Positions 1 through 64,000 of a DNA stretch of 64,000 nt are shown here, piece by piece; positions within the stretch are counted from its first letter, which is position 1, and every line of letters starts with the position of its first letter. The stretch comes from a virus (taxonomy: Duplodnaviria; Caudoviricetes): IMG/VR virus record IMGVR_UViG_3300033145_002422. One strand, 5' to 3'. A program made the position numbers and the translations under genes. The notes beneath the pieces were generated by a model, which did no database searches, was not told where the DNA came from, and worked only from the letters and a program-made list of their open reading frames with translations.

Positions 1-1
1 T

Positions 2-622
2 TATATAGAAAAGAAACATGCTAAATCTCAAGAAGTTTTGATGTGTATGTCTTCGTCTAAATGTATGCATGATCCAAAAAGACCAAAACTACCTACGGAA
101 GAGTTTTATCTTAAGAGCGCAAACGAGATGTATAAGATGTTTCAGGTTTATCCTCAGGTAATTACAAACACGGTTGCTCTTGCTAATCGAATTGATAATA
201 AAGATATTGACAATCATTTATTCGGAGGAATGAGATTGCCAAAGTTTGGTATTCCAGAACAATATGAAACTCCTTTTGAGTATCTTAAATTCTTAGCGAT
301 AGATGGATTGAAAAAATTAAATTGGGATAAAAGTAAACCTCATGTTGAGGCTTTGAGAAAAGAATTGATAGATGTTAAAGTAGCGTTGGATAATAATAAT
401 TATGATTTTTCTACATATTTTCTTATAGTAAGAGATATTATACAATTTGCAAAGAGTAAAGAAATTATGTGCGGTGCTGGCCGTGGTTCTGGGTATGCTA
501 GTATTTTGTTGAGATGCTTAGGAATAACTTATGGAGTAGATCCGATAGAGTATGAACTTTTGTGGGAACGCTTTTTAGGATTTGATTCTGCCCACTTCAT
601 AAAAACCACAGATTTCTTCTAA
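2..622 (+). CDS. dnaE: DNA polymerase III alpha, N-terminal half (end of PHP domain, start of palm); 5'-partial
   Basis: Frame open from nt 2 (YIEKKHAKSQEVLMC); motifs YLKSANEM, YFLIVRD, GAGRGSG, LGIT..DP, LLWERFL; stops before PDID. Confidence 0.92.
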   Translation, partial: YIEKKHAKSQEVLMCMSSSKCMHDPKRPKLPTEEFYLKSANEMYKMFQVYPQVITNTVALANRIDNKDIDNHLFGGMRLPKFGIPEQYETPFEYLKFLAIDGLKKLNWDKSKPHVEALRKELIDVKVALDNNNYDFSTYFLIVRDIIQFAKSKEIMCGAGRGSGYASILLRCLGITYGVDPIEYELLWERFLGFDSAHFIKTTDFF

Positions 623-792
623 TTTTAGCCTAAAAACTCAATATTTTGTCAAAACTAACAATAAAAAATGATAGTATTTAATATCATATTGTATATTTTC
701 GGAGTTTTAACTACAGTTTTAATAACAATGTTTACTTCTTAACTGCAAGAGCTTAGAAACAATATTTATAATTTTTTTAGCGGGATGAGAAT

Positions 793-1185
793 ATGTTAGT
801 AATAAAAATAAGAGACAATTTATACATATCGGGTTGCAAGGCAACTGAAGATGATTTAAAGAAACTAGGTATTAACTGCATTCTCAATGTTGCTGATGAT
901 GCAAAAACTATTTTAACAGCATATGGTTCTGGAATACAAAGGAATACCTGTTCATTTGCTGATGATACAGAATCAGCACTAAAAAGAGGAGCTATGGCTG
1001 TTGAATTAGCTGTTGATTTACTGAATGAAGGAAAGATTTTACTTATACATTGTAAAGTTGGTAACAGTAGAAGCCCTCATATAGCTGCTTTAGCATTATC
1101 TCAAATTGAGAAAGTTAGCTACGATCAGATATATGAAGAGATAAGAAGGTTTAGACCTTCTGTAATGAAGTATAGTATGCGATAG
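793..1185 (+). CDS. Dual-specificity (Cys-based) protein phosphatase
   Basis: LYISG, LGINCILNVA and P-loop HCKVGNSRS (HCx5R); C-terminal IRRFRP. Confidence 0.88.
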   Translation: MLVIKIRDNLYISGCKATEDDLKKLGINCILNVADDAKTILTAYGSGIQRNTCSFADDTESALKRGAMAVELAVDLLNEGKILLIHCKVGNSRSPHIAALALSQIEKVSYDQIYEEIRRFRPSVMKYSMR

Positions 1186-1236
1186 TCTTTAATTGATTTG
1201 GATGCAAGTTGGATAGATAAATTAAGGGATATTTAA

Positions 1237-3225
1237 ATGGATAAATATAAAAAAATAAGATCAGAAATTTTGAGTTCTGTTATAACTGATGATGCTGATA
1301 TTCTAAAGAAAGTTGATAAGGAGTTGGATTTTCTTGAAGTAACGGAGGGAATTCACGATGTCAATAATCTTGAGAATTTTTATGATATATGGAAAGAGCA
1401 TAAGGGAAAAACTGGTACTAAGAATGAAGTAAATAGCTGGACTGCATGGGCTGTTGGATTAACAAATAAAAAACCAGACGTTGATGCTGAGTTTATAGCC
1501 GAGAGAAGAATTTTTGCCAGGGCAGGATTCCCTGATATTGATATGGATTTTGATTATTTTTATCAGAATGAAATATATGATTATATTGTTGAAAAATATG
1601 GAAGAGAAGTTGTTGGTAACATAGGAACATACCAAGGTGTGAAATTAAAATCTGCTGTTACAAGAATAGGAAAAGTTCTTGATGTTGCTGGCGCTTTTTA
1701 TAAAGGAAAAGAAGCATATGTATCTGAGAATGAAGCTAAAATTAGAGAGATTATAGATTCTTCTTTGCCTAAAGGTGGAATAGTAAAAACGAGAGATAAA
1801 GAAGGAAAAGCTGTTATTGTCAAAAGTATAAAACAAGCTTATGAATGTTTTCCAGATTTTAAATATTATATGGATAAGTTTCCAGATTTATATAAACATG
1901 CAAAGCAAATTGAAGGAATTAGATCAATATTTGGAGTTCATCCTGCTGGTATCGTAATTTCTAATGTTCCTTTAGAGGGTATAGCCCCTATGAGAAGAGC
2001 AAAAGAAAATTCATTAGCTACTCAATATGATATGGAAGATTTAGAGTCTGTTGGTTTAATTAAGATGGATATATTAGCTTTGTCAACTTTAACGGTTGTT
2101 TCTCAGACTGTTAAAATGATTAAAAATAACTATGGAATAACTATAGATGTAGAGAATTTACCAGTTACTGATGAAAAAACATATGAATTGTTTAGAAGGG
2201 GAGATCTAACTGGAGTTTTTCAATGTGAAAATCCTGGTATGCAACATACTATGAAGGATATTAATGTAGACAAATTTGATGATATTATGGCTGCTATAGC
2301 ATTATATCGTCCAGGTCCAATGGGTTCTATTCCAGATTATTGCATGAGAAAGAAGGGAGAAGCTGATATAGATTATTTCCATGATTCTATTGAACCATAT
2401 GTTAAAAAATATCTTCAAAAAACTTATGGTATTCTTGTATATCAAGAACAATTGATGCAGATATGTAATTCTTTAGCTGGATTCTCTATATTAGATGGAT
2501 ATGTTCTTATTAAAGGCGTTGGAAAGAAAAAGCAAAACCTTATAGACAAATTCAAAAAACAATTTATACAAGGTTGCGTAAAAAATGGTGTTCCAGAAAA
2601 TATAGCTGAAATATATTGGGACAAGTTTATAACTCCATTCGCTTCTTATGGTTTTAATAAATCGCATGCATGCTGTTATGCTTTTTTGTCTTATATTACC
2701 GGATATTTAAAAGCTAACTATCCAGATGAGTTTTTCTGCGTTTATTTAAATGTTGAAAATCAAAGAAAAAATCAAGATAAAATAGATGAATTAATGAAAG
2801 AGATGAAAAAGTTTAATATAAAGGTATCTGATAAGAATATAAATGATTGTGAAGAAGATTATAAAATAATTCAAAAGAAAGATGATTTGTCAGGTGTTCC
2901 AAAAACTATTATAAGTCCTAGTATTATGTGTAAAGGAGTAGGTTATAATGCTGCAAAAGAAATAGCATTGTATAGGCCATATAATAATTTAAGAGATTTG
3001 GCAACAAAAACATCATCTACAGTTGATCAAGATATAGTTGGTTCTTTAGTAGATTTTGGTTTTTTTAGTAAGCAATTTAAAGGAACAAATAAGGGTAAAA
3101 GTAAAGCAAAAAAAATTACTATTGAAAAGTTTAGGCAAAATGTGCAGTTAAAATTTGCTACTATAAGAAAAGATTTGAAAGCAGCTTCTAAGAAGGGTGT
3201 ATTATCTGGAGATTTGTTTGAATGA
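1237..3225 (+). CDS. dnaE: DNA polymerase III alpha, C-terminal catalytic half; no OB/tau-binding tail
   Basis: FPDIDMDF, HPAGIVIS, GLIKMDILAL, GVFQCE, ALYRPGP, YQEQ, YGFNKSHA, HhH KGVG; ends GDLFE (clamp-motif-like). Confidence 0.95.
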   Translation: MDKYKKIRSEILSSVITDDADILKKVDKELDFLEVTEGIHDVNNLENFYDIWKEHKGKTGTKNEVNSWTAWAVGLTNKKPDVDAEFIAERRIFARAGFPDIDMDFDYFYQNEIYDYIVEKYGREVVGNIGTYQGVKLKSAVTRIGKVLDVAGAFYKGKEAYVSENEAKIREIIDSSLPKGGIVKTRDKEGKAVIVKSIKQAYECFPDFKYYMDKFPDLYKHAKQIEGIRSIFGVHPAGIVISNVPLEGIAPMRRAKENSLATQYDMEDLESVGLIKMDILALSTLTVVSQTVKMIKNNYGITIDVENLPVTDEKTYELFRRGDLTGVFQCENPGMQHTMKDINVDKFDDIMAAIALYRPGPMGSIPDYCMRKKGEADIDYFHDSIEPYVKKYLQKTYGILVYQEQLMQICNSLAGFSILDGYVLIKGVGKKKQNLIDKFKKQFIQGCVKNGVPENIAEIYWDKFITPFASYGFNKSHACCYAFLSYITGYLKANYPDEFFCVYLNVENQRKNQDKIDELMKEMKKFNIKVSDKNINDCEEDYKIIQKKDDLSGVPKTIISPSIMCKGVGYNAAKEIALYRPYNNLRDLATKTSSTVDQDIVGSLVDFGFFSKQFKGTNKGKSKAKKITIEKFRQNVQLKFATIRKDLKAASKKGVLSGDLFE

Positions 3226-3571
3226 GTAGTATGGAATTTGAAAACGGAAACGAAATAGAAGGTACATTCTCTTCTGCGACTCAAAGTGGTTGTGTTTAGA
3301 GGTAGTATTTTCAATAAGTAAAACGGATTCTATGAAAATAAGTTCATGCGTTGAGGTTAAAGATGTTTTAATAAAAGCAGTGAATATTAATATTGAAGAA
3401 AATGGTTTAAGGTATGAAGGAAGTTTTATAGTTTCAAAAATATTTTTTGATAAACATTTTGATTATATTACAATAATGTCAAATAATTATAAAAATGTAG
3501 ATGCAGTAGACAAATTTTTTATTTTAAAACAGAAAATAAATAAAATAAAACAACATATTGGAGGAATATAA
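3222..3571 (+). pseudogene. Hypothetical gene, probably frameshifted near 3291-3295
   Basis: ATG at 3222 overlaps the dnaE stop and reads MSSMEFENGNEIEGTFSSATQSGC, then TAG at 3297; the long 3290..3571 frame is joined by removing one GT from ggttgtgttt. Confidence 0.45.
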
Positions 3572-3845
3572 AATGAGCGAAAATGAAGAGGGCGTAAAGA
3601 AGGAAAGACTTTCGAAGATATCAAAGAGTATTTCAAGGAAGTTTAATGTTGCAAAGTATGAAAATTTAGTTATTCATGTTTCATACGAAGAAGAGGTAGA
3701 GTGGGGTGATCTTAAGACGAGACAGAAAAAATCAGAAGATGTGACTAAACTTTTGTTAATTGATTTTGAGCAAACGAAGAAAGAGGTTTTTGAAGAGCTT
3801 GGGTTGGAAGAAAAGACAGCTTTTATGGAAAATCCTCTTGAGTAA
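3558..3845 (+). CDS. Hypothetical phage protein
   Basis: In operon; GGAGG RBS before ATG at 3573. Confidence 0.7.
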   Translation: MEEYKMSENEEGVKKERLSKISKSISRKFNVAKYENLVIHVSYEEEVEWGDLKTRQKKSEDVTKLLLIDFEQTKKEVFEELGLEEKTAFMENPLE

Positions 3846-3874
3846 AAAATGAGTAAAAAATAAGGGAGAATTGA

Positions 3875-5038
3875 ATGAGTAATTCAGATAATGAGTTAAG
3901 TGATATAGAAGATATCTTTGGAATCTCCAAAGATATGAAAAATGCTGAAGAGCAAGATGATGTGGTTGATTTTGATATGGAAGTGGAAAAATTGAATTTA
4001 ACTATGTCAAAGGAAGAGACAGAACAGCCTTTAAAAGAATTGGAAATTGCTGTAAAAAAGAAAGAGAAAAAAACTGTAGAAAGCATAGAAAAAACTATAG
4101 TTCAGAGTATAAATAAAACTAATTTAGAAGATCAAAAAAATAAAGAAATTAGTGTAGAAAAAACTATAGAAATGCCGATAAATATAGTAGAGGATGAGGA
4201 AATTAAAGACGAAGAAAAGTATGTTAATCAAGTTTTGGAAGAGGTAGATGTGATAGAAGAGAATCAAAAAAATAAATTAGATGAAAATGAAAATTGTGAG
4301 GAAGAAATTATTGATTTTGATATCCCAAAGAGTACAGAAATAGAATGGATTATTAAAAGTACTGATAGCAGATTTGAAAATTTTTATGCAGAAAAAAGGT
4401 TATTGTTAAAAGATATTCTTGTTGGCGGTGTTCTTCCGTTTAAAGATCTAATGAAAGAATTAAAAGGAAGTTATGTAGATATATCTCATCCTACATTTGA
4501 TACTGAAATGGCATCTATTAAAATGGATAGAGTTCAGAAAATGAGAGATAGGATATCTCAAATTGCTATAGATTGTAATCAGCAATATTATCCATGGAAG
4601 AGGGGAGTTGAATTGATGCAGGGTCTTCTTGCAAGAACTCAATATGAAAAGCCTGCTGCAAAACAAGATGGTCTTATTTATGAGCATATGAAAGATATAG
4701 AAGTTTATTTTCATAAATTAGAAAGTCTTCATTATTCCATAGATGCAATTACAAGAAATCTAGATGGAGCATTCGATTGTTTATCAAGGAGGGCAACGAT
4801 AGCTTTACCCTCAAGACCTGTAGAAAGAAAATATCTAAGTTCATATGAACATGTTCAAAATATTAATGTAAGTGATCCTAAAGAAAATCCTAAAGAATCT
4901 AAATTTATTGAAGATGTTCCAAATGTTTTATTAGAATATGATTCTCTTCCAGATGATGCTAAAGATAAGGTTACAGAAAATATTCCTTTTAAGAAAAAAC
5001 TTAGAAAATCTGGAAAAGTGTCGTGGAATGAGATATAA
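3875..5038 (+). CDS. Hypothetical protein, acidic N-terminus and coiled-coil core
   Basis: 387-aa ORF with GGAG RBS. Confidence 0.75.
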   Translation: MSNSDNELSDIEDIFGISKDMKNAEEQDDVVDFDMEVEKLNLTMSKEETEQPLKELEIAVKKKEKKTVESIEKTIVQSINKTNLEDQKNKEISVEKTIEMPINIVEDEEIKDEEKYVNQVLEEVDVIEENQKNKLDENENCEEEIIDFDIPKSTEIEWIIKSTDSRFENFYAEKRLLLKDILVGGVLPFKDLMKELKGSYVDISHPTFDTEMASIKMDRVQKMRDRISQIAIDCNQQYYPWKRGVELMQGLLARTQYEKPAAKQDGLIYEHMKDIEVYFHKLESLHYSIDAITRNLDGAFDCLSRRATIALPSRPVERKYLSSYEHVQNINVSDPKENPKESKFIEDVPNVLLEYDSLPDDAKDKVTENIPFKKKLRKSGKVSWNEI

Positions 5039-5084
5039 TAATATAATTAACACAAAAAACTTTTTTTATTAAGGAGAATTATAG

Positions 5085-5771
5085 ATGACTAGCAAATTAG
5101 ATTGGAATTCAGTAGGATCAAATAATAAGTCTGGTTCTGGTGGGAAGAAGTTGAAGAATTTAGAGTTTATTAGATTTACTGGTGGGTCAAATTACAATAT
5201 TAGACCTTTAGGTTGTCCGATTGTTTTTTTGAAGGCTGGTATGATGGTAAATGGCTCTTATCGCTCAGCCATTATTGAAGATCCAGATAGTCCAGTTGTA
5301 AAAAACTTTAGCAACATGAATGTTAATGAGAGGTATGCTGTTAATGTTCTTGATAGATTAGATGGAAAAATAAAAATTATGGAGGGTCCGCTTTCTATTT
5401 TTGGCGAGTTTAAAAGCTATTCAGACCATACTCAAAAGAATCCCGGTTTGTCAGTAGGTGCAGATTTTAGTATAAAGGCCGATGGGGACGGGAAGGAGAG
5501 AAGGTATACAACTAAGTTCTTTAAAAATACTACTCTTACAGATGATGAAAAAGCTATGATTAAAGATCAAGGTTTGTATGATTTGGAAAAGGTATTTAAG
5601 GTAGTTCCTGATGAAGAATTAGAAAATAAGCTTTTAAATACATCTGGTCAACAACAGTATAAGAAGAATGATAATACTGTAGTTGAAGAGTTGGGTTTGG
5701 ATGGGGATATTACTAAGACAGCAGATATAGCAGATACAACAACTAGTGATGATTTAGATTTGGATTTTTAA
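5085..5771 (+). CDS. Phage single-stranded DNA-binding protein (gp32-like)
   Basis: Acidic aromatic-ended tail DDLDLDF; RYAVNVLDR..GKIKIME pattern; directly upstream of recA. Confidence 0.65.
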   Translation: MTSKLDWNSVGSNNKSGSGGKKLKNLEFIRFTGGSNYNIRPLGCPIVFLKAGMMVNGSYRSAIIEDPDSPVVKNFSNMNVNERYAVNVLDRLDGKIKIMEGPLSIFGEFKSYSDHTQKNPGLSVGADFSIKADGDGKERRYTTKFFKNTTLTDDEKAMIKDQGLYDLEKVFKVVPDEELENKLLNTSGQQQYKKNDNTVVEELGLDGDITKTADIADTTTSDDLDLDF

Positions 5772-5790
5772 TTAATAGTAATTTATAAAA

Positions 5791-8127
5791 ATGGAGAGAC
5801 TTTTTATGTCAAAAAATGTAGGTAAAGATATTGTTTTGGAAAATTTGAAGGGTTTCATTAAAAAAGGAGCGTCATCAAATATAATAGGTTGTGTTCCAAC
5901 TGGACATTTTAAGTTAGATTACATTATACATCATGGAGTTTCTCCAGACGAAGTTGATCTTAGCGAAGACAGTGATTACGATCCGTCTAAATTTTTGGGC
6001 ATACCTCTAGGAAAAGTTGTGGAGATTTTTGGAGAAGAGGGAGGAGGAAAATCTTCACTTGCTTATCGAATTGTTGGGTATGCTCAAAAGATGGGTTTAG
6101 ATTGTGCATGGATTGATACTGAGAGATCATTTTCTGATAACTTAGCTTTAATCAATGGCGTTAATAGGGATGAGTTATATTATTCAGATATGATAAATCC
6201 AGAGAATCCTGATGAGCCGTATTATGCTGAAAATGTTTTCGATGCTATTACTACTTTATGTAAAAGCAATATGGGAGTTATAGTATTAGATTCTGTTGCT
6301 AATTTGGTTCCGAAAGCTAGAATGGAAAAGACAGCAGAGCAGGCTACGGTAGGAATTATTGCTAAGCTAATGTCTGAGAATATGGGAAAGATAGTTAATT
6401 ACGCTGCAAAGCATAATACATTAGTAATTTTTATTAACCAGCTTAGAGAAAAAATAGGTATTATGTTCGGATGTTTCCATTATAATGCTAGAGTTGTTCT
6501 AGAGGATGGCTCAACTGAAAAGATCGGCAAAATTGTAAATAATAAGATGGATGTAAAAGTAATGTCTTATAATCCCAAGACTGGAGCAATCGAGCCTAAG
6601 AAGATTATAGATTGGCATGATAATGGCAACTTAGGAGAAGATGAATATTTTCTTCAGATAGTTGCTGAAAAACATGGGGGAAATGGGGTATCTAATATTT
6701 CATGTACTCCCAATCATGTTATTTTTGCTGACCCTATTTTCGATATTAAAAAGAATAGGTGGTTAGCTAAAGAAATGAAAGCGGAAGAACTCCAGATTGA
6801 TGAAGAAGTTTTAGTTGCTCAGCCTTACTATTTGAACGATATTCAAAAGCAAGTTGTTTATGGTTCTATTTTGGGAGATGGCAGCATAAAGGGTGGTAAA
6901 AGGGATGATTCTTGTTCGCATTTGAGACTAGGACATGGAATAGATCAGAAAGAATACTTGGATTGGAAAATTGATATTCTGTCTCCATGGATAGGATGGC
7001 AGGGAGGAAAGAAAAATGGGAAAGCGGTTTTTGCCGACACTATCCCTATGTTTGAACTAAACAAGTGGAAATATAAAACAAGTTTTGGAAATAATTGCTG
7101 CAATGTTATTCCAAATGATGTAGTAAATAATTTAGATGTTTTAGGTCTTTCTATTTGGTATCTGGATGATGGTAGTTTTGGTGGAAACTATTCCAAGTGG
7201 GGAAATGGGAAATCCTATATAGCGTGTACAAAATTTGCAAATAGAGGAAACATGATGGAAGCATTCTATAGACTGGGATTGTCTCCTAGTTTTAGAGATA
7301 GAGGTTTTGTATTTGATTCTGAAAATACTAAGAAGTTGCATTCTTTGATTTGTAAGTTTGTTCCACCTTGTATGGATTATAAATTGCATCCCAACTTCAG
7401 GGGAAAATATGATTTTGTTATAGATGATGATGAACCTCAAATTCGATACGAAGCTGTACCAGCGAGAATTATTAATATCTATAAGAAGCCAGAGACAAGA
7501 ACAAAGAAGAAGTTCGATTTGACTATCGAAGATAATGCTACATATTTAGTAGATGGAGTTGTTGTGCATAATTCACCAGAAACAACTCCAGGTGGAAGAA
7601 GTTTAAAACATAATTCGTCTTTAAGAATAAAAATTTCTAAGAAAAGTGGTAAAGATGCTAATATTTATACTACTAACGATAACGGAAATGAAATTCTTAT
7701 TGGCAGATATGCTTATGTTAGGATAGAAAAAAATAGATTTGCAAAACCTTTTTTTGATTCTTTAGAAGTTCCTATTTACTATGAACCATATTTCCCAGAT
7801 GTAGAAGAAATTATGTTTGATGTTGGTCGCCAAATAAAATTGATTTCTGTAAGAAAAGGTATATATAAATGGGGAGAAAATATTAGAGTAGAAGGGAAGA
7901 AAAATTTTATTGATTATATTCGAATGAATAATTTACAGTTGCAACTTGCAAAAGAAATTGAAGAAAAATCTAAAGAATCAGGAGTTATTTTACCACCAGA
8001 AATAGTGAAATGGATTAGCGATAATAAATTAGAAGAGACAATTATAAAAAATGAGGTTGGAGAATTAGATGAGAAATCAACCAATGAGAAAACTTCTTCC
8101 AGAAGTAGAAAGAAAGAAAATAGTTGA
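5791..8127 (+). CDS. recA: RecA/UvsX recombinase with intein
   Basis: GKVVEIFGEEGGGKS, IVLDSVA, IFINQLREKIGIMFG|intein|SPETTPGG, KNRFAKP. Confidence 0.95.
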   Translation: MERLFMSKNVGKDIVLENLKGFIKKGASSNIIGCVPTGHFKLDYIIHHGVSPDEVDLSEDSDYDPSKFLGIPLGKVVEIFGEEGGGKSSLAYRIVGYAQKMGLDCAWIDTERSFSDNLALINGVNRDELYYSDMINPENPDEPYYAENVFDAITTLCKSNMGVIVLDSVANLVPKARMEKTAEQATVGIIAKLMSENMGKIVNYAAKHNTLVIFINQLREKIGIMFGCFHYNARVVLEDGSTEKIGKIVNNKMDVKVMSYNPKTGAIEPKKIIDWHDNGNLGEDEYFLQIVAEKHGGNGVSNISCTPNHVIFADPIFDIKKNRWLAKEMKAEELQIDEEVLVAQPYYLNDIQKQVVYGSILGDGSIKGGKRDDSCSHLRLGHGIDQKEYLDWKIDILSPWIGWQGGKKNGKAVFADTIPMFELNKWKYKTSFGNNCCNVIPNDVVNNLDVLGLSIWYLDDGSFGGNYSKWGNGKSYIACTKFANRGNMMEAFYRLGLSPSFRDRGFVFDSENTKKLHSLICKFVPPCMDYKLHPNFRGKYDFVIDDDEPQIRYEAVPARIINIYKKPETRTKKKFDLTIEDNATYLVDGVVVHNSPETTPGGRSLKHNSSLRIKISKKSGKDANIYTTNDNGNEILIGRYAYVRIEKNRFAKPFFDSLEVPIYYEPYFPDVEEIMFDVGRQIKLISVRKGIYKWGENIRVEGKKNFIDYIRMNNLQLQLAKEIEEKSKESGVILPPEIVKWISDNKLEETIIKNEVGELDEKSTNEKTSSRSRKKENS
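6472..7572 (+). mobile_element. Intein (367 aa) with LAGLIDADG endonuclease in RecA
   Basis: C1 start CFHYNARV, TPNH block B, GSILGDG and WYLDDG motifs, end VVHN followed by Ser. Confidence 0.95.
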
Positions 8128-8794
8128 ATTATCTCAGCATGAACTTAAAACAAAAGAGGGAAAAAAAGCTTATGAATATTTAAAAGAAGAAAGAAAAATT
8201 ACAGATAAAATAATAGAAGAATTTAGAATAGGTTATATTCCTAATTGGGTAACTAATTTGCATGATGATAAACACGAATTTGCTGGAAGAATAATATTTC
8301 CCATATATAATCAATATGATGAATTAGTTGCATTATCTTCAAGGGATTGGAGACAGGATACTGGAATGAAATTTTTTCATGAAATGTATAGAAAAAGAAA
8401 TTATTTATATGGATTAAATGTAGCTAAGAAAAATATTTTACAAAATAAAAAAGCAATAGTTGTAGAAGGGGAATTTGATGTTTTATCTCTTCATTCTGTT
8501 GGAATCGATTGTGCAGTAGGTATGTTAGGGAGTTCTTTTCATTTGGAGCAAATTTCTTTATTAAGTAGATATTGTCAATATATATATATGTCATTTGACG
8601 GAGATTCTGCTGGAGCAGAGAGTATGAAAAAGGTTTCACTTTTATGTAGTCAAAGAAATTTTAGAAGTATGTTTGATTTGTCTTTAATACCATCTATTTT
8701 ACCAGAAAAAGTTGATCCTGATGAATTTGTACATAGTTATGGAGCAAAGAAGTTTATAGAATTATTAATAAAATCAAAAAATGAATTTTTATAA
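8069..8794 (+). CDS. dnaG: DnaG-type primase (catalytic core/TOPRIM, no zinc-binding domain)
   Basis: FRIGY, RIIFPI, LYGLN, VVEGEFD, FDGDSAG, DPDE. Confidence 0.88.
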   Translation: MRNQPMRKLLPEVERKKIVELSQHELKTKEGKKAYEYLKEERKITDKIIEEFRIGYIPNWVTNLHDDKHEFAGRIIFPIYNQYDELVALSSRDWRQDTGMKFFHEMYRKRNYLYGLNVAKKNILQNKKAIVVEGEFDVLSLHSVGIDCAVGMLGSSFHLEQISLLSRYCQYIYMSFDGDSAGAESMKKVSLLCSQRNFRSMFDLSLIPSILPEKVDPDEFVHSYGAKKFIELLIKSKNEFL

Positions 8795-8810
8795 ATACAA
8801 AGGGAATTAA

Positions 8811-9830
8811 ATGCATATTTTTTATGAATCAATTTCAAAAAAGTCTCAAACTATTTTAGAGTTAATAGATACGTATTGTAGATGGAGAAAAAAAAATGAA
8901 CCTCCTAGAGGATATGAAATTTTTCATCCGTCTGCTTTTGGAAAGTGTCTTAGAAATATGCAGTATTTGCAGTATTCTGAGAAGGGGATTAAAGGTATGA
9001 CCCTTCCAGAAGAAGAATTTTCTGGAAAACAAATACGTTTATTTGATAAAGGCAATGGGATGCATAGTAGATGGGCAAAATATTTTGAAGAAATAGGGAT
9101 ATTAAGGGGAGTGTGGCAATGTTCAAATCCATTATGTAAATTGGTAGATGATGATGGTATAATTAGAGGGACATCTTCCGCAGATGGAGTTTCTGCTATA
9201 GATATATATAAAAAAACTTCAAGATTTTATGGAAAAGAAGAAATACATGGAGTGTTTAAACCTAAAGTTTGTGTTTGCGGGTGTAGGGATTTTAAATATC
9301 ATGAGGTAAGTGTTAAGAGTAAAGAATTAGGAATGTATGGACATGCAGATATGATTTTGGATTTTTCAGTTTTAGAAAAAGATAAGTTTGATAGCGTTAA
9401 AGCCACTTTTGATATAAAGGAATTTCCTACTAAACCAATAGTTATTGATATGAAAACATGTAATAATTTTGCATTTTCAAAATTAAGTAGTAATGGGCCT
9501 TATTCTGCGTATCAGATACAGTTAGTAATTTATTCAAACATATTAGATTGCGAGTTTGGAGTTCTAATTTATGAAAATAAGGATAATTCTGAAGCTAAGG
9601 CATTCCAGATAAATAAGAGCACAGATACTGCTTTTGCTGAAATTAAAAAGCAAGCTAAAACAATGATAGAAATGTCAAAGCATAATATCTTGCCGCCACC
9701 AAGACCAGCATCTAAAGATTGTTTTGAATGTAGAAAATGCCAATTTAGAACTTTGTGTCATAGTTCTAAAATATGGAATGATGATAATCTTAATAAATTA
9801 AGAAAAGAGTTTTATGGAATTTTACTGTAA
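8811..9830 (+). CDS. Cas4-like PD-(D/E)xK nuclease with probable Fe-S cluster
   Basis: PS..GKC, G..MH, GHAD, IDMKT, QLVIY, C-terminal CxxCxxCx5C. Confidence 0.8.
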   Translation: MHIFYESISKKSQTILELIDTYCRWRKKNEPPRGYEIFHPSAFGKCLRNMQYLQYSEKGIKGMTLPEEEFSGKQIRLFDKGNGMHSRWAKYFEEIGILRGVWQCSNPLCKLVDDDGIIRGTSSADGVSAIDIYKKTSRFYGKEEIHGVFKPKVCVCGCRDFKYHEVSVKSKELGMYGHADMILDFSVLEKDKFDSVKATFDIKEFPTKPIVIDMKTCNNFAFSKLSSNGPYSAYQIQLVIYSNILDCEFGVLIYENKDNSEAKAFQINKSTDTAFAEIKKQAKTMIEMSKHNILPPPRPASKDCFECRKCQFRTLCHSSKIWNDDNLNKLRKEFYGILL

Positions 9831-9901
9831 ACTAATGGTTTTTGAGGTAATTATCGATATATTATTTGTACTTAATGTTGACTTTTAATGGAGGATAAAA
9901 T

Positions 9902-10258
9902 ATGAAAGATTATAGCGAAGAGAGTGAAGAAAAAATGGAAGTAAAAGGATCTAGACAGAATAGTTCTAATCTTCTTTTGATTAAGGGTAATTTTGATAGT
10001 AAGGAAGATGCAAAAAGTTATGTTAAAAAACTTTCTCAGGCCATTTTGGTTGTTATTCAAAAATATGGTTCTGCTAAGCTTAGATGTGTTGGGGCAGCAG
10101 CAATAAATAATGCGACAAAAGCGGAAATTATTGCTAGCGGAGAAGCCAAAAAGAAAGGAACTAATTTAGCCATCATCCCTAGCTTTATGACAGTTGTTTT
10201 TGGAAAAAACGATGAAAGAACGGCAGTAGTTTTGGAAGTTATTAAATTACTACAATAA
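9902..10258 (+). CDS. spoVS: SpoVS-family protein
   Basis: CVGAAAINNATKAEIIA...LAIIPSF...ERTAVVL parallels SpoVS AIGAGALNQAVKAVAIA...LICIPAF...ERTAI. Confidence 0.8.
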   Translation: MKDYSEESEEKMEVKGSRQNSSNLLLIKGNFDSKEDAKSYVKKLSQAILVVIQKYGSAKLRCVGAAAINNATKAEIIASGEAKKKGTNLAIIPSFMTVVFGKNDERTAVVLEVIKLLQ

Positions 10259-10339
10259 AATTTATTAAATAAGGGGAAATAAAGCGATTGATATATAGGA
10301 CATACTATCAATTGCTTCATTTTTATAGGAGGAAATAGA

Positions 10340-10945
10340 ATGTATATTAATAGACAAAAAATATTTGAAATAATGGATGATGAAAATGTTATACCATTAG
10401 AAAATGAATCTGAAATAGAAGATTTGATAGTAACTATACATGGATTAAATAATAGATTAGATTTTCTTAAAAAACTAAAAGAAAATAGAATTGAAAAAAT
10501 TAATGAAGATATAGAAAAATATAGTGTTAGAAAGAAAAGATTACAAGATGTAATTATTGCAACATTAGAAAATATTAATGAAAAATCTTTAAGTTTTCCA
10601 GGTATTGGAAAAGTTACTGTTAAGCATCCAAAAGGAAAATGGGAAATAAATAATGAAGAAGAATTAATAGGATTGCTTAAAAAAGAATTAAGTAAATGCG
10701 ATTTTGATGCAGTAGTTCCTTCTAAGCTGTTTATAGCGAAGAAGGAATTGAATAAAATACTTGATGTTTGGGAGAAGTCTGGAAAATTACCCATATCTGT
10801 CGAAAGGGAAAAAAAGGGTTCTTCTTTAACAGTTACTATAGAGAAAAATATATCTAGTGATATATTAGAAGAAGATGATAAGGTAGATGAGTCATTGGAT
10901 GATAAGGATATAACAAATAAAGGATACGATAGTATAACGATATAG
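10340..10945 (+). CDS. Mu Gam-like host-nuclease inhibitor / DNA end-binding protein
   Basis: N-terminal coiled coil then KSLSFPGIGKVTVK..WEINNEEELI..IAKKEL pattern. Confidence 0.6.
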   Translation: MYINRQKIFEIMDDENVIPLENESEIEDLIVTIHGLNNRLDFLKKLKENRIEKINEDIEKYSVRKKRLQDVIIATLENINEKSLSFPGIGKVTVKHPKGKWEINNEEELIGLLKKELSKCDFDAVVPSKLFIAKKELNKILDVWEKSGKLPISVEREKKGSSLTVTIEKNISSDILEEDDKVDESLDDKDITNKGYDSITI

Positions 10946-10947
10946 CT

Positions 10948-12825
10948 ATGAAAAGATTTACATATAAAAAAGAACTAACAGTAGAAGATGTTTTAAAAAC
11001 ATTACAGAAGTTTTATGATAAAATGCCAGAAACATCTGGATGTTTAGAAAATATAAATAAAGAGAATGGATGCGGAGGCTGGTGCTGCCTAGCCGAAGGC
11101 ACTATGATATATACTCCATGCGGTCTCGTCTCTATAGAACAACTCAAGCCTGGAGATCCTGTTTTTACAAAAAACGGGTTGAGCAGAGTTGTTAGAACAG
11201 GTAGTAGGAAGATCGCTGAAGACGTATGCGAAATAACTACTTGTTATGGAAGGAAAATAAAACTAACCAAAGACCACAGGGTTTTTGTTGATTTTATAAC
11301 TAGAAAGGGAAGATACATATATGACAAATCTGAATTTGTTGAAGCTGGATCGTTGGTGTCAAAAAATGGAAAAACATTGCCAGGACATTATGTTATTTTT
11401 CCCAAGATTAAAATCAAAGAAAATAAAAATCCCATTTATATACAAGTCAGTAATTTCGCTAATGTTTTCGAATGTAAAGAGGGCGATAATTTTTCTAAAG
11501 ATGAAATATATTGCTACGCATCATCACAAAAAAGAGGTCATAAAATAAAAGATCATGTTTTGTTAAGTCAGGATTTTTGTTGGATTTTAGGGCTATATTT
11601 AGCAGAGGGGTCAACTGGAGATAGCAGCATAGATTTTCATATAAGTTCAGATGAAAAAGATATATTAAATAAGATAGAAAAATTTGCTAAATTTTTTGAT
11701 CTTTATTGTTCTAATAAAATTAATAGAGGAAAAAGTAAAACCGTTAGAGTCTTCAGTAGAGTATTATCTAGATTTTTCAAAAGCGTTTGCGGTTCCGGAT
11801 GTGAAAATAAAAAACTAGACGATAAATTGTTCAAACTGATTGTATCAAACGAAAACTTGAGAATGGCATTTCATTCGGGTTTATATGCTGGAGATGGAAC
11901 TAAAAAACTATCCGAAAAAATAAAATATTCTTATACTACAACATCTATCGCTTTGTCAAACCAAATTTTGTTTTTAAACTATTTAGAAAATGAGTTTCCT
12001 ATTTTTTTTCACGGTAAACCCAAAAACAGAAAAGAATGTTTTACAATTTCAATTTCTGATGGAAAATTCAAAGATTATGTCGAAACAGATAATGATTTTA
12101 GGATTCCCATAAGGAATATAGATATTGTAAAATATAAAGGTAATGTATACGATATAGAGGTAGCAAATGGAGAGTCTTTTTTAACCGAAGCTGGAGAGGT
12201 TCATAATTGCAAATATCAGTCACCGCAAGTTCTTAATATAGAATTTATAAATACATGGGATTTTGTACTTAATAATTTTTCGAATGAAGAAATATTTGAG
12301 TTGCTTGAGAAATCTATTAGAAATTATTTATCTAATGATTTTTCTAAAGGATGTATATTTTGGAATAAAGAAACTAAATTATGTAAGATACATACTGCTA
12401 GACCTTTTAATTGTTATTTATACGGAATTACTCCGAAAGAAGAATTTACTGAAAGATACGATAGGATGAAGAGGGAACATAAGAATGAGTTTGGAGCAGT
12501 TATAAGACAACAATGCGATTTGGTTTCTACCGTTAATTGTGATATGCCAACAGTTGAAGAAACTGAAAAGTTGTGGAAAGAATTGATAGATATAGAAAAA
12601 AATATAGGTATAGATGCAAGTTTAATACATGACGGAGATGGTGGAACATATAGAACTTATCATGATTACATTTTGATTAAGTTACTTCCAGAGAGTTCTT
12701 TAAGCGATATGACAACATTGAGATTGTATGGAGAAATAGAAGAAAAAGAGCAATTTGTATGTAATTTTATGTCTTCTTTTAGAAAAGCATATACAAAAAT
12801 CGAAGAAAAGGAGAGAAATAAGTAA
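10948..12825 (+). CDS. YkgJ/CxxCxxCC-family Cys-cluster protein with intein
   Basis: Spliced product C..GCGGWC|CKYQSP..GCIFW..LCKIHTARPFNCYLYG. Confidence 0.85.
   Translation: MKRFTYKKELTVEDVLKTLQKFYDKMPETSGCLENINKENGCGGWCCLAEGTMIYTPCGLVSIEQLKPGDPVFTKNGLSRVVRTGSRKIAEDVCEITTCYGRKIKLTKDHRVFVDFITRKGRYIYDKSEFVEAGSLVSKNGKTLPGHYVIFPKIKIKENKNPIYIQVSNFANVFECKEGDNFSKDEIYCYASSQKRGHKIKDHVLLSQDFCWILGLYLAEGSTGDSSIDFHISSDEKDILNKIEKFAKFFDLYCSNKINRGKSKTVRVFSRVLSRFFKSVCGSGCENKKLDDKLFKLIVSNENLRMAFHSGLYAGDGTKKLSEKIKYSYTTTSIALSNQILFLNYLENEFPIFFHGKPKNRKECFTISISDGKFKDYVETDNDFRIPIRNIDIVKYKGNVYDIEVANGESFLTEAGEVHNCKYQSPQVLNIEFINTWDFVLNNFSNEEIFELLEKSIRNYLSNDFSKGCIFWNKETKLCKIHTARPFNCYLYGITPKEEFTERYDRMKREHKNEFGAVIRQQCDLVSTVNCDMPTVEETEKLWKELIDIEKNIGIDASLIHDGDGGTYRTYHDYILIKLLPESSLSDMTTLRLYGEIEEKEQFVCNFMSSFRKAYTKIEEKERNK
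11086..12207 (+). mobile_element. Intein (374 aa) with LAGLIDADG endonuclease in YkgJ-like protein
   Basis: CLAEGT start, TKDH block B, LGLYLAEG and GLYAGDG, end EVHN followed by Cys. Confidence 0.95.
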
Positions 12826-13178
12826 TGAATGAACAGCAGAAGGTAAAAATAATAAAATCTAAATATCATAAGGAAAAAGATGTTGTAGAATGGTTGATAG
12901 AGTTTGTTTCTGACAAAAAAAGAATAACAATGGTTTGGCCTTCTAATGATTTGGGGATTGCTTTAGGAATAACTAAAGATATACCTATAGAGGAAATGGA
13001 AAAATTTTGTAAAGATATAAAGGGAAAAGAAATAAATCTTGTTATAGAATCAGATATGAAGGATATTCCATCTTTCAAGGATGCAACAGATGATCAAATT
13101 GATAATATGAGTAAGGTTATCGATAAATATCCATTTTTTGAATCCATAGAAATACAGGGGGATACTGATTCGAAATGA
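12825..13178 (+). CDS. Hypothetical protein
   Basis: Coupled by TAATG overlap. Confidence 0.7.
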   Translation: MNEQQKVKIIKSKYHKEKDVVEWLIEFVSDKKRITMVWPSNDLGIALGITKDIPIEEMEKFCKDIKGKEINLVIESDMKDIPSFKDATDDQIDNMSKVIDKYPFFESIEIQGDTDSK

Positions 13179-13579
13179 AATTATATTTTTTTGGTAGCGA
13201 AGAATGTGAGACATGTCAATTAATGCTTTCTATATTAGATAAGGGTGGTATATTTAATATAAGTAATCTTGAATTTGTTTCCATTGATGCTTTCTCTGAA
13301 GAACATAAAAGTTTTTGTGACGAATACGATATAGATGAAATACCTCATATGAAATTAGTTGATGATCGTAATGAATTAATTTTTGAAAGAATAGGAATAT
13401 TTCATCCAGATATGATAAAGGAAATCATTTTTGATGGAGAATATGAAAAAGATGAAGATAGTGATAGCGATTTTGATTATGATATAGAAGATGGTGATGT
13501 AGACAATGTAGAAGATATGCTAGAAGACGATTTATATTATGATATAAGATATTTCCGTTCTAATAAAGAAGAAGAATAA
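13175..13579 (+). CDS. Thioredoxin-like protein with acidic tail
   Basis: FGSEECETC (CxxC) and EIP cis-Pro motif. Confidence 0.75.
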   Translation: MKLYFFGSEECETCQLMLSILDKGGIFNISNLEFVSIDAFSEEHKSFCDEYDIDEIPHMKLVDDRNELIFERIGIFHPDMIKEIIFDGEYEKDEDSDSDFDYDIEDGDVDNVEDMLEDDLYYDIRYFRSNKEEE

Positions 13580-13582
13580 TAA

Positions 13583-16500
13583 ATGATAAATCTAAATGAG
13601 CAGCAAGAATTAGCCGTGAATCATCTAGCCGGCCCATGTTTAGTTACCTCCTGTCCTGGTTCGGGAAAAACCCGTGTATTGACTGAAAGGACAATTAGGC
13701 TTATACAACAAGGAGTGATTCCTAAAAACATACTATGTATTACGTTTACCAATAAAGCCGCAAATGAAATGAAGAAAAGAATTTGCGAACGTATTGGTTC
13801 AAAAGATATAGGTATGTTTGTTGGAACATTTCACTCCATGTGTGCTATGGTTATTCGAGCATATTACAAAAGGCTAGGATATACAAGCCAAATTACCATT
13901 CTAGATCAAGATGGTCAGAAATCTCTTATGAAGAAATGTGCCAGGGCTCTTGACTTTGATATTAAGGAAGATAACATAGATGTCGAACACATTATGTACC
14001 ATATCAACACTTCAAGAGAGTTGAGTGAAGATAATTCTGAAATGGAAGACAGGTTTAAAAGCAAAAAGGATCACTGGACAATTGCAGAAGAATATTTCAA
14101 GGTTTTGAAGAAATCAAATTTGATTGATTTTAGTGGATTGCTGTATGAGATGATTAGGTTGTTAGAAGAAAATCAGGTTGTGCTAGAGAAGTTACATAAC
14201 ATCTTCAAATACATACAGGTTGATGAATCACAGGACTGTAACAAAATACAATATGATATTATCAATTTATTAGGAAATAAATATAATAATATATTTTTAG
14301 TGGGAGATATTAGCCAGTGTGTTGCTGCCGATTCTCTGATTAGTGTTCAAGTTGGTGAATCTGAAGAATGTAAAAATATAAAAGAAAATAGTACAATATT
14401 TTCGGCCAGTGGTAGTGGAAATTATTCTCTTTCTAAAGTCGAAAGGGTATATAAAAAATATTGTGATAATGAAGTTGCTATGAGTATAGAAACTGATAGT
14501 GGTAATAAGTTGGTATGTTCTCCCGATCATATTGTCTTTGCTGGGTTTTCTGGGGAAAATAACACTATTAATAAAAATTATATAGTATATTTGATGGAAG
14601 ACGACAACAGTAACTTCCGCATAGGTGTTACGAAAATATATAGAAATAAAAAGAATGGCTATATTTACGGTTTTAAACAAAGAGTTCATCAACAACATGC
14701 TAGTAGAATTTGGTTTATGGGTGTTTTTGCTAGTTTTGATGAGGCTTTAATATATGAGGATATATGGTCTTTACAATATAGTATCCCTAAAAATGTTTTT
14801 AAAACTTGTCATAATAAAGATGTATTCCAGAAACATATTGATGCTGTTTTTTCAACGATTAATACTAAATGTAATGCACTTAAAATGTTAAATGATTTTG
14901 GGATTATGTATAGCTATCCACACCATATCCCATATTCGTTTGGTAAAAATAAAGGCAGAAATTTTACTGTGACTATTTGTTCCCATAGCAACTCTGTATT
15001 TCATACATGTGCGATTTATGGGGATGATATGATAGATTATCAGTTACTAAAAGATGCGGGAATAGCTGTTAGATTGAAATCTAATAAAAGAGGATGGAAA
15101 TTTCAAAAGGGGAGTATTAATTTAGATTTTATATATGATATTTTATTACAAATAAAACGTGTTTTGGGAGATATTAATATAATAGAAAAAGCAAAATTAG
15201 TTACTGGTCATTCATTGCCATTCTGTCCTGTGTCTAATATATTAGAAGGAATGAATGTTTTTGTTTTGTTAGACAATGGACAGCTTAGTGTTGATAGAGT
15301 AAAAAAATGTAAAAAAATTGATTATTCTGGTTACATGTATGATTTTGACATAAATAGAACTCATAATTTTGTTGCGAATGGGATAGTGAGTCATAATTCT
15401 ATTTACCGTTTTCGGGGAGCAAGACACGAAAATATTTTAGATTTTCTTGTTAAATATCCCGATTGTAAAAGAATATCGTTGGGAAAGAACTACAGGTCAA
15501 CTCCGGAAATCATTGAGGCAGCAGATAAACTAATTAGACACAACGACAGTCATATCAAGAATGATTTCTTTACGGATAACTCGAATGGGGATAGGGTTAT
15601 TTGCAACCATTTCAACTCTCAATATGCTGAGGCAGATTGGGTCAAGGGAAAGATAAAGTCGTACATAGATGATTTGGGTTGGGATTATTCTGATGTTGCT
15701 ATTTTGTACCGACTCAACAAACTATCTCTTGATATGCAAACTTCTTTTGCGAAAGATGGGATACCGTATTGTGTAATCGGAGGCCCGAATTACTTCAATA
15801 GAAAAGAAATCAAAGACTGTATCTCTATGTTGGAATTTATGGTTAACCGCAGAAATACGGTAGCCTTTCATAGAGTTCTTTCTACAATGAATGATGTAGG
15901 AGATAAGACGGTTGCGGCTATCGAAGCGAAGGCAGAACTAGACAACGTTGACTTGTACGATGCTTGTGAATCTCTGGTCGATTCCAACTCAAAAAGGATA
16001 CAGAAGGCTTCCAAGAAAATTTCTAACATATATGCAAAAGATTTTGCCGGCAAACATGGAGGTGAATGCCTAGAAGAGTTGACCAGTTCGTTTAATTATT
16101 TTCAATGTCTCGCATCATTCTGCAAAACTGATGAAGAGTTTGAAGAGCGTAAAGATAACATAAACGAGTTGATTATTCATGCCACTGAATTTGGAAAGAT
16201 TAACCCGAATGTGAAAGACTATTTGAATAATATATCTTTGATTACTGATGCAGACAAAGACGCAGAAAAGAATGCCGTTACCCTTATGACTGTGCATGCA
16301 AGCAAGGGATTGGAGTTTCCAATAGTCTTTATCGTCGGTGTCGAAGATGATATACTCCCTCATTATAGGGCGCTGTTAGAAGGAGATACAGAAGAAGAAG
16401 TCAGTGATGCTGTAGAAGAAGAGAGAAGAATATGCTACGTCGCAATGACAAGAGCTATGAAGTACCTGAGTATGACATATTGCCGCTATAGAAAACAAAG

Positions 16501-16600
16501 AATGAAGGGCGGCATAGTAATTGACAAGAAGAAATGTCCGAGTAGATTCCTTCTTGAGTCTGGCCTTATTAAAAAGGAAGAATACGAAGGTCATGTTTGA
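13583..16600 (+). CDS. uvrD: UvrD/PcrA SF1 helicase with intein
   Basis: PGSGKT, TFTNKAA, VDESQD, VGDISQ|intein|SIYRFRGA, NYRS, TVHASKGLEF, EERRICYVAMTRA. Confidence 0.95.
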   Translation: MINLNEQQELAVNHLAGPCLVTSCPGSGKTRVLTERTIRLIQQGVIPKNILCITFTNKAANEMKKRICERIGSKDIGMFVGTFHSMCAMVIRAYYKRLGYTSQITILDQDGQKSLMKKCARALDFDIKEDNIDVEHIMYHINTSRELSEDNSEMEDRFKSKKDHWTIAEEYFKVLKKSNLIDFSGLLYEMIRLLEENQVVLEKLHNIFKYIQVDESQDCNKIQYDIINLLGNKYNNIFLVGDISQCVAADSLISVQVGESEECKNIKENSTIFSASGSGNYSLSKVERVYKKYCDNEVAMSIETDSGNKLVCSPDHIVFAGFSGENNTINKNYIVYLMEDDNSNFRIGVTKIYRNKKNGYIYGFKQRVHQQHASRIWFMGVFASFDEALIYEDIWSLQYSIPKNVFKTCHNKDVFQKHIDAVFSTINTKCNALKMLNDFGIMYSYPHHIPYSFGKNKGRNFTVTICSHSNSVFHTCAIYGDDMIDYQLLKDAGIAVRLKSNKRGWKFQKGSINLDFIYDILLQIKRVLGDINIIEKAKLVTGHSLPFCPVSNILEGMNVFVLLDNGQLSVDRVKKCKKIDYSGYMYDFDINRTHNFVANGIVSHNSIYRFRGARHENILDFLVKYPDCKRISLGKNYRSTPEIIEAADKLIRHNDSHIKNDFFTDNSNGDRVICNHFNSQYAEADWVKGKIKSYIDDLGWDYSDVAILYRLNKLSLDMQTSFAKDGIPYCVIGGPNYFNRKEIKDCISMLEFMVNRRNTVAFHRVLSTMNDVGDKTVAAIEAKAELDNVDLYDACESLVDSNSKRIQKASKKISNIYAKDFAGKHGGECLEELTSSFNYFQCLASFCKTDEEFEERKDNINELIIHATEFGKINPNVKDYLNNISLITDADKDAEKNAVTLMTVHASKGLEFPIVFIVGVEDDILPHYRALLEGDTEEEVSDAVEEERRICYVAMTRAMKYLSMTYCRYRKQRMKGGIVIDKKKCPSRFLLESGLIKKEEYEGHV
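14318..15397 (+). mobile_element. Intein (360 aa) in UvrD; insert looks GIY-YIG-like
   Basis: CVAADS start, SPDH block B, end VSHN followed by Ser; no LAGLIDADG motif recognised; VYLM..FRIGVT..R..E pattern. Confidence 0.9.
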
Positions 16601-17316
16601 TTGGAAAAGATATGAAAAGCTATGAGACTCTTATAGATAAACATGAAGGTGAGACGGCGTTTGTTGTTGGAGCAGGCACAAGCTTATATGGAGTCGATTT
16701 ATCTCCGATACATGATCATGTTGTTATATCAGTTAACAGTAGTATTATATTAATGCCTTGGCAAGATGGAGATATAAAAAATAGATATTGGATTTCTAAT
16801 GATAGTGCTGTAAGGGGATGGTCATATTGGGAAGATGTAAAAAAGTCTAAGGCAACAAAGATAATAAGAAATAGTTGGAAAAAATATTATGAAGAGATTC
16901 CTGATTTTTTGGTTTTTTCTCCAAGAAAAGAAGTATCTGTAAATATAAATCTTAGTGAAAAAGCTTTATGTTATTCTAGTAGTATTCCAAGCGCTATAGA
17001 TTTAGCTATACAAATGGGATGTAAAAATATATTTTTATTGGGTGTTGATCATTATTTTAGAAATGGTAGAAGTCATTTTTGGCAGTTGTATAATAAAGAA
17101 TGTCAACCTGTACCTGTTAAAACTGTAGTTCCTCCGTTTGTTTTACAGCAGCATATGTTCAATGTAAATGAACATTCATATGATTTACTAAAATGGTTTG
17201 CAGATTTTAGAAAAGCAAAAATATATAACTGCAATCCATTGAGTATGGTTAAACCATTTGATAAAATAGAATATAAAAATGCATTAGAAATGGTAAAAGA
17301 ATATGGAAAAGTTTGA
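16597..17316 (+). CDS. Maf/DUF115-like putative nonulosonate transferase
   Basis: HEGETAFVVGAGTSL, ISVNS, AIDLAIQMGCKNIFLLGVD. Confidence 0.7.
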   Translation: MIGKDMKSYETLIDKHEGETAFVVGAGTSLYGVDLSPIHDHVVISVNSSIILMPWQDGDIKNRYWISNDSAVRGWSYWEDVKKSKATKIIRNSWKKYYEEIPDFLVFSPRKEVSVNINLSEKALCYSSSIPSAIDLAIQMGCKNIFLLGVDHYFRNGRSHFWQLYNKECQPVPVKTVVPPFVLQQHMFNVNEHSYDLLKWFADFRKAKIYNCNPLSMVKPFDKIEYKNALEMVKEYGKV

Positions 17317-18082
17317 AATAAAGGATTTACAAAATAAGCATAAGGGAGAAATGGCGTTTATAGTCTGTGCTGGTCCATCTCTTCATTATGAAAATGTCAA
17401 TCTTTTAAAAAATTATGTAACTATTGCTGTTAATTCTTCTGTTTTGAAAGTCCCATTTTGTGACTATTTTGTATCTGATGATGAGGGTATAGCCAGATGG
17501 AATTATTATATGGAAGATTTGAAATATATGAATTGTTTATGTCTTTTGTATGAAGATAAGTTGAAGCGATTGACATCTCATCTATCTAAAGAAAGAGTAG
17601 TATTTTTTAAGCATAAGATTTGGTACGATATCTATAAAAGAAAAAAGTATCCAGAGGGTTTGATATTAACCAATGAAGAGCCTATTATTGGAGCTAGAAC
17701 ATCTACAGGGACAGCTATTCATATTGCATATATTATGGGATGTAATCCTATAGTATTATTGGCAAATGATTGTTGTTACGATGGAACTAAAAAATATTAT
17801 TGGCAATTCGATACTGAAAAAAAAGTAATTGCTATGAAAGGAAACGATAGGGAATTTAGTTTTCCTAATAGAGTTTATGAAAAACATAATATGGATAGTC
17901 ATTGTATAGATTTTATAGAATATTTTAATGCTTTAGAAGATTCTATAGAAAAACAAAAAAGAAATGGATTAGATATAGAATTGGTGAATATACAAAAAGG
18001 TGTTTTTAAATTGAAGTATAATAACTTTGATAGTTTAGAGAAAGTTATAGAAAAATATGGAGGTAAAAAAAAATGTCGATAG
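17303..18082 (+). CDS. Maf/DUF115-like putative nonulosonate transferase
   Basis: HKGEMAFIVCAGPSL, IAVNS, AIHIAYIMGCNPIVLLAND. Confidence 0.7.
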   Translation: MEKFEIKDLQNKHKGEMAFIVCAGPSLHYENVNLLKNYVTIAVNSSVLKVPFCDYFVSDDEGIARWNYYMEDLKYMNCLCLLYEDKLKRLTSHLSKERVVFFKHKIWYDIYKRKKYPEGLILTNEEPIIGARTSTGTAIHIAYIMGCNPIVLLANDCCYDGTKKYYWQFDTEKKVIAMKGNDREFSFPNRVYEKHNMDSHCIDFIEYFNALEDSIEKQKRNGLDIELVNIQKGVFKLKYNNFDSLEKVIEKYGGKKKCR

Positions 18083-18408
18083 AAGGCCGCAACCCATTAA
18101 AAGACACTTCGGCAAAAGAAGGTATTTTTTTTGATTGTGAAATTAATTCAAATTCAGATGTTTATTCTTATAGTAACGATAATTGGCAAATAACATATGG
18201 CGATAATAGTGGAAATTCAACTGTTGTAGCTCCTGTTACACAGCATGTAGAATATTCTTATTCTTCATATGCTCCTAACCATACAACTGTTAAAATAAAT
18301 ACCAATGAATTACTGGAAATAAAATTTAATATATTTGATGATTTGTCTCCAAGTGGAAGGATTCATAAATTGTCTGAATACATAAAGAAATTGAGGGAAA
18401 GTATATAA
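18073..18408 (+). CDS. Hypothetical protein
   Basis: Overlapping ORF with GGAGG RBS. Confidence 0.6.
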   Translation: MSIEGRNPLKDTSAKEGIFFDCEINSNSDVYSYSNDNWQITYGDNSGNSTVVAPVTQHVEYSYSSYAPNHTTVKINTNELLEIKFNIFDDLSPSGRIHKLSEYIKKLRESI

Positions 18409-18567
18409 CAGTGGGAAAAGTATGGACTCAATCTACTATAGATATTGTCGCAAAACAAATTCAACAGGAAGGGGGGATGGGAAGATATTTGAAACGTTAA
18501 AAAACCTTTTGCCAGATTCTCCAATAATTAAACTTATTAATAGTATACAAAAAATTAAGGAAAACCT

Positions 18568-19287
18568 ATGATACAAAATTATAAAATACTTTCTATAGTT
18601 CCCTGTAGGGCTGGCAGTATGGGCTTACAAGGAAAAAATTATAAGGATTTTAACGGAAGACCTCTTTTCTATTGGTCTCTAGATGCTTCTATAAAAAGCA
18701 AATATGTTGATTTAACAGTTGTTTCCACGAATGATAATAATGTTCAAGGAAGAATGTATGGATATATGCATTCTAATATTAAATCTGAATTGCAATGTAT
18801 GTGGAGGCCAGAAGAATTATGTACTGGAACTTCCAAGAGCGAAGATACTTTGATTCATGTGAGTAAAGAACTTAAAAACAAATATGATATTATTATTATG
18901 TTGCAGCCAACTTCGCCAATAAGGACTAATAATCTTCTTGATAGGTGTATAGAGAAATTGATAGAAGAAAAAGCAGATAGTTTATTAACTGTTGGAAAGG
19001 GGAATTCTTTTTTATGGAAGATTATAGATGGAATACCAGTAGCAGATTATGATTATCAAAATAGACCTATGAGACAAGAAATAAAAGAAAATGAATTGGT
19101 TTATGCTGACGATGGAAATGTTTATGTAATGAAGAGAGATATACTATTGAAAAATAAATGTAGAATTGGTGGAAAAATTACATTGTTTGAGAGCGATAGT
19201 TTTCAGACTTTGCAGATAGATACAATTGAGGATTTTCAAATAATGGAGAATATTGTTAAAATTATTGGAGGTCCATTGTCTGTTTAG
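18568..19287 (+). CDS. neuA: Acylneuraminate cytidylyltransferase (CMP-nonulosonate synthetase)
   Basis: PCRAGSMGLQGKN, VSTND, RPEEL, LQPTSP, RPMRQ, IDTIEDF. Confidence 0.92.
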   Translation: MIQNYKILSIVPCRAGSMGLQGKNYKDFNGRPLFYWSLDASIKSKYVDLTVVSTNDNNVQGRMYGYMHSNIKSELQCMWRPEELCTGTSKSEDTLIHVSKELKNKYDIIIMLQPTSPIRTNNLLDRCIEKLIEEKADSLLTVGKGNSFLWKIIDGIPVADYDYQNRPMRQEIKENELVYADDGNVYVMKRDILLKNKCRIGGKITLFESDSFQTLQIDTIEDFQIMENIVKIIGGPLSV

Positions 19288-19744
19288 GAATAGCTATATG
19301 TATAATAATTATATTAATGAGAAGGGAGAAGAACTATTTCAGAAGCATGGGTGTAGTGATGGAATACATCCACTAATTCCAATATATAGTTGCTCTAAAG
19401 CGGAAAGGATAGAAACCGTTAAATGGTGTCCGATATGTGGCTCTTATATTATTGATATTGAATATAAAAATAATATTAGAATTAATGATATAGCTAAAAT
19501 GAGAAAACCAGATATTTCTATTAGAACAAAAGATTAAGGAGATTTTTTTTATTGAAATTTATAGAGCGTTATTCTGATTTAAATCATCATGAGGAATTTG
19601 GTACAGAAAATGAACGAAGTATTATAAAATGTTGTGGTTCAACTCCATGCTGTGTTTGTGGAGAATATTCATATTTTGTAGATGGAAGACTTTTAGTTTG
19701 TTTATGCAGCGAAGAATGTCAGAAAAAAATATGGGAAGATCTAG

Positions 19745-19987
19745 ATGAAAAAGGAAATAAAAAACAGTTATAAGTGGTTTACAAACAAGGATTGTGAATA
19801 TTATCCTTGCAAAAAGGAGCCTATAAATTGTAAATTTTGTTTCTGCCCCTTATATAATATGAAAAATTGTCCAGGCACTCCAATTTATTTGGATGATGGA
19901 ACCAAAGATTGTAGTAAATGTCGATTCCCACATAAACTAGAAAATTATGATAAGATTATGTCAATTCTGAAAAGCCTTAGCAAATAG
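19745..19987 (+). CDS. Small cysteine-rich zinc-finger-like protein
   Basis: CEYYPC..NCKFCFCPLY..KDCSKCRFPH signature. Confidence 0.75.
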   Translation: MKKEIKNSYKWFTNKDCEYYPCKKEPINCKFCFCPLYNMKNCPGTPIYLDDGTKDCSKCRFPHKLENYDKIMSILKSLSK

Positions 19988-20058
19988 AATTACGGAGAAA
20001 AAGTGTTTTATTGTTTGGTATAATAGGTTCAACTCGTTTTATAATTTAGGAGAAGATA

Positions 20059-20760
20059 ATGGTTAGAAATTTAATGCTATGTTTATTGGTTGTTGTTATC
20101 TGTTTAGGAACTTTTTTAGGAATTTTTGTCGGATGTTCTATGAATATCGATGAAGACGTTGATATTCAAAGAGCATTTTTGGGAAAGATTGTCAATCCTG
20201 CTAATGGCGAAGAAGGTTTTAAAGACGCTCGCTATTATGTTGAAGAAGTTTTTTCTGATTTTAGTAAGGTTAAAAATGGCAATAGGTTTGTGGCTACTAA
20301 CCTAGCTGAATATAGCTATAACAAGAACAGCCGCCATACTTTGCATGATTTATATCCTGGGAACATAGTAGAAGTTTACGAAATGAGTAATGGTAAACAT
20401 TTCTTTTCTATGACTCCAACGGTCATATTTTTCGTTGCTAAAGTTCCTACTGAGTTGGAGTTGAAAGATGAACTGTCTAAATGCTCGGATAAGCATAGGG
20501 AAAAATATCAAGCAATCATCGAAGCTAAAGATTCGAGGTATGTTCTGATAAGGCAACAATATAATAATGGCTTTGGCAGAACTATTCCTTTTGATAAAGA
20601 AAGTTTGAAAGATTCTGGACAGGATGTTTTATATGCCGCTATTAACCTGTCTGAGGAGAATGGCAAAACTCACAATTTGAAGGCCGGAACGTATGTAAGC
20701 GTATTCTCAATTAAGAAATCGAATAGCGGAGGAATATACTTCTTTAATTCTACCCCATAA
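20059..20760 (+). CDS. Putative lipoprotein / secreted protein
   Basis: Hydrophobic N-terminus ending FVGC (lipobox-like); AGGAG RBS. Confidence 0.6.
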   Translation: MVRNLMLCLLVVVICLGTFLGIFVGCSMNIDEDVDIQRAFLGKIVNPANGEEGFKDARYYVEEVFSDFSKVKNGNRFVATNLAEYSYNKNSRHTLHDLYPGNIVEVYEMSNGKHFFSMTPTVIFFVAKVPTELELKDELSKCSDKHREKYQAIIEAKDSRYVLIRQQYNNGFGRTIPFDKESLKDSGQDVLYAAINLSEENGKTHNLKAGTYVSVFSIKKSNSGGIYFFNSTP

Positions 20761-20762
20761 AA

Positions 20763-20834
20763 TTCCCCAAAAATAAAGAAGGAGTAAGAGCTATACATTG
20801 CCAATACAATGTATGGCTCTATTTATTTGGGGAA
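20763..20834. promoter_or_regulatory. Nested inverted repeat upstream of RHH gene (operator or RBS-sequestering hairpin)
   Basis: AGAGCTATACATTG-6nt-CAATGTATGGCTCT (20787-20820) inside TTCCCCAAA/TTTGGGGAA. Confidence 0.55.
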
Positions 20835-20838
20835 AACA

Positions 20839-20997
20839 ATGAAAAAACCAATTAGCATGAGGATAGATAATGAAGTTTTGACAAAAGCTAAAAAAGTTGC
20901 AAAACTTCAGAAAAAAAGTTTTACCCAATTGGTTACAGACCTTTTATGGGAGTGTACCAAGGGCCATGGATTAGTTGATAAAAAACAAGGAGACTAA
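20839..20997 (+). CDS. Ribbon-helix-helix (CopG-like) DNA-binding protein
   Basis: KPISMRIDNEVLTKAKKVA..SFTQLVTDLL pattern; start moved to ATG 20839. Confidence 0.75.
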   Translation: MKKPISMRIDNEVLTKAKKVAKLQKKSFTQLVTDLLWECTKGHGLVDKKQGD

Positions 20998-20999
20998 AA

Positions 21000-21875
21000 A
21001 TGGCTATCGGAAAATCGGTTAACATTGTTGCTGAGGCTTGCTGTAATCACCAGGGTAATTTAGACCTCGCTTTTGATATGATCAAAACAGCCAAGTTGTG
21101 TGATGTAGATTATGTAAAATTCCAAAAGAGGAATTGCGTTAAGGCTGTACCGAAGCATATGCATAATCAGCCTCATCCATATGCGGCAAATTCGTTTGGC
21201 GAGACCTATTTACAGCATAGGGAGGCGTTGGAGTTTACGATAGATCAGCATAAGCAGTTAAAAGATTATTGTGACTCTATTGGCATAAAATATGCCTGTT
21301 CGGTTTGGGATGAAGATTCGGCAGCAGAAATTATATCTCTAAACCCTGAGTATATCAAGATTCCAAGTGCTATGAATTACAATTTTGAATTGTTGGATTA
21401 TGTCTTTGATAACTATGATGGAGATATACATATTTCATTTGGAATGATAACGAGAAATGAGATTAACGATTTGATTTCTCATTTGAAAGGACAAAAAAAC
21501 CATATCGTTGCCTATTGGACCACTAGTGGATATCCGGTTTCATTTGACGAATTGTATTTGTTGGAAATAGGAAATCTCAAAAAGTATTTTGAAGTTGGAT
21601 ACAGCGGTCATAATCTCGGAATTGCCGTGGACATGGCTACGATAGTTTTGGGTTGTACTTGGGTAGAAAGGCATTTCACTTTGGACAGAACAGCAAAGGG
21701 AACGGATAATGCTGCTAGTCTAGAACCAGCAGGCTTATCTAAGTTGGTTCGTGACTCAAAAGCTGTTATTAAGTCTTTGCAATATAAAAATATAGACTTA
21801 ACTGAGGATGAAAAAGAAACTAGGGAGAAATTAAAGATATGGGAAAAAAAATTAATTCACCCAAACATAATCTAG
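21000..21875 (+). CDS. neuB: N-acylneuraminate/nonulosonate synthase (no C-terminal SAF/AFP-like domain)
   Basis: AEACCNHQG, VKFQKR, KIPS, SGYP, GYSGH, ERHFTLDR, GTDNAASLEP. Confidence 0.93.
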   Translation: MAIGKSVNIVAEACCNHQGNLDLAFDMIKTAKLCDVDYVKFQKRNCVKAVPKHMHNQPHPYAANSFGETYLQHREALEFTIDQHKQLKDYCDSIGIKYACSVWDEDSAAEIISLNPEYIKIPSAMNYNFELLDYVFDNYDGDIHISFGMITRNEINDLISHLKGQKNHIVAYWTTSGYPVSFDELYLLEIGNLKKYFEVGYSGHNLGIAVDMATIVLGCTWVERHFTLDRTAKGTDNAASLEPAGLSKLVRDSKAVIKSLQYKNIDLTEDEKETREKLKIWEKKLIHPNII

Positions 21876-22483
21876 AAGGGAAAAGATTCGGTAAATTAGT
21901 CGCACAAAAAGAATATAAAAGAGAAACCAAGGATCTTCCTAGCGGAAAGGCTTATTTCCTTTATTGGCTATGTAAATGTGATTGTGGAAATGAGAAATGG
22001 ATTAATGCTAATCATTTGAAAAGGGGACAAACTAGAAGTTGTGGTTGTTATAGCGTTGCTTATCGTTGCCGAGGGCGTTTGCTGGAAAAAGGATTAGCGG
22101 CAAAAAACAGATGCTATGCTCAGTACGAGACAGTTGCTAAAAGAAATAATAGAAAGTTTGAATTAACTTTTGAGCAGTTTATCGACATTACATCTCATAA
22201 TTGTTATTATTGTGGAGCAGAACCGTCTAATATGAGTAAATCTGGCAAATATAGCGGAGATTATATCTATAATGGTGTAGATAGATTAGATAATTCCAAA
22301 GGGTATATCCTAACTAACTGCGTGCCGTGCTGTAAGACATGTAACAAAACTAAATTAAAAATGTCAAGAAAAGAATTTGTGGACTGGGTTTCTAGGGTAT
22401 ATGACCATATAGTTACCGGGGAGACTTGGGATGCCCACAGAAGCTACAGGAGACCCAGGGACGCATTTACTCCTTCTCCATAG
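21839..22483 (+). CDS. Free-standing HNH homing endonuclease
   Basis: GKRFGKL..WLCKCDCG..SCGC, CYYCG, GVDRLDNSKGY..NCVPCCKTCN. Confidence 0.85.
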   Translation: MGKKINSPKHNLEGKRFGKLVAQKEYKRETKDLPSGKAYFLYWLCKCDCGNEKWINANHLKRGQTRSCGCYSVAYRCRGRLLEKGLAAKNRCYAQYETVAKRNNRKFELTFEQFIDITSHNCYYCGAEPSNMSKSGKYSGDYIYNGVDRLDNSKGYILTNCVPCCKTCNKTKLKMSRKEFVDWVSRVYDHIVTGETWDAHRSYRRPRDAFTPSP

Positions 22484-22674
22484 GAGTAACGAGGATTGGG
22501 ATGCGGAAGCTGTTGTAGAGCCTCTGGGATGCATTCTTGAGGGTTTCTCTTTTGTAGCTTAACTGCATCTGCTCCAGAATTTTTCGCCAATTGAATAAGC
22601 ATTTTGGCTCTATCCATATTCCCAATATGTGTATTGCCTATTTCTGCTGTGATGAAAGGTTTTTTATATATCAT
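22444..22674 (-). pseudogene. neuB: Truncated second neuB (N-terminal ~67 aa), inverted
   Basis: AAGGAGG RBS; MIYKKPFITAEIGNTHIG..ADAVKLQKR..HPNPRYSYGE then a short unrelated tail and stop. Confidence 0.85.
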
Positions 22675-22752
22675 ATTTAATGCCTCCTTATTATCTTTTT
22701 CGGAAAAAGTGACGAAAATAATGATAGAATAATAAAAACGGAGGATAATTAT

Positions 22753-22995
22753 ATGTATTATAAAGAGGCTATAGAAAAAGCAATACATTGGAGAAGCGGG
22801 GTCGAAGAAGTTGTATTTCCAGAAATAATGTTATATTTAGCGGCAATTATTCATAATGATCCAGATGCTGAAGTTTTTCGTGAATTATGTAAGATAAAAG
22901 CAATGCATAGAGAATATTATGATTTATATGAAAAGTTAGATCAAAAATATTCAAAATATATTTATATTGATGGAGATAGTTATGAATCTGGATGA
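22753..22995 (+). CDS. Hypothetical protein
   Basis: GGAGG RBS. Confidence 0.65.
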   Translation: MYYKEAIEKAIHWRSGVEEVVFPEIMLYLAAIIHNDPDAEVFRELCKIKAMHREYYDLYEKLDQKYSKYIYIDGDSYESG

Positions 22996-23602
22996 TAAAG
23001 CAAAAAATATTAAATTATTAATTATTGACATTGACGGAACGATTACCAACGGAGATTATCAGGTTAATGAAGATGGAAAGGTTACGAAATCTTTTTATAC
23101 GAGAGATTTTTCTTATATAGAAAAAATACTTAAAATGGGTGATTTTCCAATATGCGTATTACTGTTGACAAGTTCTTGGGATAATTGCATAGTTAATAAA
23201 TATATGAAACTCTCATATTGTGATAGATGGAACTTTTTACTTAAAATTCATATAGAAGATAAAAAGAAATATATCGAAGAAGAAATTATCCAAGTAAAAA
23301 ATAAAAGTCCTTTTAGCATAGTTTGTGATAATAGTGATGATATGACAGTAAAAACAATAGAAAAGAAACATCCTTATTTAAATGTTTTTTCTAGAATTAC
23401 TTGGGATAATATTGCCTATATTGGCGATGGCATAAATGATTTGGAGTCTATGAAATTGGCTTCTATAACAGGATGCCCAGAAGATGCTGAAGAAGAAATT
23501 AAAGAAGAATCTCATTTTGTATCGAAATGTAATGGTGGAAGAGGAGCAGTAGCTGAATTTATAAAATATCTGATTTCTCTTAGGGAGACTAAAAATGAGT
23601 AA
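22967..23602 (+). CDS. KdsC-like HAD phosphatase
   Basis: IKLLIIDIDGTITNG, KSFYTRD, YIGDGINDL, GGRGAVAEF; probable start ATG 22982. Confidence 0.88.
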   Translation: MMEIVMNLDDKAKNIKLLIIDIDGTITNGDYQVNEDGKVTKSFYTRDFSYIEKILKMGDFPICVLLLTSSWDNCIVNKYMKLSYCDRWNFLLKIHIEDKKKYIEEEIIQVKNKSPFSIVCDNSDDMTVKTIEKKHPYLNVFSRITWDNIAYIGDGINDLESMKLASITGCPEDAEEEIKEESHFVSKCNGGRGAVAEFIKYLISLRETKNE

Positions 23603-24110
23603 AATTACTTTAAGAAAATGGCAAGAAGCGGTTTTTGATTGGTTTAACGAGTATGATTTGTATTCTGGGTCTGAGGCTATGCAGTCTTTGCAGCAGTTTG
23701 AAGTAAATTCCTTATCATCTGTAAACATAAAGATGCCTAAAGGATACGGTCATACTTTTTTAACTGCATATTTGTCTGAGATGCTTCCTTTTAGTTGTGA
23801 AACTGCTTCAGTTGTGATTGTCTATTTTGATATGGATCATCTTAAAGAAATAGAAAAATACAAGAATGATATAGATAATAATTTAGATGTTATTTTAGAA
23901 ACAGATAAAAAACCTATTTATATTTCTGTTTATGAATTTTATTATGCAATAAATGAAAATTCTCATTCTCAAGATTCTTCTAATCTTATGAAGTTAAAAA
24001 CAAAGATAAATGGGAACATTATTGTTATTGATAGGGCGTCAAGTTTGCCAAATCAAGTGAGAGATTTTATATTAACTGTAGCTACTAATGCTACTGTATT
24101 TTTAGGATAA
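23595..24110 (+). CDS. Hypothetical protein with degenerate P-loop NTPase-like motifs
   Basis: LRKWQ, MPKGYGHT, IIVID. Confidence 0.45.
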   Translation: MSKITLRKWQEAVFDWFNEYDLYSGSEAMQSLQQFEVNSLSSVNIKMPKGYGHTFLTAYLSEMLPFSCETASVVIVYFDMDHLKEIEKYKNDIDNNLDVILETDKKPIYISVYEFYYAINENSHSQDSSNLMKLKTKINGNIIVIDRASSLPNQVRDFILTVATNATVFLG

Positions 24111-24121
24111 GGAGAAAGTCA

Positions 24122-24586
24122 ATGGCTATGAGTGTTACTAGTAAGAAGATAAGGGCAAAGAGACTTGGAGATGTAACAAAAGTTTTTAATAAAAAGAAGC
24201 ATCATAAAGCTGCGCTAGAATACAATCATATTAGAGTACAGTTTCCTGATGGAAAAGAAAAGAGTCTTCTTTTTACGGATTTTCAATTAACGAGAGCATT
24301 TTATAGGGCGCAGAAAAATGAAGAAGATTTGCCAGCTAAAACATGGATTCATGATATGGTGGACGATATGGATATCGGAGATAGAATAGCTGATTTGCAG
24401 AAAGTTATTAATCAGAAAAAACTTCCAGCCGCTGCTGCAATTTATAATCATATTAGAGTTGATTTCAATGATTTGCATATTCATTTATTGTTTACTGATA
24501 ATGATATTAAAGATGCATTGAAAAGAGCAGAAAAAAATCCTGAAGATTTGCCAAAAGTGAATTGGATAAGAGATATACTTGATTAA
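24122..24586 (+). CDS. Protein made of two tandem ~70-aa repeats, function unknown
   Basis: YNHIRV..LLFTD..RA.KN.EDLP..WI.D occurs twice. Confidence 0.8.
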   Translation: MAMSVTSKKIRAKRLGDVTKVFNKKKHHKAALEYNHIRVQFPDGKEKSLLFTDFQLTRAFYRAQKNEEDLPAKTWIHDMVDDMDIGDRIADLQKVINQKKLPAAAAIYNHIRVDFNDLHIHLLFTDNDIKDALKRAEKNPEDLPKVNWIRDILD

Positions 24587-25035
24587 TTAAGGAGAACTGT
24601 AATGAATATTTGTGATGATGGACACGATGAAGTAGTTTATAATTCAGATGATTGCCCTTTATGCCAATTAATGAAAGAAGTAGATGAATTAAATGAAAAA
24701 CTTTCAGATAAAGATGATATAATAGAATCATTAGAAGATGAAATTAATGATTTAGATCAAGATATAGAAAAATTGCAAGAGGATAAGTCGCAAGAGGATA
24801 AGTCATAAGCTTAATTTTAAGGAGATAATTATGAGTGAACAAAAATGGAAAGAACGAGCTGAAGCTTTGTGGCAATTATTAGATGATATAGATACCTTAG
24901 ATGATGCAGTAAAGAATGATGATACAGAATTTCGCAGATTAGCGTTAGAATATTCTTATAAGAGGAATGCAATTCTTTACAGCCCAGATGGGTATAAACT
25001 TGTTGTAGATTAATTTTGATATCTAGAAATTATAT

Positions 25036-25455
25036 ATGGGGGGGTTAATAGTTATTAGCGAATTTCATTCATGCACGATTTCTCTCACGGATAATCAATG
25101 TATTATAGAAGCATTGGTTGAAATGGGATATAAACCTAAAGTTAGCGATAAACCTCAAAATCTTTATGGATATCTTGGAGATAAAAGAGAACAAAAAGCT
25201 CATATTATAATTCCACGTTCACAGATAACCAATGCCAGTAATGATATAGGTTTTGAGAAAATTGGTAAAAACTATATTGTTCATATCAGTCAATATGATG
25301 AACAAATACATAGTTTTGATATAGATAAGTTGAAGCAGTTATATGGAAAACACAGGATAAAGAAATTTGTTAAAATGAAAACTGGGAAATATAATATTAA
25401 GAGTCAAAAGGTAAAGAAAGATGGAACTATAGAAATAATTATTAGAACCTTATAA
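25036..25455 (+). CDS. DUF1257 (Ycf35-like) protein
   Basis: SEF..TISLTD..IIEALVEMGY, NDIGFEK, LKQLY, DGTIEI. Confidence 0.65.
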   Translation: MGGLIVISEFHSCTISLTDNQCIIEALVEMGYKPKVSDKPQNLYGYLGDKREQKAHIIIPRSQITNASNDIGFEKIGKNYIVHISQYDEQIHSFDIDKLKQLYGKHRIKKFVKMKTGKYNIKSQKVKKDGTIEIIIRTL

Positions 25456-25467
25456 AAGGAGAGCAAT

Positions 25468-26067
25468 ATGTCGCAAAAAATAAGCAGAAAAATAAAGGAA
25501 AGGCAAAAAAGAAAAAATAGAAAAAAGCAAGAATCTGAGTTACTTCAGAAAAATGCACAAATAAGAACAAGAGTCATTAAGTTTGATGCGCCAATGTTAT
25601 ATTCTCCAGCGTTGGATATATTGGGTAAAGAACATTTTGAAAAGATTAACAGTGATTTTGGATTTAATATTCTTAATAGATTAAAGAGAACGGTTATCGC
25701 TTTTAAAAATGGTGCTGGACTTTCTGCTAATCAAATTAATCTTCCATATAATGTTTCTGTTTTAAGATTTGATACAAAGAATAATGATACATTTGTTATG
25801 ATTAATCCAAAAATCGTTGAACATGGCGAAGACATGGAGGAAGAAATAGAAGGATGTTTGTCATTCCCTGAGTATTATACAAAAATTAAAAGATATCATA
25901 ACATAAAGGTTGAATATTTTGATGAGAATTTTGAGAAGAAGACTGCTAATTATCATGGATATGAAGCGAGAGTTGTTCAGCATGAATTAGATCATAACCT
26001 TGGCAAGCCATGCCTTGGTGAATTTTATAGACAAGAGAAAGAAAAATCTTTATTAAAAAGAACATAA
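25468..26067 (+). CDS. def: Peptide deformylase
   Basis: GAGLSANQI, EGCLS, QHELDH. Confidence 0.95.
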   Translation: MSQKISRKIKERQKRKNRKKQESELLQKNAQIRTRVIKFDAPMLYSPALDILGKEHFEKINSDFGFNILNRLKRTVIAFKNGAGLSANQINLPYNVSVLRFDTKNNDTFVMINPKIVEHGEDMEEEIEGCLSFPEYYTKIKRYHNIKVEYFDENFEKKTANYHGYEARVVQHELDHNLGKPCLGEFYRQEKEKSLLKRT

Positions 26068-26087
26068 AAATAATCCGATAAATATAC

Positions 26088-26870
26088 ATGGAGATTTTAA
26101 CAAGAGATAGTTTTTTATCAAGAAAAAAAAGTGATACTATAGTTATATATGGAAGCGGTTATTCTATTAATGATATTACTGAAGATCAGTGGAGTAAACT
26201 AAACCAATTTGATAGTATAGGATTTAACTGGTTTCTTAAGAGTAGGAGACCAGTTACTTTTTATTTATTGAGAGAGCAGGATATTTGGAGGAAAAATGGA
26301 ACAGGAGACGAATCTAGAAGAGAGTTAAGGGATATATTAAATCAGTGTTATATAGATACATGTTGCATAGTTGTTGATCTCTCTAAATCCCACCACAAGT
26401 GGCAAACGACAGAACACTATGGTAAACCTATATATCAAAAACATATTAATCTGTCAGGCGTTATTGTAAAGGAAATTTTTGCTAAAAAAAGTTTGACTAA
26501 ATACATAAAAAATAAAAACAGTAAAAAAGTATTATGCGATTGTTTCGAATCCCATGATATATTTGATAATGGTCTTATATATGATTTTTGCTCCTTAGTC
26601 AGTGTACTCCATTTGGTTACTTTTTTACAATATAAAAGAATAATATTTGCTGGTATCGATTTATACGATCATAGATACTTTTGGCTTAAAAGTAATAAGT
26701 TACGAACTGCTACAAGGGAAAAGGGGCGATTATTAGATTCAAAACATTTTGTTGCTGATTATACGTGTAGAGTAGTTGGTACTTATAGTAAATATTTTAA
26801 AAATGTTGATATTTCGGTATTGAATCCGAAATCTCTTTTAACTAAAAAAATAAAAACATGGAGTTTTTAA
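26088..26870 (+). CDS. Maf/DUF115- or sialyltransferase-like protein
   Basis: IYGSGYSI, SIGFNWF, YKRIIFAGIDL. Confidence 0.55.
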   Translation: MEILTRDSFLSRKKSDTIVIYGSGYSINDITEDQWSKLNQFDSIGFNWFLKSRRPVTFYLLREQDIWRKNGTGDESRRELRDILNQCYIDTCCIVVDLSKSHHKWQTTEHYGKPIYQKHINLSGVIVKEIFAKKSLTKYIKNKNSKKVLCDCFESHDIFDNGLIYDFCSLVSVLHLVTFLQYKRIIFAGIDLYDHRYFWLKSNKLRTATREKGRLLDSKHFVADYTCRVVGTYSKYFKNVDISVLNPKSLLTKKIKTWSF

Positions 26871-27640
26871 TGAGCGATATAAGAATTGTAACATTGGCTG
26901 ATTTTAAATATTTCAAGTATGTTAAAGCGCTAGTGAATAGTATAAGTCAAAATCTTTCAGTAGTAAAAGTTCATGTATATTTAGTTAATTTAACTAAAGA
27001 GCATGGACAGGTTTTGCAATCTATCCATCCTAATTTAGAATATACTATAGAGGATGTTAAGTTCCAGTGCGATTTACAAAAAAAGTGTTATTGTACTAAT
27101 AGACGAAGTAAAATATTAAATGATCTTAGGAAAAGCACTAAAGATATTCTGGTTTGGTTAGATGCGGATTCCTTGGTAGTAAAAAAAATTCCAGAGTTTA
27201 TAGATTTTGTGCAAGATTGCGATTTATCTGTTAGATTTAAAAATGATTCTGATTTGAATAACAATAAAAAAAAGAAGAAGAAGCCAAGAGGATTCATGGC
27301 TGGTTTAATTGTTGTTGGTAATTCAGAAAATGCAAGAATGTTTACCGAGATGTATGATGAAATGCTTTCTCAAAATAGTTATAAAAAAGTTAAAATAAAT
27401 TATACATGTCCAATTGCCAGATTACCATTACCAATCAAAGTAGTATGGATGGCTAATCAGGATATATTATTTAAGGTTTATAAGAGAATAAAGGATAAGA
27501 ATAATTTTTATTTTAAACCTCTTCCTCAAGAATATTTGGATTGTTCTTTTAGCGATAAAACTGCTATATGGTCGGTCAAAGCAAGTAATCGTAGTGATAA
27601 GAAGTTCAATAAAATATTTCAAAAATATAAAATAAAATAG
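26858..27640 (+). CDS. GT-A fold glycosyltransferase
   Basis: VTLAD..Y, WLDAD, FMAG, NQDIL. Confidence 0.7.
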   Translation: MEFLMSDIRIVTLADFKYFKYVKALVNSISQNLSVVKVHVYLVNLTKEHGQVLQSIHPNLEYTIEDVKFQCDLQKKCYCTNRRSKILNDLRKSTKDILVWLDADSLVVKKIPEFIDFVQDCDLSVRFKNDSDLNNNKKKKKKPRGFMAGLIVVGNSENARMFTEMYDEMLSQNSYKKVKINYTCPIARLPLPIKVVWMANQDILFKVYKRIKDKNNFYFKPLPQEYLDCSFSDKTAIWSVKASNRSDKKFNKIFQKYKIK

Positions 27641-27654
27641 GAATTTAAATTAAT

Positions 27655-28488
27655 ATGAAAAAGAAAAAGACTATTAATAAGAAAATTTTATCTTCTCATG
27701 TTGTATTTTCGCATGATACTAATAATACTGGAGATCTTTTTACTATTTTGACTGCTGCTCGAAACACTAAAAAATATTTAGATGATTGGGCTAGTTCTAT
27801 AGTTGATCAGACTTATAGACCTCTTGAAGTTGTAGTAGTAGATGATTGTTCCGAAGATGGTACTAAAAAAAAGCTCATAGAATTATGTAAGATTTTTGTT
27901 AAAAATAATATTCAAGTTAGATTTATTAGAAATTCTGTTAAAAGCGGTTGTGGTACTAGTTATGCTGTTGCTATGGATTATGCAAATGGAAAGTTTTTTG
28001 GAGTATTAGATTCTGATGATATGTTGAAAAGTTTTTCGACAGAATATATTGTGGGACTCTATAGAGAATATACAGATGTAGCATGGATATATACCCAATT
28101 TAATAAATATAATGAAAAGATGAAATTTTTAAAAATAGGTTGTTCCAGGCACCCTGGACCACGTTCTTTGTTAGAACTGGGAGAAATACAAGCGTATTCT
28201 CATTGGAGGACTTTTTCAGATCGTATAGTTGAACGAGATACATTGTTTAAACGTGGTTTAAAGGGCGCTGTAGATAAATATTTAGGATATAGATTAGAAG
28301 AGTTAGGAACTGGTATGTTTGTAGATAGAGTTTGTTATAAATACAGAAAACGTAAAAATTCTATAACAACTACTCCTCAATTATATATAAGAGGAATTTG
28401 GAGAAAAATGATAAAATCATTCCGGAACAGTAGAAGCAAAAATATTAAGGTTTATCCAATTCTATTTTATGATGGGAAAAAGAAATGA
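27655..28488 (+). CDS. Glycosyltransferase family 2
   Basis: QTY..LEVVVVDDCSEDGT, LDSDD. Confidence 0.88.
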   Translation: MKKKKTINKKILSSHVVFSHDTNNTGDLFTILTAARNTKKYLDDWASSIVDQTYRPLEVVVVDDCSEDGTKKKLIELCKIFVKNNIQVRFIRNSVKSGCGTSYAVAMDYANGKFFGVLDSDDMLKSFSTEYIVGLYREYTDVAWIYTQFNKYNEKMKFLKIGCSRHPGPRSLLELGEIQAYSHWRTFSDRIVERDTLFKRGLKGAVDKYLGYRLEELGTGMFVDRVCYKYRKRKNSITTTPQLYIRGIWRKMIKSFRNSRSKNIKVYPILFYDGKKK

Positions 28489-29435
28489 GACCAGTAATCT
28501 ATTTAGCTAAAGAAGGTTTTGTAGGAGGTCCGAGAAGTTTTAGAGATAGGTTACGTGCTATTTTGAAGACGATGCCAGAAGTATCGATAACGAATAATCT
28601 TGATAAGTTTGATGTTGAATTAGCTTTTATACGGTCAAAAAATAAAAGCAAGAAACCAACTGTTCTTAGAGTAGATGGGTGTTATTACCGCAAAAAAGAT
28701 TTATTTAAAAATAATGATATAATTAAATCTATAAAAAATGCAAAATATGTAATATTTCAATCTAATTTTTCTGCCGAGATGTGTAAAAAAATTATGAAAG
28801 TAAATCCTAAGAATTGTAGTATTATCTATAATGGTATTGATAAAAAGTTTATAGATTCTATTATTCCAGATAAAACTGTAGAACCTGGTTCTTTTGTGGC
28901 ATGTTCAAATACATGGAAAAGAAGACCTAATAAAAGAGCAAAATCAATTCTTGGAGGATTTTTGAAAGCTGGAATAGATAAACATTTGTATATTATAGGA
29001 AAATATCATAATGAATGGAAAGATTCTGAATATAAGCATCCACGTATCCATTTTTGTGGATTAAAATCCGCAAAAAAGGTGTTACCAATTGTTAAAGCTT
29101 GTGATTATCAAATTCATTTATGTCATATTGATTCATGTCCTAATGCGGTTGTAGAGGGGCTTGCTTGCGGATTAAATGTTCTTTGTACGAATTTGGGTGG
29201 TACCCAGGAAATCGTTGGAGATAATGGAGTTGTTTTGGATGTGGATAAATGGGATTTTAAACCGCTATCTGAAGATATATTTGAAAATTTAGATAACCTT
29301 AATCTAAATGATGTGGCAGAAGGAATACATAGGCTTATGAAAATTACAGAAAGAACGAATAGGCCAGATTTAAATATTTATGGAAAAGCAAAACAATATG
29401 TTGAAATTTTATTAAAGGTGGGAAATGGAATATAA
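28485..29435 (+). CDS. Glycosyltransferase family 4-like
   Basis: GGPRSF, IIYNGID, DSCPNAVVEGLACG. Confidence 0.88.
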   Translation: MRPVIYLAKEGFVGGPRSFRDRLRAILKTMPEVSITNNLDKFDVELAFIRSKNKSKKPTVLRVDGCYYRKKDLFKNNDIIKSIKNAKYVIFQSNFSAEMCKKIMKVNPKNCSIIYNGIDKKFIDSIIPDKTVEPGSFVACSNTWKRRPNKRAKSILGGFLKAGIDKHLYIIGKYHNEWKDSEYKHPRIHFCGLKSAKKVLPIVKACDYQIHLCHIDSCPNAVVEGLACGLNVLCTNLGGTQEIVGDNGVVLDVDKWDFKPLSEDIFENLDNLNLNDVAEGIHRLMKITERTNRPDLNIYGKAKQYVEILLKVGNGI

Positions 29436-30135
29436 GGTATCTGTTGTTGTTACATTATATAATTACAAGAAATACATTGTTGATTGTATAAACTCTTTTA
29501 TTAAGCAGGATTTTAATGATTCCGAAATGGTTATTGTTGACGATGCATCAACTGATAATCCTCAAGATGTTATTAAACCATTTTTATCTGATAGGATAAG
29601 GTATATTCTACTGGATGAAAACCAGGGATATTCTCACGCCAAGAATGTTGGGATTAAGGCAACTAAGTCGGAGATATTGGTTATGCTTGATGCTGATGAT
29701 ATGCTGACATTCAACAGCATAACAAAGCGTTACGAAAAAATGTTGGAAGGTTTTGATTTTGTTCATGGGCCTGCTCTAGATTTAAAGAGGGGCAATCTAT
29801 CCAAATCTAGAATGTGGAATGATTGGAAGAAAAAGCGTATTTTTAAGTATGTTCATGCTCAAAGTATCATGTTGAAAAAAGATATCCACAGAAAGATAGG
29901 GCTGTATGATGAGGAGTTAAGAAGCAAGTCAGATAGGGAGATGTTCGCTCGTATTTTTCATCATGGTTTTGCTACTTCTTTTGTCAAGAGTACGGTGGCT
30001 ATTTATCGGCATCATCCTAAACAGATGCATAGATCAAAAGAGAAGTTGCGTATTAATGAAAAGCTTCAACGTCAGGTTTTAAAAAAGATAAATAAAAGAA
30101 AGCATGATTTGTCTGGTTTGGAAATGCTAGAATAA
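29425..30135 (+). CDS. Glycosyltransferase family 2
   Basis: VVTLYN, VDDASTD, LDADD, GLYDE..SDREM. Confidence 0.9.
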   Translation: MEYKVSVVVTLYNYKKYIVDCINSFIKQDFNDSEMVIVDDASTDNPQDVIKPFLSDRIRYILLDENQGYSHAKNVGIKATKSEILVMLDADDMLTFNSITKRYEKMLEGFDFVHGPALDLKRGNLSKSRMWNDWKKKRIFKYVHAQSIMLKKDIHRKIGLYDEELRSKSDREMFARIFHHGFATSFVKSTVAIYRHHPKQMHRSKEKLRINEKLQRQVLKKINKRKHDLSGLEMLE

Positions 30136-30152
30136 ATATAAGGGATAATTAT

Positions 30153-31154
30153 ATGCAGGTTAAACCTAGAAGTTATACTGAGTTAGTTGGTGCCAGCAAT
30201 GGTAAGTTGCAGACAATGAAAACTCTAGTTCTTCGCAAACCATTGAGCCTTAATAAGCAAAATCAGAAACTTAAAAAACCATCTATCTGCATTGTTTGTA
30301 ATTATACATTTTATGAAAAAAAAATGAATTGGAGTAAAAAAGTAAAAGCTATTTGTCATCCATTCCATAATGATAATATATTCCCATCTTCAATTCCAAA
30401 GTTTTTGTTATCAGAATCTGATTTTTGTGATCAATTAGTAACAGTTACTAATGTTAAAAAATCAAAATTTGAAAAAATGAAATATGATTTTATATATTTT
30501 ACTTTACTATCAACCCAGGGAATAAATTGCAAAGGTTTGTATATGCTTGATATTATTAATAATGCGGCTGTTGACGCTGGACTTAAGGGGCTAATCGTTA
30601 ATTACAATTCTGGTTCATCTAATACAAAAAAATATAAAACTCAACTTAATGATTTGAAATTAGCTAAAAGTAGATGGAAGAATCTTAGTAGTTGCAAATG
30701 TATGTCTCAATGTTTGACAGGTGGAAGCGTATGTGCAGCAATGAAAGCGGCAAAATTTGTTTTATTTCCTAATACATCAGATGCTAGCCCTCGACTTATC
30801 GTAGAATCAATAGTTAGAGGTAGACCAGTATTGGTTAATGAGAATATATATGGGGGTTGGAAATATATTAATAAAAATACAGGAAGGTTTTTTAAAGCTC
30901 CTTCTATTGAAGAATATAAGAAATGTGATTTATCTGCTTATACAAAAAAATTGAGTGAATCGATGAAATCTATGACTGAAATAGATCAAAAAAAAATAAA
31001 ACCTGAATATTACAAAGAATATGGTTTTTTGAATACAAGTAAAAGACTTGCTGATATAATTTATCAGACAACTGGTGAAAAATATGATTTAGTTTGTTTT
31101 AAAGAATGGAAAGAAATTTTGAGAGGAGTTGCAAAGAATGAAGGTTTCATTTAA
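30153..31154 (+). CDS. GT-B fold glycosyltransferase-like protein
   Basis: FPNTSDASPRLIVESIVRGRPVLVN. Confidence 0.65.
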   Translation: MQVKPRSYTELVGASNGKLQTMKTLVLRKPLSLNKQNQKLKKPSICIVCNYTFYEKKMNWSKKVKAICHPFHNDNIFPSSIPKFLLSESDFCDQLVTVTNVKKSKFEKMKYDFIYFTLLSTQGINCKGLYMLDIINNAAVDAGLKGLIVNYNSGSSNTKKYKTQLNDLKLAKSRWKNLSSCKCMSQCLTGGSVCAAMKAAKFVLFPNTSDASPRLIVESIVRGRPVLVNENIYGGWKYINKNTGRFFKAPSIEEYKKCDLSAYTKKLSESMKSMTEIDQKKIKPEYYKEYGFLNTSKRLADIIYQTTGEKYDLVCFKEWKEILRGVAKNEGFI

Positions 31155-32052
31155 TATTGATATAGGTGCAAAAGATGCAGATTCTGGTAAAGGAAAGTTC
31201 CTTTTGAGACTTTCTCATGCAATGTCTGATCTTGGAGTTGATATCGTTAATAAAAAAGCAGATATTAATTTGATTTTGCCTTGTGAAAAAATGGATAAAA
31301 AAGCTAAGGTTAATATTGTTAGGGTTGATGGGTTAATTTTGAATTCTGCTCAAAATTATAAACAGAAAAATAATTTATTAGTAAAATCTATGAAGAATGC
31401 AGATGCTATTATATATCAAACAAAATTTTGTTACACAGCATATAAAAAATTTTTAAGAATAAAAAAAGAGTATGCTATTATTGTTAATGGAGCTGATCCT
31501 AACGAGTTTTTACAAAGGAATGTTAAAAACTTTTTTCTTGCTAGTTGTAAGTGGAGACCGCATAAGAGGCTGAAAGAAATTGTAAAGTGTTTTTTGTTAT
31601 CTCTTGATTCTGGATTAGATTCATATTTAATTGTAACTGGAAAACCAGATTATATAAAAAAACATCCAAGAATTAAATATGTTGGTTGGCAGGGAATAAA
31701 TGAATTAAAGGTTTATTTGTCAGAAGCAATAGCTAGTTTACATCTAACATGGCTAGATTGGTGTCCTAACTCTATGGTAGAATCTATTGTAGCTGGGTGC
31801 CCAGTTATTTATACAGATTCTGGTGGGCATTCTGAAATTGGTGGAGATAATACTGGTGTTTCTATTCCTGATATTCAATGGGATTTTAAACCATGTAAAC
31901 TTTATAATCCCCCATCTCTTAATTCCGATTTAGTAGTAGAAGCAATGCTTAGAATGAAAAAAGAAAAAATTGTTATTTTGAAGCCTGAACTTTATATAGA
32001 AAATGTTGCAAAAAAATATATAGAGTATTTTAATTATTTATTGGAGAAATAA
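31129..32052 (+). CDS. Glycosyltransferase family 4-like
   Basis: RVDG, IIVNGAD, WRPHKRL, DWCPNSMVESIVAG; probable start 31138. Confidence 0.88.
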   Translation: MQRMKVSFNIDIGAKDADSGKGKFLLRLSHAMSDLGVDIVNKKADINLILPCEKMDKKAKVNIVRVDGLILNSAQNYKQKNNLLVKSMKNADAIIYQTKFCYTAYKKFLRIKKEYAIIVNGADPNEFLQRNVKNFFLASCKWRPHKRLKEIVKCFLLSLDSGLDSYLIVTGKPDYIKKHPRIKYVGWQGINELKVYLSEAIASLHLTWLDWCPNSMVESIVAGCPVIYTDSGGHSEIGGDNTGVSIPDIQWDFKPCKLYNPPSLNSDLVVEAMLRMKKEKIVILKPELYIENVAKKYIEYFNYLLEK

Positions 32053-32056
32053 CTGT

Positions 32057-32632
32057 ATGAAAGTTTTTATAGATTTAGGAGCATTTAATGGTGATACCAT
32101 TAAAAAAGCTATAGTTGTATATCCTGATTTTGATAAATATATTGGTTTTGAACCTGTTCCTTCTCTTTATAAAAAAGCAGCGAAGAGGCTAAATAAATAT
32201 TCTAAAGTTAAATTATATAAAAAAGCAGCTTCAACTTCTACAAAAAGTGTTAATCTTTTTTTGAATTATGTAAGAGGTAAGAAGGGTATTATGGGAAGCG
32301 GTTCGACATTATGTAAAACTAAAACTAGTGGAAATATTAATATTAAAAGATTTATTAAAGTAAAATCAATAGATTTTTCTGAATATCTTGAGAATAATTT
32401 TGCTAAAGATGATTTTATAGTTCTTAAGGTGGATATTGAGGGGGAAGAATATCCATTGTTTGAATATCTTATTAAAACTGGTACTATATCTTATATTAAT
32501 AAAATATATTGTGAATGGCATTATAAGAAGATTGGATTTGATAAAGATAAACATAAAAAAATTGTTAAAAGTCTTAGAGAGTTGGGATATAAGCTTACTG
32601 GAAATAGTATAAAAGATGAGTTTAAAAAATAA
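32057..32632 (+). CDS. FkbM-family methyltransferase
   Basis: IDLGAFNG, GFEP, LKVDIEGEEY, EWH. Confidence 0.88.
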   Translation: MKVFIDLGAFNGDTIKKAIVVYPDFDKYIGFEPVPSLYKKAAKRLNKYSKVKLYKKAASTSTKSVNLFLNYVRGKKGIMGSGSTLCKTKTSGNINIKRFIKVKSIDFSEYLENNFAKDDFIVLKVDIEGEEYPLFEYLIKTGTISYINKIYCEWHYKKIGFDKDKHKKIVKSLRELGYKLTGNSIKDEFKK

Positions 32633-32643
32633 TAAAATAGGAG

Positions 32644-33276
32644 ATGGATATGGGAATAGGGATAACTCAATTTAAATTTATAGAAAAATGTATTAATGAG
32701 TGTAGTGATAATCCTCATACAATGTTGGAGCTTGGAAATCAAAGATTAAAAAGAGGTTTAGATAAAAAGTTAGGTTTTAAAACTGCAAAATGTTATTATG
32801 AATCTGTTGGTTTTGAACATGTATCATTTGATTTAAATGGAAAGGATGGAGCGATTCCGTTTGATTTATCCAATATAATAAAAGATACTAAATATTATAA
32901 TTATTTTGATGTTATAACAAATTCTGGTACTTCAGAGCATGTAGAGCCATTCAAGAGACAATATGAATGTTTTAAAAATATACATTTATGTATGAAAAAA
33001 AATAGTCTTGCTATTCATATTGTTCCAGAATATAAAACATGGCTTAAGCATTCAAATATTTACTATAGAAAAATATTTTGGGAAACTTTGATAGAATTAA
33101 ATAAGTATAAAATGATTTTTTTAGAGACTATAACGAAGGAAGACAAAAAAAAGTTCTTAGCCTGTTGCTATAGAAAAGAAAATGATTTGCCATTTACAAA
33201 TGATAGAGATTTAATATTAAAGAATATATTTTATAAAAAAGGGAATAGGAGATCTTCTTATTCTAAGATAAAATAA
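32644..33276 (+). CDS. Class I SAM-dependent methyltransferase
   Basis: MLELGNQ, SFDLNG, FDVITNSGTSEHV. Confidence 0.75.
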   Translation: MDMGIGITQFKFIEKCINECSDNPHTMLELGNQRLKRGLDKKLGFKTAKCYYESVGFEHVSFDLNGKDGAIPFDLSNIIKDTKYYNYFDVITNSGTSEHVEPFKRQYECFKNIHLCMKKNSLAIHIVPEYKTWLKHSNIYYRKIFWETLIELNKYKMIFLETITKEDKKKFLACCYRKENDLPFTNDRDLILKNIFYKKGNRRSSYSKIK

Positions 33277-33300
33277 CTATCGTATAAAAAGGAGATAATT

Positions 33301-34254
33301 ATTAAAATTTTATTTATTTATACAGATTATTTTGACAGAAGGAGAAAATACGGGGAGATGCTTTCTAAACTCGGTCATAACGTTATTTGGAAAACTGTTA
33401 TTAGTAAGAACAAAAAGAGAACAATATCAAAAAAATTCATAGATTCTGTCAAACCGGATTTGATATGGTTTTCTAATCCTTTTCTTGTAGAATCCAATAA
33501 AAAAGCAATAGATTATGCAAGAAATAAAAAAATAAAAACAGTTGTATATAGCTCTTTTCATGTAGGAATTCCATATACTAGTTGGGGGGCAGTTTGGAAA
33601 AGAATAGATTATATATTTATTCATCATACAGGTTGTGTAAATTGGTTGAAATCTCATGGATATAATGGTTATTTTATGCCTCTTGCTTTTTATCCAAATC
33701 AATACTATAAGACTAGTTTAGGTAAAAAATACGATGTATCATTTTGTGGAAATAGTTTAACAGAATTCAATACATCTAAAGATAAGAGAGTTAAATATTT
33801 AAAGTCTATTAAAGATTTTTATCCTGCTGTATATGGATACAGGTTCAGGTCTAAATTGAAGAAAGTAAAAGAAATTAATGTGTATGACTATGGTAGTCAT
33901 AACACTCAAAGAAAAGTTTATGGAAAAACTAAAATAAATTTAGATCTTCCATTTTTTAATTCAACTTGTTCTTTTTATAAGAATGATTATCATATGAAAA
34001 ATAGGCTTTTTGAAGTGCCTGCTACTGGAAATTTTTTATTAACAGTAAGACATCCAGAATTCGTAAATATTTTTGATGAGACAATGGTTGGATATTATGA
34101 TGATAATATAGAATCTCTTAAGGAAAATATAGAAAAGTATTTAGTAGATGAAAAATTGAGAAAATCAATGGCAGCTAGAGCTTATAAAGTTGTTAATGAA
34201 AAACATACATTTTTGCATAGATTTAAAGATATGCTTAATATAATTGAAAGATAG
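33301..34254 (+). CDS. CgeB-like glycosyltransferase; possible ATT start at 33301 (first ATG 33358)
   Basis: YDVSFCG, KINL, NRLFEVPATG, HTFLHR; AAGGAG 6 nt before in-frame ATT. Confidence 0.8.
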   Translation: MKILFIYTDYFDRRRKYGEMLSKLGHNVIWKTVISKNKKRTISKKFIDSVKPDLIWFSNPFLVESNKKAIDYARNKKIKTVVYSSFHVGIPYTSWGAVWKRIDYIFIHHTGCVNWLKSHGYNGYFMPLAFYPNQYYKTSLGKKYDVSFCGNSLTEFNTSKDKRVKYLKSIKDFYPAVYGYRFRSKLKKVKEINVYDYGSHNTQRKVYGKTKINLDLPFFNSTCSFYKNDYHMKNRLFEVPATGNFLLTVRHPEFVNIFDETMVGYYDDNIESLKENIEKYLVDEKLRKSMAARAYKVVNEKHTFLHRFKDMLNIIER

Positions 34255-34273
34255 ATATAAGGGAATTAAATTT

Positions 34274-35122
34274 ATGAAAATAAAAAATAAAAATATAGAT
34301 GGTTTTCAAATGTCTTTATATAAAAATGTAGCAGGTATATCGTCTGATTTACTTGCAGGAGGTATTAGAGAGCCAGAATTTATGTGGATATTAAAAAATG
34401 AAGCAAAAGGGGAACTTGCAATAGATATTGGAGCGAATATAGGATATACAACTTTATATTTATGTCAAAGGATGAATAGGGTAATAGCTATAGAACCTGA
34501 CAAACGTAGTAGAAAACTTTTGAAGTTGAATATAAAAAATAATGGGTTTTCTGATAAGACATCGATACATAATTTTGCCATATCTGATAAGAAAGGTGAA
34601 CATAAAATATACTATGCTCCCAAACCTAATTTGACAACGCTTAATAAACCTGTAAATTCAATAGCAAAACATATTAAGGGGGTAATAAAAACAAAGACTA
34701 TAGATCAGTTGGGCATATTACCTGATTTTGTTAAAATGGATATAGAGGGATTCGAAGTCGAAGCTCTTTTAGGGGGAATGGATACGTTTAATAAAACGCC
34801 TCATTGTAAAATATTATTGGAGGTTCATCCTCAGTTTTATTCTGAAGAACATAATTTTGCTTCGGTTCTGGAAAAATTAGTAAGTATAGGATATAGGTTT
34901 AAATATATCACATCTGCTGGAATATCTTGCCCAACACGTTTTAAAGAAAAAGGGTATTCTCCTTTTTCTATTTTTAAATGCGGAGAATGGGAAAGAGGGA
35001 TATTCAGAGACATAAAATCGGAGGATGCTATAGATTTTAGTACTAATAGATATACTGAATTTGTTCCAGAACTTAACAAAGCAACGAATAAAATCGTTAG
35101 AGCTATTATGCTAGAGAAATAA
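34274..35122 (+). CDS. FkbM-family methyltransferase
   Basis: IDIGANIGY, AIEPD, VKMDIEGFE, EVHP. Confidence 0.9.
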   Translation: MKIKNKNIDGFQMSLYKNVAGISSDLLAGGIREPEFMWILKNEAKGELAIDIGANIGYTTLYLCQRMNRVIAIEPDKRSRKLLKLNIKNNGFSDKTSIHNFAISDKKGEHKIYYAPKPNLTTLNKPVNSIAKHIKGVIKTKTIDQLGILPDFVKMDIEGFEVEALLGGMDTFNKTPHCKILLEVHPQFYSEEHNFASVLEKLVSIGYRFKYITSAGISCPTRFKEKGYSPFSIFKCGEWERGIFRDIKSEDAIDFSTNRYTEFVPELNKATNKIVRAIMLEK

Positions 35123-35123
35123 A

Positions 35124-35897
35124 ATGAGCATTATACGCCAATGCCGAATGAATAAGGGGGCAAAAAAAACATTTTCATCGTTTCAAAAAAGGTACGGATT
35201 AAAATCTAAGATTAGGACTGACAAACCGTGTATTTTTTTTGGAATATATTGGAATGATCTTGAATCACTATTATGCCACAAATCATTAGCTATAGCTATC
35301 TGGAGAGGTTCTGATATTCTAAGGAAAGATAGTCTAAAACTGTGCAAAAATAAAAATAAAATTAAACATGTTGCTATCTCTTCTTTTATAGAAAAAGATT
35401 TAAAAGATGCAGGAATCCCTTATCGGTTTATACCTATTACTGGTTCAGACCCAGACATGTTTACTCCGTGTCCTTTAGGAGATGAAATTTATGCCTATAT
35501 TCCTAGAGATAGGTATAGGTTTTATGGAGGCTCTATTGTTGACGAAATAAGAACGAAGTGCAAATTTAAAATTAATATTGTTGATGACGCTTCTAAAATG
35601 CCTAGATCTGATTTGATTGATCTTTATAAAAAGTGTTTTCTTGGGTTGAGATTTACTCCTCATGATGGGATAGCAAATTCTGTTATTGAGATGGGATTGA
35701 TGGGAAGGAAATGCATATATAATGATTTAAAAGTACCTAATACACTTTCGTGGGATGCTAAAAATATTGTAGATATATTAAATAAAATAGAGTTGGAATC
35801 CAGAAACATAGGCAAAGTAAATGATGACGTTGCTGAAAGTATAAGGAGATATGTCGATATCGGAAAAGACTGGTTAAATACTAAATATTGGAGATAA
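35124..35897 (+). CDS. Putative glycosyltransferase-like protein (paralog of 37724..38500)
   Basis: FFGIY, WRGSD, HVAISSFI, GLRFTPHDGIANSVIEMGL. Confidence 0.6.
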   Translation: MSIIRQCRMNKGAKKTFSSFQKRYGLKSKIRTDKPCIFFGIYWNDLESLLCHKSLAIAIWRGSDILRKDSLKLCKNKNKIKHVAISSFIEKDLKDAGIPYRFIPITGSDPDMFTPCPLGDEIYAYIPRDRYRFYGGSIVDEIRTKCKFKINIVDDASKMPRSDLIDLYKKCFLGLRFTPHDGIANSVIEMGLMGRKCIYNDLKVPNTLSWDAKNIVDILNKIELESRNIGKVNDDVAESIRRYVDIGKDWLNTKYWR

Positions 35898-35934
35898 ATG
35901 AAGGTATAGGGGGATAAATTCAGTATTTTACTGA

Positions 35935-36732
35935 ATGGAGCCACTTGTATCTTTCGTTATTCCATTGTATAATTACAAAAAATATATTGGTTATTGTATC
36001 CAGTCTTTGCTTAATCAGACTTATAATAATTTGGAAATTATAGTTGTTGATGACTGTTCTACTGATTCGTCTGTAGAAAAGGTAAAGCAATTTTCAGACC
36101 CTAGAATTCAAATTATAGAATTAAAGAAGAATGGTGGATATTCAGCAGCAAAGAATCATGGTATTATTAGATCTAAGGGCGATCTTATATGCGTCCTTGA
36201 TGCTGATGATATGTTGACTAAAGATTCTGTAGCTTTAAGGGTTGATAAAATAGAACAATCTAAATTAGATTTTTTATCAGCTAATGCAATAGCAGTTTAT
36301 GGATGTATATCGTTAAATGATTGTTACAATATTAATGTTTCAAAGATTCCAATATTTTCGCCAAAATTGCATCTAAAGAAAAAGAATTCTTTGGAGCGAT
36401 TCTCAACACCTTATAATATTCATGCACAAACTGTTATGGTTAGGAGAAGTGTTTATAACAAGTTCGGACTGTATGATGAAAGACTTCGTTCGAGATCAGA
36501 CAGGGAAATGTGGTGGCGATTTTTTGGGCAGAAGACTGGCGACAAGGAACATATTTCTAGAACTTTCTTAGATTATCCGGTTGTTTATTATAGATATCAC
36601 GATAAGTCAATGACAACTAAAAGAAATAAAGATAAAAGATACGATAAAGAAGTAAGAAGTTTAGCGAAAAAAGCGTATAAACTGAGAATCAATGGTATAA
36701 CCAGGGACAATACAAGGATGGAAGAATTATGA
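35935..36732 (+). CDS. Glycosyltransferase family 2
   Basis: VIPLYN, VDDCSTD, LDADD, HAQT, GLYDE..SDREM. Confidence 0.9.
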   Translation: MEPLVSFVIPLYNYKKYIGYCIQSLLNQTYNNLEIIVVDDCSTDSSVEKVKQFSDPRIQIIELKKNGGYSAAKNHGIIRSKGDLICVLDADDMLTKDSVALRVDKIEQSKLDFLSANAIAVYGCISLNDCYNINVSKIPIFSPKLHLKKKNSLERFSTPYNIHAQTVMVRRSVYNKFGLYDERLRSRSDREMWWRFFGQKTGDKEHISRTFLDYPVVYYRYHDKSMTTKRNKDKRYDKEVRSLAKKAYKLRINGITRDNTRMEEL

Positions 36733-37724
36733 AAGTATCTTTTGTAATGCCAACATTTAAACATCATGAATTTATTAGTGAGTCTATTAAATCTATCCTG
36801 TCTCAAACTTATTCTGATTTTGAACTTATTGTTGTTCCTGTTATTGAGGATACAAAAACGATAAAAATACTTAATTCTATGAAGGATAATAGGTTGAAAG
36901 TTATTCCATCTAATTTTGCATTGATAACTCACCAAATGAATTTGGGAATATTATCAGCGAAAGGCGAATATTTTATGATGTTTGCAAGTGACGATTTTCT
37001 TTACAAAGATAGTTTGGAAAAAACATTGAATTTTGCCATAAAGAAAAATGCTGTGGTGACTTATCCTAATTATCACGTTGGGAATCAAAGATTAGATATT
37101 AGGAGACTGTATCGGGCAAAAGAGTTTAGTAAGAGAACTCTTTTCAAAGGAAATTATATTACTGATGTTAGTCTTATAAAAAAAGATGCTTTTATGAAAT
37201 ATTTTCCTATGAAAGTTTCAGATGGTAAATCAAGAATATACAATGTTTACAAGGCATTGGCTGAAGATAAAGAATATTCTTTTAGGATATTTCATTATAA
37301 CCGTCCAACATTCATATATCGTCAACATAGCAATTCTGTTCATTTGAAAGAGAAATCCCAGAGGAAGTTTCAAGCAGTAGAGTTAATATGTTCTGATGCG
37401 CCGGCAGTTTCCAGCTTACCTAGAAAATATTTAAGCAAATTAAAGAAACCAGATTTTGCTGTTTATTTGAATTCTCCAATAGATTATATAAAAAATACAT
37501 CTGCTTTTAAATATAAAAAAGTTATTACTCGTTGGAGAAATGGAGATATGGGCATGTTTAATTCGAATTTATTTCATAGAGTATATAATATTGTAGATAG
37601 CGATTGCATATTGTTTGAGATGGCCTCTTTAGGTACAAGGCATATAATTAAGGAAGCGGAATGGGATCTCAATCAATATGTTGTAGAAGATAATTTAAGA
37701 GATTTATCTGTGGAGGCATATTAA
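36729..37724 (+). CDS. Glycosyltransferase family 2
   Basis: VSFVMPT, SILSQTY..FELIV, ASDD, YRQH. Confidence 0.8.
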   Translation: MKVSFVMPTFKHHEFISESIKSILSQTYSDFELIVVPVIEDTKTIKILNSMKDNRLKVIPSNFALITHQMNLGILSAKGEYFMMFASDDFLYKDSLEKTLNFAIKKNAVVTYPNYHVGNQRLDIRRLYRAKEFSKRTLFKGNYITDVSLIKKDAFMKYFPMKVSDGKSRIYNVYKALAEDKEYSFRIFHYNRPTFIYRQHSNSVHLKEKSQRKFQAVELICSDAPAVSSLPRKYLSKLKKPDFAVYLNSPIDYIKNTSAFKYKKVITRWRNGDMGMFNSNLFHRVYNIVDSDCILFEMASLGTRHIIKEAEWDLNQYVVEDNLRDLSVEAY

Positions 37725-38500
37725 TGAAGATAAACCAATGCTATTTGTCTACAACGGTGAAACATGGTGGGAAATTTGTTAATTTCCCTCAAAAATATGG
37801 TTGCACTAAATATAAGACAAAAGATAAACCAGCATTTTTTTTCGGACTTTATACAGCAGAAGACTTAAAAGTTTTAAAGAATCATAGGTCTATGGCTGTT
37901 GTTATATGGAGGGGAGGAGATGCAACTAGAGAAAAAAATATAAAACTTTCATCTTCTCGACATAATATAAAACATATAGCTATTTCTTCGTTTATTGCTG
38001 ATGATTTAAAATCCACTGGTATAAATTATAAATTTCTACCTATAGTAGGTTCTAATATAAAAAAAATGAAAGCGACTCCTCTTGGTAAATGTATATATGC
38101 GTATGTTCCAAAAAATCATCGTAAGTTCTATGGTGGAGATATAATAGATAAACTTAAAAAAAGAAGCAATTATAAGATTATAGTATCGAGTAGCTCATCT
38201 AGATATAGTAAAAAGAAGATGCTAAATATATATGATAATTGTTTTTGTGGTCTTAGACTAACAGAACATGATGGGATAGCAAATACTGTAATCGAACTTG
38301 GGCTAAAAGGTAGGAAGTGTATTTATAATGGGTGTACTCCAAATGCAATTTGCTGGAATAAAAAAGATATCGATTCTATTTTGCTTAGGATTGATGAAGA
38401 GGCTAAGAAAATAGGTTCTACAAATACAGAATTAGCTAAACAGGTTGCTAAATATATTGATATTGGAGAAGAATGGTTAGATACGAAATATTGGAAATAA
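37724..38500 (+). CDS. Putative glycosyltransferase-like protein (paralog of 35124..35897)
   Basis: FFGLY, WRGGD, HIAISSFI, GLRLTEHDGIANTVIELGL. Confidence 0.6.
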   Translation: MKINQCYLSTTVKHGGKFVNFPQKYGCTKYKTKDKPAFFFGLYTAEDLKVLKNHRSMAVVIWRGGDATREKNIKLSSSRHNIKHIAISSFIADDLKSTGINYKFLPIVGSNIKKMKATPLGKCIYAYVPKNHRKFYGGDIIDKLKKRSNYKIIVSSSSSRYSKKKMLNIYDNCFCGLRLTEHDGIANTVIELGLKGRKCIYNGCTPNAICWNKKDIDSILLRIDEEAKKIGSTNTELAKQVAKYIDIGEEWLDTKYWK

Positions 38501-38519
38501 TATTTATAGGAAATTATAA

Positions 38520-38807
38520 ATGAGTATTCATAAAAGAGAATATAAAAGTTATGATAGTTATCTTGTTGATAGGGTGGCTATTCTTGAGTCCTGTAAGTTT
38601 ATAGATGAAGTTATTTGTGATGCTCCATTAAAAATAACAGAAGAATATTTGGAAGAGCATCGTATAGATTCGGTAATACATGGAAACGATATGAATCCAT
38701 TTTTTTCCGAATGCTATAGCGTTCCTATGCAAAAGGGTATAATGGAATTTTTGCCATATTATGATGGGATATCAACATCTAAGATTATTGAAATAATTAA
38801 AGAGTAA
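38520..38807 (+). pseudogene. C-terminal half of a TagD/ECT-type cytidylyltransferase
   Basis: RVAILESCKFIDEVI..AP, IHGND, GISTSKII; HxGH N-terminal half absent. Confidence 0.7.
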
Positions 38808-38873
38808 AGTAGATTTTGATTTTTTCCGAAAAATTAGATATAAGAGTTATATTTTTAAAGGAGAGTTAATATC

Positions 38874-39740
38874 ATGAATATTGGGTTAATAGGGTATGGA
38901 ATCGTTGGAAAGGCTGTTGAACACGGTTTCAAGGATAAATGTAATGTTTTTATATATGATCCAAAATTGCCTGAAAAAAGTGAGACTTCTATTAAAGATT
39001 TGATTTTAAAAGTTGATTTTGTATTTATTGCTGTCCCTACCCCGATGCTAGATATATATGGAGGTCCATCAGATACATCAATTATGGATAGTGTTATGAC
39101 AGAAGTTAATAATGCTTGTATAGATGTTATTAAGCCGCCTATAATTATTATCAAAAGTGCTATTTTGCCGTCTAGATTAGCAGATTATGCTAAATTTTTC
39201 CCATCATTAAAACTCGTTAAAAGTCCAGAATATTTGACTGATAAAAATTCAATGGATGATTTTGTTAATGCTAAACTTCTTGTTCTTGGTGGAGAAAGGG
39301 AGTATACGGATCAAGTTGAGAAGTTGTTTAAAGAATTTAGTATTTGTAAGCCGTGTAAAGTAGGACATTGTGATTTGATTGCTGCTGGTTTTTTGAAGTA
39401 CATGGAAAACTGCTATTTAGCGATGAAGGTTATTTTTATGAACCAATTTTATGAAGTTCTTAGAAAGTCTGGTTCGAAATCTACATGGGAAGAGGTAGCA
39501 GAAATATTTCATTATGATTCAAGGATGGGAAACAGTCACTACGGCGTTCCTGGTCCAGACGGAGACTTCGGATATGGCGGGAAGTGCCTGCCAAAAGATG
39601 TAAATGGGTTCATATATTATGCTCAATCTCTTGGGTACGATTTGAGTTTGATGAAGGAAGTTTGGAATATAAATATGGATATCCGCAAAGATATAGACTG
39701 GGCTAAAATCGAAGGTGTTGTAACTGAGAAGGATAATTAG
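38874..39740 (+). CDS. ugd: UDP-glucose/GDP-mannose dehydrogenase family
   Basis: GYGIVG, FIAVPTP, SPEYL, KYMEN, GYGGKCLPKD. Confidence 0.88.
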   Translation: MNIGLIGYGIVGKAVEHGFKDKCNVFIYDPKLPEKSETSIKDLILKVDFVFIAVPTPMLDIYGGPSDTSIMDSVMTEVNNACIDVIKPPIIIIKSAILPSRLADYAKFFPSLKLVKSPEYLTDKNSMDDFVNAKLLVLGGEREYTDQVEKLFKEFSICKPCKVGHCDLIAAGFLKYMENCYLAMKVIFMNQFYEVLRKSGSKSTWEEVAEIFHYDSRMGNSHYGVPGPDGDFGYGGKCLPKDVNGFIYYAQSLGYDLSLMKEVWNINMDIRKDIDWAKIEGVVTEKDN

Positions 39741-39749
39741 GAGGTTTAC

Positions 39750-40682
39750 ATGAAAAGATGTTTGGTAACAGGAGGGGCTGGTTTTATAGGTTCTCATCTA
39801 GTTAGAGGACTTTTAGATGCTGGATATTTTGTTAGAGTTATTGATAATTTATCTACAGGGTCCATTAAGAATTTAGATGAAATATTGTCCGATATAGAAT
39901 TTCTTCCTCAAGATATGAGAAATTATAATAGTTGTTTGAAAGCATGTGATAATGTTGATTATGTTTTTCATGAAGGTGCAATTCCTAGTGTTCCCAAAAG
40001 TATTGACGACCCCGTAAATACATTTACGAATGGTATTGATGTGACACATAATATGTTGATGGCATCTGTAGAGAAAAAGGTTTCGAAGTTTATTTTTGCA
40101 TCTAGTTCAAGCGTTTATGGGGCAAACAAAGCTGTTATAAAAGTTGAGAGCCTGCCACTTCTTCCAGTTAGTCCATATGCCAGCAGTAAAGCAGCAGCAG
40201 AAATGTACCTTCTATCGTTTTATAAGTCTTTTGGTTTAGAGTCTATTGGTTTAAGATATTTTAATGTGTTTGGATCAAGACAGAATCCAACTTCTCAATA
40301 TGCAGCGGTTATTGCATCTTTTTGTCATAGAATGATAAATGGCATGAATCCTATCGTATATGGAGACGGAACTCAATCAAGAGATTTTACATATATTGAT
40401 AATGTTGTTAATGCTAATATGTTAGCTATGGATAGTAAACTAGATGGATGCTCTGTCAATATAGGATGTAACAACAATATTTCTCTCAACGATATTGTTT
40501 CAGATATTAATGAGATTTTAGAAACAAATCTAGAAGCAGTATATGAGCCAGTAAGACAGGGAGATGTTCAGAGTACTCATGCAGATATTTCGTTGGCAGG
40601 ACGGCTTATTGGGTATACACCAGTTGTTGATTTTAAGGATGGTTTATCGAAAACATTAGAATGGTATCGAAACAATAAATGA
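39750..40682 (+). CDS. NAD-dependent sugar epimerase/dehydratase (extended SDR)
   Basis: TGGAGFIG, ASSSSVYG, YASSK, RYFNVFG, GDGTQSRDF. Confidence 0.93.
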   Translation: MKRCLVTGGAGFIGSHLVRGLLDAGYFVRVIDNLSTGSIKNLDEILSDIEFLPQDMRNYNSCLKACDNVDYVFHEGAIPSVPKSIDDPVNTFTNGIDVTHNMLMASVEKKVSKFIFASSSSVYGANKAVIKVESLPLLPVSPYASSKAAAEMYLLSFYKSFGLESIGLRYFNVFGSRQNPTSQYAAVIASFCHRMINGMNPIVYGDGTQSRDFTYIDNVVNANMLAMDSKLDGCSVNIGCNNNISLNDIVSDINEILETNLEAVYEPVRQGDVQSTHADISLAGRLIGYTPVVDFKDGLSKTLEWYRNNK

Positions 40683-41671
40683 AATTATTAACGATACTTG
40701 GGACTAGACCTCAGTATATAAAATTCAAACCGCTTTATGATTATTTTATTATTAATAAAATAGATAATTTATCTATTGACACAGATCAACATTATGACTA
40801 TAATATATCTGGAGTATTTTTAGAAGAATTAGGAATTTCTATAGATAGACATTTATTTTCTAGTCATGAAAGCTCTTTCGGATTTCTTTCCGATTCTTTA
40901 TTAAAGATACATGGTGCATTAAGCGAATATAAACCTGATATCGTAATTGTTTTGGGAGATACGAATACTTCTTTAATATCTTCTATAGTAGCTTATCAGA
41001 TGGGAATTAAAGTAGCTCATATAGAAGCCGGAATACGATGCGGAGATAAAAGTAGACCTGAAGAAATGAACAGGATTCTTATTGATGAATTAGCATCGTT
41101 TCATTTTATTTCCAGGCAAAAAGATTCTGCCAATGTATCTAATCCCGTTTTAGTAGGTGATTTAGAATATCATTTTTTAAATAGTTTGGAAAAAGAAAAT
41201 CCTAAATTATTTAATTTTGTTTATGAAGATTGTTTGATAATGACAATTCATAGGCAAGAAAATACTACAAAAGAAAGATTAGAAACAATTTTTAGTGGTT
41301 GTGAAAAACATAATGGAGATATAGTATTTACTGTTCATCCAAGAACTAGAAAAGTGATAAAAGATAATGGTATACTGGTTCCAAAGAATATAATTATGAT
41401 AGATCCTATCGGTTATTTTAAAATGATTAACTATTTATCAAGGTGCAAAGGAATAATATCTGATAGCGGTGGAGTAACAAAGATAGCACCTTTTTTTGGA
41501 AAGAAATGCTTAATACCTTCTAAGAATGCAGAATGGTCTGAAGTTATTGATGAGGGGTATGGAATGAAGGGAATAGATGTTTCATGGTTTAATGATTATG
41601 AAATGCCTAGAAGAAAAGATTTTTATTATATTGAGAATGTATGTGAAAGAATAGTTGATACAATAAGATAA
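40679..41671 (+). CDS. UDP-N-acetylglucosamine 2-epimerase (WecB/NeuC family)
   Basis: GTRPQYIK, QHYD, GDTNT, HIEAG, PEEMNR, TIHRQEN, DSGG. Confidence 0.92.
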   Translation: MKLLTILGTRPQYIKFKPLYDYFIINKIDNLSIDTDQHYDYNISGVFLEELGISIDRHLFSSHESSFGFLSDSLLKIHGALSEYKPDIVIVLGDTNTSLISSIVAYQMGIKVAHIEAGIRCGDKSRPEEMNRILIDELASFHFISRQKDSANVSNPVLVGDLEYHFLNSLEKENPKLFNFVYEDCLIMTIHRQENTTKERLETIFSGCEKHNGDIVFTVHPRTRKVIKDNGILVPKNIIMIDPIGYFKMINYLSRCKGIISDSGGVTKIAPFFGKKCLIPSKNAEWSEVIDEGYGMKGIDVSWFNDYEMPRRKDFYYIENVCERIVDTIR

Positions 41672-42691
41672 AGGTAATAATTATGGAATGTATAGATACT
41701 AGGGGACAATGGCAGGATATTTTTAAAAACAAATCAAGAAAAATTCCTCAAGAAAAATTAGCTCAAACGTGTTTAATGAATAATGGTGATGAAACTTGCC
41801 GTTATATTATGATGGGAGAAGAGGGTTATATATGCGTTAAGAATTCAAAACTTCAGCAATTTATTGATGAGAGAGTTTTTGAAGATAAAATGATTGCGAA
41901 AGGAAATAACTGTGAAGGAATGTAGTAATATGGAGAAAAAATATGCCAAGGAAAAAAGGATCGCAAAATTCAAAAACTAAAAAAATTTCAAAAAGAGGAA
42001 GAAGATTTAGAAAAGTATTTGATATGGAATTAGCTTATAAAGTCATAAATGAAGTTCAAAGTTCTAATGAAGAATATAAAATAAGATTGATGGATGCTCA
42101 ATTGTCTCCAGTAATAGAAAATCTTATTAAAGATGCTTCTCTGAAATTTGAAAAAAGTGAGGGAAAAGATTCTATAATATATAGGGTAATTCCAGGGGAT
42201 GTTGAGTTTTCAAAAGATATACTTGTTGAAGAATTAGAAGATGAATTTTTAGAGAAAGGGCAACTTTTTTAATTAGGGGATAGATATGAAATACGAAGAC
42301 GTAGTACAATCTGTTTGCGGTAAGGGATGGAAAAGTGATTTTGAAGGAGATAAAGATGCTGGATATGGAGTTGCTATGATGATAGCGTTTTTGAAGGGAG
42401 TTACTCCTGATTTAGGAAGTTTATCAACGCATCTTGAAATTCCTCCTTTAGAATTGGTTAGGTCGTTTTCAAAAATGTTGAGATGTAATATATTCGAAGA
42501 AAAGAACAAGAGCGATAATGAATTAATTGGAAATGGTTTTAGTGAAACTGCTTTTCATAATTCTTTCAGTAAAAAATATTGGACAAAAGAAAAAGCATAT
42601 GCTTGTGCATGGGGATATATAGCTGGAATAGCTTCTGGCGCAATAGATAGGGTTTAATAAGAAATAATTTTTTTATAATAAGGAGAGAGCA

Positions 42692-42910
42692 ATGAGAGTT
42701 ACAAAGAGATTAGTAGATAAAAAAAGACATACAAAGGCTTATATCGTAGGAGGAAAAAGGATGCCAAGAGGTATGGTTGTAAAGTTGGCAAGACGTAATA
42801 AGATAGAAGGGGTTATAGCTTATAAGAGAATGTCAAAATGGTGTATTGCAAGTAAAAGAACATCTCAAGTTAAACTTTATGATCTTCCAATTAAGGTAGA
42901 ATCTAAGTAG
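42692..42910 (+). CDS. Small basic protein, DUF3892-like
   Basis: AGGAG RBS; ends LYDLP as in DUF3892-type proteins. Confidence 0.45.
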   Translation: MRVTKRLVDKKRHTKAYIVGGKRMPRGMVVKLARRNKIEGVIAYKRMSKWCIASKRTSQVKLYDLPIKVESK

Positions 42911-42923
42911 TTTTATAGTTTTG

Positions 42924-42984
42924 AAAGGGGCTTCTGGATCTATTCAAAAATAGATTTTCCCTTCACAGAAGTCCCTTTTATTTT
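42924..42984 (+). terminator. Hairpin with T-tail before topA
   Basis: AAGGGGCTTCTG...CAGAAGTCCCTT, inner ATCTATT/AATAGAT, then a T-rich tail. Confidence 0.6.
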
Positions 42985-43001
42985 ATAGGAAAATATAATA
43001 T

Positions 43002-44999
43002 ATGTCTAAATATTTAGTAATTATAGAATCTCCAGGAAAATTAAAGAAAATAAAATCATATCTTGGTTCTGATTATGATATAATGGCTTCTTTTGGTCAT
43101 GTTATAGATTTACCTCCTAAGAAGATAGGGGTAGATTTGAAGAAAGATTTTAAACCAACATATGAGATAATGAATGATAAAAAAGATGTTGTTAAAGGGA
43201 TAGTAAGCAAAGCAAAAAAGGCTCAAATTGTTTATCTTATGACGGATCAAGACCGTGAAGGAGAAGCGATAAGTTACCATATATCTAATCAACTTCCTGC
43301 TGGCACTAAATTCAAAAGGGCTAGATCAGGCTCTATTACTAAGAATGAAATTGAAGATGCTATAAAGAATGCTAATGATATAGATTATGATTTGGTTAAT
43401 GCATATGAATGTAGACGCATACTTGACAGAATTGTTGGATTCAAAACTTCTTTTTTGGTTACTCAAGCTACTGGCGGAAAATCTGCTGGCAGAGTTCAAT
43501 CTGCAACATTGAGAATACTTGCGGATAGAGAAAAAGAGATACAAGATTTTATTCCTCAAACGTATTTTGATATCAATGCTGAATTAATTACGGATAAGTT
43601 TGAGAAGATATTAGGTTCTATCAAAATACCTAATAGATTGGATATAACTACTGAAAAACAGGTTATAGAAATATGTGATACGTTCAAGAAGGGGCCAGTA
43701 AAGGTATCTGTTTTTAATAAGAATAAATATAATGCTAAACCTTCAGCCCCATTCATTACTTCTTCTTTGTTGCAATCGGCATCTTCATTTTTGGGAATGA
43801 ATTCAAATACGGCTATGAAGGCTGCTCAAGAATTGTATGAACAGGGTTCTATCACTTATATGAGAACTGATTCTGCATATATTATTCCTGATTTTATTAA
43901 TTTAACAAGAACTTATATTGATACGTCATTTGGTAAAAATTATTTGCCATCTGCATCTATACCTTATCAAAATAAAAAGAATTCTCAAGAGGCTCATGAA
44001 GCAATTAGGCCGACAGATATTAATGTTAAATTAGCAGGAAATACTGTTCAATCTAAAAAGTTGTATGAAATGATATGGAAAAGGATGGTTAGTAGTCAAA
44101 TGACTGATGCAGTTTATTGGAAATCTAGTGCAGAATTTAAATGCGGTAAATATTCTCTAGAATCCAGCGGAAGTGAATGTATATTTGAAGGATGGAGAAA
44201 AGTTTGGACATATGGTGGTTCTAAAGATGCTTATCTTCCAATCTTGAAGGTGGGAGATGAAGTTAAAGTGATAGAAATAAAATATGAGGAATGTCAAACG
44301 AAACCTCCAAGCAGATATTCAGAAGCGAGTGCTATAAAGAAGATAGAGCAACTTGGTATAGGTAGACCTAGTACTTACAAAACTATATTTCAAACATTAA
44401 CAAGTAGGTCATATATAGAAAATAAGAGTAAATCAATTAAAGTTACTGAACTTGGTATGAATGTATCAAAGTTTTTAGTTAAAAGTAATTTTTGTTTCGT
44501 TGATCCTAAATTTACATCAAATATGGAAGAAAAACTTGACAAGATAGCACAGAAAAAAGATAATAAATTGGCAGCATTAACTGAATTTTGGGATAGATTA
44601 AAATTAGATATTATTAACGCGAAAGATGCAAAAGAAAAAATGAATCAAACAAGCTTTAAATGTGAGTGCGGTTCTTTATTAGTGAAGAAGCATTCCAAAT
44701 TCGGAGATTTCCTGGGTTGCAGCAATTATCCTAACTGCAAAAAAATATACAATATTGGAGAAGATGGTGGGCCAGTAGAAAAAGTGAAAAAAGAGTTAAA
44801 TGAAAGTAAGCATAAATGTCCAAATTGTGGTGAGAAATTGCTTATAAGAATAGGCAAAAAAGGTACTGAGTATTTAGGATGTCGCCACTGGAATAAGAGC
44901 AAAGATTGTTTGGGGTTTTTCAACATGGATGGGGAGAAAATGGAATTTAAGAAGAAATCTTTTAAGAAATTCAAAAAATGGAATAAGAAAAAATCTTAA
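43002..44999 (+). CDS. topA: DNA topoisomerase I (type IA) with C-terminal zinc ribbons
   Basis: IESPGK, GHV, DQDREGE, SAGRVQ, ITYMRTD, EAHEAIRPT, GIGRPST, GCSNYPNC. Confidence 0.97.
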   Translation: MSKYLVIIESPGKLKKIKSYLGSDYDIMASFGHVIDLPPKKIGVDLKKDFKPTYEIMNDKKDVVKGIVSKAKKAQIVYLMTDQDREGEAISYHISNQLPAGTKFKRARSGSITKNEIEDAIKNANDIDYDLVNAYECRRILDRIVGFKTSFLVTQATGGKSAGRVQSATLRILADREKEIQDFIPQTYFDINAELITDKFEKILGSIKIPNRLDITTEKQVIEICDTFKKGPVKVSVFNKNKYNAKPSAPFITSSLLQSASSFLGMNSNTAMKAAQELYEQGSITYMRTDSAYIIPDFINLTRTYIDTSFGKNYLPSASIPYQNKKNSQEAHEAIRPTDINVKLAGNTVQSKKLYEMIWKRMVSSQMTDAVYWKSSAEFKCGKYSLESSGSECIFEGWRKVWTYGGSKDAYLPILKVGDEVKVIEIKYEECQTKPPSRYSEASAIKKIEQLGIGRPSTYKTIFQTLTSRSYIENKSKSIKVTELGMNVSKFLVKSNFCFVDPKFTSNMEEKLDKIAQKKDNKLAALTEFWDRLKLDIINAKDAKEKMNQTSFKCECGSLLVKKHSKFGDFLGCSNYPNCKKIYNIGEDGGPVEKVKKELNESKHKCPNCGEKLLIRIGKKGTEYLGCRHWNKSKDCLGFFNMDGEKMEFKKKSFKKFKKWNKKKS

Positions 45000-45033
45000 G
45001 ATAGTGTATAATAGGATTGTATAATAGGAGATT

Positions 45034-45861
45034 ATGATGAATGTATTAGATATGGCATTGACTTATTTAGCTGGAGCGATTGATCGTGCCTCTGATGATG
45101 GAATAGGTTGGAGACAATATTTTAAGAATAAGTTAATAGAAAAAAATATTAATTTAGTTGTGTTAGATCCAACTCATAAAGTAGGGGGTCTTATTTCTGA
45201 GATAAAAGATGAAAAAGAAATTAATCAGAAATTAAGAAGTGAAAAAAAATGGGATAGTTTAAGAAAATCTATGAAAAAGATTGTTAGATCGGATCTTAGA
45301 TCTATTGATTTGGTAGATTTTTTAGTTGTAAAGATAGATTCAAGTATACATATGTGTGGAACTTATTGGGAAACCTTAATTGCCGACTGGCAGCATAAGC
45401 CAGTTTTAGCTATTATAGAGGGTGGAAAAGAAAAAGCTCCTATGTGGTTGTTTGGAATATTAGATCATAATCTGATGTTTAATAACGAAGATGAATGTAT
45501 AGATTATCTTGATAAGATAAATAAGGGTTTAATTGAGCTTGATGATAAGTGGGTTTTGATAAGAAAAGAATTAAAAGAAATATTATTCAATTCGATAGAA
45601 AATAAAATTAAATCTATAGAAGATGGACTTCTTAAAACAAAAGACGGTGTTATTATTATGCCTGGAATGAGAGTATTTTGGGATAGTAATGATCTTAAAT
45701 CTTTCTCAGAAGGATATATTGTATCTTCAATAAGTATTTGGGAAAAAGAAAAAGATTGTGATTTTAATGGAACTGTTAATGTTATTGGAAAAGATGGAGA
45801 ATTTGGCGCTCCAGATGATTTTGGATTATATTCGTCTGCCGAAGCATTAAAATTTAAGTAA
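45034..45861 (+). CDS. Nucleoside 2-deoxyribosyltransferase-like protein
   Basis: YLAGAID..WR, DL..ID..D, GTYWE, P.WL. Confidence 0.7.
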   Translation: MMNVLDMALTYLAGAIDRASDDGIGWRQYFKNKLIEKNINLVVLDPTHKVGGLISEIKDEKEINQKLRSEKKWDSLRKSMKKIVRSDLRSIDLVDFLVVKIDSSIHMCGTYWETLIADWQHKPVLAIIEGGKEKAPMWLFGILDHNLMFNNEDECIDYLDKINKGLIELDDKWVLIRKELKEILFNSIENKIKSIEDGLLKTKDGVIIMPGMRVFWDSNDLKSFSEGYIVSSISIWEKEKDCDFNGTVNVIGKDGEFGAPDDFGLYSSAEALKFK

Positions 45862-45919
45862 TTATAACAAAAGTGTATTTTATTTTTGATAAACTATAGG
45901 GAACATTTTTTAAGGAGAA

Positions 45920-46366
45920 ATGAAAATGCAATTAAAACCAGAATTTGAAAATTTAGAAGAATTTGAGGGAATCGCATCACAGCTTATAAGTAAATATCCA
46001 GAAGTTTTTGGAGGTATAGAGTGCGATAAAATTAAGTGTGTATCTATTACTAACAAGGAAAGGAAAGAAGGAAAAAAGATGTGGCAAATTCGCGGAGTTC
46101 CTGCCCCTATTTCTATGGATTGTCCTTATTCTCATTATATAGTAATTTATATGTCTGATTGGGTAGAGTTAAGTGATAAAAGAAGAGCATTGCTTGTCGC
46201 TTCTACTTTAATGGCAATTCCAAATAAGGAAGAGAAAATAGAAGGAAAGACTAATCCATTTGATATGAAAGATTATGCAACTATGGTTAGAACTTTTGGG
46301 GTTGATTATCTTGAAGATGAAAGTGTTCCAGATTTGCTTCAAGATAAGGTAGAATGGAAGTTTTAA
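45920..46366 (+). CDS. Hypothetical protein
   Basis: AAGGAG RBS. Confidence 0.6.
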   Translation: MKMQLKPEFENLEEFEGIASQLISKYPEVFGGIECDKIKCVSITNKERKEGKKMWQIRGVPAPISMDCPYSHYIVIYMSDWVELSDKRRALLVASTLMAIPNKEEKIEGKTNPFDMKDYATMVRTFGVDYLEDESVPDLLQDKVEWKF

Positions 46367-46398
46367 TCTAAGTAAAAATTAAAAATAAGGAGAATAAC

Positions 46399-46857
46399 AT
46401 GTATCAATTATGGTTTGAAAATGAATATGGACAAAGAGGGATAGCGGCATCCAATAATGATATAGATGTTTTAGTCAAAACTGCAAAGAAAGAAGTATCT
46501 GCTGAAAATATGGAAAATGCTTTAACAGAGGATGACAAGAAAAAGAATTGGACATCATTTTTTGTAGAAGTATTTGATAGGAAAGGAATACCTATAAATA
46601 ATGCTTTTTATTCTGGAAGGAAAAATACAGATCATAAAATTAGTTTGATTACTAAGAATGGGGATTTAGAAGAATATAACTTGTCAGATAAAGATGTTTC
46701 TATTAAATGTTACATAGGTGAGATCCGCAGGGATAGAGAAGGGAAGGATATCACTATTTATCATGCCAATACCCCAAAGGGGCAAGAGATTACAGATATA
46801 ACAGATCAAGATTTGAAACAAAAAACTGTATACTTTATTAGAAAAGCAAGGGATTAA
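46399..46857 (+). CDS. Hypothetical protein
   Basis: AAGGAG RBS. Confidence 0.7.
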   Translation: MYQLWFENEYGQRGIAASNNDIDVLVKTAKKEVSAENMENALTEDDKKKNWTSFFVEVFDRKGIPINNAFYSGRKNTDHKISLITKNGDLEEYNLSDKDVSIKCYIGEIRRDREGKDITIYHANTPKGQEITDITDQDLKQKTVYFIRKARD

Positions 46858-46860
46858 AAT

Positions 46861-47250
46861 ATGTCTGAATTCAAAGAAGTAAAAGATAGCGGTGAACGGC
46901 AGGAATTCGAAACTGGTGCTGTTAGAGATACTCAAGAAGGAAAAGGACGTTATGATTTACTTCCAGTTCATGCCATAACCAGATTGGCTAAACATTTTGA
47001 AAATGGTGCAAATAAGTATGGAGATAATAACTGGAGGAAAGGGATTCCGTTAAGACGATATTTAGATTCATTAATGAGACATGTATTCAAATTTGCAGGC
47101 GGTGCCGATGATGAGGACCATTTAGCCGCTGTTATATGGAATGCTTGTTGTTTATTGGAAACCAAAGAACTAATAGATAGGGATCTTTTGCCAAAAGAAT
47201 TGGATAATTTGCCTGATAGGATATACACAAAAGAAAAGGATGAAATGTAA
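46861..47250 (+). CDS. dATP/dGTP diphosphohydrolase (DUF5664-type)
   Basis: FETGAVRD..GKGRYDLLP, GANKYG..NWRKG, SLMRH, EDHLAA..WN. Confidence 0.85.
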   Translation: MSEFKEVKDSGERQEFETGAVRDTQEGKGRYDLLPVHAITRLAKHFENGANKYGDNNWRKGIPLRRYLDSLMRHVFKFAGGADDEDHLAAVIWNACCLLETKELIDRDLLPKELDNLPDRIYTKEKDEM

Positions 47251-47642
47251 TGCTTGAAAAAACTATTTATGTATGTGAGTATTGCGGAAATGAATATAAA
47301 ACAATTGAGCAGGTTAGATCGTGTGAAGAAAAATGCCTTAATTTTCAAAAAGAAAAAGAAAAAGAAAAAGAAAAAGATAAAATATTAAAGAAATATCATG
47401 AAAATGATACCAGATACATATATCATTGTGTAGATTGTGGAACAAAATTGATAGAATATGAATATTGTTTTGATGGTATAGATGTAGAACGTGGAATAGT
47501 AATTTTTGAAACAGAAAGAGCAAGAGCTTTTGGTGGTTTAAGATGCATAGATTGCAATAGAGAATTGAGGGATTTTGTATGTTCCTGTTTAGTTGATCGT
47601 GTAAATGAACGCAAAAAGATGCCTAAAAAGGAGAATAAATGA
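47250..47642 (+). CDS. Zinc-finger-containing hypothetical protein
   Basis: CEYC, CVDC, CIDC. Confidence 0.6.
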   Translation: MLEKTIYVCEYCGNEYKTIEQVRSCEEKCLNFQKEKEKEKEKDKILKKYHENDTRYIYHCVDCGTKLIEYEYCFDGIDVERGIVIFETERARAFGGLRCIDCNRELRDFVCSCLVDRVNERKKMPKKENK

Positions 47643-49882
47643 GTTCGATACCGTTTTCGTTGAAATACAGACCTAAAAAGCTTGATGATGTAATAGGTCA
47701 AGAAGTTGTTGTCCAGACTTTAAAGAATTCTTTTTCCAGTAAAAATCTTCATCATGCTTATATACTTGAAGGCCAATTCGGATGCGGAAAAACCACTGTA
47801 GCCAGAATTATGGCAGCAATGGAAAACTGCGAATCTGGGCCAACATTGGAACCATGTGGAAAATGCCAGAATTGTAAAGAGATATTTAATGGTAGTTCTA
47901 TAGATATTAAAGAAATAGATGCAGCTTCGAATAGGGGTATTGATGATATAAGAGATTTACAAAAGGAAATAAACTTTTCACCTATTAATTGCAAATCCAA
48001 GTATATCATTATAGACGAAGCCCATAGTCTTACGGGTGCTGCTGCTGAAGCTGCTCTAAAAATGATTGAAGAGCCGCCACCGAATGTAAGATTTATTCTT
48101 TGTGTTGCTGGTGACCAAAAAATATATAATGGAAAGGATTTTGTAAACATTTCTGATATAAATGTTGGAGAAAACATTTATACTGAGAATGGATTTTCGG
48201 TTATAAAAAATAAATTTTATAAAGGGCAAGATTATATATATGAACTTTTGACTGAAAAAGGATCTGTATTAAAAATAACAAAAGATCATAAAATAAAAGT
48301 TTTCGACGGAGAAAAAATACTTTGGAAAGAAGCGAATAGTATTACAGACAAAGATTATTTACCGATATTTCATAGTTATTCTACTAATGATAATTGTTGT
48401 AATCTTAATATGAAAGAATGTGAATTTCTAGGCAGGTTAGTAGGAGACGGTTATTATAATCATTATACACGAAAAAACAGACCTAATCCAGTAAAAAGAT
48501 TAGGAATATTGTTTAATGATAGTGAAATAGATTTTGGTAGAAGTCTGTTAAACGCATTAGGATATTCTTATAAAGAATATCATCGGGGCAAGGTATATGA
48601 TATTACTATACATAATTCTATAAAAATACACAAAAGGCTAGGGCTGGAAAATTATAAAACAGGACAAAAATCTTTACCTAAGAAAGTTTATCAATTTAAT
48701 CACGAGCAATTTAAATATTTTTTGAAGGGATTAATAGGTGCTGATGGGTATATTAACAAAAGAGGATATAAGGTTTTATATTCTAGTAATGCTGAATTAT
48801 TGCAAGAATTGAAACTTGTTTCAAATTCTCATGCATATCATACAAATATAAGATTTAATAAAAGAATAGTTACTAAAAAGTCAGAAACTACTAATGTTAT
48901 TCCTGGTGTTTATAATTCCCATGTAATGTTGTTTTTAAAGAGAGAGCCGACAATAAAAATTTCAGACAAGTTAAGAAATTACTTAATAAATAATTACGAT
49001 TCGTGTAAAACGTTAAAAAAAATCATAGGATATGGAAAAAGATATCATTTATCTAAACTAATGCTTAGCGGAGTTGAAGAAAACGGGTTAGAATATTTAA
49101 AAAATAATTGTTGTTTTGAAAAATTTAAATCGTTAACCAAAAAGTATAAAACAGATGTTTATGATTTAGAAATGGATAATGAATCGCATTCTTTTATTGC
49201 TAATGGATTTTCTGTCCATAATTGCACCACAGAACCAGAAGCATTAAAACCAACGATTCATTCAAGATGTATCAATTTTAATTTCTCAAAAATTTCTTGG
49301 ATGGAATTGTATAGTCATTTAGTTAATATTGTTAAAAAGGAATCTTTACAGTATGAAGAAGATGCTTTAAAAATGATAGCAAAAGCTTCTAAAGGTAGTG
49401 CTAGAAATGCGTTGCAGAATCTTCAAACAGTAACTAATTTTGTTGGAAGTGGAACGATGACAACAGATTCTGTTAGTAAATCCCTTGGTGTAATAGATGA
49501 GGAAATGTTTTTTCAATTATTTATTCATATATCTGAGTTAAAAGCCTCAGAAGCAATGATTGATATTGATGGATTATTGATAAAGGGAAAAAGAGTAAGG
49601 ACGATTATAGATGGAATATCAGATCATTTAAGAAATATGTTAATATTTAGAACTTGTATAAACAATATATCTGAATTTGGATTTAATGATGAAGAGATTA
49701 AAAAATATTCTCATCAATCAAAAAGTTTTAATGCCGCTTTAATTGCAAAAATCATGGGGTTGTTAGTAGATGCTCAATCAGCGGTGTTTATAAATCTCAG
49801 CCCTCAGAATTACTTAGAGAAATTTGTTTTTGAATCAATTATTGAAGTTATTAAGGATCAAAAAAAATCTCAGAAAAAATAA
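47639..49882 (+). CDS. dnaX: DNA polymerase III gamma/tau clamp-loader subunit with intein
   Basis: KYRP, GCGKTT, EIDAASNRG, IDEAH, EEPP, FIL|intein|CTTEPE, SRC. Confidence 0.95.
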   Translation: MSSIPFSLKYRPKKLDDVIGQEVVVQTLKNSFSSKNLHHAYILEGQFGCGKTTVARIMAAMENCESGPTLEPCGKCQNCKEIFNGSSIDIKEIDAASNRGIDDIRDLQKEINFSPINCKSKYIIIDEAHSLTGAAAEAALKMIEEPPPNVRFILCVAGDQKIYNGKDFVNISDINVGENIYTENGFSVIKNKFYKGQDYIYELLTEKGSVLKITKDHKIKVFDGEKILWKEANSITDKDYLPIFHSYSTNDNCCNLNMKECEFLGRLVGDGYYNHYTRKNRPNPVKRLGILFNDSEIDFGRSLLNALGYSYKEYHRGKVYDITIHNSIKIHKRLGLENYKTGQKSLPKKVYQFNHEQFKYFLKGLIGADGYINKRGYKVLYSSNAELLQELKLVSNSHAYHTNIRFNKRIVTKKSETTNVIPGVYNSHVMLFLKREPTIKISDKLRNYLINNYDSCKTLKKIIGYGKRYHLSKLMLSGVEENGLEYLKNNCCFEKFKSLTKKYKTDVYDLEMDNESHSFIANGFSVHNCTTEPEALKPTIHSRCINFNFSKISWMELYSHLVNIVKKESLQYEEDALKMIAKASKGSARNALQNLQTVTNFVGSGTMTTDSVSKSLGVIDEEMFFQLFIHISELKASEAMIDIDGLLIKGKRVRTIIDGISDHLRNMLIFRTCINNISEFGFNDEEIKKYSHQSKSFNAALIAKIMGLLVDAQSAVFINLSPQNYLEKFVFESIIEVIKDQKKSQKK
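48101..49222 (+). mobile_element. Intein (374 aa) with LAGLIDADG endonuclease in DnaX
   Basis: CVAGDQ start, TKDH, LGRLVGDG, LKGLIGADG, end SVHN followed by Cys. Confidence 0.95.
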
Positions 49883-49975
49883 TTCTTATAAAAAAGGTTT
49901 TTCTTCCGATAAAAAACTATAATTAAATGTATTATTTTTGTTAATACATTGTGTAGTTTTTATTGGAGAGAAAAA

Positions 49976-50719
49976 ATGGCTAAGCGAAAGAAGAGCTTGG
50001 CTGGTAATTCTAAAAAGAATGTAAAAATTGAATCTACAAATGAGAAATCTCTTATATTTATAGAATTAGTTGAAACAATTAGAAGGGGAAAGAGTAAAGA
50101 ACAGACTGAAGATGCTTTTAATAAAATAGTGAAGATGCTAGATGTTAATATAAGAAATATATCATATAGGTTTAGAATTCCTGGTCATGATAATAATGAT
50201 ATATATCAAGAAGCTTTGTTTGCCTTGAGGTATAAAGCTATAAAAGATTATAATAAAGAAAAAAGTGCTTTACAGACGATTTCTCCGTTTGATAAATTTG
50301 CTATGTTATGTATTAGAAGACATTTATCAACAAAATTAAAATCTAGTCACCAAAACAAAAGTAGGGTTTTGAATACTTCTGTAAGTCTAGATCAGGGTAG
50401 AGGAAATTCGAATTCGTCAAATGATGCTGTTTTTTTAATTGATATATTACCTAAAACAGATGGAGATATTTTTTCCCAACTACATAATCATTCTCATGCA
50501 AAATATTTATTTAATAAATTATGGGAAAAATTGTCTCCTCTTGAAAAGAAAGTTTTGTTATTTTATCATCAAGGATTGTCTTATCAAAAAATATCAAAAT
50601 CTGTTAATAAAAATGAAAAAACAAGAAATAAAACCAAAACAGATATAAAAAGTATAGATAATGCTCTTTCTAGGCTGAAGGTAAAAGCGAAAGATATATA
50701 TAATAAATATGGGAAATAA
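49976..50719 (+). CDS. sigH: SigH (Spo0H)-like RNA polymerase sigma factor
   Basis: DIYQE, FDKFAMLCIRR, LN.SVSLD, LSPLEKKVL, GLSYQ, KSIDNALSR parallel Bacillus SigH. Confidence 0.85.
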   Translation: MAKRKKSLAGNSKKNVKIESTNEKSLIFIELVETIRRGKSKEQTEDAFNKIVKMLDVNIRNISYRFRIPGHDNNDIYQEALFALRYKAIKDYNKEKSALQTISPFDKFAMLCIRRHLSTKLKSSHQNKSRVLNTSVSLDQGRGNSNSSNDAVFLIDILPKTDGDIFSQLHNHSHAKYLFNKLWEKLSPLEKKVLLFYHQGLSYQKISKSVNKNEKTRNKTKTDIKSIDNALSRLKVKAKDIYNKYGK

Positions 50720-50834
50720 AATCATATCCAAAATCATATCCGAAAAATATGAAGAAAAAATAGATAAAGTGAAAGAAGATTTTGTTAACATAGTATAACT
50801 TGTAATAAAATAATTTAAGAATAAGGAGAGAGTT

Positions 50835-52124
50835 ATGAATTTTTCTGTCAAGGTTTCTGGTTTTAAGAATGCTATTTCTCATGTTGTTGATGTCTCTGTA
50901 AAAGATGCTATTAAAGATAGTCCTGGAGAAGATAAAATTATATTGTCTCCAGATAAACAATATATATCAGCTTCTGCGTTTAATGGTAGAATAGCTATTT
51001 CTGAAGATTTATCTGATGTTAATAATGATGATCTTTGCTATAGGTTTAATGATGCAGGAGAAATTGTTGTTAATTCAAAGGATATGCTTAGGGTTTTGGA
51101 TTCATTTGACCCAAAGGAAATAGTGATATTTGAAACTGATAGTTCTACTTCTGAGCTTACAATAAAGAAAGATAACGATTCTGATCAATATCAAACTCTT
51201 CCATGTTATTCTCAAACTATTACTTTTCCTAAATCAGCTTCTAAATTTGATAAGGAAGTAGAAATAAGAAAGGATGTATTGCTCGCTGGAATAGATAGGG
51301 TCTTTTTTGTAATAGGTTTTGAAGCAGATAGAGAAAAGTATTTGTATTGGGTAATGAAAACATATAAAAACGGAGTTAGGTTCGCTGCTGGAACTGGTTC
51401 TATATTTTCAGTTGTTAATTTTGATGGAACCGATATTATAACATCTAGTCCAGAACTTTCGGAAATATTATTTCCGAAAGTTCATACTTCTGTAGTCCAT
51501 AAGATATTATCTGGCATGACTTGTGAAAAGGTTAAAATTAAGCAATCTTCAAGTTCTGATTCATCTCCATATCAAATTGTTATTGAAGCTGGATCTGTTG
51601 TCATGAATCTTGTTGGAATGACTCCTAATGTAGCGTGGGTTGATGAAAACAAATTTTTGGATATGAAATATGATTCAAAAATAGTAGTAGATATATCTGA
51701 TTTTGGTTGGGCAAGTCGTGGAGTTATGGCTACATTTAATGAAGAGATGTCAAAGTCTAACAGAATATCAAAAGCTATTGTTGAAGTTAATCCAAGTAAA
51801 TCTATTATTACAGTAGAAACTAAAGATTTAATGAAGGCTTTGAGAAAAGTTAATATTAAAGATTATGTTTCTAGTGATGATAATAAGAAAGAACATAAAA
51901 TTATATGCTCTTCAACCTATTTGAGTGATATGACTAGATTCTCAAATAAAACAAAGAATATTCAAATAGAAATGTTTTATGATGATGTTAACAAACCTAT
52001 TTTAATAAGATACTATGCTAATGATAAGGTTTCTGATGCAGATGATATGAAAAATCAAAATAATATGGCTGGAATTACAGAAAAGCTTAATATGTTTTTT
52101 GTTCAATTACAAGTTCAGGATTAA
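50835..52124 (+). CDS. dnaN: Sliding clamp (DNA polymerase III beta), divergent
   Basis: Size and three-domain beta-clamp-like pattern; lies between dnaX and holA. Confidence 0.7.
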   Translation: MNFSVKVSGFKNAISHVVDVSVKDAIKDSPGEDKIILSPDKQYISASAFNGRIAISEDLSDVNNDDLCYRFNDAGEIVVNSKDMLRVLDSFDPKEIVIFETDSSTSELTIKKDNDSDQYQTLPCYSQTITFPKSASKFDKEVEIRKDVLLAGIDRVFFVIGFEADREKYLYWVMKTYKNGVRFAAGTGSIFSVVNFDGTDIITSSPELSEILFPKVHTSVVHKILSGMTCEKVKIKQSSSSDSSPYQIVIEAGSVVMNLVGMTPNVAWVDENKFLDMKYDSKIVVDISDFGWASRGVMATFNEEMSKSNRISKAIVEVNPSKSIITVETKDLMKALRKVNIKDYVSSDDNKKEHKIICSSTYLSDMTRFSNKTKNIQIEMFYDDVNKPILIRYYANDKVSDADDMKNQNNMAGITEKLNMFFVQLQVQD

Positions 52125-52136
52125 GAAAGGATTAAA

Positions 52137-53297
52137 GTGGCTAAATCAGATAAGGTAAAGGTTTGTTGGCTTAGTGGAAACTATACATATTGTGAAGATA
52201 TTCTTAAGCAGATAAAATCTCTCTTAAGTAATCCTGAGATATTTATATATGATAAAGATTCTGATGGTGACTATGTAGAAAATCAGATATTATCTTCTGG
52301 ATTGTTTGCAGAAAATAAGCTTATCATTTTAAAACATCTTCATAAGTTTTATTCATCTAGTGTTAAGTCAAATAATAGATGGCTAAATATATTTAATTCG
52401 ATACCAGAAAGTTGTATTGTTGTTATTCGAAATATTAATCCAAATGATGCTAAGGTTATTTATAAACATGTTGAAGAAATAGGAAAAGTTTTTTGTTCTT
52501 CTAAATATTTGAAAAAGAATGATGCGTTTAATTGGATTTCTAAGTTTTTTAAAGAAAATTCAAAGGAAACTGATGAAGAGAATATTTATCTAATTCTTGA
52601 TTCTATTGGAGAAGAAACAAATGGATATGATATAGATAAGATATATATGTGTTGTAAAAAAATATGTGATTACGTTGGTAACAGAAAAAAAAATATATGT
52701 AAAGAAGATATTATTTTAAATGCTGATAGATATTATAATTTTATTATATGGGATATATTAAATGCATTTGAAGAGAGAAATTTTACAAAATGTATATCAT
52801 TAGTTAAAATGTCTTGTAGCAGAGATGGGAATTATACTGAAGCTATTAATAAGATTTTTAATATGATATTATGGAAGCTTAGAATTATGTTATTTGTAAA
52901 AGAATCTATATCTAACGGAATGACGAAAGAGCAAGCAATTGAAAATGTAAAAAAATTGCATAAGTTTTCTAGAGAAGGTGCTGGATTAAATCTTGTTATG
53001 GAAGTGGAAGCAAATAAAAATGGGACTTTAAAAGAGGCGTATTCAGCAGCAATGGCGTCGTCTTTGTTTCGTTCTTTTGGAGATAAAAAGGCAAGTATAG
53101 ACAGTTTTGGCCGATCTGAATTATTTAAGTTGATTATTGCTGTAGATGAATGTATAAGAAATATTAGGCATGAGTCTAGTGATTCAAATTGTATTCTTAT
53201 GGTAGAAAATTTCTTTTTTGAATCTTGTAAGATTATTCAGCCAGAATTATTAGAACATATTAGGAGAATTCCTCATGGAGGAAGATATTCGTTTTAG
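52137..53297 (+). CDS. holA: DNA polymerase III delta subunit-like
   Basis: WLSG.., GLFAENKLIILK, NFIIWDILNAF delta-like pattern; context. Confidence 0.7.
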   Translation: MAKSDKVKVCWLSGNYTYCEDILKQIKSLLSNPEIFIYDKDSDGDYVENQILSSGLFAENKLIILKHLHKFYSSSVKSNNRWLNIFNSIPESCIVVIRNINPNDAKVIYKHVEEIGKVFCSSKYLKKNDAFNWISKFFKENSKETDEENIYLILDSIGEETNGYDIDKIYMCCKKICDYVGNRKKNICKEDIILNADRYYNFIIWDILNAFEERNFTKCISLVKMSCSRDGNYTEAINKIFNMILWKLRIMLFVKESISNGMTKEQAIENVKKLHKFSREGAGLNLVMEVEANKNGTLKEAYSAAMASSLFRSFGDKKASIDSFGRSELFKLIIAVDECIRNIRHESSDSNCILMVENFFFESCKIIQPELLEHIRRIPHGGRYSF

Positions 53298-53549
53298 TAA
53301 AATGACAAAAAGATTTTTGGGATGTCATGATAAACTTAGTGAATTATATAAATCTTTTTTATCTTTTTCAGAAAATAAATCTCAAGTTTCTTTAGATGAG
53401 TTTACTTCTGATATAGAGAAACTTGATTCATCTATAGAATCTTTAAAAAATACATTACAGCTATCTATAAAAAGTGTTCTTAATATAGAGACAGATGAAG
53501 TTGATGTTATCGAAACGGATAATGGATATAAATTATAAATGGAGATAAT

Positions 53550-53747
53550 ATGTCAAAAAAAGAAATTAGTATAACAATAAAACCAGATGGAACACTTGAT
53601 ATTGATTTAGATGGATGGGAAGGAAAGAATTGTTCTGGAGCTGTTGATGAATTTATAAAGTTTGTAGGTAAGCAGAAGTTTTCTAAGAAAAAAGCAGCAT
53701 GGTATAAGAAAATAAAAATTAATCAACAACAGAAATGGAACGGATAA
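53550..53747 (+). CDS. DUF2997 protein
   Basis: [18 protein letters not shown], terminal Q-rich stretch. Confidence 0.7.
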
Positions 53748-54877
53748 TGAAGGAAGATTATTATGCTATTTTGGGAATAGATAAAAGTTCTTCTCAAGAT
53801 GATGTTAAAAAGGCTTATAGAAAAAAAGCTATGGAATATCATCCAGATAGAAACCCTGATGATAAGGAAGCAGAAAAGAAATTTAAAGAATGTGCTGAAG
53901 CATATGAGTATTTATCAGATCTTGAAAAAAGAAAATCCTACGATACTTATGGGCATGATGGATTGAATATAAGAAATGGATTTAGAGCATCGTCTAATCC
54001 ATGGGATATGTTTAATAGCGTCTTTGGTATGAGATTCGGAGGAGGCAATTTTGAAAATGCCAGACCATATCCTCAGAAGGGAGATGATGTTTCATCTTTG
54101 ATAGAAATAACATTGGAAGAATCTGTAAAGGGAATAACAAAAGAAATTTCTATTAATAGAAAATCTGTATGCGATAAATGTAATGGGTTTGGAACAAAGG
54201 ATGGAAAGGAAAAAAGTATGTGTTCTTCCTGCAATGGTACTGGGAAAAAGATTTTAAGACAACAAAGAGGAAATACGATAATTCAGCAAGTTTCTGATTG
54301 TACCGATTGTCTTGGAGAAGGGAAGAAGATAGATGCTAATAATAAATGCGATCAATGTTTTGGAATTGGTTTATATTTTAAAAAAAATAAAATAGATGTT
54401 GTTATTCCTAAAGGTATTAATAATAGGCAAATAGTAGTTTTGAGAGGAATGGGGGATGATGGAAAAAATCAAGGTCCAAAAGGAGATTTATTTATTCAGA
54501 TACATGTTAAAGAGCATATTTTATATGAAAGGTTGAATGAAGCATTATACATAAATCTTCCTTTAAATTATTCAGAGGCTGTTTTTGGAACTAAAAAAGA
54601 GATACCGACCATATATCAAAATAGTATTGAAGTAGTTATTCCTGCTGGTACTCAAAATGGAGATATGATTATAAAAAAGGGATATGGTTGCCCTGTTATT
54701 AATGCAAATATAATTGGAGATTTAGTAATTAGGTGTATTATTAAGATTCCTACTAAATTATCCGATAAAGATATAGAGTTAATAAAACAATTATCTTTTG
54801 TTGAAAAGAATCAAGAATATAAAGATAAAAAAGAATTTGAATCTTATTTGGAGAAAATTAAACATGGCAATGAATAA
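53747..54877 (+). CDS. dnaJ: Chaperone DnaJ
   Basis: DYYAILG, YHPDRN, four CxxCxGxG repeats. Confidence 0.95.
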
Positions 54878-55247
54878 AACATTTTCATCTGGTAGTATAG
54901 AACCATTGGAAACAGATTTTTCTAAGGGATGTACATTCATAAGAGATAAAGTAAAATGGATTGTAACGGAAGTTTTTGTTGCTGATAATACAGAAATGAG
55001 AAAGGTAGTTGGAAATGATGGAGTTCAAGAAATAGTTACTTTATTTACTTTGAATAAAGATTTTAAATCAGGAGATATTAAGTTTATGGCTAATGTAGAT
55101 GAAGTTGGTATAGAATTATCTAAAAGAGAAAATGAACAAGCAAAAATTAGTAAAGAAGAAGAAGACGAAAGAGAAGAAGACGAGGGTGGAATAAAAATAG
55201 ATTTAGATACAGATGAAAATGAAAATAAGTTTCATAAGAAGTTTTAA
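54864..55247 (+). CDS. Hypothetical protein
   Basis: GGAG RBS before ATG 54864. Confidence 0.6.
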
Positions 55248-55525
55248 TATGAAAGATAAAGAAATTATATTAGAAATAAAATCAGAAGGTATTGTCATTT
55301 TTAATCGTCAAAATGATCAATTGCTTGATGATACGTTAGATATTCTTTCTCAATTAAATGATTCTGATAATTCTATAAAAGAGTTTTTATATGGAAGAAA
55401 AAATATTTCTCTTATTATAGGTGATGAAATATTTTGTGGTTAAAATATATTTTTTATAAAAAATAAAAGGAGTTTGTTGTGTATATTGCAATAATATAAA
55501 TGCCTCCTCCTTGCTCTCTGCAAAG

Positions 55526-55565
55526 CCCCCTATCAGATATGTGTCTGTTAGGGGGTAATTTTTTA
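55526..55565 (+). terminator. Intrinsic-terminator-like hairpin
   Basis: CCCCCTATCAGATA/TGTCTGTTAGGGGG followed by TAATTTTTT. Confidence 0.65.
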
Positions 55566-55610
55566 TCTATATCTAATAATATTCCGATTATATAGATGTA
55601 ATATATATAA

Positions 55611-56282
55611 TTGGAGGTTAATATGAAAATAATTGCTATTGATCCTGGTTTGTCTGGGGCTATATGTGTACTTGATGATAAGAGCATTAATATATACGAT
55701 ATGCCTGTTAAAAAGATAAAAAAGGGTAAAAAAGAAAAAAATAATTTTGATATTGTTAAAATAGTGGAAATTATAAAAAGTAATATAATTATCGGAGAAG
55801 AGAACATATGCGTTATAGAAGATGTTCACTGTTCTGTTGGGAATGGAGCTGTTTCTATGTTTAATTTTGGTAGGGGGAAGGGGATCTTAGAGGGTATTGC
55901 TTACGCTTTGGATATGAGAGTTGTTTTAATATCTCCGCAATCATGGAAAAAATCATATATAGCTTTGGAAACGAAGGAAATATCAGAATTAAGAGAAAAA
56001 CAGAAGTTTAAGAAAGTAGGCTTAAAAGTTCTTAAAATTGAAAATAAAAGCATAAAGGATAAGGGGTCAAAAAAGAGTAATGAAATAAAGATAAAAGAAT
56101 TAGAAAAAGAAGTTGAAAAGATTGGAAGGCAAATTAAGAGTTCAGCAAAGGATGCATCTAGAGCTTTAGCCGCTAAACTTGTTAAAAAAATGTCTAATTC
56201 TTTTAAATTAAAAAAGAACGATGGTAGGGCTGAAGCTGTTTTAATGGCTTATTATTTGAGGAATAGTTATGAATTGGTATAA
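55611..56282 (+). CDS. RuvC-like Holliday junction resolvase with coiled-coil insertion
   Basis: IAIDPGLSGA, VIEDV, MFNFG, PQSWKK, DGRAEAVL; probable start 55623. Confidence 0.85.
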   Translation: MEVNMKIIAIDPGLSGAICVLDDKSINIYDMPVKKIKKGKKEKNNFDIVKIVEIIKSNIIIGEENICVIEDVHCSVGNGAVSMFNFGRGKGILEGIAYALDMRVVLISPQSWKKSYIALETKEISELREKQKFKKVGLKVLKIENKSIKDKGSKKSNEIKIKELEKEVEKIGRQIKSSAKDASRALAAKLVKKMSNSFKLKKNDGRAEAVLMAYYLRNSYELV

Positions 56283-56712
56283 AATAGCTAAAAAGGAAAT
56301 GGAAATGACAACGATTAATGTAGGTTTGGTAGGTTATTCAGGCACGAAATTTAATGAGAATATAGCAAAAGATTTAATTAGAGAAGCTTTTGATTGGGTA
56401 GAACAGGAATTTAAGGGAAAGAGCTTCTGTGTTGTCTCAGGATTGACAGATTTAGGCATTCCTGCCCTTGGGTATAGAGAAGCAGACAAAAGGGGCTGGG
56501 AGACTGCTGGTGTAGCTCCAGAAGAAGCTAAGGAATATGATTGGTACAATGTAGATGAGGTAATAATAGAAGGAAAGAAATTTGGAGATGAAAGCGACAA
56601 ATTTTTGTCTATGATAGATGTTTTTGTTAAAGTTGGCGGCGGGAAGCAGTCTATATCTGAATTCAAAAAAGCAAAGGAAAAGGGTATAAAAACTTGGGAA
56701 GGAGAATGCTAA
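56269..56712 (+). CDS. SLOG-superfamily nucleotide-binding protein with MNWY leader
   Basis: VGLVGYSG, VVSGLTDLGIP, GDES..FL..ID, VGGGKQS..E. Confidence 0.65.
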   Translation: MNWYKIAKKEMEMTTINVGLVGYSGTKFNENIAKDLIREAFDWVEQEFKGKSFCVVSGLTDLGIPALGYREADKRGWETAGVAPEEAKEYDWYNVDEVIIEGKKFGDESDKFLSMIDVFVKVGGGKQSISEFKKAKEKGIKTWEGEC

Positions 56713-56773
56713 AGGTGTGGAAATTGAAGATTTGGGAGACGGGTATTCTGCGCAAATACATAAGCCACATTTT

Positions 56774-56837
56774 TAAGGATAATGAGTAAGAAGATAAAAT
56801 GAGTAAGGAGATAAAATGAGTAAGGAGATAAAATGAG
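56774..56837 (+). repeat. 17-bp tandem repeat TAAGGAGATAAAATGAG (RBS + start codon), ~3.7 copies
   Basis: Read directly; ATGs at 56782, 56799, 56816, 56833. Confidence 0.9.
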
Positions 56838-57291
56838 TAGAAAGAGAAAAAGAGGAAAAGAAACAAAAGAAACAAAAGAAACAAAAGAAACAAAAGAAAC
56901 AAAAGAAACAAAAGAAACAAAAGAAACAAAAGAAAGCATAGAAGAAAGAGTAAATAGAAATATACAAAAAAGAATAGATATAGTTAAAAAATATAAGAAT
57001 AATAATTTTGATTATAGTAATAAAAAAGAAGTTATTAAAGATTTTATATTTATGAGATTGCCGTTTCTTTGTGAAAGCGGTTTTTTTAGCCAGTGTAGAA
57101 TGGAAATGATTTATGATGATTCGGTTGAAACAAGTGTAGATATGAATAGGTATATTGATAATATAGAAAATGGAGTGATTAGTTGTTTAGTAACCATTGA
57201 AAAGTTGCATAGAGATAAATTGATTTCGAAAGAAGATACACAATATTTGATAGGTATTTTTTTTATATATCTTATGAAAACTGAAAAATAA
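56833..57291 (+). CDS. Hypothetical protein with (KET)8 repeat
   Basis: Strong RBS; in-frame 9-bp repeat. Confidence 0.75.
   Translation: MSRKRKRGKETKETKETKETKETKETKETKETKESIEERVNRNIQKRIDIVKKYKNNNFDYSNKKEVIKDFIFMRLPFLCESGFFSQCRMEMIYDDSVETSVDMNRYIDNIENGVISCLVTIEKLHRDKLISKEDTQYLIGIFFIYLMKTEK
56857..56934 (+). repeat. Perfect 9-bp tandem repeat AAAGAAACA x8.7
   Basis: Read directly. Confidence 0.97.
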
Positions 57292-57987
57292 ATGAATTGG
57301 TATACAAAAATATCTTCAAAAAATATATTTATCCCAGATGAAATTAAAAGTAAAATAAAAACTATTTCTAATGGTATAATTGATGCTTGGAATAATTTTG
57401 TGACAATAAAAGATAAACAGATGTTAATTGATATTATAAAATTTGATGAAAATAATTTTAACATATTTTTAATGAAAAATAATGAATCTGTAGGAAGGAA
57501 TACTTTATCTACAACAGAAAATAATATAATATATTTATATTTTGGTCATATTTTAATTATGGAAGGGAAGGACAAGCCGAAAGATTATTATATTAATTTA
57601 GTTAATGAACTTTTATTACATGAAATAATACATAATTTTGATCTCAAATATACTAAAAGAAGAAACAATTTTCATTATGATGATAAAAATAAAAGTATTG
57701 GGGGTTTACAAGATCAAGATAAGTATTCTAGGGAATATCATAATTTCTATCCTGAATTTGATGCATGGAGTGGACAAATTTCTAGTAAAATTAAGAATGA
57801 TATTTTATCTGGAAAGTTGAATAAGAATAATGTTTACGATATATTAAAATCTTCAAATATTTTATCGTTTATAAAAATAGTAGGAGATTATTATGCTGGA
57901 TTTTTAAATAATATCAATAGAAAAAATGTTATAAAATTGAAACAGAGAATTTGGAATGATATTAAAGATTTATCTGATAAGGAATAA
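57292..57987 (+). CDS. HEXXH zincin-like protein with MNWY leader
   Basis: LLHEIIH..EFDAW. Confidence 0.6.
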   Translation: MNWYTKISSKNIFIPDEIKSKIKTISNGIIDAWNNFVTIKDKQMLIDIIKFDENNFNIFLMKNNESVGRNTLSTTENNIIYLYFGHILIMEGKDKPKDYYINLVNELLLHEIIHNFDLKYTKRRNNFHYDDKNKSIGGLQDQDKYSREYHNFYPEFDAWSGQISSKIKNDILSGKLNKNNVYDILKSSNILSFIKIVGDYYAGFLNNINRKNVIKLKQRIWNDIKDLSDKE

Positions 57988-57989
57988 CT

Positions 57990-58370
57990 ATGAATTGGTA
58001 TAAAATAGCTTTAGACTTAGAAACTCTTGGCGATAGAAATAATCTAAATAAAAGAATAATTGAATTTAAGGAAGCTATTCGTATATTAAAATATGTAGCA
58101 AAATATGTTTTCCAGAATGCGGCTCATGCTAAAAAAGTTGTGGAAAATTTAGCTAAGAATAAAAGAATGTCTTCATTTCCAGAGTTAGTAAAAAAGTTAT
58201 TATATGCTGCTTCAAAAGCATTAGATAATTATAAGGATTTTGCTATAACTTGTAATGAAGTACAGAGTTATATATCAGTAGAAGTTATAAATATGGAAAA
58301 AATTAGGAAAGATTTTTCAGATAATATTTATCCAGAGAAGGTAAGGGAGAGGATTAATGGCAAAAAATAA
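57990..58370 (+). CDS. Helical hypothetical protein with MNWY leader
   Basis: Starts MNWYKIA; AAGGA RBS. Confidence 0.7.
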   Translation: MNWYKIALDLETLGDRNNLNKRIIEFKEAIRILKYVAKYVFQNAAHAKKVVENLAKNKRMSSFPELVKKLLYAASKALDNYKDFAITCNEVQSYISVEVINMEKIRKDFSDNIYPEKVRERINGKK

Positions 58371-59001
58371 TTCTATTGAAAAAAAAGAGGATATTGTATT
58401 TCCGATATCGTCCAATATTAGAAATAATGATGATAGTATAATTATAAGCAAAACTAATTGTAAATTTTGTCAATCTCAGTATAGAGTTGAAGCAGAAAAT
58501 GACTTTGAAAAAACAGGAAATATGAAGGCCGCGTGGAGAGTTTTAGTTGAACAACATAAGGAAGATATAACTTATCCTGCTGTCAGGAATCATATTATTA
58601 ATCATTATTTAGTTATTGAAAAAAAAATAAAGATGAAAGAATATGGAGAACAACTGGAAGGATGGATTAATAGCGAAAGAAGTCGTAGGTGGGCCATGTT
58701 AGAAAGAATAGGTATGCTAGAAAAAGAAATGGTTAATATAGCCGCTGAAACTAATGGTAAAAATTTAGATGAGCAGAGAAAAAGTGCTGATACGATGAAA
58801 AAAATGTGTGATACTATTATGGCTGTAGAAGATAAGATAGCAGAAATGGATAAAACATTAGAACCTGCGGAAATAGTTGTTACTAGAATTAGTGATATTA
58901 TTTCTAATGAAATTAAATCATCTAATAATAATGAAGTAAAAAGAGCGTTAGTAGATATAATGAAAAAATTATCTGAAAGTGTTAAGGATTTATACATATA
59001 A
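58357..59001 (+). CDS. Hypothetical protein with CxxC..HxxxH zinc site and coiled coil
   Basis: CKFC, RNHIINH. Confidence 0.6.
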   Translation: MAKNNSIEKKEDIVFPISSNIRNNDDSIIISKTNCKFCQSQYRVEAENDFEKTGNMKAAWRVLVEQHKEDITYPAVRNHIINHYLVIEKKIKMKEYGEQLEGWINSERSRRWAMLERIGMLEKEMVNIAAETNGKNLDEQRKSADTMKKMCDTIMAVEDKIAEMDKTLEPAEIVVTRISDIISNEIKSSNNNEVKRALVDIMKKLSESVKDLYI

Positions 59002-59209
59002 ATATGCTTAGAAAAGATTTAATATATGGAATAGATAAAAACTCTATGAATATAGCTAAACAAAAAGAAATTATAAGTAAAGACCTTTTGAAAAAAAGAA
59101 AATTACTTGCACAAAAAGCAATTAAAATAGGGATGAGACATCCCGTAAATAGAAAAGTTTCTGTAAATACAAAACCAAGAGGATGTGGGTGTAGCCAACA
59201 TAGATAAAT

Positions 59210-64000: not shown

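Follow-up and report, generated by a model that had tools for sequence, protein, structure and literature searches.

A predicted cytoplasmic glycosylation system with a nonulosonate core in an uncultivated huge phage

Glycan genes take up about a tenth of the 256-kb genome of the uncultivated phage represented by contig IMGVR_UViG_3300033145_002422, and on balance we read them as a phage-encoded cytoplasmic glycosylation system of two units. In the core unit, a short NeuB-type synthase would join PEP to a host hexose-6-phosphate, with mannose-6-P as the most economical candidate, giving Kdn-9-P; the adjacent KdsC-family phosphatase would then take off the 9-phosphate, and a NeuA-like enzyme would produce the CMP-sugar. 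Two paralogous mini-Mafs, which appear to be the catalytic domain alone of bacterial flagellin nonulosonate transferases, may need no lipid carrier in transferring this sugar to what is most likely a protein acceptor. In the second unit, a variable island, a third ulosonate-transferase-fold protein, 11 soluble glycosyltransferases, two or three methyltransferases and a WecB/Ugd-like/TviC-like trio, which probably provides UDP-ManNAc(A) or UDP-GalNAcA, would together build and O-methylate the remainder of a strain-specific glycan. If these readings are true, the phage makes an activated sialic-acid-like sugar, attaches it and builds further glycan. We found no description of phage modules combining nonulosonate synthesis with mini-Mafs in the literature.

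Phage context and layout of the region

The window analysed is a 64-kb stretch of the contig in which every gene lies on one strand. The glycan region (16597-41671, all genes on the plus strand) sits between a UvrD helicase gene and a topoisomerase gene, in the replication region and not next to virion genes. The contig is that of a phage, as the preliminary description had taken it to be: the flanking genes hit PHROG replication families and contain inteins, the window holds neither tRNA nor rRNA genes, and IMG/VR lists the syntenic relatives, which reach 548 kb, as viral contigs, the 548-kb one being rated 100% complete by CheckV. Some relatives have been deposited as Phenylobacterium or Asgard archaea MAG contigs, which would be expected if the contig were cellular or mis-assembled and the cluster an ordinary bacterial polysaccharide locus, but against the placement of all genes on one strand, the flanks and the viral relatives this is scarcely credible.

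All gene classes previously listed for the region were recovered where they had been placed, with the qualification that the third methyltransferase is weak and the Ugd-like dehydrogenase truncated (Table 1). The inventory of a single glycan factory of ~25 kb thus holds and its unity does not, as the region splits into a conserved core and a hypervariable island, with non-glycan genes (HNH endonuclease, zf-like gene, deformylase, DUF1257 and lipoprotein-like gene) interspersed.

Table 1 Features of the glycan region and the evidence for their assignment
Position	Strand	Assignment	Evidence
16597..17316	+	Mini-Maf A (MptE/DUF115-like transferase, 239 aa)	PF01973 E 3e-7, below cut-off
17303..18082	+	Mini-Maf B (259 aa), G-x-GPSL motif	PF01973 42.9 bits, above cut-off
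18073..18408	+	Ser/Tyr/Asn-rich ORF (111 aa), overlaps mini-Maf B end	No Pfam match
18568..19287	+	NeuA-like CMP-nonulosonate synthetase (CTP_transf_3)	PF02348 E 4e-15
19745..19987	+	Cys-rich small-domain protein (zf-like)	PF04071 E 2e-20
20059..20760	+	N-terminally anchored, lipoprotein-like protein	Hydropathy 2.94 at residues 6-24
21000..21875	+	NeuB-family nonulosonate(-9-P) synthase, short form without SAF domain	PF03102 198 bits, E 2e-58
21839..22483	+	HNH-endonuclease-like mobile gene, overlaps NeuB stop	Cys-rich 'DRLDNSKGY...CC..CN' motif, read from sequence; no match in Pfam search
22967..23602	+	KdsC/Kdn-9-P-phosphatase-family HAD hydrolase	KdsC 69 bits, KDN-9-P phosphatase model 66.6 bits, both below cut-off
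23595..24586	+	Two conserved proteins (171 aa and 154 aa)	No Pfam family
25036..26067	+	DUF1257 (25036) and peptide deformylase (25468)	PF06868 E 5e-10; PF01327 E 7e-35
26088..26870	+	Third MptE/Maf/WaaZ-like (ulosonate-transferase-fold) protein	Language-model features and predicted structure only
26858	+	GT8-like (weak)	Pfam
27655	+	GT2	Pfam
28485	+	GT4	Pfam
29425	+	GT2	Pfam
30153	+	GT-B	Atlas search
31129	+	GT4-like	Pfam
32057-32632	+	FkbM methyltransferase	PF05050 E 2e-13
32644-33276	+	Possible SAM methyltransferase (weak)	Methyltransf_23 E 0.02 only
33358-34254	+	Glyco_trans_1_2 glycosyltransferase	PF13524 E 3e-15
34244-35122	+	Second FkbM methyltransferase	PF05050 E 3e-16
35124	+	Compact GT-B	44% identical to 37724
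35935	+	GT2	Pfam
36729	+	GT2	Pfam
37724 (block 35124..38500)	+	Compact GT-B	Model and paralogy to 35124
38520..38807	+	TagD-like cytidylyltransferase remnant, N-terminal 40 residues missing	PF01467, TIGR01518
38874	+	Ugd-like dehydrogenase, truncated (288 aa)	Profile match
39750	+	TviC-like SDR 4-epimerase	Profile match
40679 (trio 38874..41671)	+	WecB-like non-hydrolysing 2-epimerase (Epimerase_2)	WecB 172 bits vs NeuC 41 bits

A membrane helix is present in only one protein of the window, at the N-terminus of the lipoprotein-like protein, and no polytopic membrane protein is encoded there. We recognised no flippase, Wzy, ABC exporter, initiating transferase or oligosaccharyltransferase in the window, and none in the 548-kb relative that is complete; the only 6-TM ORF of this relative encodes 246 aa without a Pfam family, and none of its ORFs resembles a flippase or polymerase in both size and TM count. 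The earlier view of soluble enzymes without export or undecaprenyl-P transferase functions is supported for the window, 64 of the contig's 256 kb, and the absence of export and polymerase genes also for the one complete relative. Solubility is also compatible with use of the host undecaprenyl-phosphate machinery, since the GT2 and GT4 enzymes that serve lipid-linked pathways are as a rule soluble too.

The conserved core

The core, comprising the two mini-Mafs, NeuA, NeuB and the phosphatase (16.6-23.6 kb), follows UvrD across a huge-phage lineage, on contigs that range from 25 to 548 kb and include several viral ones from IMG/VR. Among PDB entries, NeuB best matches 6ncs (290 aa). Its catalytic residues do not vary among 30 homologues (53-84% identity), and they align with the metal and PEP ligands of N. 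meningitidis NeuB. A homologue of NeuA adjoins NeuB in 30 of 38 related loci, and the best PDB matches of the NeuA-like protein are CMP-Neu5Ac synthetases (9t4z, 6ifd, 1eyr, 1qwj). The phosphatase retains HAD motifs I and IV, with DIDGT and GDGIND present, and its best matches include KdsC, the Kdn-9-P phosphatase BT1713 and the CMAS C-terminal domain (PDB 3ewi, KdsC entries and 3e81 for BT1713); it is conserved in 10 loci. Its ~40 extra residues relative to KdsC and its absence from relative L004 weigh against the model.

In Bacteroides thetaiotaomicron, CMP-Kdn is made by a Kdn-9-P synthase, the phosphatase BT1713 and a CMP-Kdn synthetase (Wang et al. 2008, described in PMC6200933), and by the account given there a dedicated phosphatase is called for only where the starting sugar is phosphorylated. 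The phage likewise encodes a NeuB-family synthase, a KdsC-family HAD phosphatase and a CMP-synthetase together, a set that fits the Kdn scheme and agrees with the 9-phosphate logic proposed in the preliminary description. The B. thetaiotaomicron type of route needs neither epimerase nor kinase, since mannose-6-P comes from central metabolism, and no NeuC-type epimerase, Pse/Leg aminotransferase or Pse/Leg acetyltransferase gene was found in the core. A Kdn-like 9-phosphate route is the most economical reading of the gene set rather than a proven one, and the route with Kdn as its product has about an even chance of being correct. Unlike their B. thetaiotaomicron counterparts, the genes are phage-borne, the phosphatase has an extra segment, the substrate is a predicted one and the pathway is coupled to Maf-fold transferases. 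All three proteins also fall below the NCBIfam equivalog cut-offs (for NeuB, NeuB_NnaB at 176 bits and PseI at 124 bits), which also weighs against the model and leaves the substrates named here as candidates.

The pathway had been called complete on the assumption that the UDP-GlcNAc 2-epimerase supplies its first step, which we do not uphold. This enzyme is of the non-hydrolysing WecB type and sits 19 kb from NeuB, next to the dehydrogenase and the TviC-like epimerase. Neither the related loci nor G001/G002 carry a homologue of it. Given its type and its absence from relatives that retain the core, it does not feed NeuB on our reading, and supply of UDP-ManNAc(A)/GalNAcA together with its two neighbours is the more likely role.

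Mini-Maf A, which likely starts at the ATG at 16612, is 27% identical to mini-Maf B, and its orthologues are paired with B in six loci (L001, L004, L005, L007, L009, L018). The AF2 model of mini-Maf B (pLDDT 87.9) best matches residues 259-521 of the Maf structure 5mu5 (Z 16.2, rmsd 3.0 over 198 residues), compared with Z 8-10 for the sialyltransferases CstII, Cst-I and ST8SiaIII. The third Maf-fold protein matched Atlas clusters carrying MptE-like, WaaZ_KDO_III and Maf families (features 0.94, structure TM 0.64-0.78) and the mini-Maf profile weakly by hhalign, and its G002 orthologue adjoins a second NeuA/NeuB pair. Given the match to the Maf catalytic domain, the acceptor of the mini-Mafs is likely to be a protein; the MptE/DUF115 fold also takes in WaaZ-type Kdo transferases acting on lipid-linked glycans.

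The genes around the core are variably conserved. Neither the Ser/Tyr/Asn-rich ORF nor the lipoprotein-like gene has a homologue in any related locus, while the PF04071 gene also adjoins NeuB in L001 and L002 and homologues of the HNH-like gene are found next to NeuB in L005-L007 and, in two copies, in G002. Homologues of the 171-aa and 154-aa proteins, the latter an internal duplication, come after the phosphatase in L001, L003, L009 and L028. DUF1257 and the deformylase keep their order in relatives and are conserved backbone, not glycan genes, forming the left border of the island.

The variable island

The island (26.1-41.7 kb) is delimited by the conserved deformylase at its left end and by the 41683 ORF with the topoisomerase at its right end. 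It is hypervariable across relatives: the version here is 15.6 kb long, against about 6 kb in L004 and some 69 kb in G002 (548 kb). Its 11 glycosyltransferases bring the total, with the three Maf-fold proteins, to 14 transferases. In the six-gene block at 26858..32052, 28485 and 31129 are paralogues (E 2e-33), and all members except the GT8-like one have orthologues in L008, L009 and G002. The model of 37724 (pLDDT 95.1) matches BshA (3mbo) with Z 18.1 over 246 residues, and it belongs with 35124 to a compact GT-B family of 1268 representatives, in some of which the protein is joined to a GT2 domain. The TagD-like remnant is covered by PF01467 at profile positions 49-132 only and by TIGR01518 at 41-123, and the DNA upstream holds no continuation; the Ugd-like protein keeps the catalytic GGKCLPKD cysteine and lacks the C-terminal domain.

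Candidate acceptors and related systems

A virion protein is our tentative candidate for the acceptor, at somewhat less than an even chance. The phage enzymes could instead remodel the host surface, feeding CMP-nonulosonate and other sugars into host undecaprenyl-phosphate, teichoic-acid, LPS, or S-layer/flagellin/pilin glycosylation during infection, which might, for example, exclude superinfecting phages or keep progeny from adsorbing to debris. Viral neuA/neuB/neuC and LPS clusters have been read in this way (10.1101/655167), and the position of the cluster outside the virion module, the similarity of the third transferase to WaaZ Kdo transferases, which act on LPS, the hint of past CDP-glycerol chemistry in the TagD-like remnant and a glycosyltransferase content as hypervariable as that of serotype loci all point in the same direction. 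We nevertheless consider it the less likely reading, as neither the window nor the complete relative encodes an initiating phosphoglycosyl transferase, flippase, polymerase, ABC exporter or oligosaccharyltransferase, and mini-Maf B is far closer to a protein-glycosylating Maf than to glycan sialyltransferases. The core is also kept in phages with NeuB down to 57% identity, presumably with different hosts, which is more readily understood if the phage brings its own acceptor.

Characterised Mafs (5mu5, by its title; Campylobacter, Aeromonas and Magnetospirillum Maf proteins) modify flagellins in the cytoplasm, so glycosylation might be directed at a non-virion protein, such as host flagellin or pilin, blocking motility or receptor use, or a secreted or internal protein made by the phage. 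This is improbable given that the mini-Mafs lack the N- and C-terminal Maf domains and that flagellar genes are absent nearby. Decoration of modified phage DNA bases, as by T4 glucosyltransferases and relatives, would suit a cluster between helicase and topoisomerase, and DNA glycans of two or three sugars can be assembled by phage glycosyltransferases (Pyle et al. 2024, cited in PMC12619734). It is very improbable here, however, since the window shows no hydroxymethylase or base-modifying gene, Maf and sialyltransferase folds work on protein or glycan hydroxyls, and 14 transferases far exceed the number in known DNA systems; nothing in this analysis favoured DNA as the acceptor. We know of no nonulosonate on DNA.

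The fibril glycosylation clusters of giant viruses (Mimivirus, Megavirinae) serve eukaryotic hosts and make viosamine, bacillosamine and rhamnosamine. As in the phage region, the virus itself encodes a large set of sugar-nucleotide enzymes and soluble glycosyltransferases that varies between clades and does not depend on membrane machinery of the host. The hosts and sugars differ, and homology is limited to shared glycosyltransferase folds. With the flagellin Maf islands of Campylobacter, Helicobacter, Aeromonas and Magnetospirillum, the phage shares a synthase, a CMP-synthetase and a DUF115/MptE-fold transferase, the Maf catalytic-domain match and predicted cytoplasmic action without a lipid carrier. 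The phage proteins differ from the ~600-aa Mafs in consisting of the central domain only (239-260 aa), and the region has two conserved paralogues plus the WaaZ-like protein and lacks flagellin genes and Pse/Leg upstream enzymes.

Mycobacteriophages also encode soluble glycosyltransferases (Freeman et al. 2023, cited in PMC12619734), for which decoration of the phage's capsid and tail proteins has been proposed or shown. These are one to few genes without nonulosonate synthesis, in contrast to the 14 transferases and sugar-synthesis module predicted here. The mycobacteriophage genes adjoin capsid and tail genes, unlike the present cluster amid replication genes, an observation that runs against the model. 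Among aquatic phages, the clusters reported in 10.1101/655167, the viral neuA/neuB/neuC cluster of Lake Biwa LBVG_26 and cyanomyovirus LPS clusters (Sullivan et al. 2005, cited there), use the NeuC route or Pse-type enzymes, are read as host-surface modification and come with no report of a Maf-type transferase or phosphatase route; like the present region, they combine sialic-acid-type synthesis genes with other sugar-modifying genes on phage genomes.

A short NeuB-type synthase at the core of the region

The preliminary description had proposed a ~25-kb glycan factory with a complete nonulosonic acid pathway between 16597 and 41671, and its list of gene classes (Maf-like, NeuA, NeuB, HAD, glycosyltransferases, Ugd, SDR and epimerase) was borne out by Pfam and NCBIfam. 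The extent of the region held in part: the gene classes are present, but mixed in with them are a deformylase, DUF1257, a gene for a Cys-rich small-domain protein and a lipoprotein-like one, so the 25 kb is not a pure glycan operon. The + strand carries every plausible gene of the window, which has a GC content of ~30%, the same within the variable island (26088-41671) as in the remainder. The parent contig is 255,885 bp long, phage replication genes flank the region, and the phage origin of the contig was accepted. No tRNAs were found in the window, and an Rfam search of it returned no RNA family.

Features of the glycan region and its flanks (single positions are gene starts)
Feature	Position	Strand	Basis or remark
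DnaE-like polymerase, primase, Cas4-type exonuclease	Flank of glycan region	+	Phage replication genes
UvsX-like recombinase with intein	5791-8127	+	Pfam/PHROG matches to intein and LAGLIDADG domains
SpoVS homologue	9902-10258		E 4e-15
UvrD helicase with intein	13583-16600	+	Pfam/PHROG matches to intein and LAGLIDADG domains
Mini-Maf A	16597	+	
Mini-Maf B	17303	+	Pfam
Ser/Tyr/Asn-rich ORF	18073-18408		
NeuA	18568	+	Pfam
NeuB	21000	+	Pfam
HNH homing endonuclease-like gene	21839-22483		Sequence
HAD phosphatase	22967	+	
Repeat protein	24122-24586		
Third Maf-like gene	26088	+	Language-model features and predicted structure
GT8, weak	26858	+	Pfam
GT2	27655, 29425, 35935, 36729	+	Pfam
GT4	28485, 31129	+	Pfam
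GT-B/GT4-like	30153	+	Not from Pfam
FkbM methyltransferases	32057, 34244	+	Pfam
Glyco_trans_1_2	33358	+	Pfam
Compact GT-B paralogues, 44% identical	35124, 37724	+	
TagD-like cytidylyltransferase	38520-38807		
Ugd-like, SDR (TviC-like), Epimerase_2	38874, 39750, 40679	+	Pfam/NCBIfam
Topoisomerase	43002, downstream flank	+	
PF18909 ORF	46861-47250		E 7e-24
Clamp loader with intein	47639-49882	+	Pfam/PHROG matches to intein and LAGLIDADG domains
Sigma factor, sliding clamp, CCA-adding enzyme	Downstream of glycan region	+	

The core comprises a NeuB-type synthase, a KdsC-family phosphatase and a CMP-synthetase, and contains no NeuC, kinase, aminotransferase or acetyltransferase. NeuB scored 198 bits against PF03102 (cut-off 22.1). 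Of the metal-binding histidines and PEP-binding residues expected in the NeuB family, E12, K40, Q42, S123, S146, S202, H204, E223, H225 and D236 were invariant in 30 homologues, and in N. meningitidis NeuB they correspond to the ICEIGINHEG, KHQ, KIGS, GLSDH and ERHFT blocks. At 291 aa, the protein lacks the SAF/antifreeze-like domain found at the C-terminus of canonical NeuB, PseI and NANS; its match stops at model position 274 of 329, and its best PDB relative, 6ncs (290 aa), is just as short. Scores fell below the equivalog cut-offs for both Neu5Ac synthase (TIGR03569, 176 vs 399.65) and Pse synthase (TIGR03586, 124 vs 340.25), and therefore no substrate specificity can be assigned. An HNH homing endonuclease-like gene overlaps the NeuB stop, and similar genes adjoin NeuB in several relatives, with two copies in a 548-kb relative (G002), indicating that the module is a target of homing elements.

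The closest matches of the HAD hydrolase are KdsC, the Kdn-9-P phosphatase BT1713 and, in mouse CMAS, the KdsC-like C-terminal domain. In alignments with 3ewi and 2p9j, the hydrolase retains motif I DIDGT ('liididgt') and motif IV GDGIND ('yigdgindle'), while scoring below the curated cut-offs for KdsC (69 vs 208), Kdn-9-P phosphatase (66.6 vs 180) and YrbI (62.6 vs 106.95). It is longer than the capless enzymes (211 vs ~165-190 aa) and matches as two stretches with an extra segment between them. NeuA reached 56.6 bits against CTP_transf_3 (cut-off 22.6). Its scores on the PseF and KdsB models stay below their equivalog cut-offs, and its closest solved relatives are the CMP-Neu5Ac synthetases 9t4z, 6ifd, 1eyr and 1qwj. 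Always found 3′ of the phosphatase is a conserved 154-aa protein made of two copies of a ~50-residue unit (YNHIRV..LLFTD..KN.EDLP).

Kdn would be the most economical product of this gene set, since Kdn-9-P synthases use mannose-6-P, which is available in any host. ManNAc-6-P, leading to Neu5Ac, or another host-derived sugar is a possible alternative substrate, with NeuB, the phosphatase and NeuA all below equivalog level. The short NeuB and the KdsC-like phosphatase are a candidate source of Kdn-type chemistry from central metabolites alone.

The 2-epimerase had been counted as part of the nonulosonate pathway, a role that we discard. It is not counted as a NeuC-type entry step because it scores higher on the non-hydrolysing WecB model (172.4 bits vs cut-off 210.15) than on NeuC (41.4 vs 235.9), lies 19 kb from NeuB and lacks a homologue in each of 38 loci from relatives and in the two relatives that were read throughout. 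The closest solved structures are those of the non-hydrolysing M. jannaschii enzyme (4neq) and the WbpI-type UDP-ManNAc3NAcA epimerase 8sxv. Given this family and its position immediately 3′ of the Ugd-like and TviC-like genes, the enzyme would more likely supply UDP-ManNAc(A) or UDP-GalNAcA for the variable island.

Maf-type transferases and other glycosyltransferases

The two core transferases consist of little more than the catalytic domain of Maf and are termed mini-Mafs here. Mini-Maf B matched PF01973 above the cut-off (42.9 bits), with mini-Maf A below it (30.7 bits). An AF2 model of mini-Maf B built from 18 phage sequences (pLDDT 87.9) was structurally closest to the Magnetospirillum Maf glycosyltransferase, whose central catalytic domain it matched (5mu5 residues 259-521; Z 16.2, rmsd 3.0, 198 residues), compared with Z 11 for archaeal MptE kinase and Z 8-10 for CstII, Cst-I, ST3Gal, ST6GalNAc and ST8Sia. 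Mini-Mafs A and B have G24, S26, N44, S45, D60, G146 and D156 in common, and with these shared residues both look catalytically competent. Unlike bacterial Maf proteins, which are ~600 aa with N- and C-terminal domains and are linked to flagellar genes, the mini-Mafs have 239-260 aa corresponding to the central domain only, and no flagellar gene was identified among the window ORFs scanned. They would be smaller than any other natural Maf-type enzyme, a point of interest for structure-function studies and for glyco-engineering. Sequence homologues of mini-Maf B are nearly all unnamed metagenomic proteins, several of them on contigs of 120-560 kb. Overlapping the end of mini-Maf B is a 111-aa Ser/Tyr/Asn-rich ORF with no homologue in any related locus.

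Three Maf/DUF115-like genes had been proposed, and all three were recovered, two by Pfam and the third, 26088, by language-model features and predicted structure, which cluster it with MptE-like proteins, WaaZ (Kdo III transferase) and Maf. Its match to the mini-Maf profile was weak (hhalign probability 27%). Pfam at permissive E-values gave nothing usable for this ORF, for 18073, 19253, 21839, 23595 and 24122, or for the paralogues 35124 and 37724. A two-sequence profile of these paralogues found no PDB relative by sequence, but a fold search did: in the AF2 model of 37724 (pLDDT 95.1), 246 of the 258 residues could be aligned to GT4 enzymes, BshA among them (Z 18.1). The family of the two paralogues comprises 1268 representatives, some fused to GT2 domains. 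With 30153, 35124 and 37724 placed, the expected count of ~11 glycosyltransferases was reached, giving 11 for the region in addition to three ulosonate-transferase-fold proteins.

Among the three methyltransferases described previously, the two FkbM genes stand, but the third (32644) has an E-value of 0.02 as its sole basis. The Ugd-like protein contains the catalytic GGKCLPKD and stops where the C-terminal UDP-sugar domain would start. The TagD-like glycerol-3-P cytidylyltransferase does not have the N-terminal 40 residues, the region of the nucleotide-binding motif, and has no upstream continuation; probably it is what is left of a decaying gene.

A conserved core and a hypervariable island in related phages

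Homologues of the short NeuB (~280 aa, without SAF) number in the thousands in metagenomes, and many of their contigs are 100-550 kb long. A NeuB profile scan of IMG/VR recovered 34 viral contigs; a single-protein scan gave no match. Among the closer relatives (NeuB identity ~47-80%), gene tables and tblastn showed that one gene order is kept: RecA/UvsX, primase, SpoVS, UvrD, mini-Maf A, mini-Maf B, NeuA, NeuB and phosphatase, followed by two unknown proteins, DUF1257, deformylase, glycosyltransferases and topoisomerase. The core is retained, and the stretch between deformylase and topoisomerase varies. It spans ~6 kb with no glycosyltransferase in one related locus (L004), 15.6 kb in the window, where the right border is formed by three small ORFs conserved beside the topoisomerase, and ~69 kb (about 308-377 kb) in G002, which CheckV rates 100% complete. 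Orthologues of five window transferases lie in the G002 island, as do two extra NeuB-like genes, another NeuA, a 26088-like gene and four SDRs. In a related locus whose NeuB is 80% identical to that of the window (L001), two ORFs of GT29, the eukaryote-type sialyltransferase family, and a CgtA-like ORF directly follow the deformylase (4593-6581), in the slot taken in the window by the MptE/WaaZ-like 26088. A 68-kb relative (G001) carries a separate GT4 and GT2 pair 3′ of very large ORFs (530-2226 aa), in which neither a PHROG match nor a Ser/Thr tract was found. Whatever the acceptor, the deformylase-topoisomerase interval is a clear hotspot of glycan-gene gain and loss in huge phages, involving up to ~70 kb. 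This split between a conserved core and a hypervariable island is, together with the reassignment of the epimerase, what is new from the window.

Megablast with the region gave no match to GenBank phages, and tblastn against them yielded three weak matches with NeuB and none with mini-Maf B. Pfam models for terminase (PF03237, PF17289), HK97 capsid (PF05065) and tail sheath (PF04984) gave no hit in the records of five relatives; we take this to reflect divergence or an insensitive first-look filter rather than absence. Contigs of this lineage of 548 kb, 557 kb and 138 kb are filed in NCBI as Asgard archaea or Phenylobacterium MAG contigs, labels that probably reflect mis-binning, since deformylase and DnaE are encoded both in the window and in its syntenic relatives, and a sigma factor in the window as well. 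G002 also encodes a GluR0-like ligand-gated ion channel, with a solute-binding domain and an ion-channel pore (related locus L060, 9552-10634), and a collagen-repeat protein (related locus L075, 5896-7053).

The acceptor of the glycan

The preliminary description had recognised no flippase, Wzy, ABC exporter or undecaprenyl-P transferase, and prediction of membrane segments agrees with it. A hydropathy scan placed the only clear membrane helix of the region at the N-terminus of 20059, and across the 64-kb window the + strand ORFs of at least 50 aa contain one hydrophobic segment at most. The complete 548-kb relative has a single 6-TM ORF, of 246 aa and without a Pfam family, and none of its polytopic ORFs reaches 400 aa; an initiating phosphoglycosyl transferase, flippase, polymerase or ABC-2 permease/exporter was identified neither there nor in the window. 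This favours a protein acceptor, as do the retention of the core across diverged phages and, at the level of a predicted structure, the clearly closer match of the mini-Maf model to Maf than to glycan sialyltransferases. No pointer to DNA as the acceptor was seen.

The case for a virion protein in particular is one of analogy: glycosylation of virions is known in mycobacteriophages (cited in PMC12619734), where the glycosyltransferase genes adjoin capsid or tail genes. Three points count against a virion acceptor: the cluster here lies among replication genes, between UvrD and topoisomerase; the MptE fold includes LPS Kdo transferases; and soluble GT2 and GT4 enzymes are also the rule in lipid-linked pathways. 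Viral neuA/B/C genes have been reported, with neuABC clusters interpreted as serving host-surface modification (10.1101/655167); a full-text literature search found no paper on phage Maf-type transferases or on a phosphatase-route nonulosonate module in huge phages. A bolder reading, less likely than not, is that the huge phages of this entire lineage cover their particles with a heteroglycan that differs between strains, is O-methylated and bears a Kdn-like acidic sugar. It would be built wholly in the cytoplasm, directly on virion proteins, by the mini-Mafs and about a dozen soluble transferases, and the island would expand and contract (6 to 69 kb) under diversifying selection. Bacterial viruses would then have a counterpart to the fibril glycans of giant viruses. 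With a virion acceptor, sialic-acid-like sugars would become known from phage particles for the first time, with a bearing on adsorption, on recognition by host defences or grazers, and on immune recognition of phages.

Two genes outside the glycan region may say more about the phage and its host. The SpoVS homologue, kept at the same position in relatives, may point to the host group, and the ORF matching PF18909, the N-terminal domain of a MazZ-like dATP/dGTP diphosphohydrolase, may hint at purine-base replacement chemistry in the phage.
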